Notes: generated from the letters alone by a model not told the origin. DNA of 64,000 nt from Macrostomum hystrix (GCA_950097015.1 CATNEN010000003.1:16075781-16139780), one strand, 5' to 3'; positions 1 to 64,000 are shown, counted from the stretch's first letter. Numbers and translations are program-made.

Positions 1-146
1 ATTGTGTAGGGCATTTAAAAGTTGTGTATAGCTCTCAGTCTTTTGAAAAAAATTGAACTCCCATTCTCTTGAGCAGAATTTGAAAGAGCTTATTACTTTA
101 AAGATTACTTTGAAGATTCGAACCAGCGAACCCACTCGACACTCAC

Positions 147-375
147 AAGTAGCCAGTAGTACAATCTGTTTTGTCTGCCTCTCGCCGAATCCGTTAAACA
201 CTTCGCAGCGGAAGTTAACAATCGGCTCTCTCGGCAATGTCTCGTGGAATTCCACCGCGTGGCCAACTGTGAGATTTGTGCGATTCTCTCGGCCGCTGAT
301 GCTCACTACGAAGCCGGGCTCCGGCGTGGCCTTTGGCGTCTCGCATTGGATTTTAATGCTGGTGCCAGCCGCCAG
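147..375 (-). CDS. Ig gene exon B3
   Basis: 229 bp, near-identical to B2, GTGAGT donor at 146-141. Confidence 0.75.
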
Positions 376-3300
376 CTGGCAGATAAGACAGGTGGGGAGG
401 TGGGGGAAACTCATCATTTGGTGTCAGCCGCCAGCTGGCAGATAAGTCAGGTTGGGAGCTGGGGCAAACTCATCATTTGGTGTCAGCCGCCAGCTGGCAG
501 ATAAGACAGGTGAGGAGCTGGGAGAAACTCATCATTTGGTGTCAGCCGCCAGCTGGCAGATAAGACAGGTGGGTAAGAGTATCTGAGTTTGATGGTGTCA
601 GTACATCTGTCCTGACTATCTTTAGGCAGTGAAACCACACTCACATTGTGCCTTGTATGTAACAGGAGTAAAGTCGGGACAGGGGGTAAGATATGAAGAT
701 GAGGGGGTGGAAAGTGATACAAACAGCTAGTCAATCAGAGACGAGGGAGAGGAGAGTGAAGTAAGGGTTAGCTAAGAAGTTGAACACATATAGGGATAGA
801 GAAAGCAGATGGAGCGAGCGAGTGTAAACTAACACAGAGCAAAGGGGGAAGTAATAACAGGTATCACACAAGCTCATTAATTTATCTCACCTCAGTTCCG
901 TTGGCAATCGCAATGCTAGTTTCCTTGTTGAGAATGCGGAATTCGCTTATTGGTGGAGTTTTATCGCCAACAGTTAGACGGACGTGCGAGGAGTTTTGGA
1001 TAAATCTCCAGCTGCGGCCAAAATGCTCCACCTTGCAATAGTAATCTCCGTGCATGGTGTCTCGCTGTGCCAGGACGTCTTTGATAATCAAAGAATCGCA
1101 TGTAGTTTCGTTTGTGTTGCATGCAGATAAATTACAATACTTGAAGATAAATTTCTTTTTCTGACAATTGTACTGAACATCAGCAACTTTCTTCGTTCCA
1201 AGCATCAGAGTGTAGTAGACACCAATTGAATTGGTGTTTGGTGCCAGACCAGAGCAGTTGAAGCTAACTCGATCGTCAGTGACGGCTAAACTTGGCTCCA
1301 CCTTCAATGTCACTAGCGTTTTTTTAGCTGCAAATTTTGATTAAAAACCGAAGGAAAATTAGAATAACAGAGCGAAACTCCTTTTGGGGATAAAACTCTC
1401 ATCGCCCGAATTCCACAAATTATACTTAAACGATGCTAAGTGAACCCCCTGATCCTTAAATCAGGTGAACTCAATTTGACGACGACGATTTTTCAGGCCT
1501 GCCCTATTTGTAAGCACATTACCGCCAAGTCAGAGGTACAATGTGTTAACAAACTACATTTAAACTGCACGCCTCCATCCAACAAGTAAACTGTAAATTG
1601 TCATTTATCAAATCTAACTGACCCTCCTTAGTAGTAGCACATTACACTCCGCCCAGTCAGGGTGTGAATTTCAATAAATAAAAACCAACAGCCCAGTTCC
1701 GCTCCGCCCAGGGAGCGCTCATTCTCTTCATTAACAAAATCAGAACCCTCCGTCTAGACTGACTGCCAACAACCTCCGCCCACAATACACTCCGATGTGC
1801 GAACAATGTGCGAAATCAGAGAGGCGGCCCTCTTTATCCTTGGCAGTCTCGCCGAGGCACTGTACACAGTTGAAACTGTACACAGAGGGAGATCAGAGAA
1901 TATAATACTGTAGAGATGTATTTCATAGAATACTGAATTATATCGCTATTTCACGAGAACCCAATGCTTTTTTACAATTGCCAGGCGGTAGAAATTTTAT
2001 TATGTAAGTTTAATTCAAGTATTGTGGCGAGTTGAGCCACGTAAAGGCGCACGAGGTAAAGGTCTTAAGTCTTAGCGGTGTACACTGGGCAGCCAGTCAA
2101 CGCACAGCGTTCATGCACATAGCGCCGGCCTTCCTGGCCGGGGTTGGGGTGGCTGCCGGAGCGCGCACGCGTGTGTGGCGCGATCGCCACAATATAATAT
2201 TTAATTTTCTTGATATAAAGTACGAAACAAGTCTAAATTATTTTATTTCTAGCGACTAAGTGAAAAATTTAACTGTCGAAAATTAACTTACAAACATGTG
2301 ATTTTTTTATTCTAGTAAATCATTTTGAAGAAAAAAAGAAGAAAGTAAATGACAGTTTGATTAAAATAAATTTATAGTTTCAAACAATTGCTTTTGAAAG
2401 CATATGTTTTAACAAAAACATATGTTTTCATGTGTTTCACATTAAACATATGTTTTTACAAATAAAGGGAAAAATGAAGGGATAAATGAAAGACTGGATG
2501 AATGGATAAATGAAGGAATGGATGAAGGGATAAATGAAGGAATGGATGAATGGATAAATAAAGGAACAAATAATGGGATAAATGAAAGACTGGATGAATG
2601 GAGATAAATTAAGGAATGGAAGGAACAAATGAAGGGATAAACGCAGATATGGAGGAAGAAATAGATAAGGTACAGGTTATAAGAAATACAATAAGATCAG
2701 TTCTGAACTCACAAACTAGAGCCACAGAGGCCTTGTACGGTGTAGCCATATTGCTGACGTGACACTGGAAATTCAACTTGGCGTCCTTGATCTCAGCAGC
2801 CTTGTCGCTGAGTTTAACATAGGCGTGCGACATGCCAAATGTCTCCCTGTACTTCGGATATCCTTCCTGTAGCAGGGCGGTGTCAAAGTCGGTAATTCTT
2901 AAAGGCATGCTAGGATTATTCCTAGCCGAACAGATGGGCACTTCGTCGGTGGTTTGAATCAGAATTTCGGTCGGTATTGTCATCTCGCTGTGGATGGCTG
3001 GATCTGAAAATAAAATCATCGTAGGATAAGATTTTGCACTGTGCGAAATCAAGCATTTTTAGTGCTGTCTACAAGTATCTAGTACAGTTTCAGTACAGAA
3101 TTTCAAAGTAGTTGAATCTAGTGCAGTCTAGCGAGAATCGACTGCAGTCCAGCAACAATTTAATGCAGTTTAGCAATAATCGAATGCATTACCTGTATAT
3201 TAACTGACTTTTATTAGCTTCAGATTCTATCACATGTAATCTTTATTACGTGAATATTTTAATAGCGACCTGAAACATTCTGAAGATACTGCATAAAGAT

Positions 3301-6300
3301 ACTAGAACTAAAGTATAATATTCCCTTAACAAAAAGCCGAGCTGCAACTATTGTGTAGGGCATTTAAAAGCTGTGTACTATCTATCTATCTATCTATATG
3401 CAGGGGGGCCCGGGGCACTTGTCGCACAAGCGACGGAGTGGCACGCCCCCAGACCGGCGAACTAGGCGCTTTTGCGCCCATCGCGCCGCCTCCCCTGAGC
3501 AGGCACCACACACAACAGCACAGACCCAGCCGGGGAGGGCAGGAGGCACCCAGAATAGGCAGCAGTGTCCCCCACCCCAGACCCCACAACACAGACCAGA
3601 CCAAGCTGCCAGGGCGGAAGGCTGAAAAGAAATCAGTCCTCAGGGGAGGCCGTGTGATGGGTGTACACTATCCAATCGCGCTGACGGAAGTCCAGAAAGC
3701 GTGCGGCGGTGTACACCCGCCCTCCAGCCACCCCCGCAAGGTCTCACGCCCCAGCGTCAACGCACACAACTCACACAATGCAGAACAGGCACACAGAAGG
3801 TAGGAGCGAAGCTATTATTTCAAGCTTTGATTGCACGAAATATGGTGCACCTCCGCCGGTCGCTACTGTCCAAACCCTCCCAACAAGTCCCGAAATTAAT
3901 CGTGACTTGAAGGGTGAATCATACTAGCGTCCTTTGGAGTGCGAGGCAGCGACGTTAGCCGCTGACCCACTCGACCCTAAAGATTTGTACAGCTTCTGTT
4001 GAAAAAAATTGAAATCCAAACCTCTTGGTCAGAATTTGAAAGAGCTTATTACTTTGACTTGAAGATTCGAACCAACGACCCCACTCGACACTCACAAGCA
4101 GCCACTAGTAAAATCTGTTTTGTCTGCCTCTCGCCGAATCCGTTAAACACTTCGCAGCGGAAGTTAACAATCGGCTCTCTCGGCAATGTCTCGTGGAATT
4201 CCACCGCGTGGCCAACTGTGAGATTTGTGCGATTCTCTCGGCCGCTGATGCTCACTACGAAGCCGGGCTCCGGCGTGGCCTTTGGCGTCTCGCATTGGAT
4301 TTTAATGCTGGTGCCAGCCGCCAGCTGGCAGATAAGACAGGTGGGGAGGTGGGGGAAACTCATCATTTGGTGTCAGCCGCCAGCTGGCAGATAAGTCAGG
4401 TTGGGAGCTGGGGCAAACTCATCATTTGGTGTCAGCCGCCAGCTGGCAGATAAGACAGGTGAGGAGCTGGGAGAAACTCATCATTTGGTGTCAGCCGCCA
4501 GCTGGCAGATAAGACAGGTGGGTAAGAGTATCTGAGTTTGATGGTGTCAGTACATCTGTCCTGACTATCTTTAGGCAGTGAAACCACACTCACATTGTGC
4601 CTTGTATGTAACAGGAGTAAAGTCGGGACAGGGGGTAAGATATGAAGATGAGGGGGTGGAAAGTGATACAAACAGCTAGCCAATCAGAGACGAGGGAGAG
4701 GAGAGAGAAGTAAGGGTTAGCTAAGAAGTTGAACACATATAGGGATAGAGAATTAAAGCAGATGGAGCGAGCGAGTGTAAACTAACACAGAGCAAAGGGG
4801 CAAGTAATAACAGGTATCACACAAGCTCATTAATTTATCTCACCTCAGTTCCGTTGGCAATCTCAATGCTAGTTTCCATGCTGAGAATGCGGAATTCGCT
4901 TATCGGTGGAGTTTTATCGTCAACAGTTAGACGGACGTGCGAGGAGTTTTGGATAAATCTCCAGCTGCGGCCAAAATGCTCCACCTTGCAATAGTAATCT
5001 CCGTGCATGGTGTCTCGCTGTGCCAGGACGTCTTTGATAATCAAAGAATCGCATGTAGTTTCGTTTGTGTTGCATGCAGATAAATTACAATACTTGAAGA
5101 TAAATTTCTTTTTCTGACAATTGTACTGAACATCAGCAACTTTCTTCGTTCCAAGCATCAGAGTGTAGTAGACACCAATTGAATTGGTGTTTGGTGCCAG
5201 ACCAGAGCAGTTGAAGCTAACTCGATCGTCAGTGACGGCTAAACTTGGCTCCACCTTCAATGTCACTAGCGTTTTTTTAGCTGCAAATTTTGATTAAAAA
5301 CCGAAGGAAAATTAGAATAACAGAGCGAAACTCCTTTTGGGGATAAAACTCTCATCGCCCGAATTCCACAAATTATACTTAAACGATGCTAAGTGAACCC
5401 CCTGATCCTTAAATCAGGTGAACTCAATTTGACGACGACGATTTTTCAGGCCTGCCCTATTTGTAAGCACATTACCGCCAAGTCAGAGGTACAATGTGTT
5501 AACAAACTACATTTAAACTGCACGCCTCCATCCAACAAGTAAACTGTAAATTGTCATTTATCAAATCTAACTGACCCTCCTTAGTAGTAGCACATTACAC
5601 TCTCCGCCCAGTCAGGGTGTGAATTTCAATAAATAAAATCGAACAGCCCAGTTCCTCTCCGCCCAGGGAGCGCTCATTCTCTTCATTAACAAAATCAGAA
5701 CCCTCCGTCTAGACTGACTGCCAGCAACCTCCGCCCACAATACACTCCGATGTGCGAACAATGTGCGAAATCAGAGAGGCGGCCCTCTTTATCCTTGGCA
5801 GTCTCGCCGAGGCACTGTACACTGTTGAAAACAATTTAAGTCAGTCTATGAACAAGTGAATCAGTTTTAATTGACTGACAATGTTTTCTATCAGCCAAAT
5901 ATATAGCATATTGGATGTCTTTTTAATGCATCATAAGTACCGAATTTAACTGTTAAATAATTTACATGCATCAAATTTTAATTACAGAAATGCATTTGTT
6001 TTTAACAGATAATATTGCTAATTCTCTTTAAATGATAAATCCCAACATCACACAAGGAAATTCAAACATTCTTTCATCCCATCTCAATCCTAAGATTTAA
6101 TATACATTTTTAATATACAAGTTTTTTGTCTAAGGTTGTAATAAACATCATCAGCACAGCTGGCTTTTTCTTTAGTCTTGCAGCATCAGCAGCAGCAGCG
6201 GGCAGTTAAAAGTTAATTGCAAAACCTCAGCTGTTAGTATTTAGGCTAGCTGCATGGTATAGTGTGTTGTGCAGCTAATATACAGTACACAACAGTCCTA

Positions 6301-9300
6301 CTTCCTCCAACCCCAATTCCTATCCTCCCTGTACCACTCATTCTTTTCCTTTACCTTGATTCTAGATATTCACCGCACGCAAACCCTTATTAAAAGTCCT
6401 TCTCTATCATGCAACAGAAGCAGTGCCAGCAGTACTAAACTGGTATGCACATGTACCACAAGCTGATACTGCCTATAATAATTTAGAATTGTAGTGATTA
6501 TATTGACTTGATTGCAGCTGAGGTTAGATGAGTAAGTTCGGGGTGAGATTAGATCAGTTAGTCAAGGGTGAGATTAGATCAGTTAGTCAAGGGTGAGATT
6601 AGATCAGTTAGTCAAGGGTGAGATTAGATCAGTTATAGTCAAGGGGGTCTAGGGGGAGATTAGATCTGTTAGTCTAGGGGGGAGATTAGATCAGTCATTT
6701 AATGGTGAGATTAGATCAGTTAGTCAAGGGTGAGATTAGATCAGTTAGTCAAGGGTGAGATTAGATCAGTTAGTCAAGGGTGAGATTAGATCAGTCAGTC
6801 TAAGGTAAGATCAGATCAGTTAGTCAAGGGTGAGATTAGATCAGTAAGTTTCGGGTGAGATTAGACCAGTCATTTAAGGGTGAGATTAGGTCAGTCAGTC
6901 TAAGGTAAGATCAGATCAGTTAGTCAAGGGTGAGATTATATCTGTTAGTCTAGGGGCGAGATTAGATCAGTTAGTCAAGGGTGAGATTAGATCAGTTAGT
7001 CAAGGGTGAGATTAGATATGTTAAAAGTAATATTATAACTAACATGTTTAGTTGATAACAGTGCTGTGAGTTTCGATATTAATTTTTATTAATCTTAAGC
7101 AGAAGAGAATCCATTATGTGTATAAATCTTTAACGAGTACATAAATACCCTGCTAAGAATGAATATATTTGAAACTATTTCCACCTATTGAATTCAGATT
7201 CTCTTTTATTCATATCTGCAAATCTTCGTATCATAAGATAGAGTTGACATTTGGAAAAGAGAAATGAGTTTCAGGAAATAATTCCTAAGACAAATGGTTT
7301 TTTATGTATTGTTCTTGACAACTGAAGGATTTATAAATGTTCGAAAATGTTCGCTAGCAGTGAACGTGTCAATCTCACAATTTATTCTCATTCTAAAGAA
7401 TTGATTCCCTTAGGGAGAATAGGAGCCACATAAGCCATATGAGGCATGCAGATGAAGCGTAGAAGCTGGGAAGAGGGAAAATCGATAAAACCGGGATGCT
7501 TTTGGTGGGCTCGGTGGAAAAGACCAGATGGGAGACAGAATTGAAGGCATAGATCAGTGTTACAAAAGTGCAGGCTGCCCACAATAAGAAGGATAGCTCA
7601 GGCTGACTGCTCAGAATATCATTATTTCAGCATTCATCAGATGTCAGAGAGGGATATCAGAGAACAGAATACTGGAAAAGGAAAAGGGATAATTGAAAGG
7701 ATAGTCGAAGGAATATGGGAATAGAAAAAAGGAAAAAATAAAGAAACATATGATAAATGAAGGAATGGACGAAGGGATAACTGAAGAAATGGATGAAGAG
7801 ATAAATGAAGGAATGGATGAAGGGATAAATGAAGGAATGGATGAAGGGATAAATGAAGGAATGGATGAAGGGATAAATGAAGGAATGGATGAAGGGATAA
7901 ATGAAGGAATGGATGAAGGGATAAATGAAGGAATGGATGAAGGGATAAATGAAGGAATGGATGAAGGGATAAATGAAGGAATGGATGAATGGATAAATAA
8001 AGGAACAGATAATGGGATAAATGAAAGACTGGATGAATGGAGATAAATTAAGGAATGGAAGGAACAAATGAAGGGATAAACGCAGATATGGAGGAAGAAA
8101 TAGATAAGGTACAGGTTATAAGAAATACAATAAGATCAGTTCTGAACTCACAAACTAGAGCCACAGAGGCCTTGTACGGTGTAGCCATATTGCTGACGTG
8201 ACACTGGAAATTCAACTTGGCGTCCTTGATCTCAGCAGCCTTGTCGCTGAGTTTAACATAGGCGTGCGACATGCCAAGTGTCTCCCTGTACTTCGGATAT
8301 CCTTCCTGTAGCAGGGCGGTGTCAAAGTCGGTAATTCTTAAAGGCATGCTAGGATTATTCCTAGCCGAACAGATGGGCACTTCGTCGGTGGTTTGAATCA
8401 GAATTTCGGTCGGTATTGTCATCTCGCTGTGGATGGCTGGATCTGAAAATAAAATCATCGTAGGATAAGATTTTGCACTGTGCGAAATCAAGCATTTTTA
8501 GTGCTGTCTACAAGTATCAAGTACAGTTTCAGTACAGAATTTCAAAGTAGTTGAATCTAGTGCAGTCTAGCGAGAATCAACTGCAGTCTAGCAAGAATCT
8601 ATTGCAGTCTAGCAAGAATCTAATGCAGTCTAGCAAGAATCTAATGCAGTCTAGCAAGAATCTATTGCAGTCTAGCAAGAATCTATTGCAGTCTAGCAAG
8701 AATCTACCGCAGTTTAGCAAGAATCTACCGCAGTCTAGCAAGAATCTATTGCAGTCTAGCAATAATCTATCGCATTACCTGTACCTGTATATTACCTGAC
8801 TATTATTAGCTTCAGATTCTATCACATGTCATCTTTATTACATTACATTATTACATACTTGGCCTGAGAATCGAACTCCCAACCACTTGGTGAGAATTTG
8901 AAAGAGCTTATTACTTTAACTTGAAGATTCGAACCAGCGACCCCACTCGACACTTACAAGTAGCCAGTAGTACAATCTGTTTTGTCTGCCTCTCGCCGAA
9001 TCCGTTAAACACTTCGCATCGGAAGTTAACAATCGGCTCTCTTGGCAATGTCTCGTGGAATTCCACCGCGTGGCCAACTGTGAGATTTGTGCGATTCTCT
9101 CGGCCGCTGATGCTCACTACGAAGCCGGGCTCTGGTGTGACCTTTGGCGTCTCGCATTGGATTTTAATGCTGGTGTTAGCCGCATGCTGGCAGATAAGAC
9201 AGGTGGGGAGGTGGGGGAAACTCATCATTTGGTGTTAGCCGCCAGCTGGCAGATAAGTCAGGTTGGGAGCTGGGGCAAACTCATCATTTGGTGTCAGCCG

Positions 9301-10353
9301 CCAGCTGGCAGATAAGACAGGTGGGTAAGAGTATCTGAGTTTGATGGTGTCAGTACATCTGTCCTGACTATCTTTAGGCAGTGAAACCACACTCACATTG
9401 TGCCTTGTATGTAACAGGAGTAAAGTCGGGACAGGGGGTAAGATATGAAGATGAGGGGGTGGAAAGTGATACAAACAGCTAGCCAATCAGAGACGAGGGA
9501 GAGGAGAGAGAAGTAAGGGTTAGCTAAGAAGTTGAACACATATAGGGATAGAGAATTAAAGCAGATGGAGCGAGCGAGTGTAAACTAACACAGAGCAAAG
9601 GGGCAAGTAATAACAGGTATCACACAAGCTCATTAATTTATCTCACCTCAGTTCCGTTGGCAATCGCAATGCTAGTTTCCTTGTTGAGAATGCGGAATTC
9701 GCTTATTGGTGGAGTTTTATCGCCAACAGTTAGACGGACAGGCGAGGATGTTGGAAATTGGATAATGCTATGTCTCTGGCTAAGATGCTCCACCTTGCAA
9801 TAGTAATCTCCCTGCATGGTGTCTCGCTGTGCCAAGATGTCTTTGATAATCAAAGAATCGCATGTAGTTTCATCTGTGTTGCATTCAGCTAATTTACAAT
9901 TCTTATCGATTATTCTATTTTCCTGACAATTGTACTGAACCTCAGCAAAGTTATTAGTTCCAAGCATCAGAGTGTAGTAGACAGCAACTAAATTGGTTTG
10001 AGCCGGACAAGAGCAGGTGAAGCTAACTCGACTGCCAGTGAGGGCTAAGCTTGGCTCCACCTTCAATGTCACTTGCTGACTTGAGGAGCCTAAATTTATA
10101 ACAAGTTATGATCATTAATTGATCAATAGAAAATCGAAAAATGTATACAGGCATATTCTTTTTATTATTTCACAAGCTAGAACTAAGAATATTAATTGTC
10201 TTCCTGACCATAATAAATGATATCACATTCATGATGATGAGTTCATGACATTCATTCTTTGTTATGACTGGCCAATTAATAAAAATCTGACTCACTTTTA
10301 AGTACAGCAAATGACATAACTGTCACCAAAATACACCTTGTAAGCAGAGACAT
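147..10353 (-). CDS. Multi-Ig-domain secreted/cell-surface protein, spliced, 3' end outside the window. Exons: 10353-10296 (signal peptide), 10089-9647 (A1), 9186-8958 (B1), 8442-8152 (C1), 5280-4844 (A2), 4324-4096 (B2), 3003-2713 (C2), 1327-891 (A3), 375-147 (B3)
   Basis: All exons have AG/GT boundaries and compatible phases (1,0,1,1,0,1,1,0,1). First exon gives MSLLTRCILVTVMSFAVLK, signal-peptide-like. A exons carry V-set-like VSFxC...GDYYC...VRLTV. B and C exons carry paired Cys (IQC...FRCEVFN; PIC...FQCHVSN). Joining into one transcript is inferred from phase only. Confidence 0.75.
362..573. repeat. 59-bp tandem repeat overlapping the exon B acceptor (also ~4311-4522 and ~9173-9325)
   Basis: gtcagccgccagctggcagataag recurs at 423, 482 and 541 (period 59). 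Confidence 0.9.
891..1327 (-). CDS. Ig gene exon A3 (V-like Ig domain)
   Basis: 437 bp, near-identical to A2, ORF 882..1313. Confidence 0.8.
2020..2194. mobile_element. Small GC-rich element with terminal inverted repeats (MITE or short solo LTR)
   Basis: TATTGTGGCGA (2020-2030) ... TCGCCACAATA (2184-2194) is a perfect 11-bp inverted repeat around a GC-rich core in an AT-rich intron. Confidence 0.45.
2713..3003 (-). CDS. Ig gene exon C2
   Basis: 291 bp, near-identical to C1, within ORF 2609..3052. Confidence 0.75.
3379..3985 (-). mobile_element. SINE-like retroposon insertion
   Basis: Absent from the paralogous intron at 1-60; flanked by TGTAC direct repeats (3374-3378, 3986-3990); (TAGA)n tail; minus-strand 5' end resembles a degenerate tRNA-derived head. 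Confidence 0.55.
4096..4324 (-). CDS. Ig gene exon B2
   Basis: 229 bp, within ORF 4049..4366, splice sites conserved with B1 and B3. Confidence 0.75.
4844..5280 (-). CDS. Ig gene exon A2 (V-like Ig domain)
   Basis: 437 bp, TTTGCAG acceptor, GTGAGA donor, ORF 4835..5266. Confidence 0.8.
6525..7020. repeat. 25-bp intronic minisatellite (gggtgagattagatcagttagtcaa)
   Basis: Direct inspection; copies at 6541, 6566, 6591 and onward. Confidence 0.9.
7750..8075. repeat. 24-bp intronic minisatellite (gaagggataaatgaaggaatggat); shorter copy at ~2465-2640
   Basis: Direct inspection; explains the periodic ORFs 7657..8067 and 7750..8046. Confidence 0.9.
8152..8442 (-). CDS. Ig gene exon C1
   Basis: 291 bp phase 1-1, TTTTCAG acceptor, GTGAGT donor, within ORF 8048..8491. 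Confidence 0.75.
8555..8772. repeat. 21-bp intronic minisatellite (gcagtctagcaagaatctatt)
   Basis: About 10 copies; only about 3 degenerate copies in the paralogous intron at ~3115-3185. Confidence 0.9.
8958..9186 (-). CDS. Ig gene exon B1
   Basis: 229 bp, TGCCAG acceptor, GTAAGT donor, within ORF 8911..9228. Confidence 0.75.
9647..10089 (-). CDS. Ig gene exon A1 (V-like Ig domain, divergent copy)
   Basis: ORF 9638..10072; TTTAG acceptor, GTGAGA donor; GDYYC motif. Confidence 0.8.
10296..10353 (-). CDS. Signal-peptide exon of the Ig gene
   Basis: ATG at 10353, 19 hydrophobic codons plus 1 nt, GTGAGT donor; phase 1 matches the exon starting at 10089. Confidence 0.7.
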
Positions 10354-10726
10354 GCCGAGTTGCTTGATTACGTCCTTAATTTAGTTTTTGTGATTTTTAG
10401 TACGGCTGAAAAAAGAGAAATATACAGTAGGAATGGGCAAATGCAAAATAGAAATGAAAATGACAAAATTACTCCATTAGAATTCATTCCGTAGCCTATA
10501 TTGCTTTATGGTAGCATATATTATCAGTGTCCGAGCGGCAAGACGCTTATTCTCTGTTATGGATATGATTATTTCATACGAATAACTCTATGCTGTGCAC
10601 TGGTTTAACACTTTATTTACACATTGACTTTACACAGTCTTACTCAGGCTTCCAGTGGATCGGAGGGTATCAGTTACCCACACATACAGAATACTAATCA
10701 CTCTTATATTTTTGCCTAATGCCGGG

Positions 10727-11313
10727 TCAAACTTTCAACCTCTGGGGCTGTGGGCGATCCAACCGGGCGTACGCGATGACCAGCATGTACTTCTTTATAA
10801 GTTGGACCAGCTGCTCCATGACGGCCAAGAAATTGCCACCCGGGCCATCTTTCGGCGGCTGACTGCCATTGGTCGACTGCTGCTGCTGCTGCTGCTGTGA
10901 CGGCTGTAGCGGCTGTTGCTGCAGCGGCTGCTGCGGCGGCTGCTGCTGTTGCAGCTGCTGATGCGGCTTCTGCTCAGGGTGCTGTCGTGGGCTACAGACT
11001 CGTGGGGTACATAGCCCTCGGGACCAGACTGCTCTTCCGGAAGTTTCCGCGTCATCGGCTTTGCAGCGATTGGCCGGTAAGCCGGCAGAGGGCCGAAGGC
11101 TTCTGTCCAGAGGGCTTCGGACATTGGCCAGTCGTGGCTCGGTGCGCTGGCGCAGCGGAGTCTCCGGCTGCTGCTCATTTTGCTGTTCAGCGACGATCGG
11201 CGAATCTTCCATGGCTTCTTCTGACTCACCGAACTTACAGGAGGCAGACCAATCGTAATCGCCTCTAGCATGCGGTCGAACTCCTTCGTATCAACAGCGT
11301 CAAAATTCTCCAT
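10727..11313 (-). CDS. Possible orphan Gln-rich gene or pseudogene (two overlapping frames)
   Basis: GC-rich ORFs 10795..11313 and 10727..11212; minus-strand TATAAATA near 11392-11399 and AATAAA near 10612-10617; no recognisable domain. Confidence 0.3.
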
Positions 11314-14229
11314 TGCTCGGACTTTTTCTCTGCTCTCAGAACGAAATGATTTTGCTCTTATTTCTGCTCCTCTTCGTTCCCAGTGTTTCTCTATTTATAG
11401 GTGACAAAGCAGGTGTCGGATTTTATTCATCAGATTTCATAACCCCTACCTAGGGGTTAACTATCCAATAGCGCTTGACTTCCTCGTCAGAAGCAGTCGT
11501 CAGAAAAGTATGTTCTAGCTGCTGCTAGTTCTAACTGAATGATGAAGCAGCTCGTCAAAAAATTATGTTCTAGCTGCTGTTAGCATCCTGTTGCGCTAAA
11601 ACTGAGAAAAATACTCCGTATACAAAATAGGCTGTGTAAGTATGTTAATATAGTAGGCCCTAAAAGCTTTGTCAATATAATAGGCCCTACAGGCTGTTAG
11701 TATAATAGGCCATGCAGTCTTTGTACATACAATAGACCGTATCATTATCGGTCTGTAAATATAATATTTATAGCGCACGCAGTTTACTCTGATATACAAA
11801 AAAGTCTGGATCAGTTCTCTCTAATTAAAATATACTCGTAATTGTCATCTCTACAAGTTTAATGCAGCTATCAGCTGCGTATAAAATATATTAGATCCTA
11901 TACTAATGCTCGTTGTTGATATAATAATATATCCTGCAGCTCTCTGTTAATATTATATCTAGCCTGTTTAGATATAGTCCACGCATATAGAGAGCTTACG
12001 AAAAGGCTGACTTATTCTTCGAACTGTTGATGAATATTTTTATCTTGGCTCTCTGAAAAAAATTAAACTGTAAGCAGGTCGTTCGAGCAGTTTGGCCGGG
12101 CTAAAACTAAGACTAATTAATTTGCTAGTTTGCTTGACACCCTGCATAAAACCTTCGAAATTGAAAGGGGCACTGTCTCTTACTCGATAGTCTATGGTAG
12201 AAGTGGTGAGGAAGGACCCGCCCTGCTTTTAAGCTTGAGCCTGCGGGAGGGCCGCTCTGCGGCCATAGACATTTCCGTATTGTGTGGCTGCGGCCCGAAA
12301 GCTCTTCGCACGTATTAGCAGCAACAAATATTGAAACATTGAATTAAGAGCACTCAATTTCTGCAGCTAAGAAAGCCATTCAACGTAAAACAAACCAAAG
12401 CAATATTTTTAGTCGATATTGTGACGTTGTCATTGAATGTAGATCTAACTAGCGCCGTTTTAACTCATTTTGGAATTTTTTCAATTTAATATTCATTTCC
12501 ACCAATTTTTTTATGTTTTATTGGCTACTTTAAGCAAAAGTTTGAGTACAAAACCATCTTAATTTGTGCGATGCGATCGGAAGTTCTGTGTAATCTGCTA
12601 TCGATAATTTCTTGTTAATAGTTCCATTTTTGCGCGAGCCAATTGTAAGGCCAGTCATAGATTATGCCGGGTCAAAATTAAGCTTCTGTTGGTGCGCCCA
12701 CCCCCAGCCTGCTCCTTATCTATGAGTTATATGTCGGGCTGGAGGCTCGGAGTCGGGACCACCCTTTTCACTCTCCCGTTTTCGTTCCTTCCGCCGCTCC
12801 ACTCCTTAGCGTAGTGAGTTTGCCTTGGTCAGAGAGTGCTGTCCTGCTTACCGGCCGGCATTTCTTAGTGACCAGAAACCTTTGTACCTCGCCACCTAGC
12901 CTTCTAGTCTCAGAAGTGCACCGCCATAAGATCACGCCACGCCTTAGCCACCGGCATCTCAGCCTCTGTTATCCTCACTTCATAATTGTTGCCTGCCGCA
13001 GTGCAAGAAGGGATTCAACCCTATTATATTGTTACCCACGCTGATAACGAGCGAGTCTGTCGGTATACCTATGTCCTCTACGTCGCCAATAATAATATTC
13101 GTCATCGCCTACTATTACCGTCAATGTCTGAGTCATTGTGTAGCTTCCGCTACACAAAACTTCGCCGTGTTTGTCGTTATTTATTTCACCTGGTCCACAC
13201 CGAGAGCGTCACATATTTAATCGTTATGAGATCCATAAGCTAAATTCTACTTGAAATGTGATAATTACAAAAGTTTTATAGAAATAATAGCTAAATCAAT
13301 TTCCATAATATACACCATAAGCAAATACAGTAACTTTCGTTTTCAGCGCTAAATCTTCAAATTCACCGCGGATTCTACAAGAATGACTTTTAGAATAGAC
13401 TCGGCAAATGAAGTCGGTGACTTATTACGGGATGAGTGAGCCGTGATGCATATCAAAGTACTGATAAAGACTTATTAAGACTCTGACTGACCCCTGCCCT
13501 TCCGTTCTATCTCCCAGACCCGCCATAAATCTCTTGGCGTTCAGTGATTAATCAAACTTTCAATAAAGAGAGGGGGCGCAGTGTCTTTAATAATTCGTCC
13601 AGCTTTCCTAATTATCAATACCCGCTATCTATCTATATACTAAAAATGAAAACTATCTATATATATGTATGCGCGATCGATTTTCTCAAAAACGGCTTAA
13701 CCGATTTTCACTATTTCTTCACCAAAAGATGCCAAATATGGGGACAATTTTACACGTATTTTTATTAAGCTTAACTTTATTCCAAAGGGATTAAATATTC
13801 GAAAAACATGTTTTTTTGACTATTTCAAAGGTCAAACTATCTTGGCCTATTGAGAATTTCATTCACTGACTGCCACTGAATTAGAATTGCATCGTCAAAT
13901 TGCGCAACAACCCCTAGCTGATTGAATTTAAAGCCTGCACTCTGGAGACAAATTGGAAATAAATGTACACAACCAACCGCGAGACTAAGTGTACTCTATT
14001 TTCTTTCTTCATTGTACAAAGCCAGAACTTTGAGAATTCATTTTATAAGGCAGATTTTTGCACCCACTAACCAACAGTCGGAATAGCCGATGTGTAGGCA
14101 CTAGGAATAGGTTAGGCTAGGCTAGGGTTCGATTCTGCACTGCGTCAAATCATTTAGACTAATTTTCAGCCAGTAGTGATTGAAGATTATTTTAATTTAT
14201 TTTTTCATTTCGTAAATAAAATATCATAA

Positions 14230-16430
14230 ATCATAGCAAACCTGAGTTTGTCATAGAAAACCTGAGTTTGAATCATGGCTAAACCATAGTCTGAATCATG
14301 GCTAAACCAGAGTTTGAATCATGGCTAAACCAGAGTCTGAATCATGGCTAAACCATAGTCTGAATCATGGCTAAACCAGAGTTTGAATCATAGTTAACCA
14401 GAGTTTGAATCATGGCTAAACCAGAGCTTGAATCATGGCTAAACCAGAGCTTGAATCCTGGCAAAATCAGAGTTTTAATCATGACTAAACCAGATTTTGA
14501 ATCATGGCTAAACCAGAGCTTGAATCATAGCTAAACCAGAGTTTGAATCATGGCAAAACCAGCGTTTGAATCATGGCTAAACCAGCGTTTGAATCATGGC
14601 TAAACCAGCGTTTGAATCCTGGCAAAATCAGAGTTTTAATCATGACTAAACCAGATTTTGAATCATGGCTAAACCAGAGTCTGAATCATGGCTTAACCAG
14701 AGTTTGAATCATGGCTAAACCAGCGTTTGAATCATGGCTAACCTAGAGTCTGAATCATGGCTAAATTTGAATCAAGGCGAAACCAGAGTTTGAATCATGG
14801 CTACACCAGAGTTTGAATCATGGCTAACCTAGAGTCTGAATCATGGCTAAATTTGAATCAAGGCGAAACCAGAGTCTGAATCATGGCAAAACCAGAGTCT
14901 GATTCATGGCTAAACCAGAGTTTGAATCATGGCAAAACAAGAGTTTGAATCATAGTTAACCAGAGTTTGAATCATGGCTAAACCAGAGCTTGAATCATGG
15001 CTAAACCAGAGCTTGAATCATAGCTAAACCAGAGTTTGAATCATGGCAAAACCAGCGTTTGAATCATGGCTAAACCAGCGTTTGAATCATGGCTAAACCA
15101 GCGTTTGAATCCTGGCAAAATCAGAGTTTTAATCATGACTAAACCAGATTTTGAATCATGGCTAAACCAGAGTCTGAATCATGGCTTAACCAGAGTTTGA
15201 ATCATGGCTAAACCAGCGTTTGAATCATGGCTAACCTAGAGTCTGAATCATGGCTAAATTTGAATCAAGGCGAAACCAGAGTTTGAATCATGGCTACACC
15301 AGAGTTTGAATCATGGCTAACCTAGAGTCTGAATCATGGCTAAATTTGAATCAAGGCGAAACCAGAGTCTGAATCATGGCAAAACCAGAGTCTGATTCAT
15401 GGCTAAACCAGAGTTTGAATCATGGCAAAACAAGAGTTTGAATCATAGTTAACCAGAGTTTGAATCATGGCTAAACCAGAGCTTGAATCATGGCTAAACC
15501 AGAGCTTGAATCATAGCTAAACCAGAGTTTGAATCATGGCAAAACCAGCGTTTGAATCATGGCTAAACCAGCGTTTGAATCATGGCTAAACCAGCGTTTG
15601 AATCCTGGCAAAATCAGAGTTTTAATCATGACTAAACCAGATTTTGAATCATGGCTAAACCAGAGTCTGAATCATGGCTTAACCAGAGTTTGAATCATGG
15701 CTAAACCAGCGTTTGAATCATGGCTAACCTAGAGTCTGAATCATGGCTAAATTTGAATCAAGGCGAAACCAGAGTTTGAATCATGGCTACACCAGAGTTT
15801 GAATCATGGCTAACCTAGAGTCTGAATCATGGCTAAATTTGAATCAAGGCGAAACCAGAGTCTGAATCATGGCAAAACCAGAGTCTGATTCATGGCTAAA
15901 CCAGAGTTTGAATCATGGCAAAACAAGAGTTTGAATCATAGTTAACCAGAGTTTGAATCATGGCTAAACCAGAGCTTGAATCATGGCTAAACCAGAGCTT
16001 GAATCATAGCTAAACCAGAGTTTGAATCATGGCAAAACCAGCGTTTGAATCATGGCTAAACCAGCGTTTGAATCATGGCTAAACCAGCGTTTGAATCCTG
16101 GCAAAATCAGAGTTTTAATCATGACTAAACCAGATTTTGAATCATGGCTAAACCAGAGTCTGAATCATGGCTTAACCAGAGTTTGAATCATGGCAAAACC
16201 AGCGTTTGAATCATGGCTAACCTAGAGTCTGAATCATGGCTAAATTTGAATCAAGGCGAAACCAGAGTTTGAATCATGGCTACACCAGAGTTTAAATCAT
16301 GGCTAAAACAGAGTTTGAATCATGGCTAAATTAGAGTTTGAATCATGGTAAAACGAGAGTTTGAATCATAGCCCACCAGGGTTTAAAACATGGCGAAACC
16401 TGAGTTTGAATCTTGGCTAACCCAGCGTTT
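14230..16430. repeat. 23-bp satellite A (gaatcatggctaaaccagagttt) in U1, with 493-bp higher-order repeat
   Basis: Variant gagtttgaatcatagttaacc at 14941, 15434 and 15927. Confidence 0.95.
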
Positions 16431-16434
16431 GAAA

Positions 16435-17535
16435 AATCAACGTCAAACGGGGAGTCATCATCAAAATGGGGATCAAGGTAAACTGGGGGATAATCGTCAA
16501 CTGGAGGATCTTGGTAAACTGGGGGATCTTTGTCAACTGGGGGATCATTGTCAACTGTGGGATCATTGTCAACTGGGGGATCATTGTCAACTGGGGGATC
16601 ATTGTCAACTGGGAATTCATTGTCAACTGGGGCATCATCATCAACTGGGGGATCATCATCAACTGGGGATCATCATCAACTGGGGGATCATTGTCAACTG
16701 GGTGATCATTGTCAAGTGGGGGATCATTGTCAACTGGGGGATCATTGTCAACTGGGGGATCATTGTCAACTGAGTGATCATTGTCAACTGGGGGATCATC
16801 GTCAACTGCGGGATCATTGTCAACTGGGGGATCATGGCCAACCGGCGGGATCATTGTCAACTGGGGGATCATTGTCAACTGGGGGATCATTGTCAACTGG
16901 GGGATCATTGTCATCTGGGGGATCATTGTCAACTGGGGGGATCATTGTCAACTGGGTGATCATCATCAACTGGGGGATCATTGTCAACTGGGGGAACATT
17001 GTCAACTGGAGGAACATTGTTAACTGGGGATCATCATCAATGGGGAGACTTCATCAACTGGGGGATCATTGTGAACTGGGGGATCTTTGTTAACTTTGGG
17101 ATCATTGTCAACTGGGGGATCATTCTCAACTGGGGGATCATTGTCAACTAAAGGATCATTGTGAACTGGGGGATCTTTGTCAACTGGGGGATCATTGTCA
17201 ACTGTGGGATCATTGTCAACTGGGGGATCATTGTCAACTAGCGGATCATCGTCAACTGGGGGATCATTGTCAAATGGGGGATCATTGTCAACTAGGGGAT
17301 CATTGTCAACTGTGGGATCATTGTCAACTGGGGGATCATTGTCAACTGGGGGATCATTCTCAACTGGGGGATCATTGTCAACTGGAGGATCATTGTCAAC
17401 TAGGGGATCATTGTCAAATGGGGGATCATTGTCAACTGGGGGATCGTTGTCAACTGGGGGTTCATTGTCAACTGGGGGATCATCATCAACTAGGGATCAT
17501 CATCAACTGGGGGATCATTGTCAACTGGGGGTTCA
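16435..17535. repeat. 18-bp satellite (gggatcattgtcaactgg) in U1
   Basis: Direct inspection. Confidence 0.95.
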
Positions 17536-17632
17536 TTGTAGCTTTTAAAAGCTGTAAATTCAGCTGCTAAAAAGTATATACTGGACGAATTAAAAATATT
17601 TCTGCTCCCCGAAGGGGGGCAAAACTTGCTAG

Positions 17633-18102
17633 TCTATATAACTAAAGATGAAAACTATCTATATATATATATGTATGCGCGATCGATTTTCTCAAAAACG
17701 GCTTAACCGATTTTCACTATTTCTTCACCAAAAGATGCCAAATATGGGGACAATTATACACGTATTTTTATTAAGCTTAACTTTATTGCTAAGGGGATTA
17801 AATATTCGAAAAACTGTTTTAGATAGGATTTTTAATGCATTCAATCAGAGCCAGTTTTGTCAACGTGCATACCACTGCCAATTTTTATGATTGCATCAGG
17901 GCCAGTTTTGTTAAAAGTGAAATCTGGCGGCAGAATTTCACTGTGTCAAATGTACATAGCTGTGTCAACCCCACTGTACCTTTTCTGGCCTGCCCCGGCC
18001 TGTTTGGCTGACTATAACAATTGAATTGAGGCGTGTGTACCTGCCTACCCCCTTTGAACCAGCCTTGAACCTTTCCTGCCTGCCAATTGAATTGAGATTA
18101 CA
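17633..18102 (+). mobile_element. Helitron U2: first 470 bp of the autonomous element, interrupted at an internal A|TC
   Basis: Matches 20981-21450; stops at ...GAGATTACA, where U5 continues TCATGC and this copy continues with the TCTAATATAC start of U3. Confidence 0.88.
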
Positions 18103-18445
18103 TCTAATATACTAAAAATGAAAATCTTGCTTGCTTGCTTGCTTGCTTGTATGTTTGCAATCGACTAGCTCCCGAACGGCTCAACCGATTTTCGCAATTC
18201 CTTCGCCAAAAGATCACAAATGGGCCGGAATCGGTACACGTATTTTTATTAAGCTTAATTTCATTGCTAAGGGGATTAAATATTCGAAAAACAGTTTTAA
18301 ATAGGCTTTTCTAATGCATTCTTGTTTTCAGCTTGTGCACAGTGAGGCTCCAGTGCCAATTTTTATGATTGCATCAGAGCCAGTTTTGATAACGAACTGA
18401 TAAGAACTCCAGTGAGGCTACCCAGAGGGTAGCGAAGGCAGCTAG
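18103..18445 (+). mobile_element. Helitron U3, 343-bp mini (5' beta, 3' b)
   Basis: TCTAATATACTAAAAATG start; perfect hairpin GCTACCC-AGA-GGGTAGC at 18417-18433; ends CTAG. Confidence 0.9.
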
Positions 18446-20980
18446 TCCAACTATACTAAATCTCTAAAGTCTGTCTGTCTGTCTGTCTGTGGAATTTCGA
18501 TACACAGGCTAAATGCCTCAACCAAATTTGATCGCGTTTTTTGCTAAACATGCCAAATTTTACTGGCATGAGACCTTGAAAATTTCGTTAGTCTGCTTCA
18601 ATGCTAAAAATATTAAATATTCGAAAAACGAGTTTTCCTATTGCTTTTAATAGGAGGCCAAACAAGGTTAAATTAGAATAGGGCCGGACACTGTCAGTTT
18701 TATTAGATTGCATCGGTGCTTTTTCTCGCCCGCGCGTGCATTGGTATAGCACAGAACAGGGCCCGATACTCTCAATTGAATAGGATTGCGTCACTGCTTT
18801 TCGACCCGTACGTACGTTTATAAATTTGTCTCTTGGCTGATCGAGTGATTTGATTTGAATACGCAAAACGTACATATCAGATTTCATGATTGGGCTTTTA
18901 TGATGCTCAATGCTAGCGAGACCTCTCTTCCTCCTTTCTATCCATAAAACTGCAGCCTTTCTATTGTCAAACCTTGTCTCGACTTCGATCATTGTGCCGC
19001 TTTCTTTTCATCTAGCTCCGAAGTAAAGTACTTTAATGCTTTTGTAGAATGCAGGTAGAATTTCAGCATCGGTTTTGTTACTGCTTCTTTTTCTTCTAAT
19101 CTTCTAATCATCAGCAGTTAAAAACGTAAGTTCCTATTTATTTGTACTTTTTGGGCATTTTTGGTTCGAGTATAAATAGTAAGCGATTTTGGTTAGCTAC
19201 TGTCGAAGCAGATATTTGTTAGCTTTATTATTCCTGTACTCCCTTTCAGAAAATAGTATAAGTTTTTTCGAGTATCGGGAATTCGATAATAAAACTAAGG
19301 AAATATTTTTGTGCATAGCTGCAGGCGATATCACAATTGAGAACTGCAAGAAAAAAATATTGAGCGCAGCTAAGAGCGTAAATTATTTCAAATTTTTTTT
19401 GAGCATTGTTTAAAGCGTTATTCTATCAAAAAAATAGCTTATTTAATAATAATAATTATAAAACTTTATTCGACGAACACTGATCGAAACCGTTTTCTAA
19501 AGTGCTCAACGATTTTCTAAATGTGTCCAACGATTTTCTAAATGTGTTTAACAGTTTTCTAAATGTATCTACCGTGCCACATGTAACAGGAGATGTAACA
19601 GGAGATATTTGTTGCCTTCTGGGCTGAGTAAAACGATGGACACATCGTTTCTATGCTATTTGGGGGCAATGGTTTCCTGTCAAAGAAAAAGGGCAAACAT
19701 TTCTTGCTGCGAGTTTGGTAGCCTGCAAGTAGCCTCCATTCTGGTATTATGGAGGTTCTCTTCTGTTTGGAGAACATTAGTTCTCTGCTGCTGGGGGAAT
19801 TAGTCCTCTGCTGCTGGGGGAATTAGTTCTCTGCTGCTCGGGAAATTAGTTCTCTGCTGCTGGGGAAATTAGTTCTCTGCTGCTGGGGGAATTAGTTCTC
19901 TGCTGCTCGGGAAATTAGTTCTCTGCTGCTGGGGAAATTAGTTCTCTGCTGCTGGAGGGGAATTAGTTCTCTGCTGCTGGGGAAATTAGTTCTCATGGCA
20001 AAACCAGCGTTTGAATCATGGCTAAACCAGAGTTTGAATCATGGCTAAACCAGAGTTTGAATCATGGCTAAACCAGCGTTTGAATCATGACCAACCAGAG
20101 TCTGAATCATGGCTAAACCAGAGTTTGAATCATGGCAAAATCAGAGTTTGAATCATGGCAAAACCAGAGTTTGAAACATAGCTAAACCAGAACTGGGGGA
20201 TAATCGTCAACTGTGGGATAATTGTAAACTGGGGAATCATTATCAAATTGGGGATCATGGTCAACTGGGGATCATTGTCAAATGGGGATCATCATCATTT
20301 GGGAGTCATCATCAAATGGGGGATCATGGTCAACTGGGAGATCATTGTCAACTGGGTGATCATCATCAACTGGGGGATCATTGTCAACTAGGGGGTAACA
20401 TTGTCAACTGGGGATCATCATCAATGGGGGATCATAGTCAACTGGGAGATAATTGTCAACTGGGTGATCATCATCAACTGGGGGATCATTGTAACCTGGG
20501 GATCAATGTCAACTGGGGCATCATTGTCAACTGTGGGATCATTGTAAACTGGGGGATCAATGTCAACTGGGGGATCATTGTCAACTGGGTGATCATCATC
20601 AACTGGGGGATCATCATCATCTGGGGGATCATTGTGAACTAGGGGATCGTTGTCAACTGGGGGATCATTGTCAACTGTGGGATCCTTGTCAACTGGGGGT
20701 TCATTGTCAACTATGGGATCTTTGTCAAGTGGGGGATCATTGTCAACTGGGTGATCATCATCAATTAGGGGATCATTGTCAACTGGGGAATCATTGTCGA
20801 CTGGGGGATCATTGTCAACTGGGGGATCATTGTCAACTGGTTGATCATTGTCAACTGGTTGATCATTGTCAACTGGGGGATCATTGTAGCTTTAAAAAGC
20901 TGTAAATTCAGCTGCTAAAAAGTATATACTGGACGAATTAAAAATATTTCTGCTCCCCGAAGGGGGGCAAAACTTGCTAG
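18446..20980 (+). mobile_element. Helitron U4, chimeric non-autonomous (5' delta, 3' a)
   Basis: TCCAACTATACTAAA start with (GTCT)n; ~22-bp repeat at 19775-19995, satellite A at 19995-20190, 18-bp satellite at 20190-20888; hairpin plus CTAG at 20980. Confidence 0.87.
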
Positions 20981-21714
20981 TCTATATAACTAAAGATGAA
21001 AACTATCTATATATATATATGTATGCGCGATCGATTTTCTCAAAAACGGCTTAACCGATTTTCACTATTTCTTCACCAAAAGATGCCAAATATGGGGACA
21101 ATTATACACGTATTTTTATTAAGCTTAACTTTATTGCTAAGGGGATTAAATATTCGAAAAACTGTTTTAGATAGGATTTTTAATGCATTCAATCAGAGCC
21201 AGTTTTGTCAACGTGCATACCACTGCCAATTTTTATGATTGCATCAGGGCCAGTTTTGTTAAAAGTGAAATCTGGCGGCAGAATTTCACTGTGTCAAATG
21301 TACATAGCTGTGTCAACCCCACTGTACCTTTTCTGGCCTGCCCCGGCCTGTTTGGCTGACTATAACAATTGAATTGAGGCGTGTGTACCTGCCTACCCCC
21401 TTTGAACCAGCCTTGAACCTTTCCTGCCTGCCAATTGAATTGAGATTACATCATGCATTCTGTCTAGGCGGTGTACACCTGCATGCATTACTGAATTATA
21501 GTGCACGCTAAGAACGGTATTCTCTCAAACCCCAAAGCCCAAAGCTGTTATACTAGCTACAGTCTGAATTGGGCTGATTTGTTAACAATTCGCCTTCCTA
21601 TAAATTCTAGCATCTTCTCACCTGTTGATCCGCCCCCTTTTCTTGCAAGCTCAAATCTGATTATTCTGAGTCATCAAATATCTGATACACACTAGCATCC
21701 TTATTTTGGAAGTG

Positions 21715-24700
21715 ATGGGTCGACGTGGCGCCAGCCATTTAAAAAAGAGTCGCGAGGCTAAGAAAAAGCGACGAGAAGAGTCAGGTGCTGAACGAGAGGC
21801 GCGTCTAGCAGCACAACGGCAGCGCGAAGCCGAGCGCCGAGCCTCTGAGGCGGACGTGGACAGAGCTGCGCGGCTTGAGGATTTGCGGCAGCGAGAGGCC
21901 GAGCGCCGGGCCTCCGAGACGGACGCCGACAGAGCTGCGCGGCTTGAGGATTTGCGGCAGCGAGAGGCCGAGCGCCGGGCCTCCGAGACGGACGCCGACA
22001 GAGCTGCGCGGCTTGAGGATTTGCGGCAGCGAGAGGCCGAGCGCCGGGCCTCCGAGACGGACGCCGACAGAGCTGCGCGGCTTGAGGATTTGCGGCAGCG
22101 AGAGGCCGAGCGCCGGGCCTCCGAGACGGACGCCGACAGGGCTGCTCGGCTAGAAGGGATGCGGCAGCGAGACGCCGACCGCAGGGCTTCTGAAACCGAC
22201 TTGGAGCGCCAAGCTCGTCTGGATGCCGAGCTGTTACGTCGCCGTCGCTTGTCATTTTCGACGTGAGTTTAATTCGTTATTACATATATATTGGAATCAA
22301 ATTACTGGAATCAAAGAAGTCCTGATGGAATCAAAGAATCAAAGAACTCAAATAATTTCTGCTGGGATCAATTAATTAGTGCTAGCAGCAAATGCATTAA
22401 TGCTGGGATCAAGGAATTAATGCCCGGATCACTGAATTAATGCTTTAATTAATTACTTACCTCTGGTATCAACTTATTACCGCTGGGATAAATTAATAAC
22501 CGCTGGGATTGACTATTTACCACTGGGATCCCGCATTTACCGCTGTGATCGATGTTTTACCACTGGGATTAATTAATTACAGCTGGGATTGATTACTTAA
22601 TGATGGGATCAATTAAGAAACGATTTCAGCGCTAGGAATGACCGCTGGGATCAGAAAATGTATGCTGGGATTAAGTTATTTTTATGTGATCAATGTACTA
22701 CCGCTATAATTGTTTTTGACCGCTGGGATCAATTACTTACGGCTAGGATTAATGAATGAATGAATCACTCGTAATTGGTTGAAGCATTTTAACTGGAATT
22801 TTAACATGTTTTTCCTTCACTGCATTTTCACTTTCTAGGTATGAAAACGCAGAGCAAGCTTTGGTTCCGCTAAATGCCTTTCAAATAATTCGCATAATCG
22901 GTGATGGAAACTGTTTTTTCCATGCCGTTTGTGATCAGTTGCGAGGCACCCCGCTAGAAACTGATGCAGCTTCACTGCGGCGCACTTTGTCAAGCCGTGC
23001 AACTGAACTGATGCCAGAATTAGTGGCTGAAGGCTTTGTACTGCCGGAAGATGCAGACGCCATTGTAAATGCATCTTTTACTGAGGGAACTTATGTGCCA
23101 AATGAAATTGTACCTCTCCTAAGTCGCTGCTTTCAAGTGGACCTGGTTGTTTACCAAGGTAATGGCAATGTATTGCAAATATGTAGATCCTCTGTGCAGC
23201 CTCCTATTGCAGTTGTTTGCGTGCTTCTCAACAATGAGCACTATGAGTCGCTCAGACTTCGAGACCCACTGCATGGAGCAGAGCCTATTGAGGATTCAGA
23301 GTTCCCCACTCCTGCTGCAAGCAGAACACCTGCCAGCAGGACCAAAGTCAACTGGCGCAAGAGACCCGCTGATTCAACTCGGGGTCCTGCTGCTGCTGGC
23401 GGCCTCTCTGGCCGTGGTGCAGGACAAAGTTCGAGTTTTCATGGTCTCCCACATCCAGATGTGGAGACTCACGCCGACAACAGCTCCGGAGCTCAGCAAA
23501 GGTAGTTTATGGGCTGGATTCTTTGGATTATGGGTGGAGCCTGGTGTGCCTGATACTTTGGCTTCCTGCATCAGACCTGGTCCCTTGGTTAATGGTTTCG
23601 CGAGGTAGGAGCCACTGTTAATCACTGCGCGTATAACAATATACTGTCGCATACACTACTTTGTTGGACGCTTCCCATTACCGGTTGTACACTTACTATT
23701 ACCAATAAAGGGCTATACAAAATGGTACCAATATTGTGACCATTGATAATATTGTATTGCCACAGTGTCCCTGTAGCTCATGCAAGCTACCTTGGTCTTT
23801 AACAGCCCGATCGTTTTGAAGCCATCGTGCTGATCAATTATTGAAGAGCAGCAGCTGATTCCATTCGCAGGCGAGCGGCGGCGGCGGCGGCGGTTGCAGC
23901 GCATTCAGCCGGCCGGATGGCCTGGGCATGCGACAAGTGCGGCGCGTTGCGCTGGAAGCTGGAGGCGCCGGGAATCTGCTGCAGCGGCGGCAAAGTCCAA
24001 CTGCCGCTGCCGAATGTGCCAGAGGAGCTGCGGCTACTCTACACGGGCGAGCATGAGAAGAGCAGTGCCTTCCTAAGCAACATCAGGAAGTACAATGCAG
24101 CGCTGCACATGACTTCCTTCGGCGTGAATTACAGAGTTCTTCCCGGTGGCTGCATGAATGTGGTGATTAACGGCCAAATCCATCACAGAATCGGCAGCCT
24201 GCTTCCGAGTGAAGATCGGGGAGCTCAGTTTGTCCAGATTTTCTTCTGCGACTCCGAGTTGGAGACCAGGATGGCCATGGTCCAGGACCTGGACCGTCAC
24301 CTACTGGAACTGCTGCAGAATATTCTGCACCGGGAAAACTCCTATGTGCGGAGCTTCAAGGCTGCAATCGAGCGGCTCAGGGACGACCCCGCACTGCAGG
24401 GGGCGACTCTGGTGATTCGAGCTGATCGGAGGCCCGCTGGTGAACACGCGAGGTGAGCAGAGAGGTCATTCTCATCTATCATTTTGTCTTAGGCTATTTC
24501 TGTATTTATCTTAGCATTTATCTTTTTGAGTTCTCTAATTTCTCTCCCCTTTTACTTTCTCACTCCACTCTCTTGCCATTTTGTCATTCTGATAGTCGTG
24601 ATGTCTTTTTCCACATTCTTCATTGTGTATCATGTACTTTAGAGCTGTTGTATAATTTTGAATACACTCATGTGTTTCGTCAGTACTTTGCAATTGGAAC

Positions 24701-27700
24701 AAAGGCGGTTAATTTTGTACCTATGTATAGGCTTCTGTGCTTCTGCATGGACAGTGTGTGTACATGCCTCTTTTTCTCCATTGACGTGCTGCTCTGCTCC
24801 CCAATTCCCAGACGATTCAACCTGCCAAGCACCAGCGAGGTCGGCGTTGTGTGCGACGCCATTGGTGATGACAGCGAAGGAACAATTGCCAGACGAGACA
24901 TTGTGCTACACCTGCGAGGAGGCGGGATTCAGTCAATTGATGAGACCCACCGCTCCTACGACCCGCTGGAGTACGTCCTGATTCATCCGTGCGGTGAGGA
25001 TGGCTGGCATCTGGGCCTCACAATGACCAACAACCGCAAGCTGTCACCAAAGGCCATGTACTCCCATCAGCTCATGGTGCGGCCTGGCGTGTTCAATGCG
25101 CTGCACTACGGCAGGCGGCTGTTCCAGCAGTACATTGTGGACCAGGCAGCCAAGATTGAAGCTGAACGGCTCAGCTACCTGAAGTCTCATCAGGATGAGC
25201 TGCTCTCTGACACCTACAGCGGGCTGAAGGATGCGATGGTAGCCGCTGACGGTGACCCTGAGTGGGTCAACAAGGTGGGCAAGCGCGTCATCCTGAGCTC
25301 CAGCTTTGTTGGTGGCCCGCGCTATCGGAGGGAGCGCCAGCAAGATGCGATGGCCTACGTGCTGAATTTCGGCCGACCGGACCTGTTCATCACAATGACA
25401 GCCAACCCTGCGTGGGAGGAGATCACGCAGGAGCTGCTGCCCGGCCAGAGCTCGGCTGATCGGCCGGATCTGACAATGCGGGTCTTTGATCTCAAGAGGA
25501 AGGCCCTGCTGCAGCGGCTCACGAAAGTATTTGGCGTGCAGGTGGCCCACGTGTGCTCATTGGAGTTTCAGAAGCGTGGTGAGTTCTGAATGTTGCTGGC
25601 GTCACAGGCAAGTCTTCTTTTTCAATTCAAGGGGCTATTCGATATATAATTGTTTAAATTTACCATACAAATTTATACTTTGTACATATTTTAATCACGG
25701 ACCTGTGTTTCAAAATCGAGATGCTGCAACACATGCTCTTTCAAATATACTTTTCTGCTAAATTAATTTCAAGTATTTCTAATGGCGGGTTAGAAGCGTT
25801 TGGGCCTATTCTATGTAGTATATTGACTGCTTGAAATAACTGGGATGCAATTTTCAGTTCACATATTTTATCGGTGCACTTTCGACACTGACACCCTGAC
25901 CACATTACCATCACAGGTCTGCCGCATGTTCACATCCTGCTGTGGCTGGCACAGCACGACCGGATCACGCCCGAGCGCTATGATGAGGTGGTGTGCGCGG
26001 AGATTCCCAGCGCCGAGGAGAATCCAGAGCTGCACAAGCTGGTGGTGGACAACATGATGCATGGACCATGCGGAGAGCTGAATCCCCGATGCGTCTGCAT
26101 GAAGAATGGAGTCTGCAGTAAGGCCTTTCCCAAGAACTACCAGGTGGCTACTGTAGTCAATGACTCCGGCTATCCATTCTACCGTCGACGATCTCCTGCC
26201 ATGGGTGGTCACGTGGGCAAGAAGTGTCTGCGAGGAAAGGAAGTCCCAATGGATAACCGGTAAGTGAAAGCTTCAACTGTATATGGGCGGTGGGTTCATG
26301 CCGCCTGTTATATGTCAACAACATTATAGGAGTTGTGGTCCAAATAGTTTTGATATGCGTCTAGGTAGACGTGTAGCCTATTCAATGGATTTTGCATGCA
26401 GCAGTTGCAGAAAAAGCTGGTGAGTAAGGGAAGTGACTGAAAGTATGCTTAGCATGGGTATCTCGTCCATTACATGTACGGGAATATTAAGCATTCATAT
26501 ACAGAATTATAGGCACTCATAAATGCCAATGACTTTGATTTCCTCAAGGTCATTAGTTTTTTATTTGAAGTGTGAAAGTTATTGTGAAGTTTGCTACATT
26601 AGTTCACCATGGAATCTTTTTTCAAGTTGGAGGGGAATCAAATTGAAGGCCTATATTGCCACCAATTAGGCTTGACTGGACTTGAATTTACTTGAATTCG
26701 TAAACTGTAGTTGCATCCTTTTTACTTTCTATTTTGTCACGCAGGTTCGTCGTGCCGTTCAACCCACTGCTGCTGGCCGAGTTCCGATGCCATCTGAACG
26801 TGGAGGTTTGCGCCACCGTCAAGGCCATCAAGTACGTGGTGAAGTACCTGAACAAAGGATCCGACATGGCCGTTATCGAACTGACGCCCGAGCAGCGAGA
26901 GCAGATCAAGTGGGATGAAATTGCGGCCTACTTGCTAACTCGGTATCTCGGCCCACATGAAGGCGCCCAGATCATTTTCGGCTTGGGCGTTCACAGCCGC
27001 TCTCCACCAGTACTTCAGCTGTGTGTGCATCTGAGTGGTGAAAACCGAGTGATCTTCACTAAGCAGACGGCAGCAACGACAGCCGCAAGACCACCGCGCA
27101 GCATGCTAACAGCATTTTTCGAGCTGTGCCGAACAGACGAATTTGCTCGCACCCTGCTCTACACGGAGCTGCCGCGACACTTTGTCTGGCACGCAGGTGC
27201 AAAGGAATGGCAGCGAGCCAAGATTGGAGCACCTGTGCAAGGCCATGCTGGTGTTCGACAGCGTGACAGCATTGGCCGGATGTACACCGTCAGTCCTCGA
27301 GCTGGTGACGTGTTCTACCTGCGGCTGGCTCTGCTACGTGTTCGTGGACCGGTGAGCTATGAGTCTCTACGCACAGTTGACGGCGTCTTGCATCCGGATT
27401 TCAAGGAAACCTGCAGGGCTCTCGGCCTGCTGGAGGACGACGAGCACTGGCGACTCTGCATGGAGGAGGCAACTGAGACGCAAATGCCAGCTGCTCTTCG
27501 GTGTCTCTTCTCAGTCATTCTGGTGCACGGAAACCCAAGCGATATTAACAACCTGTGGTCTCGCTTTCGTCTGGTCATGGGCGAGGATTTTGCCCATCGC
27601 GAGTCAGCGGAAGAAGCTTGGGTAGCGAACCGAGTTCTCCAAGATCTGGCAAAGCGTTTGGAGGCCATGGGAAGCAGACTATCACAGTTCGGCCTGCCAG

Positions 27701-29387
27701 AACCCTATCAGCATGCAGAGCAGGAGGCCGCTGAGGGTAGCTTTGTTGAGCAGCGCGAGCAGCAGCTGACCAATGAACAGCGGGAAATTTACGATGCCGT
27801 ACGGAACAGTCTGCAAGGTGGTACAGGTGGCCTTCACTTCATTGACGCCGCTGGTGGAACTGGCAAGAGCTTCTTGCTGGAGCTTCTGCTTGCGTACGTG
27901 AGATCTCGAGGAGAGACTGCATTGGCCGTTGCAAGCACCGGAATTGCAGCTACATTGCTCCCTGGCGGTCGGACGGCTCACTCAGCATTCAAAATTCCGC
28001 TGTCAGTTGTGAAGGAAAGCAGCGGCCGCTGTGACATCAAAAGACAGAGCGCATTGGCAGAGAAACTGCGCAATACCCAACTGATTGTGTGGGACGAGGC
28101 TGCAATGGTGCACCGAAAGATTCTTGAGGCCGTCGATCGCAGTCTAAGAGATGTCATCGCTGATAGGCCATTTGGTGGCCTCACTGTTGTGCTGGCTGGA
28201 GACTTCCGCCAGTTGCTGGCTGTCATCAAGGGCGGCACGGCAGCCAACACGATTCAGGCGAGCATCAAGAGGAGTGCAGTCTGGGCAGAGTTTCGGCAGC
28301 ACCGGCTCACTGGCAACCTGCGGCTCCAGACAGACTCTGCAGCTTTGCGCTACGCCGAGTTTTTGCTGCAGGTTTGTCAATTGATCATATTTTTAAAATT
28401 ATCAAAAATTTTAAAAATGAATTTCCATCCTTGAAAATTTGATGCCCAATTCTTTGCAATAGAAATCGAAAGCACGTGAAGAATTGGTTATATTCTGTCT
28501 TGGCCACGGCTGTTTTACTGACATTTACTTTGTCATTCATAACTCATAACGAATTTCTATATTTTGCCATTCTGCGATTTCATTTACGCAATATTTTCCA
28601 TCTTCATATCCTTAATTCGCAGGTCGGCGAGGGTCGCCTGCCAGAAGACAGCCAAGGCAACGTGGAACTTCCGGCTGAAATTTGCATGCCAGAAGGAGCG
28701 GAGACAAGTCAACTGATCCAGCACGTGTTCCCCAGCTTCGAGGAATCTGAGGAGCGTGATGGCATGTTCGAGTCGAGAGCAATTCTAGCACCTCACAACC
28801 AGACAGTTGACGATATCAACGCCCTGTGCCTGGCGATGTTTCCGGGAGATGTCGTCGAGTATCACTCATTCGACAGCATTCCGAACGACGAAGATGCATC
28901 AACGCAGTTTCCCGTGGAAGCGCTGAACTCGCTAGACCCGCCGGGATTGCCTCCGCATCGGCTGGAGCTCAAAGTCGGGGTGCCTGTCATGCTGCTCAGG
29001 AATCTGAACGCCCCACGGCTGTGCAACGGAACTCGGCTGATCGTTACAAAGCTGGACAAGAACGTTCTGGTAGCGCGGATCGCTGCTGGGGCTTTCAAGG
29101 GCGAGCCGGTTCTCCTGCCGAGAATTCCGCTGGAGCCCAACATCGAAGATTTGCCGGTGAAATTCCGCAGACTACAGTTCCCGGTGCGCCCATGCTTTGC
29201 GATTACGATACACAAGAGCCAGGGCCAGAGCTTGGACTTCTTCGGCGTGCATTTGCGACTCTCGTGCTTTCAGCATGGCCAGCTGTACGTTGCGCTGAGC
29301 CGTGCAAGAGACCCTGGGCATGTCAAGATTCTGGTGCCTGGAAGAAGAACTCTAAATGTTGTTTTGAAAGCAGTTCTGTCTGACTAG
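21715..29387 (+). CDS. Helitron RepHel transposase, 7 exons (21715-22262, 22839-23501, 23871-24452, 24812-25578, 25917-26259, 26745-28371, 28623-29387), 5295 nt / 1764 aa
   Basis: All introns GT-AG and phase-compatible. Splicing reconstitutes GEHARRFNLP, EFQKRGLPHVHILLW (HUH motif) and DNRFVVPFNP. Also KYVVKYLNKG (Y2 catalytic motif), PDLFITMTANP, CDKC...CC Zn motif, and Pif1 motifs AAGGTGKS, IVWDEA, LAGDFRQL, TIHKSQGQS, HGQLYVALSR. Confidence 0.93.
21790..22230 (+). repeat. 69-bp coding repeat giving 23-aa STPR-like repeats in RepHel exon 1
   Basis: About 6 copies of ETDADRAARLEDLRQREAERRAS; 23-aa period and ETxxxRxxRL pattern match STPR-type repeats. Confidence 0.7.
22839..23501 (+). CDS. 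RepHel exon 2: OTU-like cysteine protease domain
   Basis: IIGDGNCFFHAV (catalytic Cys loop) and LLNNEHYESL (His loop). Confidence 0.85.
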
Positions 29388-30199
29388 AAACCTGATGAGC
29401 TAACACTCTGTATTATTTAAAGTTAGGACTCATTCTCCTTGACATGTGTCATGATAGTCACTGGTATCTGACCTCCTGTATAAAGTCTAACTTTAGTTGT
29501 ATAGAAGAATATTCGAGTAGAAGACTTGCAATGGAAAAGACAGAAATATTCCTATATCAACATGCTTCAAGATATTTATCTGTAGAAAGTGAAAAGTAAC
29601 AAATTCAGATATTTGAAAACAACAAATATATCAGTTCATGTTGATTAAATGGTTAATAGAACGCAGAGCTTTATACAGGGCGTCACTTGTCCAGTCCACT
29701 TTTGTAATGGCGTAGCCTGAGCATTTATCATGCGGTTGCATTTCTCTCCGGATCTTTCTGAAGGAGACAGCTCAGGTTGATAAGCGTGATTTCATTATGT
29801 TCTGCGTAGTGCAGCGCCAGTCTAAGATGCATTGACATCTCTCTTTCTTAGCAAAAGGTTTACCTTTTCTGGCGTTCGAAATCACGCCGGCTAGACACTA
29901 AATTGCACAATCCTTAGTTGAGGATTTTGAGCTTAGCCGAGAGAACGGCTCTGTCACTTTACTGTTTGAGTGATGGAGCACTTGTCCACAGAGCCTCGTC
30001 CACTCTGTGTGTCAAACGTTCTACTTTGGGGAGCTCTGTCTAGCCATGAGCATCAGAATGATGCGGGTTCGAACAGTCATTGGGACCTTGTAATACTCCA
30101 TTTGACGATTTTGTGCACGAGTCTTGTGCTTGCAACTTTTTGGTAGTCGGAGAGTAGCTCCATAATAATTATAGGCAAAATTAACTACACAAGACGATT

Positions 30200-30335
30200 G
30201 TACGACCTATAACGAATGTATGTCTTATTGCGACTGTATGACCTATTGTGAATGTATGACCTATTGCGACTGTATGACCTATTGTGAATGTATGACCTAT
30301 TACCAATGCATGACCTACATGTATAACGACTGTAT
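30200..30335. repeat. 18-bp tandem repeat (tgtatgacctattgcgac) between the convergent Helitron genes
   Basis: Direct inspection. Confidence 0.8.
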
Positions 30336-31197
30336 GAAGAACATTTTAACTCTCGTTCAAATTCTGTTGGGTCAACCATTGGGCTGCATTAGCCAGACTC
30401 GCCCAGATATATGAAAAAAAACTTTTTTAATGTTTTTAATGATTCAGATTGGCAGACTACATATTTTGAAACTTTGTACCTATACTGCAACTGGGCACGC
30501 TCCCACGCTGATACTTCTTGAAAAAAGGAAATGCAGTTACGCATTTCTGATGTACGCCTCGTAGATAGGTAATAGTAATAAGTTAATTCGCTCAGTTTCT
30601 CACGAACATTTATTACAATTCGTAAATAAAGCATCGCATGTAAGTCAGGAAGACAACACCATTTATCCATCACTGCCATTTATCAATTGTGATTCTCAAT
30701 TGCACTCATTTCATTTTTTTGCACTTCAGTGACACTAGCAGTTCACAAAAACTATTTTTCACTGCTCTAAAAAATTCATAGTTCCACCACTCATGCGGAG
30801 AATTGAAATTAAAATCGTTAAGTTGTCAAATCGCCAATGCTCGAGAGTTGCTCCACATCCTTCATCAGTCGCCGTGATTCGCTCAGTCTTTGATTTGAAT
30901 GTCATTGATTGGTTGATTGGTCCAGCGCGGGTCCATTGTTGGCTCAGTCGTCCGTCCTCTGAGAACTAAATGTCATATCGCTTCGCCTGCAATGGGGTAG
31001 TTATGTTTCAGACTTTTCATTTCAACAAGACTTAAATTAGAAGACCTAAGAAATGTGCTTATTTACTCACTGTGAACTCTCCGGCTCTTCAATAGAGATC
31101 ACGGTCTGTAGGTGCGATGATGGCAGTAGGCAATAAATGAAAAAATTGTACAATATATAATAGAGCTAGCAAGATTTATAATTTTATAAAAACATAC

Positions 31198-32556
31198 CTC
31201 CCAGCTTCCCTTTCGAATGCGCACGCGCCTGAGCTTCACAGACGTGGGAAGCTCCAGAAGCAATTCGTCTGCTCGTGAAGGGCCAGGATTTTTAGCAGAG
31301 ACAATTGACGAAAGTGGCGAAAGGTCCTGGTTCCCATCTGAAGCGTTGCCCGCTGAGCGATCATGGTGCCAAACACGTAGCCGCTCGGCTTCGAAGATGT
31401 CCGGCTCATGGACACATAGTGCGGAGCTGCAGGATAGTGAAATCGATCCATAGTCGTTGGTTTTTGCGCCTTTGACTGCGAGAACACTGCCAGTTGGCCA
31501 AGACGAAACCTGCGTAGTGCTCGCTCCCCAGAATGTGCATGAAATCGTAAAATTGGTTGCATCGGCCAGGCTGACAGTCGACTTAGTGCAAGTTCCGCTT
31601 CTTGTCTTAACGTCTGTTGGGCCGTCTTTCGATATTATAATGCCAAGAACGTCGACAAGAACACTGAGGAGGAGATATGGAATGGTAACGAATGTACAGA
31701 AATATACAGAATCTACAGATCTTGGATTTTACGATCAAAGTGAGACTCCTTCCTTCCAATTAATCAGAGGCAAATTTATGCGTTATGCGTCTATGGCCAA
31801 ATCATTAATCACTTTAAAATAAGCATTTCCATATTTCCTTGTTTGATCGGTACTTTGTATGTACTTTGGCAGGTACCCGCATGAGATTTGAATGCGTGAA
31901 TTGACTATTAATTTGTTTGAAGTATGGAAGAGTGCTCCTTACATGCCCAAGCTCCAGTGCAATGCGGAGCGTTAGCAGAAAGTATATCTGGCTGACTCTG
32001 GCTGATCCCAAGGTGTTCTAATCATCCAAGTCATAAAAGTTCAAAATAAATAGTTTCAACACAGAAGCCCTACCCGTCTGTTCCGACATTTGCCAGGTCG
32101 GAAATAGCACGAAAGCGAAATTGCGGGCCGCACAAAATGTCATCTGGCGACTCCTCTACAGTGCCGTCGTCCTCCATGTCAACTTTGACCTCAAAAGTAT
32201 TGGACGCAGTGTTGTAACGCGCGTCGGCAACCGCTATCATGCCGCCTGAGATCGCTACTGTTTTTCCAACAGCACATTTTGACCAAGCGACTGCCAGGTC
32301 ACGGCCAAAAAAGCAGGCCTTGATTTCTGCTGTTGTGTCCATAAGTAGTACGGAAAAGAGCTCTCCGGTACCTTTGCGGCTAGCATATTTGCGAATCTGT
32401 ATACGAGAAATTCGAGAAATTAGAAAGCGAATGAAGTATTATTAATAGCAGTACTGAAATTGGGTAAAAAATGCGGCTCACCTCATTTCGAAGCATGACC
32501 TTGGCGAAAATAGGCGAAGTTAGCTTTCCACAGGCTGTTATATTTATTATCTTCAT
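31198..32556 (-). CDS. RPA70 (RPA1)-like ssDNA-binding protein, OB-folds A and B. Exons 32556-32482, 32396-32074, 31663-31198; possible further exons 31105-31071 and 30986-30944
   Basis: Spliced translation MKIINITACGKLTSPIFAKVMLRNE|IRKYASRKGTGELFSVLLMDTTAEIKACFF...YNTASNTFEVKV...QFRFRAISDL...|VLVDVLGII...SCTFWG...VLAVKGAKTNDYGSISLS...EPDIFEAERLRVW follows RPA70 DBD-A/DBD-B motifs; GT-AG sites and phases 0, 2 fit. Confidence 0.85.
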
Positions 32557-32802
32557 GTTTAAATATGCTTTTTGTAGTAAAGCAATCTCGGAATCGAATT
32601 TCGTTGTTGGCGGTCAAAATCAGACTTTTAATTGGATTTTGTTGTTTTGTGGCGGTCTAAATCTGACTTTTTGGCGGTATAAATCATCTGACTTTCCTAT
32701 TTTAAACCGACATGTTCTGTACACTGCTTTATTTTCTCAAGCTTGACTCAATCAATAAATGTACATGCCTTCAGAAGGCGGCCAGTCAGACACAGGCACC
32801 AG

Positions 32803-32919
32803 GGGGGTTTCTTATGAAAGTATTCTCCATGCTTTATGCTAAATATGTGCATCAAGTAGGCGGAAATTGGTGTACATTTTCAGCATAAATCATAAAGAAT
32901 ACTTTCATAAGAAACCCCC
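32803..32919. mobile_element. 117-bp palindromic MITE, PIF/Harbinger-like, with CAG target duplication
   Basis: 53-bp imperfect inverted arms starting GGGGGTTTCTTATGAAAGTATTCT, 11-nt loop, CAG at 32800-32802 and 32920-32922. Confidence 0.65.
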
Positions 32920-33179
32920 CAGGGGGTGGGGGTAGTCGCATTTTATTAGATTGCATCAGTGCCCAATGCATTCTCTTGCCCTTGTGGTATAGGTATAGGC
33001 ACCTTTCAGGACTCAAGGAGAGTATTTCTATGAATTCGTGGAGACTTGAATTTCATATTTTGTAATAGTTGAACAAAAAGTTCACGTTAAAACTAGAATA
33101 AAAGCTTTCAGAAGGAGGCATACAATCTACCCACAACAGACTTTTATGTAACCACAATAGTACAAGCAAAAAATTAGGG

Positions 33180-35069
33180 CTATTCGAAGTTGGCTTTGAC
33201 TATTCGAAGTTGGTTTTGACTATTCGAAGTTGGCTTTCACTATTCGAAGTTGGTTTTGAGAATTCGAAGTTGGCTTTCACTATTCGAAGTTGGTTTTGAC
33301 TATTCGAAGTTGGTTTTGACTATTCGAAGTTGGCTTTGACTATTCGAAGTTGGTTTTGACTATTCGAAGTTGGTTTTGACTATTCGAAGTTGGTTTTGAC
33401 TATTCGAAGTTGGCTTTGACTATTCGAAGTTGGTTTTGACTATTCGAAGTTGGCTTTGACTATTCGAAGTTGGTTTTGACTATTCGAAGTTGGCTTTGAC
33501 TATTCGAAGTTGGCTTTGACTATTCGAAGTTGGCTTTGACTATTCGAAGTTGGCTTTCACTATTCGAAGTTGGTTTTGACTATTCGAAGTTGGTTTTGAC
33601 TATTCGAAGTTGGTTTTGACTATTCGAAGTTGGCTTTGACTATTCGAAGTTGGTTTTGACTATTCGAAGTTGGCTTTGACTATTCGAAGTTGGTTTTGAC
33701 TATTCGAAGTTGGCTTTGACTATTCGAAGTTGGCTTTGACTATTCGAAGTTGGTTTTGACTATTCGAAGTTGGTTTTGACTATTCGAAGTTGGCTTTGAC
33801 TATTCGAAGTTGGCTTTCACTATTCGAAGTTGGTTTTGAGAATTAGAAGTTGGCTTTCACTATTCGAAGTTGGTTTTGACTATTCGAAGTTGGTTTTGAC
33901 TATTCGAAGTTGGTTTTGACTATTCGAAGTTGGTTTTGACTATTCGAAGTTGGTTTTCACTATTCGAAGTTGGCTTTGACTATTCGAAGTTGGTTTTGAC
34001 TATTCGAAGTTGGTTTTGACTATTCGAAGTTGGCTTTGACTATTCGAAGTTGGCTTTGACTATTCGAAGTTGCTTTGACTATTCGAAGTTGGCTTTGACT
34101 ATTCGAAGTTGGCTTTGACTATTCGAAGTTGGCTTTGACTATTCGAAGTTGGTTTTGAGAATTCGAAGTTGGCTTTCACTATTCGAAGTTGGTTTTGAGA
34201 ATTCGAAGTTGGCTTTGACTATTCGAAGTTGGCTTTCACTATTCGAAGTTGGCTTTCACTATTCGAAGTTGGTTTTGACTATTCGAAGTTGGCTTTGACT
34301 ATTCGAAGTTGGCTTTCACTATTCGAAGTTGGTTTTGACTATTCGAAGTTGGCTTTGACTATTCGAAGTTGGTTTTGACTATTCGAAGTTGGCTTTCACT
34401 ATTCGAAGTTGGTTTTGACTATTCGAAGTTGGCTTTCACTATTCGAAGTTGGTTTTGACTATTCGAAGTTGGCTTTGACTATTCGAAGTTGGCTTTGACT
34501 ATTCGAAGTTGGTTTTGAGAATTCGAAGTTGGCTTTGACTATTCGAAGTTGGCTTTGACTATTCGAAGTTGGCTTTGACTATTCGAAGTTGGCTTTGACT
34601 ATTCGAAGTTGGCTTTGACTATTCGAAGTTGGCTTTCACTATTCGAAGTTGGCTTTGACTATTCGAAGTTGGTTTTGAGAATTCGAAGTTGGCTTTGACT
34701 ATTCGAAGTTGGCTTTGACTATTCGAAGTTGGCTTTGACTATTCGAAGTTGGCTTTGACTATTCGAAGTTGGCTTTGACTATTCGAAGTTGGCTTTGACT
34801 ATTCGAAGTTGGCTTTCACTATTCGAAGTTGGCTTTCACTATTCGAAGTTGGTTTTGAGAATTCGAAGTTGGCTTTGACTATTCGAAGTTGGCTTTGACT
34901 ATTCGAAGTTGGCTTTGACTATTCGAAGTTGGCTTTGACTATTCGAAGTTGGCTTTGACTATTCGAAGTTGGCTTTGACTATTCGAAGTTGGCTTTGACT
35001 ATTCGAAGTTGGTTTTGAGAATTCGAAGTTGGTTATGACTACTCAAAGTTGGCTTTCACTATTCGAAGT
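33180..35069. repeat. 20-bp satellite (tattcgaagttggctttgac), about 94 copies, inside autonomous U5
   Basis: Direct inspection. Confidence 0.96.
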
Positions 35070-35149
35070 GTGTTTGCAGCGTTCAGAGATAGTTTTGAGT
35101 TGGAAGTTGGTTTTCTAGCAGGCTGTCTCTGCTTGATCTGTCTTCTAGC

Positions 35150-35330
35150 AGGCTGTCTCTGCTGCTGGGGGAATTTGTTCTCTGCTGCTGGGGGGGAATT
35201 TGTTCTTTGCTGCTGGGGGGGGGGAATTAGTTCTTTGCTGCTGGGGGGGGATTAGTTCTTTGCTGCTGGGGGGGGATTAGTTCTTTGCTGCTGAGGGGGG
35301 AATTAGTTCTCTGCTGCTGGGGGAATTAGT
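35150..35330. repeat. ~22-25-bp repeat (ggggaattagttctctgctgct) shared with U4 19775-19995
   Basis: Direct inspection. Confidence 0.8.
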
Positions 35331-35628
35331 AGCATTAAGCTGAGTTGTATCAAACGTATCTTACTTGTGTACTTTTGCCTCAATGGGGCTCTTGGTGTAC
35401 AGACCGGATGTCTCAAAATGTATTCAAGCTCAGACTGACTATTTTTGTATTTAGTGAGAATTCAAATTCTCTTTGATTCGCAATCACGTATATTCGCAAT
35501 CAGGGAAATTAATACTGACGAAATGAGCTTACGTTTTTGTTTGCTTTCAGGTGTGTTTTGTCCCTATGCATTGCACAATATTTTTTGTCTGAACAGTAGT
35601 GCCCCCCAAGGGGGGCTTAGTGTGCTAG

Positions 35629-38600
35629 TCTAATATACTAAAAATGAAAATCTTGTTTGTATGTTTGTTTGCAATCGACTAGCTCCCGAACGGCTCAACC
35701 GATTTTCAAAATTCCTTCGCCAAAAGATCACAAATGGGCCGGAATCGGTACACGTAATTTTATTAAGCTTAATTCCATTGGCAAGGGGATTAAATATTCG
35801 AAAAACAGTTTTAAATAGGCTTTTCTAATGCATTCTTGTTTTCAGCTTGTGCACAGTGAGGCTCCAGTGCCAATTTTAATGATTGCATCAGAGCCAGTTT
35901 TGTTAGGCGAGCGTACTGATAAGGAATTTCTCACCCAAATGTGCATAGCTGTGTCAACCCCACTGGCGAGATAATTACTGCCCAATGTGCACAGGCTGAG
36001 CTGGCTTCTGTTATCTGTTCGGCACTGAGATATTTTTTTATTTTTATTTATTGAGTTTTATTCAAACTCATTTAGCAGATATAGCACATTTCAATTATAG
36101 CAGATTCATTCATATCACAGCATACTCCAAAGGCAACAGCTGAGAACTGAATTGATTCAAGTGATCGGCCTCTCTTGGCAGCAAGTAGCATTTCTTGATT
36201 ATACTTGCTTACTTACTTGCTTACTTGCTTACTTACTTGCAAAAGCATTGATGGATATCTAGGCTTAGAATTAATATTAATAGATTCCTAGGCTCAGAAT
36301 CGATCCATATCTAGGCTCAACATTCTTATAGATTTCTAGGCTCAATATTTTTATAGATTTCTAGGCTCAATATTTTTATAGATTTCTAGGCTCAATATTT
36401 TTATAGATTTCTAGGCTCAATATTTTTATAGATTTCTAGGCTCAATATTTTTATAGATTTCTAGGCTCAATATTTTTATAGATTTCTAGGCTCAATATTT
36501 TTATAGATTTCTAGGCTCAATATTTTTATAGAGATCTAGGCTCAGCATTGATAGTTATCTAGGCTCAGCATTGATAGTTATCTAGGCTCAGCATTGATAG
36601 TTAACTAGGCCCAGCATTGATAGTTATCTAGGCACAGCATTGATAGTTATCTAGGCTCAACATTTTTATAGACATCTAGGCTCAGCATTGATAGTTAACT
36701 AGGCTCAGCATTGATAGTTATCTAGGCTCAGCATTGATAGTTATCTAGGCTCAGCATTGATAGTTAACTAGGCCCAGCATTGATAGTTATCTAGGCACAG
36801 CATTGATAGTTATCTAGGCTCAGCATTGATAGTTAACTAGGCCCAGCATTGATAGTTATCTAGGCACAGCATTGATAGTTATCTAGGCTCAACATTTTTA
36901 TAGACATCTAGGCTCAGCATTGATAGTTATCTAGGCTCAGCATTGATAGTTATCTAGGCTCAGCATTGATAGTTATCTAGGCTCAGCATTGATAGTTAAC
37001 TAGGCCCAGCATTGATAGTTATCTAGGCACAGGATTGATAGTTATCTAGGCTCAACATTTTTATAGACATCTAGGCTCAGCATTGATAGTTATCTAGGCT
37101 CAGCATTGATAGTTATCTAGGCTCAGCATTGATAGTTAACTAGGCCCAGCATTGATAGTTATCTAGGCACAGGATTGATAGTTATCTAGGCTCAACATTT
37201 TTATAGATAACTAGGCTCAGCATTGATAGTTACCTAGGCTCAGCATTGATAGTTACCTAGGCTTAGCATTGATAGTTACCTAGGCTCAGCATTGATAGTT
37301 ACCTAGGCTCAGCATTGATAGTTACCTAGGCTCAGCATTGATAGTTATCTAGGCTCAGCATTGATAGTTTTCTAGGCTCAGCATTGATAGTTATTTAGGC
37401 TCAGCAATGATAGTTATCTAGGCTCAGCATTGATAGTTATCTAGGCTCAACATTGATAGATATCTAGGCTCAGCATTGATAGATATCCAAGCTCAGAATT
37501 GATAGGTTCCAAGGGTCAGAATCGATAGAAAACTAGGCTCAGCATTGATAGTTATCTAGGCTCAACATTTTTATAGATAACTAGGCTCAGCATTGATAGT
37601 ATCTAGGCTCAACATTTTTATAGATAACTAGGCACAGCATTGATAGTTATCTAGGCACAGCATTGATAGTTATCTAGGCTCAGCATTGATAGTTACCTAG
37701 GCTCAGCATTGATAGTTACCTAGGCTTAGCATTGATAGTTACCTAGGCTCAGCATTGATAGTTACCTAGGCTCAGCATTGATAGTTACCTAGGCTTAGCA
37801 TTGATAGTTACCTAGGCTCAACATTGATAGATATCTAGGCTCAGCATTGATAGATATCTAGGCTCAGCATTGATAGTATCTAGGCTCAACATTTTTATAG
37901 ATAACTAGGCACAGCATTGATAGTTATCTAGGCACAGCATTGATAGTTATCTAGGCTCAGCATTGATAGTTACCTAGGCTCAGCATTGATAGTTACCTAG
38001 GCTTAGCATTGATAGTTACCTAGGCTCAGCATTGATAGTTACCTAGGCTCAGCATTGATAGTTACCTAGGCTTAGCATTGATAGTTACCTAGGCTCAACA
38101 TTGATAGATATCTAGGCTCAGCATTGATAGATATCTAGGCTCAGCATTGATAGTTATCTAGGCTCAACATTGATAGATATCTAGGCTCAGCATTGATAGA
38201 TATCCAAGCTCAGAATTGATAGGTTCCAAGGGTCAGAATCGATAGAAAACTAGGCTCAGCATTGATAGTTATCTAGGCTCAACATTTTTATAGATAACTA
38301 GGCTCAGCATTGATAGTATCTAGGCTCAACATTTTTATAGATAACTAGGCACAGCATTGATAGTTATCTAGGCACAGCATTGATAGTTATCTAGGCTCAG
38401 CATTGATAGTTACCTAGGCTCAGCATTGATAGTTACCTAGGCTTAGCATTGATAGTTACCTAGGCTCAGCATTGATAGTTACCTAGGCTCAGCATTGATA
38501 GTTACCTAGGCTTAGCATTGATAGTTACCTAGGCTCAGCATTGATAGTTACCTAGGCTCAGCATTGATAGTTACCTAGGCTCAGCATTGATAGTTACCTA

Positions 38601-41600
38601 GGCTGAGCATTGATAGTTATCTAGGCTCAGCATTGATAGTTACCTAGGCTCAGCATTGATAGTTACCTAGGCTCAGCATTGATAGTTACCTAGGCTTAGC
38701 ATTGATAGTTACCTAGGCTCAGCATTGATAGCTATCACGGCTCAGCATTGATAGTTATCTAGGCTTAGGATTGATAGTTCTCTAGGCACAGCATTGATAG
38801 TTATCTAGGCTCAGCATTGATAGTTATCTAGGCTCAGCATTGATAGTTATCTAGGCTCAGCATTGATAATTATCAAGGCTCAGCATTGATAGTTATCTAG
38901 GCTCAACATTGATAGATATCTAGGCTCAGCATTGATAGATATCCAAGCTCATAATTGATAGGTTCCAAGGGTCAGAATCGATAGAAAACTAGGCTCAGCA
39001 TTGATAGTTATCTAGGCTCAACATTTTTATAGATAACTAGGCTCAGCATTGATAGTATCTAGGCTCAACATTTTTATAGTTATCTAGGCTCAGCATTGAT
39101 AGATTTCCAAGCTCAGAATTGATAGAAAACTAGGCTCAGCATTGATAGTTATCTAGGCTCAACATTTTTATAGATAACTAGGCACAGCATTGATAGTTAT
39201 CTAGGCTCAGCATTGATAGTTATCAAGGCTCAGCATTGATAGTTATCTAGGCTCAGCATTGATAGTTATCAAGGCTCAGCATTGATAGTTATCCAGGCTC
39301 AGCATTGATAGTTATCTAGGCTCAGCATTGATAATTATCTAGGCTCAGCATTGATAGTTATCTAGGCTCAGCATTGATAGTTATCTAGGCTCAGGATTGA
39401 TAGTTAACTAGGCTCAGCATTGATTGTTATCTAGGCTCAACATTTTTATAGATATTAAGGCTCAGCATTGATAGATATCTAGGCTCAGCATTGATAGTTA
39501 TCTAGGCTCAGCATTGATAGATATCTAGGCTCAGCATTGATAGCTATCTAGGCTCAACATTTTTATAGATATTAAGGCTCAGCATAGATAGATATCTAGG
39601 CTCAGCATTGATAGTTATCTAGGCTCAGCATTGATAGATATCTAGGCTCAGCATTGATAGTTATCTAGGCTCAGCATTGATAGATATCTAGGCTCAGCAT
39701 TGATAGTTATCTAGGCTCAGCATTGATAGTCATCTAGGCTCAGGATTGATAGTTAACTAGGCTCAGCATTGATAGTTATCTAGGCTCAGCATTGATAGTT
39801 ATCTAGGCTCAGGATTGATAGTTATCTAGGCTCAACATTTTTTTAGATATTAAGTCTCAGCATTGATAGTTATCTAGGCTCAGCATTGATAGTTATCTAG
39901 GCTCAGCGTGATAGTTATCTAGGCTCAACATTTTTATAGATGTCTAGGCTCAGCATTGATAGTTATCTAGGCTCAGCATTGATAGATATCTAGGCTCAGC
40001 ATTGATAGTTATCTAGGCTCAACATTTTTATAGACATCAAGGCTCAGATTGGATTGATATCCAAGCTCTGAATTGATAGATTCCACGGGTCAGAATCGAA
40101 AGAAAACTAGGCTCAGCATTGATATTTAACTAGGCTCAGCATTGATAGTTATCTAGGCTCAGCATTGATAGTTATCTAGGCTCAGCGTTGATAGTTATCC
40201 AGGCTCAGCATTGATAGTTATCTAGGCTCAGCATTGATAATTATCTAGGCTCAGCATTGATATTTAACTAGGCTCAGCATTGATAGATATCTAGGCTCAG
40301 CATTGATAGTTATCAAGGCTCAGCATTGATAGTTATCCAGGCTCAGCATTGATAGTTATCTAGGCTCAGCATTGATAATTATCTAGGCTCAGCATTGATA
40401 GTTATCTAGGCTCAGCATTGATAGTTATCTAGGCTCAGGATTGATAGTTAACTAGACTCAGCATTGATTGTTATCTAGGCTCAACATTTTTATAGATATT
40501 AAGGCTCAGCATTGATAGATATCTAGGCTCAGCATTGATAGTTATCTAGGCTCAGCATTGATAGATATCTAGGCTCAGCATTGATAGTTATCTAGGCTCA
40601 ACATTTTTATAGATATTAAGGCTCAGCATTGATAGATATCTAGGCTCAGCATTGATAGTTATCTAGGCTCAGCATTGATAGATATCTAGGCTCAGCATTG
40701 ATAGTTATCTAGGCTCAACATTTTTATAGACATCAAGGCTCAGATTGGATTGATATCCAAGCTCTGAATTGATAGATTCCACGGGTCAGAATCGAAAGAA
40801 AACTAGGCTCAGCATTGATATTTAACTAGGCTCAGCATTGATAGTTATCTAGGCTCAGCATTGATAGTTATCTAGGCTCAGCATTGATAGTTATCTAGGC
40901 TAAGCATTGATAGTTATCTAGGCTCAGGATTGATAGTTAACTAGGCTCAGCATTGATAGTTATCTAGGCTCAGCATTGATAGTTATCTAGGCTCAGGATT
41001 GATAGTTAACTAGGCTCAGCATTGATAGTTATCTAGGCTAAGCATTGATAGTTATCTAGGCTCAGGATTGATAGTTAACTAGGCTCAGCATTGATAGTTA
41101 TCTAGGCTCAGCATTGATAGTTATCTAGGCTCAGGATTGATAGTTAACTAGGCTCAGCATTGATAGTTATCTAGGCTCAGCATTGATAGTTATCTAGGCT
41201 CAGGATTGATAGTTAACTAGGCTCAGCATTGATAGTTATCTAGGCTCAGCATTGATAGTTATCCAGGTTCAGCATTAATAGTTATCTAGGCTCAACATTT
41301 TTATAGATATCTAAGCACTGCATTGATAGTTATCTAATCTCAGCGTGATAGTTATCTAGGCTCAGCATTGATAGTTATCTAGGCTCAGCATTGATAGTTA
41401 TCTAGGCTCAACATTTTTATAGATATTAAGGCTCAGCGTGGTAGTCATCTAGGCTCAACATTTTTATAGATAACTAGGCTCAGCATTGATAGATTCCTAG
41501 GCTCAGCATTGATAGTTATCTAGGCTCAACATTTTTATAGATGTCAAGGCTCAGCATTGATAGTTATCCAAGCTCAGAATGGATAGATTCCACGGGTCAG

Positions 41601-42399
41601 AATCGAAAGAAAACTAGGCTCAGCATTGATTGTTATCTAGGCTCAACATTTTCTAGATATTAAGGCTCAGCGTGATAGTTATCTAGGCTCAACATATTTA
41701 TTGATAACTAGGCTCAGCATTGATAGTTATCTAGGCTCAGCATTGATAGTTATCTAGGCTCAGCATTGATAGTTATCTAGGCTCAGCATTGATAGTTATC
41801 TAGGCTCAGCATTGATAGATATCTAGGCTCAGCATTGATAGTTATCTAGGCTCAGCATTGATAGATATCTAGGCTCAACATTTTTATAGATATTAAGGCT
41901 CAGCGTGATAGTTATCTAGGCTCAAAATATTTATAGATAACTAGGCACAGCATTGTTATTTATCTAGGCTCAGAATTGATAGATTCCTAGGCTCAACATT
42001 TTGATAGATATCTCGGCTCAGCACTGGTAGATATCTAGGCTCAGAATGGATAGATATCGTACTTTAGATTTGATAGATATCTAGATAACTTCATTGGTTA
42101 AAAATCTATAGAAATTTAAGCTAAGAATCGATAGATATTGAAGCTCAGAATTTTTAGAAATCTAAGGTCAGAATTGATAGAATTCTAAGCTCAGAATTGA
42201 TAGAAATCTTGGCTCAGCACGGGTAGATATCTAGGCTCAGTGTTGATAGATATTTAGGCTCAAAGTCGATAGAAAGTTAAGCTCAGAATCAATAGATATC
42301 TTAGTTCAGAGTTGATATCTATTGACTTACTGAATACTGTTTTATTATTGTAAAGTTGCCTTCAAGCTAAGGTCCCCAAAGGGGGGCCTAAATTGCTAG
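35629..42399 (+). mobile_element. Helitron U6, non-autonomous (5' beta, 3' d)
   Basis: TCTAATATAC start; hairpin GGTCCCC-AAA-GGGGGGCC at ~42371-42388; CTAG at 42396-42399. Confidence 0.9.
36255..42310. repeat. 23-bp satellite B (tctaggctcagcattgatagtta), about 6 kb, in U6
   Basis: Direct inspection; degenerate at both edges. Confidence 0.96.
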
Positions 42400-42736
42400 T
42401 CTAATATACTAAAAATGAAAATCTTGTATGTTTGTTTGCAATCGACTAGCTCCCGAACGGCTCAACCGATTTTCAAAATTCCTTCGCCAAGAGATCACAA
42501 ATGGGCCGGAATCGGTACACGTAATTTTATTAAGCTAAACTCCATTGCCAAGGGGATTAAATATTCGAAAAACAGTTTTAAATAGGCTTTTCTAATGCAT
42601 TCTTGTTTTCAGCTTGTGCACAGTGAGGCTCCAGTGCCAATTTTAATGATTGCATCAGAGCCAGTTTTGATAACGCACGCGCGTACTGATAAGAACTCAC
42701 AGAGAGGCTACCCAGAGGGTAGCGAAGGGCAGCTAG
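42400..42736 (+). mobile_element. Helitron U7, 337-bp mini (beta/b)
   Basis: TC start, GCTACCC-AGA-GGGTAGC hairpin, CTAG end. Confidence 0.9.
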
Positions 42737-43077
42737 TCTAATATACTAAAAATGAAAATCTTGCTTGTATGTTTGTTTGCAATCGACTAGCTCCCGAACG
42801 GCTCAACCGATTTTCAAAATTCCTTCGCCAAAAGATCACAAATGGGCCGGAATCGGTACACGTAATTTTATTAAGCTTAATTCCATTGGCAAGGGGATTA
42901 AATATTCGAAAAACAGTTTTAAATAGGCTTTTCTAATGCATTCTTGTTTTCAGCTTGTGCACAGTGAGGCCTCCAGTGCCAATTTTAATGATTGCATCAG
43001 AGCCAGTTTTGATAACGCACGCGCGTACTGATAAGAACTCACAGGGAGGCTACCCAGAGGGTAGCGAAGGCAGCTAG
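42737..43077 (+). mobile_element. Helitron U8, 341-bp mini (beta/b)
   Basis: TC start, same hairpin, CTAG end. Confidence 0.9.
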
Positions 43078-46000
43078 TCCACTATACTAAAAATGAAATG
43101 GTTGGTTGGTTGGTTGGTTGCTTGCTTGTAATTGATTTTCTCCCGAACGGCTCAACCGATTTTCACCATTTCTTCACCAAAACATGCCAAATATGGGGAC
43201 AATTATACACGTATTTTTATTAAGCTTAACTTTATTGCTAAAGGGATTAAATATTCGAAAAACATGATTTTTTCAATGGTCAAACCATCTAGGCCTATTG
43301 AGAATTTTACTCACTGCCACTGAATTAGAATTGCATCGTCAAATTGCGCAACAACCCCTAGCTGATTGAATTTGAAGCCTGCACTCTGGAGACAAATTGG
43401 AAATAAATGTACACAACCAACCGCGAGACTGAGTGTACTCTATTTTCTTACTTCATTGTACAAAGCCAGAACTTTGAGAATTCATTTTATAAGGCTGATT
43501 TTTGCGACCACTAATCAACAGTCGGAATAGCCGATGTGTAGGCACTAGGAATAGGGTGAGGCTAGGCTAGGGTTCGATTCATTTAGACTATTTTTTTCAG
43601 CCAGTAGTGATTGAAGAATATTTCAATTTATTTTTTTCATTTCGTAAATAAAATATCATAAATCATAGCAAATCTGAGTTTGAATCATTGCGAAAATAGA
43701 GTCTGAATCGTGGCTAAACCAGAGTCTGAATCACGGCTAAACCAGAATTTGAATCATGGCTAAACCATCGATTAAAATCATGGCTAAACCATCGTTTAAA
43801 TCATGGCTAAACCAGAGTTTGAATCATTGCTAAACCATCGTTTAAATCATGGCTAAACCATCGTTTAAATCATGGCTAAACCATCGTTTGAATCATGGCT
43901 AAACCATAGTTTGAATCATGGCTAAACCAGAGTTTCAATCATGGCTAAACCAGATCTTGAATCATGACTAAACCAGAGTTTAAATCATGGCTAAACCATC
44001 GTTTGAATCATGGCTAACCCAGAGTCTGAATCATGGCTAAACCAGATCTTGAATCATGGCTAAACCCGATCTTGAATCATGGCTAAACCAGAGTTTCAAT
44101 CATGGCTAAACCAGATCTTGAATCATGACTAAACCAGAGTTTAAATCATGGCTAAAGCATCGTTTGAATCATGGCTAACCCAGAGTCTGAATCATGGCTA
44201 AACCAGATCTTGAATCATGGCTAAACCCGATCTTGAATCATGGCTAAACCAGAGTTTCAATCATGGCTAAACCAGATCTTGAATCATGACTAAACCAGAG
44301 TTTAAATCATGGCTAAAGCATCGTTTGAATCATGGCTAACCCAGAGTCTGAATCATGGCTAAACCAGATCTTGAATCATGGCTAAACCCGATCTTGAATC
44401 ATGGCTAAACCAGAGTTTCAATCATGGCTAAACCAGATCTTGAATCATGACTAAACCAGAGTTTAAATCATGGCTAAAGCATCGTTTGAATCATGGCTAA
44501 CCCAGAGTCTGAATCATGGCTAAACCAGATCTTGAATCATGGCTAAACCCGATCTTGAATCATGGCTAAACCAGAGTTTCAATCATGGCTAAACCAGATC
44601 TTGAATCATGACTAAACCAGAGTTTAAATCATGGCTAAAGCATCGTTTGAATCATGGCTAAACCATCGTTTGAATCATGGCTAAACCATCGTTTGAATCA
44701 TGGCTAAACCAGATTTTGAATCATTGCTAAACCAGATCTTGATTCATGGCTAAACCAGAGTTTAAATCATGGCTAAACCAGAGTCTGAATCATGGCTAAA
44801 CCAGATCTTGAATCATGGCTAAACCATTGTTTGAATCATGGCTAAACCAGAGTCTGAATCATGGCTAAACCAGAGTCTGAATCATGGCTAAACCAGATCT
44901 TGAATCATGGCTAAACCCGATCTTGAATCATGGCTAAACCATCGTTTGAATCATGGCTAAACCATCGTTTGAATCATGACTAAACCATCGTTTGAATCAT
45001 GGCTAAACCAGATTTTGAATCATGGCTAAACCATCGTTTGAATCATGGCTAAACCAGAGTTTCAATCATGGCTAAACCAGATCTTGAATCATGACTAAAC
45101 CAGAGTTTAAATCATGGCTAAACCATCGTTTGAATCATGGCTAACCCAGAGTCTGAATCATGGCTAAACCAGATCTTGAATCATGGCTAAACCCGATCTT
45201 GAATCATGGCTAAACCAGAGTTTCAATCATGGCTAAACCAGATCTTGAATCATGACTAAACCAGAGTTTAAATCATGGCTAAAGCATCGTTTGAATCATG
45301 GCTAACCCAGAGTCTGAATCATGGCTAAACCAGATCTTGAATCATGGCTAAACCCGATCTTGAATCATGGCTAAACCAGAGTTTCAATCATGGCTAAACC
45401 AGATCTTGAATCATGACTAAACCAGAGTTTAAATCATGGCTAAAGCATCGTTTGAATCATGGCTAACCCAGAGTCTGAATCATGGCTAAACCAGACTTTG
45501 AATCATAGCCAACCAGAGTTTGAATCTTGGCTAAACCAGAGTTTCAATCATGGCTAACCCAGCGTTTGAATCATGGCTAAACCAGAGTTTGAATCATGGC
45601 AAAAACCAAGTTTCAATCATGGCTAACCCAGCGCTTGAATCATGGCTAAACCAGAGTTTGAATCATAGCCAACCAGAGTTTGAATCTTGGCTAAACCAGA
45701 GTCTGAATCATGGCAAAACGAGAGTTTGAATCATAGCCCACCAGGGTTTAAAACATGGCGAAACCTGAGTTTGAATCTTGGCTAACCCAGCGTTTGAAAA
45801 ATCAACGTCAACTGGGGAGTCATCATCAAAATGGGGATCATGGTGAACTGGGGGATCATGGTAAACTGGGGGATAATTGTCGACTGGGGGATCATTGTCA
45901 ACTGGGGGATCATTGTCAACTGGGGGATCATTGTCAACTGGGGGATCATTGTCAACTGGGGGATCATTGTCAAATGGGGGATCATTGTCAACTGGGGGAT

Positions 46001-47841
46001 CTTTGTCAACTGGGGGTTCATTGTCAACTGGGGGTTCATTGTCAACTGGGGGATCATTGTCAACTGGGGGATCATTGTGAACTGAGAGATCATTGTCAAC
46101 TGGGGGGTAATGGTCAACTGGGGGATAATTGTCAACTGGGGAATCATCATCAACTGAGGATCATCATCAACTGGGGGATCATTGAGAACTGGGGGATCTT
46201 TGTCAACTGGGGGATCATTGTGAACTGGGGGATCTTTGTCAACTGGGGGATCATTGTATACTGTGGGATCATTGTCAACCGGCGGGATCTTTGTTAACTG
46301 GGGGATCATTGTCAACTGGGGGATCATTCTCAACTGGGGGATCATTGTCAACTGGGGGATCATCATCAACTGGGGGATCATTGTCAACTGGGGGATCATT
46401 GTCAACTGGGGGATCATTGTCAACTGGGGGATCATTGTCAACTGGGTGATCATCATCAACTGGGGGATCATTGTCAACTTGGGGAACATTGTTAACTGGG
46501 GATCATCATCAATGGGGAGACTTCATCAACTGGGGGATCATTGTGAACTGGGGGATCTTTGTTAACTGGGGGATCATTGTCAACTGGGGGATCATTGTCA
46601 ACTGGGGGATCATTGTCAACTGGGGGATCGTTGTCAACTGGGGGTTCATTGTCAACTGGGGGATCATTGTCAACTGGGGGATCATTGTCAACTGGGGGAT
46701 CATTGTCAACTGGGAGATCGTTGTCAACTGGGGGTTCATTGTCAACTGGGGGATCATTGTCAACTGGGGGATCATTGTCAACTGGGGGATCATCATCAAC
46801 TGGGGGATCATTGTCAACTGGGGGTTCATTGTCAACTGTGGGATCATTGTCAACCGGCGGGATCTTTGTTAACTGGGGGATCATTGTCAACTGAGGGATC
46901 ATTCTCAACTGGGGGATCATTGTCAACTGGGGGATCATCATCAACTGGGGGATCATTGTCAACTGGGGGATCATTGTCAACTGGGGGATCATTGTCAACT
47001 GGGGGATCATTGTCAACTGGGTGATCATCATCAACTGGGGGATCATTGTCAACTGGGGGAACATTGTTAACTGGGGATCATCATCAATGGGGAGACTTCA
47101 TCAACTGGGGGATCATTGTGAACTGGGGGATCTTTGTTAACTGGGGGATCATTGTCAACTGGGGGATCATTGTCAACTGGGGGATCATTGTCAACTGGGG
47201 GATCATTTTCAACTGGGGGATCATCATCAATGGGGAGACTTCATCAACTGGGGGATCATTGTGAACTGGGGGATCTTTGTTAACTGGGGGATCATTGTCA
47301 ACTGGGGGATCATTGTCAACTGGGGGATCATTGTCAACTGGGGGATCATTTTCAACTGGGGGATCATCATCAACTGGGGGATCATCATCAACTGGGTGAT
47401 CATTGTGAACTGGGGGATCTTTGTCAACTGGGGGATCATTGTCAACTGTGGGATCATTGTCAACTGGGGGATCATTGTCAACTGGGGGATCATTTTCAAC
47501 TGGGGGATCATCATCAACTGGGGGATCATCATCAACTGGGTGATCATTGTGAACTGGGGGATCTTTGTCAACTGGGGGATCATTGTCAACTGTGGGATCA
47601 TTGTCAACTGGGGGATCATTGTCAAATGGGGGATCATTGTCAACTGGGGGATCGTTGTCAACTGGGGGTTCATTGTTAACTGGGGTTTCATTGTCAACTG
47701 GGGGATCATTGTCAACTGGGGGATCATTGTCAACTGGGGGTTCATTGTAGCTTTAAAAAGCTGTAAATTCAGCTGCTAAAAAGTATATACTAGACGAATT
47801 AAAAGTATTTCTGCTCCCCGAAGGGGGGCAAAACTTGCTAG
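43078..47841 (+). mobile_element. Helitron U9, non-autonomous (5' gamma, 3' a); satellite A ~43660-45795, 18-bp satellite ~45800-47748
   Basis: TCCACTATACTAAAAATG start; hairpin plus CTAG at 47838-47841. Confidence 0.9.
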
Positions 47842-50800
47842 TCCACTATACTAAAAATGAAATGCTTGCTTGCTTGTAATTGATTTTCTCCCGAACGGCT
47901 CAACCGATTTTCACCATTTCTTCACCAAAAGATGCCAAATATGGGGACAATTTTACACGTATTTTTATTAAGCTTAACTTCATTGCTAAGGGGATTAAAT
48001 ATTCGAAAAACATGATTTTTTAAAGGTCAAACCATCTTGGCCTATTGAGAATTTCACTGACAGCCACTGAATTAGAATTGCATCGTCAAATTGCGCAACA
48101 ACCCCTAGCTGATTGAATTTGAAGCCTGCACTCTGGAGAAAAAATTGAAATAAATGTACACAACCAACCGCGAGACTGAGTGTACTCTATTTTCTTACTT
48201 CATTGTGCAAAGCCAGAACTTTGAGAATTCATTTTATAAGGCTGATTTTTGCACCCACTAACCAACAGTCGGAATAGCCGATGTGTAGGCACTAGGAATA
48301 GGTTAGGCTAGGCTAGGGTTCGATTCTGCACTGCGTCAAATCATTTAGACTAATTTTCAGCCAGTAGTGATTGAAGATTATTTTAATTTATTTTTTCATT
48401 TCGTAAATAAAATATCATAAATCATAGCAAATCTGAGTTTGAATCATTGCAACAATAGAGTCTGAATCATGGCTAAACCAGAGTCTGAATCATGGCTAAA
48501 CCATCGTTTGAATCATGGCTAAACCATCGTTTGAATCATGGCTAAACAATTGTTTGAATCATGGCTAAACCAGAGTTTGAATCATGGCTAAACCAGAGTC
48601 TGAATCATGGCTAAACCAGATCTTGAACCATGGCTAAACCATCGTTTGAATCATGGCTAAACCAGAGTCTGAATCATGGCTAAACCAGATCTTGAATCAT
48701 GGCTAAACAATTGTTTGAATCATGGCTAAACCAGAGTTTAAATCATGGCAAAACCAGATCTTGAATCATGGCTAAACAATTGTTTGAATCATGGCTAAAC
48801 CAGAGTTTGAATCATGGCTAAACCATCGTTTGAATCATGGCTAAACCAGATCTTGAATCATGGCTAAACAATTGTTTGAATCATGGCTAAACCAGAGTTT
48901 GAATCATGGCAAAACCAGAGTTTGAATCATGGCCAACCAGAGTTTGAATCATGGCTAAACCAGAGTTTGAATCATGGCTAAACCAGCGTTTGAATCATGG
49001 CTAAACCATCGTTTGAATCATGGCTAAACCAGAGTTTGAATCATGGCAAAACCAGAGTTTGAATCATGGCCAACCAGAGTTTGAATCATGGCTAAACCAG
49101 AGTTTGAATCATGGCTAAACCAGCGTTTGAATCATGGCTAAACCAGAGTCTGAATCATGGCTAAACCAGAGTCTGAATCATGGCTAAACCAGAGTCTGAA
49201 TCATGGCTAAACCAGAGTCTGAATCATGGCTAAACCAGAGTCTGAATCATGGCTAAACCAGAGTCTGAATCATGGCTAAACCAGAGTTTCAATCATGGCT
49301 AAACCAGATCTTGAATCATGACTAAACCAGAGTTTAAATCATGGCTAAACCATCGTTTGAATCATGGCTAACCCAGAGTCTGAATCATGGCTAAACCAGA
49401 TCTTGAATCATGGCTAAACCCGATCTTGAATCATGGCTAAACCAGAGTTTCAATCATGGCTAAACCAGATCTTGAATCATGACTAAACCAGAGTTTAAAT
49501 CATGGCTAAAGCATCGTTTGAATCATGGCTAACCCAGAGTCTGAATCATGGCTAAACCAGATCTTGAATCATGGCTAAACCCGATCTTGAATCATGGCTA
49601 AACCAGAGTTTCAATCATGGCTAAACCAGATCTTGAATCATGACTAAACCAGAGTTTAAATCATGGCTAAAGCATCGTTTGAATCATGGCTAACCCAGAG
49701 TCTGAATCATGGCTAAACCAGATCTTGAATCATGGCTAAACCCGATCTTGAATCATGGCTAAACCAGAGTTTCAATCATGGCTAAACCAGATCTTGAATC
49801 ATGACTAAACCAGAGTTTAAATCATGGCTAAAGCATCGTTTGAATCATGGCTAACCCAGAGTCTGAATCATGGCTAAACCAGATCTTGAATCATGGCTAA
49901 ACCCGATCTTGAATCATGGCTAAACCAGAGTTTCAATCATGGCTAAACCAGATCTTGAATCATGACTAAACCAGAGTTTAAATCATGGCTAAAGCATCGT
50001 TTGAATCATGGCTAAACCATCGTTTGAATCATGGCTAAACCATCGTTTGAATCATGGCTAAACCAGATTTTGAATCATTGCTAAACCAGATCTTGATTCA
50101 TGGCTAAACCAGAGTTTAAATCATGGCTAAACCAGAGTCTGAATCATGGCTAAACCAGATCTTGAATCATGGCTAAACCATTGTTTGAATCATGGCTAAA
50201 CCAGAGTCTGAATCATGGCTAAACCAGAGTCTGAATCATGGCTAAACCAGATCTTGAATCATGGCTAAACCCGATCTTGAATCATGGCTAAACCATCGTT
50301 TGAATCATGGCTAAACCATCGTTTGAATCATGACTAAACCATCGTTTGAATCATGGCTAAACCAGATTTTGAATCATGGCTAAACCATCGTTTGAATCAT
50401 GACTAAACCATCGTTTGAATCATGGCTAAACCAGATTTTGAATCATGGCTAAACCATCGTTTGAATCATGGCTAAACCAGAGTTTCAATCATGGCTAAAC
50501 CAGATCTTGAATCATGACTAAACCAGAGTTTAAATCATGGCTAAACCATCGTTTGAATCATGGCTAACCCAGAGTCTGAATCATGGCTAAACCAGATCTT
50601 GAATCATGGCTAAACCCGATCTTGAATCATGGCTAAACCAGAGTTTCAATCATGGCTAAACCAGATCTTGAATCATGACTAAACCAGAGTTTAAATCATG
50701 GCTAAAGCATCGTTTGAATCATGGCTAACCCAGAGTCTGAATCATGGCTAAACCAGATCTTGAATCATGGCTAAACCCGATCTTGAATCATGGCTAAACC

Positions 50801-53264
50801 AGAGTTTCAATCATGGCTAAACCAGATCTTGAATCATGACTAAACCAGAGTTTAAATCATGGCTAAAGCATCGTTTGAATCATGGCTAACCCAGAGTCTG
50901 AATCATGGCTAAACCAGACTTTGAATCATAGCCAACCAGAGTTTGAATCTTGGCTAAACCAGAGTTTCAATCATGGCTAACCCAGCGTTTGAATCATGGC
51001 TAAACCAGAGTTTGAATCATGGCAAAAACCAAGTTTCAATCATGGCTAACCCAGCGCTTGAATCATGGCTAAACCAGAGTTTGAATCATAGCCAACCAGA
51101 GTTTGAATCTTGGCTAAACCAGAGTCTGAATCATGGCAAAACGAGAGTTTGAATCATAGCCCACCAGGGTTTAAAACATGGCGAAACCTGAGTTTGAATC
51201 TTGGCTAACCCAGCGTTTGAAAAATCAACGTCAACTGGGGAGTCATCATCAAAATGGGGATCATGGTGAACTGGGGGATCATGGTAAACTGGGGGATAAT
51301 TGTCGACTGGGGGATCATTGTCAACTGGGGGATCATTGTCAACTGGGGGATCATTGTCAACTGGGGGATCATTGTCAACTGGGGGATCATTGTCAAATGG
51401 GGGATCATTGTCAACTGGGGGATCTTTGTCAACTGGGGGTTCATTGTCAACTGGGGGTTCATTGTCAACTGGGGGATCATTGTCAACTGGGGGATCATTG
51501 TGAACTGAGAGATCATTGTCAACTGGGGGGTAATGGTCAACTGGGGGATAATTGTCAACTGGGGAATCATCATCAACTGAGGATCATCATCAACTGGGGG
51601 ATCATTGAGAACTGGGGGATCTTTGTCAACTGGGGGATCATTGTGAACTGGGGGATCTTTGTCAACTGGGGGATCATTGTATACTGTGGGATCATTGTCA
51701 ACCGGCGGGATCTTTGTTAACTGGGGGATCATTGTCAACTGGGGGATCATTCTCAACTGGGGGATCATTGTCAACTGGGGGATCATCATCAACTGGGGGA
51801 TCATTGTCAACTGGGGGATCATTGTCAACTGGGGGATCATTGTCAACTGGGGGATCATTGTCAACTGGGTGATCATCATCAACTGGGGGATCATTGTCAA
51901 CTTGGGGAACATTGTTAACTGGGGATCATCATCAATGGGGAGACTTCATCAACTGGGGGATCATTGTGAACTGGGGGATCTTTGTTAACTGGGGGATCAT
52001 TGTCAACTGGGGGATCATTGTCAACTGGGGGATCATTGTCAACTGGGGGATCGTTGTCAACTGGGGGTTCATTGTCAACTGGGGGATCATTGTCAACTGG
52101 GGGATCATTGTCAACTGGGGGATCATTGTCAACTGGGAGATCGTTGTCAACTGGGGGTTCATTGTCAACTGGGGGATCATTGTCAACTGGGGGATCATTG
52201 TCAACTGGGGGATCATCATCAACTGGGGGATCATTGTCAACTGGGGGTTCATTGTCAACTGTGGGATCATTGTCAACCGGCGGGATCTTTGTTAACTGGG
52301 GGATCATTGTCAACTGAGGGATCATTCTCAACTGGGGGATCATTGTCAACTGGGGGATCATCATCAACTGGGGGATCATTGTCAACTGGGGGATCATTGT
52401 CAACTGGGGGATCATTGTCAACTGGGGGATCATTGTCAACTGGGTGATCATCATCAACTGGGGGATCATTGTCAACTGGGGGAACATTGTTAACTGGGGA
52501 TCATCATCAATGGGGAGACTTCATCAACTGGGGGATCATTGTGAACTGGGGGATCTTTGTTAACTGGGGGATCATTGTCAACTGGGGGATCATTGTCAAC
52601 TGGGGGATCATTGTCAACTGGGGGATCATTTTCAACTGGGGGATCATCATCAATGGGGAGACTTCATCAACTGGGGGATCATTGTGAACTGGGGGATCTT
52701 TGTTAACTGGGGGATCATTGTCAACTGGGGGATCATTGTCAACTGGGGGATCATTGTCAACTGGGGGATCATTTTCAACTGGGGGATCATCATCAACTGG
52801 GGGATCATCATCAACTGGGTGATCATTGTGAACTGGGGGATCTTTGTCAACTGGGGGATCATTGTCAACTGTGGGATCATTGTCAACTGGGGGATCATTG
52901 TCAACTGGGGGATCATTTTCAACTGGGGGATCATCATCAACTGGGGGATCATCATCAACTGGGTGATCATTGTGAACTGGGGGATCTTTGTCAACTGGGG
53001 GATCATTGTCAACTGTGGGATCATTGTCAACTGGGGGATCATTGTCAAATGGGGGATCATTGTCAACTGGGGGATCGTTGTCAACTGGGGGTTCATTGTT
53101 AACTGGGGTTTCATTGTCAACTGGGGGATCATTGTCAACTGGGGGATCATTGTCAACTGGGGGTTCATTGTAGCTTTAAAAAGCTGTAAATTCAGCTGCT
53201 AAAAAGTATATACTAGACGAATTAAAAGTATTTCTGCTCCCCGAAGGGGGGCAAAACTTGCTAG
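47842..53264 (+). mobile_element. Helitron U10, non-autonomous (gamma/a), 5423 bp; satellite A ~48420-51218, 18-bp satellite ~51225-53171
   Basis: TC start; hairpin plus CTAG at 53261-53264; repeat-derived ORFs identical to those of U9 at offset 5423. Confidence 0.9.
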
Positions 53265-56200
53265 TCCACTATACTAAAAATGAAATGGTTGGTTGGTTGG
53301 TTGGTTGCTTGCTTGTAATTGATTTTCTCCCGAACGGCTCAACCGATTTTCACCATTTCTTCACCAAAAGATGCTAAATATGGGGACAATTTTACACGTA
53401 TTTTTATTAAGCTGAACTTCATTGCTAAGGGGATTAAATATTCGAAAAACATGATTTTTTAAAGGTCAAACCATCTTGGCCTATTGAGAATTTCACTGAC
53501 AGCCACTGAATTAGAATTGCATCGTCAAATTGCGCAACAACCCCTAGCTGATTGAATTTGAAGCCTGCACTCTGGAGACAAATTTGAAATAAATGTACAC
53601 AACCAACTGCGAGACTGAGTGTACTCTATTTTCTTACTTCATTGTACAAAGCCAGAACTTTGAGAATTCATTTTATAAGGCTGATTTTTGCACCCACTAA
53701 CCAACAGTCGGAATAGCCGATGTGTAGGCACTAGGAATAGGTTAGGCTAGGCTAGGGTTCGATTCTGCACTGGGTCAAATCATTTAGACTAATTTTCAGC
53801 CAGTAGTGATTGAAGATTATTTTATATTATTTTTTTCATTTCGTAAATAAAATATCATAAATCATAGCAAATCTGAGTTTGAATCATGGCTAAACCAGAG
53901 TTTGAATCATGGCTAAACCAGCGTCTGAATCATGGCTAAACCAGAGTTTGAATCATGGCTAAACCAGAGTCTGAATCATGGCTAAACCAGAGTTTAAATC
54001 ATGGCTAAACCAGAGTCTGAATCATGGCTTAACCAGAGTTTGAATCATGGCTAAACCAGAGTCTGAATCATGGCTAAACCAGCGTCTGAATCATGGCTAA
54101 ACCAGAGTTTGAACCATGGCTAAACCAGAGTCTGAATCATGGCTAAACCAGAGTTTAAATCATGGCTAAACCAGAGTCTGAATCATGGCTAAACCAGAGT
54201 TTCAATCATGGCTAAACCAGCGTCTGAATCATGGCTAAACCAGCGTCTGAATCATGGCTAAACCAGAGTTTGAATCATGGCTAAACCAGAGTCTGAATCA
54301 TGGCTAAACCAGCGTCTGAATCATGGCTAAACCAGAGTCTGAATCATGGCTAAACCAGAGTTTGAAACATGGCTAAACCAGAGCTTGAATCATGGCAAAA
54401 CCAGAGTCTGAATCATGGCTAAACCAGAGTCTGAATCATGGCAAAACGAGAGTTTGAATCATAGCCCACCAGGGTTTAAAACATGGCTAAACCAGAGTTT
54501 GAATCTTGGCTAAACCAGAGTTTGAATCATAGCCAACCAGAGTCTGAATCATGGCAAAACGAGAGTTTGAATCATAGCCCACCAGGGTTTAAAACATGGC
54601 GAAACCTGAGTTTAACCTGGTTGGTTGGTTGGTTGCTTGCTTGTAATTGATTTTCTCCCGAACGGCTCAACCGATTTTCACCATTTCTTCACCAAAAGAT
54701 GCTAAATATGGGGACAATTTTACACGTATTTTTATTAAGCTGAACTTCATTGCTAAGGGGATTAAATATTCGAAAAACATGATTTTTTAAAGGTCAAACC
54801 ATCTTGGCCTATTGAGAATTTCTGGCTCTGGCTAAACCAGAGTCTGAATCATGGCTAAACCAGCGTCTGAATCATGGCTAAACCAGAGTTTGAACCATGG
54901 CTAAACCAGAGTCTGAATCATGGCTAAACCAGAGTTTAAATCATGGCTAAACCAGAGTCTGAATCATGGCTAAACCAGAGTTTCAATCATGGCTAAACCA
55001 GCGTCTGAATCATGGCTAAACCAGCGTCTGAATCATGGCTAAACCAGAGTTTGAATCATGGCTAAACCAGAGTCTGAATCATGTCTAAACCAGCGTCTGA
55101 ATCATGGCTAAACCAGAGTCTGAATCATGGCTAAACCAGAGTCTGAATCATGGCTAAACCAGAGTTTGAAACATGGCTAAACCAGAGCTTGAATCATGGC
55201 AAAACCAGAGTCTGAATCATGGCTAAACCAGAGTCTGAATCATGGCAAAACGAGAGTTTGAATCATAGCCCACCAGGGTTTAAAACATGGCTAAACCAGA
55301 GTTTGAATCTTGGCTAAACCAGAGTTTGAATCATAGCCAACCAGAGTCTGAATCATGGCAAAACGAGAGTTTGAATCATAGCCCACCAGGGTTTAAAACA
55401 TGGCGAAACCTGAGTTTAAATCATGGCTAAACCAGAGTCTGAATCATGGCTTAACCAGAGTTTAAATCATGGCTAAACCAGAGTCTGAATCATGGCTAAA
55501 CCAGAGTTTCAATCATGGCTAAACCAGCGTCTGAATCATGGCTAAACCAGCGTCTGAATCATGGCTAAACCAGAGTCTGAATCATGGCTAAACCAGAGTT
55601 TGAATCATGGCTAAACCAGAGTTTGAAACATGGCTAAACCAGAGCTTGAATCATGGCAAAACCAGAGTCTGAATCATGGCTAAACCAGAGTTTAAATCAT
55701 GGCTAAACCAGAGTTTGAATCATAGCCAACCAGAGTCTGAATCATGGCAAAACGAGAGTTTGAATCATAGCCCACCAGGGTTTAAAACATGGCTAAACCA
55801 GAGTTTGAATCTTGGCTAAACCAGAGTTTGAATCATAGCCAACCAGAGTCTGAATCATGGCAAAACGAGAGTTTGAACCATAGCCCACCAGGGTTTAAAA
55901 CATGGCGAAACCTGAGTTTAAATCATGGCTAAACCAGAGTCTGAATCATGGCTTAACCAGAGTTTAAATCATGGCTAAACCAGAGTCTGAATCATGGCTA
56001 AACCAGAGTTTCAATCATGGCTAAACCAGCGTCTGAATCATGGCTAAACCAGCGTCTGAATCATGGCTAAACCAGAGTCTGAATCATGGCTAAACCAGAG
56101 TTTGAATCATGGCTAAACCAGAGTTTGAAACATGGCTAAACCAGAGCTTGAATCATGGCAAAACCAGAGTCTGAATCATGGCTAAACCAGAGTTTAAATC

Positions 56201-59160
56201 ATGGCTAAACCAGAGTTTGAATCATAGCCAACCAGAGTCTGAATCATGGCAAAACGAGAGTTTGAATCATAGCCCACCAGGGTTTAAAACATGGCTAAAC
56301 CAGAGTTTGAATCTTGGCTAAACCAGAGTTTGAATCATAGCCAACCAGAGTCTGAATCATGGCAAAACGAGAGTTTGAATCATAGCCCACCAGGGTTTAA
56401 AACATGGCGAAACCAGAGTCTGAATCATGGCTTAACCAGAGTTTGAATCATGGCTAAACCAGAGTCTGAATCATGGCTAAACCAGCGTCTGAATCATGGC
56501 TAAACCAGAGTTTGAACCATGGCTAAACCAGAGTCTGAATCATGGCTAAACCAGAGTTTCAATCATGGCTAAACCAGCGTCTGAATCATGGCTAAACCAG
56601 CGTCTGAATCATGGCTAAACCAGAGTTTGAATCATGGCTAAACCAGAGTCTGAATCATGGCTAAACCAGCGTCTGAATCATGGCTAAACCAGAGTCTGAA
56701 TCATGGCTAAACCAGAGTCTGAATCATGGCTAAACCAGAGTTTGAATCATGGCTAAACCAGAGTTTGAAACATGGCTAAACCAGAGCTTGAATCATGGCA
56801 AAACCAGAGTCTGAATCATGGCTAAACCAGAGTTTGAATCATGGCTAAACCAGAGTCTGAATCATGGCTAAACCAGCGTCTGAATCATGGCTAAACCAGA
56901 GTCTGAATCATGGCTAAACCAGAGTCTGAATCATGGCTAAACCAGAGTTTGAATCATGGCTAAACCAGAGTTTGAAACATGGCTAAACCAGAGCTTGAAT
57001 CATGGCAAAACCAGAGTCTGAATCATGGCTAAACCAGAGTCTGAATCATGGCAAAACGAGAGTTTGAATCATAGCCCACCAGGGTTTAAAACATGGCTAA
57101 ACCAGAGTTTGAATCTTGGCTAAACCAGAGTTTGAATCATAGCCAACCAGAGTCTGAATCATGGCAAAACGCGAGTTTGAATCATAGCCCACCAGGGTTT
57201 AAAACATGGCGAAACCTGAGTTTGAATCTTGGCTAACCCAGTGTTTGAAAAATCAACGTCAACTGGGGAGTCATCATCAAATTGGGGATCATGGTGAACT
57301 GGGGGATAATCGTCAACTGGGGAATCATGGTAAACTGGGGGATAATTGTCAACTGGGGGATCATTGTCAACTGGGGGATCATTGTCAACTGGGGGATCAT
57401 TGTCAACTGGGGGATCATTGTCAACTGGGGGATCATCGTCAACTGGGGGATCATTGTCAACTGGGGTATCATTTTCAACTGGGGGATCATTGTCAACTAG
57501 GGGATCATTGTCCACTGGGGAATGATTGTCAACTGGGTAATCATGTCAACTGGGGGATCATTGTCAACTGGGGGATCATTGTCAACTGTAGGATCATTGT
57601 CAACTAGGGGATCATGGCCAACTGGGGATCATTGTGAACTGGGTGATCATTGTCAACTGGGGGATCGTCTTCAACTGGGGGATCATTGTCAACTGGGAGA
57701 TCATTGTAAACTGGGGGATCATCATCAACTGGGGGATCATTGTCAACTGGGGGATCATTGTCAACTGTAGGATCATTGTCAACTAGGGGATCATGGCCAA
57801 CTGGGGATCATTGTGAACTGGGTGATCATTGTCAACTGGGGGATCATCTTCAACTGGGGGATCATTGTCAACTGGGAGATCATTGTAAACTGGGGGATCA
57901 TCATCAACTGGGGGATCATTGTCAACTGTGGGATCATTGTCAACTAGGGGATCATGGCCAACTGGGGATCATTGTGAACTGGGTGATCATTGTCAACTGG
58001 GGGATCATCTTCAACTGGGTGATCATTGTCAACTGGGGTATCATTGTAAACTGGGGGATCATTGTCCACTGGGGAATGATTGTCAACTGGGTAAACATTG
58101 TCAACTGGGTAATCATTGTCAACTGGGGGATCATTGTCAACTGGGGGATCATTGTCAACTGGGGGATCATTGTCAACTGGGGGATCATTGTAAACTGGGG
58201 GATCATTTTCAACTGGGAGATCATTGTAAACTGGGGAATCATCATCAACTGGGGGATCATTGTAAACTGGGGGATCATTGTCAACTGTGGGATCATTGTC
58301 AACTAGGGGATCATGGCCAACTGGGGATCATTGTGAACTGGGGGATCATTGTCAACTGGGGGAACATTGTCAACTGGGGGATCATTGTCAACTGGGAGAT
58401 CATTGTAAACTGGGGAATCATCATCAACTGGGGGATCATTGTATACTGGGGGATCATTGTCAACTGTGGGATCATTGTCAAGTAGGGGATCATGGCCAAC
58501 TGGGGATCATTGTGAACTGGGGGATCATTGTCAACTGGGGGAACATTGTCAACTGGGGGATCATTGTCAACTGGGAGATCATTGTAAACTGGGGAATCAT
58601 CATCAACTGGGGGATCATTGTAAACTGGGGGATCATTGTCAACTGTGGGATCATTGTCAACTAGGGGATCATGGCCAACTGGGGATCATTGTGAACTGGG
58701 GGATCATTGTCAACTGGTGGATCATTGTCAACTGGGAGATCATTGTCAACTGGGGGATCATTGTCAACTGGGGGATCATTGTCAACTGGAGGATCATTGT
58801 CAACTGGGTGATCATTATCAACTGGGGGATCATTGTCAACTGGGGGATCATTGTCAACTGTGGGATCATTGTCAACTGGGGGATCATTGTCAACTGGTGG
58901 ATCATTGTCAACTGGGAGATCATTGTCAACTGGGAGATCATTGTCAACTGGGGGATCATTGTCAACTGGGGGATCATTGTCAACTGGGTGATCATTATCA
59001 ACTGGGGGATCATTGTGAACTGGGGGATCATTGTCAACTGGGGGATCATTGTCAACTGATCATTGTAGCGCAAAAAAGGCTGACAATACAGCTGCTAAAA
59101 AGTATATACTGGACGAGTTAAAAATATTTCTGCTCCCCGAAGGGGGGCAAAACTTGCTAG
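53265..59160 (+). mobile_element. Helitron U11, non-autonomous (gamma/a); satellite A ~53860-57246, 18-bp satellite ~57250-59066
   Basis: TC start; hairpin plus CTAG ending at 59160. Confidence 0.9.
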
Positions 59161-59488
59161 TCTAATATACTAAAAATGAAAATCTTGCTTGCTTGTTTGC
59201 AATCGACTAGCTCCCGAACGGCTCAACCGATTTTCGCAATTCCTTCGCCAAAAGATCACAAATGGGCCGGAATCGGTACACGTAATTTTATTAAGCTTAA
59301 TTCCATTGCCAAGGGGATTAAATATTCGAAAAACAGTTTTAAATAGGCTTTTCTAATGCATTCTTGTTTTCAGCTTGTGCACAGTGAGGCCTCCAGTGCC
59401 AATTTTAATGATTGCATCAGAGCCAGTTTTGATAACGCACTGATAAGAACTCCAGTGAGGCTACCCAGAGGGTAGCGAAGGCAGCTAG
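59161..59488 (+). mobile_element. Helitron U12, 328-bp mini (beta/b)
   Basis: TC start, hairpin, CTAG at 59485-59488. Confidence 0.9.
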
Positions 59489-59823
59489 TCTTTCTAATAT
59501 ACTAAAAATGAAAATCTTGCTTGCTTGTATGTTTGCAATCGACTAGCTCCCGAACGGCTCAACCGATTTTCGCAATTCCTTCGCTAAAAGATCACAATTG
59601 GTCCCGAATCGGTACACGTATTTTTATTAAGCTTAATTCCATTGCCAAGGGGATTAAATATTCGAAAAACAGTTTTAAATAGGCTTTTCTAATGCATTCT
59701 TGTTTTCAGCTTGTGCACAGTGAGGCTCCAGTGCCAACTTTAATGATTGCATCAGAGCCAGTTTTGATAACAAACTGATAAGAACTCCAGTGAGGCTACC
59801 CAGAGGGTAGCGAAGGCAGCTAG
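59489..59823 (+). mobile_element. Helitron U13, mini (beta/b), with 4 extra nt TCTT before the usual start at 59493
   Basis: CTAG|TCTT|TCTAATATAC; hairpin; CTAG at 59820-59823. Confidence 0.88.
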
Positions 59824-62800
59824 TCCACTATACTAAAAATGAAATGCTTGCTTGCTTGTAATTGATTTTCTCCCGAACGGCTCAACCGATTTTCACCATT
59901 TCTTCACCAAAAGATGCCAAATATGGGGACAATTTTACACGTATTTTTATTAAGCTTAACTTCATTGCTAAGGGGATTAAATATTCGAAAAACATGATTT
60001 TTTAAAGGTCAAACCATCTTGGCCTATTGAGAATTTCACTGACAGCCACTGAATTAGAATTGCATCGTCAAATTGCGCAACAACCCCTAGCTGATTGAAT
60101 TTGAAGCCTGCACTCTGGAGAAAAAATTGAAATAAATGTACACAACCAACCGCGAGACTGAGTGTACTCTATTTTCTTACTTCATTGTGCAAAGCCAGAA
60201 CTTTGAGAATTCATTTTATAAGGCTGATTTTTGCACCCACTAACCAACAGTCGGAATAGCCGATGTGTAGGCACTAGGAATAGGTTAGGCTAGGCTAGGG
60301 TTCGATTCTGCACTGCGTCAAATCATTTAGACTAATTTTCAGCCAGTAGTGATTGAAGATTATTTTAATTTATTTTTTCATTTCGTAAATAAAATATCAT
60401 AAATCATAGCAAATCTGAGTTTGAATCATTGCAACAATAGAGTCTGAATCATGGCTAAACCAGAGTCTGAATCATGGCTAAACCATCGTTTGAATCATGG
60501 CTAAACCATCGTTTGAATCATGGCTAAACAATTGTTTGAATCATGGCTAAACCAGAGTTTGAATCATGGCTAAACCAGAGTCTGAATCATGGCTAAACCA
60601 GATCTTGAACCATGGCTAAACCATCGTTTGAATCATGGCTAAACCAGAGTCTGAATCATGGCTAAACCAGATCTTGAATCATGGCTAAACAATTGTTTGA
60701 ATCATGGCTAAACCAGAGTTTAAATCATGGCAAAACCAGATCTTGAATCATGGCTAAACAATTGTTTGAATCATGGCTAAACCAGAGTTTGAATCATGGC
60801 TAAACCATCGTTTGAATCATGGCTAAACCAGATCTTGAATCATGGCTAAACAATTGTTTGAATCATGGCTAAACCAGAGTTTGAATCATGGCAAAACCAG
60901 AGTTTGAATCATGGCCAACCAGAGTTTGAATCATGGCTAAACCAGAGTTTGAATCATGGCTAAACCAGCGTTTGAATCATGGCTAAACCATCGTTTGAAT
61001 CATGGCTAAACCAGAGTTTGAATCATGGCAAAACCAGAGTTTGAATCATGGCCAACCAGAGTTTGAATCATGGCTAAACCAGAGTTTGAATCATGGCTAA
61101 ACCAGCGTTTGAATCATGGCTAAACCAGAGTCTGAATCATGGCTAAACCAGAGTCTGAATCATGGCTAAACCAGAGTCTGAATCATGGCTAAACCAGAGT
61201 CTGAATCATGGCTAAACCAGAGTCTGAATCATGGCTAAACCAGAGTCTGAATCATGGCTAAACCAGAGTTTCAATCATGGCTAAACCAGATCTTGAATCA
61301 TGACTAAACCAGAGTTTAAATCATGGCTAAACCATCGTTTGAATCATGGCTAACCCAGAGTCTGAATCATGGCTAAACCAGATCTTGAATCATGGCTAAA
61401 CCCGATCTTGAATCATGGCTAAACCAGAGTTTCAATCATGGCTAAACCAGATCTTGAATCATGACTAAACCAGAGTTTAAATCATGGCTAAAGCATCGTT
61501 TGAATCATGGCTAACCCAGAGTCTGAATCATGGCTAAACCAGATCTTGAATCATGGCTAAACCCGATCTTGAATCATGGCTAAACCAGAGTTTCAATCAT
61601 GGCTAAACCAGATCTTGAATCATGACTAAACCAGAGTTTAAATCATGGCTAAAGCATCGTTTGAATCATGGCTAACCCAGAGTCTGAATCATGGCTAAAC
61701 CAGATCTTGAATCATGGCTAAACCCGATCTTGAATCATGGCTAAACCAGAGTTTCAATCATGGCTAAACCAGATCTTGAATCATGACTAAACCAGAGTTT
61801 AAATCATGGCTAAAGCATCGTTTGAATCATGGCTAACCCAGAGTCTGAATCATGGCTAAACCAGATCTTGAATCATGGCTAAACCCGATCTTGAATCATG
61901 GCTAAACCAGAGTTTCAATCATGGCTAAACCAGATCTTGAATCATGACTAAACCAGAGTTTAAATCATGGCTAAAGCATCGTTTGAATCATGGCTAAACC
62001 ATCGTTTGAATCATGGCTAAACCATCGTTTGAATCATGGCTAAACCAGATTTTGAATCATTGCTAAACCAGATCTTGATTCATGGCTAAACCAGAGTTTA
62101 AATCATGGCTAAACCAGAGTCTGAATCATGGCTAAACCAGATCTTGAATCATGGCTAAACCATTGTTTGAATCATGGCTAAACCAGAGTCTGAATCATGG
62201 CTAAACCAGAGTCTGAATCATGGCTAAACCAGATCTTGAATCATGGCTAAACCCGATCTTGAATCATGGCTAAACCATCGTTTGAATCATGGCTAAACCA
62301 TCGTTTGAATCATGACTAAACCATCGTTTGAATCATGGCTAAACCAGATTTTGAATCATGGCTAAACCATCGTTTGAATCATGACTAAACCATCGTTTGA
62401 ATCATGGCTAAACCAGATTTTGAATCATGGCTAAACCATCGTTTGAATCATGGCTAAACCAGAGTTTCAATCATGGCTAAACCAGATCTTGAATCATGAC
62501 TAAACCAGAGTTTAAATCATGGCTAAACCATCGTTTGAATCATGGCTAACCCAGAGTCTGAATCATGGCTAAACCAGATCTTGAATCATGGCTAAACCCG
62601 ATCTTGAATCATGGCTAAACCAGAGTTTCAATCATGGCTAAACCAGATCTTGAATCATGACTAAACCAGAGTTTAAATCATGGCTAAAGCATCGTTTGAA
62701 TCATGGCTAACCCAGAGTCTGAATCATGGCTAAACCAGATCTTGAATCATGGCTAAACCCGATCTTGAATCATGGCTAAACCAGAGTTTCAATCATGGCT

Positions 62801-64000
62801 AAACCAGATCTTGAATCATGACTAAACCAGAGTTTAAATCATGGCTAAAGCATCGTTTGAATCATGGCTAACCCAGAGTCTGAATCATGGCTAAACCAGA
62901 CTTTGAATCATAGCCAACCAGAGTTTGAATCTTGGCTAAACCAGAGTTTCAATCATGGCTAACCCAGCGTTTGAATCATGGCTAAACCAGAGTTTGAATC
63001 ATGGCAAAAACCAAGTTTCAATCATGGCTAACCCAGCGCTTGAATCATGGCTAAACCAGAGTTTGAATCATAGCCAACCAGAGTTTGAATCTTGGCTAAA
63101 CCAGAGTCTGAATCATGGCAAAACGAGAGTTTGAATCATAGCCCACCAGGGTTTAAAACATGGCGAAACCTGAGTTTGAATCTTGGCTAACCCAGCGTTT
63201 GAAAATCAACGTCAACTGGGGAGTCATCATCAAAATGGGGATCATGGTGAACTGGGGGATCATGGTAAACTGGGGGATAATTGTCGACTGGGGGATCATT
63301 GTCAACTGGGGGATCATTGTCAACTGGGGGATCATTGTCAACTGGGGGATCATTGTCAACTGGGGGATCATTGTCAAATGGGGGATCATTGTCAACTGGG
63401 GGATCTTTGTCAACTGGGGGTTCATTGTCAACTGGGGGTTCATTGTCAACTGGGGGATCATTGTCAACTGGGGGATCATTGTGAACTGAGAGATCATTGT
63501 CAACTGGGGGGTAATGGTCAACTGGGGGATAATTGTCAACTGGGGAATCATCATCAACTGAGGATCATCATCAACTGGGGGATCATTGAGAACTGGGGGA
63601 TCTTTGTCAACTGGGGGATCATTGTGAACTGGGGGATCTTTGTCAACTGGGGGATCATTGTATACTGTGGGATCATTGTCAACCGGCGGGATCTTTGTTA
63701 ACTGGGGGATCATTGTCAACTGGGGGATCATTCTCAACTGGGGGATCATTGTCAACTGGGGGATCATCATCAACTGGGGGATCATTGTCAACTGGGGGAT
63801 CATTGTCAACTGGGGGATCATTGTCAACTGGGGGATCATTGTCAACTGGGTGATCATCATCAACTGGGGGATCATTGTCAACTTGGGGAACATTGTTAAC
63901 TGGGGATCATCATCAATGGGGAGACTTCATCAACTGGGGGATCATTGTGAACTGGGGGATCTTGTTAACTGGGGGATCATTGTCAACTGGGGATCATTGT
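59824..64000 (+). mobile_element. Helitron U14 (5' gamma), near-identical to U10, runs off the window; satellite A ~60402-63200, 18-bp satellite ~63205-64000
   Basis: Same start and variant order as U10 at offset 11982 (ORF 51178 corresponds to 63160). Confidence 0.88.

Follow-up and report, generated by a model that had tools for sequence, protein, structure and literature searches.

How does an unbroken chain of different rolling-circle transposons arise at a single place in a genome? This question is raised by the window analysed here, a stretch of 64,000 nucleotides of Macrostomum hystrix DNA, in which Helitrons are joined end to start. Together with its continuation on a second contig, this train comprises 16 or more units belonging to several families, spans at least 61 kb, runs in one direction without interruption and occupies a single insertion site.

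Units, joints and target site

A preliminary description of the window had reported twelve joints at which a hairpin, 8 nt and CTAG are followed directly by the TC of the next element (after 17632, 18445, 20980, 35628, 42399, 42736, 43077, 47841, 53264, 59160, 59488 and 59823). All of them were found at these coordinates on the plus strand. Motif search also recovered the same numbers of end types, i.e. four 5' types (5a/5a', 5b, 5c and 5d, all on the plus strand and none on the minus strand) and four 3' types (3A and 3B five times each, 3C and 3D once each). Since controls with reversed patterns gave no match in the genome, the joint pattern is not due to chance. Hairpin stems are imperfect, and ends were located by motif searches instead of a strict hairpin criterion. 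The units are canonical Helitrons as described before: they start with TC and end with the CTRR-type tetranucleotide CTAG, with a hairpin 8 nt before the end at 12/12 joints (about 8-12 nt is canonical), the only exception being U2, which has no 3' end. Neighbours are indeed mostly different elements. Eight of the 12 joints connect different families and four connect like units (S/S twice, F1/F1 twice).

The train begins with U1 (13632-17632), a non-autonomous Helitron of F1 type with 5a'-type start, 3A end and two minisatellites (23-bp at 14229-16433, 18-bp at 16468-17539). It is followed by U2 (17633-18102), a 470-bp 5' head fragment, and by U3 (18103-18445), a complete 0.34-kb S unit with 5c start and 3B end. 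U4 (18446-20980) is non-autonomous; it opens with a 5b start, closes with a 3A end and carries minisatellites of 23 and 18 bp. U5 (20981-35628) is a 14.6-kb protein-coding Helitron with a 20-bp minisatellite at 33180-35069 and a 3C end. U6 (35629-42399) combines an S-like 5c head of 295 bp and a 3D end with a different 23-bp minisatellite that extends over 5.5 kb. Two S units, U7 (42400-42736) and U8 (42737-43077), precede three F1 units, U9 (43078-47841), U10 (47842-53264) and U11 (53265-59160), each with 5d start, 23-bp and 18-bp minisatellites and 3A end. The series is completed by two further S units, U12 and U13 (59161-59823), and by the F1 unit U14 (59824-64000), which shares 99.93% identity with U10 and is truncated where contig C3 ends. 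All these units lie on the plus strand. Their sizes agree with both previously given limits (0.33 and 14.6 kb). The previous count of 14 Helitrons needs qualification: twelve joints delimit 13 segments, one of which consists of the head fragment U2 plus the complete U3.

The whole train fills one A/TA site inside a copy of dispersed repeat R. The left half of this copy lies at 13407-13627 (plus strand; R has many copies at 87-95% identity) and the right half directly follows the last Helitron unit, from C5:13552 onward. Other R copies read ...CCCGCTA/TATCAAAGTCTAAAT... uninterrupted across the point where the train sits. The train interrupts the R consensus exactly at GCTA/TATCAAAG, its right end reads CTAG/TATCAAAG at C5:13551, and as a whole it thus represents an A/T insertion without target-site duplication. 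Each half-junction of R with the train is unique in the genome. Comparison with the R consensus shifts the left boundary from 13632 to 13628, as four leftover start-letters, TCTA (13628-13631, plus strand), stand between the host A and the canonical U1 start. At the right, the stack reaches position 64000 as stated previously, but this end reflects the break of contig C3 inside U14. The chain resumes at the start of contig C5 (C5:1-13551) with a partial F1 unit followed by two units of 5446 and 4257 bp. The end of C3 and the start of C5 have the same orientation and together hold both edges of the train; the break between them falls inside near-identical F1 units. No host DNA is found between units anywhere along the train, and the earlier picture of a gap-free stack in a single orientation stands.

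U5 matches the Pfam domains Helitron_like_N (7e-50), PIF1 (6e-65) and Pif1_2B (1.6e-19), that is, the Rep/HUH domain and PIF1-like helicase that make up the RepHel of autonomous members. It further contains an STPR-like repeat and a weak OTU match. Its coding region is divided into at least six open stretches in different frames, which could reflect introns or damage. An RPA70-like gene had been considered for the opposite strand of U5, but three minus-strand ORFs (unspliced) were without Pfam match.

U2 is 100% identical to positions 1-470 of U5 and is joined to U3 at 18102/18103, where intact U5 reads ...GATTACA/TCATGC. A perfect direct repeat of 556 bp, composed of an 86-bp 3A tail and the 470-bp 5a head, is present at 17547-18102 and 20895-21450 (plus strand) and flanks U3 and U4. 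Neither U5 downstream of position 470 nor the U2/U3 joint has a second copy in the genome. We considered whether U2 could be the left remnant of another coding copy, with the missing 14 kb located beyond the train. Because U5 positions 471-499 have no second occurrence in the genome and the train closes on the right with an F1 unit directly adjoining R, this was rejected for the assembled sequence; more might lie between C3 and C5. At least one rearrangement at an internal A/TC of the coding element is shown.

Flanks of Helitron ends in the genome

Genome-wide, the next two letters are TC in 176/353 exact 3A ends (50%) and in 339/383 3B ends, which belong to the 0.34-kb S units (88%). The expected excess of Helitron-to-Helitron joints is thus real, and it is not the case that most copies are solo. 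With a 13-letter anchor of the 3A end, 156 joints with TC-N6-7-ACTAAA were counted; as this anchor is shorter, they are no subset of the 353 exact ends. Among the first 100 such joints listed, 49 lead into the cognate start and 51 into other starts. Viewed from the other side, about half of 5d starts in the genome are preceded by CTAG. Since CTAG or leftover letters stand before most of them, A precedes only 55 of 234. S units rarely form a right edge: of 20 non-TC flanks sampled, only about 6-8 resemble host DNA. S arrays elsewhere display about 29 junction variants.

The preliminary description had proposed that the target is A/TC, formed by a host A and the TC of a resident element. This is not supported by the solo sites, where TC is not enriched: non-TC flanks are TA or TT in roughly equal numbers, TG is rare, and TC flanks without a Helitron start number at most about 20. 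Given also that the founding site is A/TA, the recognised feature must exceed the A/TC dinucleotide. The 3' ends themselves are almost never altered, T being next after 351/353 exact 3A ends. Landing of the F1 family 2-3 letters inside a start would yield CTAG followed by non-T, which is seen in only 2/353 cases, and was rejected. TC-less starts belong to S arrays and not to 3A/5d joints.

Scars, local copying and the origin of the train

Scars and relatedness of units were analysed in a sample of 20 related S arrays, in which true donors may be missing. Eight starts in these arrays lack TC. Leftover start-letters, here called a stutter, occur exactly one unit upstream in 6/9 truncated starts versus 27/151 otherwise (odds ratio 9.2, Fisher p=0.003), a statistic resting on nine truncated junctions, two of them duplicates of one block. 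These scars indicate, at the level of sequence, landing on resident 5' starts. As 27/33 stutters genome-wide are without a truncated partner, another source of stutters exists. The train itself carries two scars, TCTA at 13628 and TCTT at 59489-59492 (plus strand, between CTAG and the start of U13). Since both are without a truncated partner downstream, polarity is unreadable at this locus.

The nearest relative of an S unit is found at another locus in about 70% of cases (median identity 98.3% versus 96.9% within locus) and inside its own array in 29.5%, compared with 6.6% expected at random. Unit order is shared between loci in 8/123 adjacent pairs versus a random expectation of 5.0±2.2; the idea that S arrays stem mainly from joint mobilisation of multi-S blocks was therefore rejected. 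A copy on contig C2 matches the U6 tail at 99.4% identity, whereas the adjoining S unit reaches only 91.8%. The order U6-like, (S)n, F1 recurs at at least three other loci, which also fits joint mobilisation.

U10, U14 and two C5 units, one of them the rightmost of the train, have identical 575-bp starts that are absent from the rest of the genome, while units positioned between them are only 95% identical. In other trains, multi-unit block duplications are common, e.g. with periodicities of 4902/4773/5078 on C1 (twice) and 3689/5021 on C14 (three times). The order S-S-F1 is found at at least 20 loci. Local copying of units and blocks is shown by such identities and by the 556-bp perfect repeat. 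The array had been proposed to grow at its 5' end and to record insertion order, which would predict an age or divergence gradient along it. No gradient was detected, and the identical F1 starts in mid-train and rightmost position, the internal 556-bp repeat and the block duplications all speak against such a history. A polarised chronological record along the train is not supported by these comparisons.

We favour, with a probability of about 0.58, a train that originated from one canonical A/T insertion and grew in place by addition, local copying and rearrangement. The founding step would be a duplication-free insertion at the A/T site of an R copy. RepHel would then add units exactly at the 5' start of a resident Helitron or, as a variant at other loci, a few letters inside it. 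The resident start would be a natural cleavage site of the transposase itself; Helraiser transposase cuts single-stranded DNA between flank and 5' TC (PMC4778049). As all families here have a related start, one transposase pool can serve them. New copies landing on resident starts thus probably account for growth of the train, and 3'-end addition at the G/T site is possible for families other than S. Units and blocks were in addition copied locally, via unequal exchange or local re-insertion, and at least one rearrangement took place at an internal A/TC of the coding element. With these processes combined, the train is a mosaic and not a dated stack. Of the landing pad originally proposed, self-targeting is supported by the joint excess and by the scars in related arrays; the A/TC target and the chronological record are not supported. 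A broader proposal, to which we give slightly less than even odds, is that the transposase in this genome prefers 5' starts of resident Helitrons of any family with a related start, that mixed cassette trains so formed are later block-amplified and that S lives almost only in this way.

Several features could also arise without any targeting, if a few chance adjacencies were spread by 3' read-through composites, rolling-circle concatemers and unequal crossing-over. The recurrent S-S-F1 and U6-like, (S)n, F1 orders, the block duplications on C1, C14 and inside S arrays, the surplus of S units nearest to a member of their own array and the four identical F1 starts confined to this train are all compatible with such spread. 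Concatemers and crossing-over copy junctions, yet they cannot create complementary scars. Moreover, unit order is common to loci only at random level, neighbouring units are discordant in identity between loci and many start types follow one 3A end. We therefore consider spread without targeting unlikely. Strict addition at the outer left end, at host-A/TC, so that units from left to right would run from youngest to oldest, appears improbable. It obeys the AT rule and agrees with the rarity of right-most S units and with the leftover letters at 13628-13631. Nevertheless, the rightmost start equals those of U10, U14 and another C5 unit, with only 95% identical units and no gradient between, and the youngest-looking feature, U2 with the perfect repeat, is internal. 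Block duplications elsewhere represent non-terminal growth, and internal CTAG/TC joints offer a start sequence no different from that at the outer end.

The single duplication-free site could likewise have received a giant composite Helitron built elsewhere and extending from the U1 start to the last 3' end, and 3' read-through is established for Helitrons (PMC4778049). Outside the locus, though, there is no U5 beyond 470 bp, no U2/U3 joint and no identical F1 start, and 61 kb is far above other units seen here, which makes this origin very improbable. Collapsed or chained repeats in the assembly would explain the contig break within near-identical F1 units. In public short Logan contigs, where Helitron-start words are about 1000x deeper than unique DNA, no joint is bridged, including host/U1, and the runs X2-X4 are without coverage of the host flank. 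Nevertheless, many contigs carry these joint types, in hundreds of instances and with micro-variants of their own, and the unique flanks fit one R copy only; an artefact is hardly credible. Growth in place, with landing on resident starts, thus remains our preferred reading.

Comparison with known systems

Target choice of Helitrons and origin of their tandem arrays are still argued mostly from sequence, with concatemers opposed to consecutive insertions and 5' to 3' addition. The present genome offers material for this debate: hundreds of precise mixed-family joints, paired scars, a coding element inside the train and, in the 0.34-kb S unit, a minimal element that is almost never alone. If true, start-directed integration would explain Helitron clustering, composites with new ends and birth of Helitron-derived satellites, and would provide a testable target rule for RepHel enzymes. 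If S units live by landing on other starts, a transposon would have a direct path to becoming satellite DNA. For annotation, Helitron trains account for the apparent satellite blocks and for the contig breaks here.

The proposed logic, a target that resembles the element's own cleavage site, is also that of IS91 and IS608. These HUH transposons of bacteria insert beside short sequences similar to the site at which their own end is cleaved. These elements are prokaryotic and have fixed tetranucleotide targets, and we know of no trains of mixed elements described for them.

Abutting heterotypic Helitrons, together with both insertion orders, were already published for maize in 2008 (Du, Caronna, He, Dooner; PMC2267711). 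In that study, head-to-tail Helitrons of different content abut, the pair is polymorphic among maize lines and the host A plus the resident's T is already stated as a canonical AT site. The maize pair and the present train share CTAG joined to an unrelated TC, with a G/T junction and no host base between. The maize case consists of two elements at one locus, the present one of 16 or more units from several families, and such joints involve, genome-wide, about half of the 3' ends in F1 and nearly 90% in S. The left maize element occurs alone, favouring 3'-end addition or excision, whereas scars here point to the 5' start. Abutting insertion was also recognised in 2016, with empty-site support in bats (PMC4778049), as something that occasionally creates new 3' ends and not as the dominant mode of building long trains.

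Homogeneous tandem arrays were ascribed to rolling-circle concatemers for Helibat in Myotis (Pritham & Feschotte 2007, as cited in other papers) and for Helitron-1_DPe on the Drosophila pseudoobscura Y (PMC9248874). Both resemble the train in precise end-to-start, circle-type junctions and one orientation. They repeat one element, however, as expected of one-unit concatemers with identical neighbours and junctions, whereas 8/12 joints here are interfamily and junctions show micro-variants. Satellite-carrying Helitrons or Helentrons are represented by DINE-TR1 in Drosophila, by oyster Helitron-linked satellites (PMC8268682) and by Paramecium chromosome-end Helitrons with LTS-satellite-RTS layout (PMC13085455). 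Like them, the train includes non-autonomous units with a body consisting mostly of minisatellite. The 0.34-kb S unit acts like a satellite monomer itself but, unlike in satellite-carrying Helitrons, every S keeps its complete start and hairpin-CTAG end.

Composition and host site of the train

The window contains a train of Helitrons in which CTAG at the end of one unit is joined directly to TC at the start of the next. All twelve joints listed in the preliminary description are present, and in each a 7-bp hairpin rich in GC is separated by 8 nt from CTAG, with TC immediately behind. Motif searches allowing up to 4 edits likewise confirm four start types (5a/5a', 5b, 5c and 5d), four end types (3A and 3B five times each, 3C and 3D once each) and a single orientation, with matches confined to the + strand; reversed-pattern controls of the Helitron motifs gave zero matches in the genome. 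Unit sizes in the window do range from 0.33 to 14.6 kb, and neighbours are mostly different elements: 8 of 12 joints lie between families and 4 between like units. The proposed number of 14 Helitrons needs correction, since twelve joints bound 13 segments, one of which (17633-18445) is composite. The bulk of most non-coding units (successive units are numbered U1 to U14 from left to right) is minisatellite. Arrays of 23-bp and 18-bp repeats are found in U4 and in F1, a non-coding family with 3A end and mostly 5d start; U6 has a different 23-bp array and the coding element U5 one of 20-bp repeats.

The window is the final 64 kb of contig C3. The 220 bp to the left of the train are part of a dispersed repeat, R, whose uninterrupted copies elsewhere read ...CCCGCTA|TATCAAAGTCTAAAT... 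The junction between this left part and the first Helitron is unique in the genome. CTAG followed by TATCAAAGTCTAA also occurs only once, on the same strand at C5:13551, 13.5 kb into contig C5. This contig opens inside an F1 unit 99.95% identical to U10 and continues with F1 units of 5446 and 4257 bp and the right half of R. Since the halves of R flank the first and last units and each junction is unique, the whole train fills one duplication-free A|T site of a single R copy. At least 61 kb long, it comprises 16 units or more, and the assembly gap between C3 and C5 may hold more. In R, the founding insertion went into A|TA, not A|TC. The left boundary of the train lies at 13628, where four leftover letters (TCTA) precede the canonical start of U1, and TCTT similarly precedes the start of U13.

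The R family, perhaps a MITE or another transposon, has tens of copies, which are 87-95% identical and conserve the left end ...ACTAGGCTAGTAATGAAGTCGG; around the train it occupies 13407-13627 of the window and C5:13552 onward. Host flank (window 1-10100) contains two duplications, 18-1875 versus 3979-5830 and 2460-3188 versus 7899-8627 (97.4% each), and 59-bp tandem repeats at 360-573, 4309-4522 and 9171-9325.

The coding element and its partial copy

U5 (14.6 kb) encodes a PIF1 helicase (6e-65) and the Rep domain (Helitron_like_N, 7e-50); 5' of them lie a weak match to OTU and an STPR-like repeat. Its coding region is divided into at least 6 open stretches in different frames, reflecting introns or damage. 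At 21817-22187, the first stretch (21706-22266) carries tandem copies of a 69-bp repeat with a match to the Pfam STPR DNA-binding repeat (3e-16). These copies could serve this transposase family as an N-terminal module for binding DNA. Beyond its first ~340 bp, U5 has a sole other match, C38:33093391-33094166 (88% identity, U5 positions 342-1082), so this subtype has at most one diverged relative in the assembly.

The composite segment consists of U2 (17633-18102), which matches U5 positions 1-470 at 100% identity and lacks a 3' end, fused to a complete 0.34-kb Helitron with 5c start and 3B end (S unit). The fusion point corresponds exactly to an internal A|TC of intact U5 (...GATTACA|TCATGC). 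U2 and the 86 bp of 3A tail ahead of it recur unchanged, so that a perfect direct repeat of 556 bp (17547-18102 and 20895-21450) surrounds U3 and U4. No second copy of the U5 sequence directly past position 470 exists in the genome; for the assembled sequence, U2 is thus a local duplicate of the U5 head and not what is left of a second coding copy. Unequal exchange between U1 and U4 through their similar tails or minisatellites, with a partner chromosome carrying S-U4 at the internal U5 site, would give exactly this structure, and a chimeric element re-inserted at the U5 start would give it too.

Flanks of Helitron termini in the genome

Exact 3A ends (23-mer, n=353) are followed by TC in 176 cases, by T and a base other than C in 175 and by non-T in 2. 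For the exact 3B end of S units (n=383), the next letters are TC in 339 cases and T plus non-C in 44. Copies are therefore not mostly solo. A recognisable Helitron start (TC-N6-7-ACTAAA) was found in 156 cases behind a shorter, 13-letter 3A anchor, a set that is not strictly part of the 353; among the first 100 joints listed, the start was the cognate 5d in 49, 5c in 22 and another variant in 29. Sampling of 20 non-TC flanks of 3B ends yielded 12-14 truncated or stuttered Helitron starts (a stutter being extra start letters ahead of the full start) and 6-8 stretches of host-looking DNA. From the other side, 55 exact 5d starts (n=234) are preceded by A and 179 by another base, which was G in 68, T in 17 and C in 15 of the first 100 listed; T or C here belongs to three leftover letters, TCT or TCC, ahead of the full start. 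Enrichment of TC at true solo sites was not found, and among the first 100 listed 3A ends with T-not-C flank TA was about as frequent as TT, with 7 cases of TG. Attraction between Helitrons thus needs more than the dinucleotide.

Roughly one in four exact 5d starts has the leftover letters TCC or TCT before it (for example C1:16694307, C3:2238424 and C1:19905175), sometimes in series (CTAG|TCT|TCT|CCT|TCC...) and also where upstream DNA is host; most such letters are without truncated partner. Excision footprint, imprecise cleavage and slippage are candidate sources. Other variants include an S 3' end followed by T(TC)6 and a truncated start of another Helitron family (C25:2895806-2895891), rare joints with the 3A end lacking its final G (...CTTGCTA|TC...; C4:322343, C4:325362, C1:10163610) and a recurrent non-Helitron-looking sequence (...GGTTAGGCTAGGCTAGGGTTCGATTCTGCACTGC(A/G)TCAAA) upstream of the 5c start (C1:16705796, C4:326571, C2:8048330).

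Origin of joints and order of insertion

U7-U9 are arranged S-S-F1, an order found again at 20 loci or more, often with 3-18 S units. At 20 sampled loci, a sample size that limits unit-by-unit inference, 91 junctions are canonical, 8 lack TC (CTAG|TAATATAC) and 1 lacks more, and about 30 show stutters such as TCT or TCTTCTATC before the start. 3' ends are nearly invariant, unlike starts. A stutter lies exactly one unit upstream of 6 of 9 truncated starts versus 27 of 151 other junctions (Fisher p=0.003, odds ratio 9.2); one duplicated block accounts for two of the six paired cases. Insertion of one unit into the start of a resident would leave such a complementary pair, whereas replication of concatemers or crossing-over would copy scar junctions, not create them. 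Of 149 S units, 29.5% have the nearest relative in the same array (random expectation 6.6%), while about 70% have it at another locus (median best identity 98.3% versus 96.9% within locus), and adjacent S pairs have adjacent best matches elsewhere in 8 of 123 cases versus 5.0±2.2 expected at random. The U6 tail is 99.4% identical to a C2 copy, the adjoining S unit only 91.8%, and the same C2 train contains close relatives of U8, U11, U12 and U13 in different order. Taken together, these sequence comparisons favour unit-by-unit assembly, the source of which would be a common active pool, and additional local duplication.

The array had been proposed to be a clean chronological stack growing at its 5' end, which does not agree with our data. 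Starts of 575 bp that are 100% identical (next best genome match 98%) are shared by U10, U14 and the two complete units on C5, one of which is the rightmost of the train; these are local copies, and divergence shows no gradient. The feature that looks youngest, the 556-bp repeat, is internal. Block duplications are seen in other trains, with periodicity 4902/4773/5078 repeated at C1:25.816-25.848 Mb and 3689/5021 repeated three times at C14:0.695-0.721 Mb, and junction variants keep the same multi-unit period. Moreover, the start sequence at internal CTAG|TC junctions equals that of the outer one, so a restriction of hits to the outer left site is not to be expected. For S units at least, addition 5' of the resident is nevertheless favoured, because scars occur in starts, not ends, and because S is almost never right-most, a place that it should often hold if it were added at 3' ends. 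Both leftover-letter scars of the window are without truncated partner, so the order of events is not fixed at this locus.

We consider self-targeting of Helitron starts the best explanation for the origin of the joints (probability about 0.6). Of the preliminary description, the array itself and the expected excess of joints stand and start-directed landing is favoured; a preference for A|TC and a polarised insertion record do not hold. Local copying and rearrangement contributed to the growth of the train as well.

Abutting Helitron pairs and tandem arrays are known already; our literature searches found no earlier account of long mixed-family trains, start-side scars or Helitrons in Macrostomum. 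Head-to-tail junctions are usually ascribed to rolling-circle concatemers, and Yang & Bennetzen 2009 is cited for Helitron insertion near other Helitrons. Helraiser transposase cleaves single-stranded DNA between flank and 5' TC (Grabundzija et al., PMC4778049). The closest parallel is the pair of unrelated maize Helitrons abutting at a G/T junction described by Du et al. 2008 (PMC2267711), who stated both models, including "host A plus resident T", and whose polymorphism data leave both insertion orders open.
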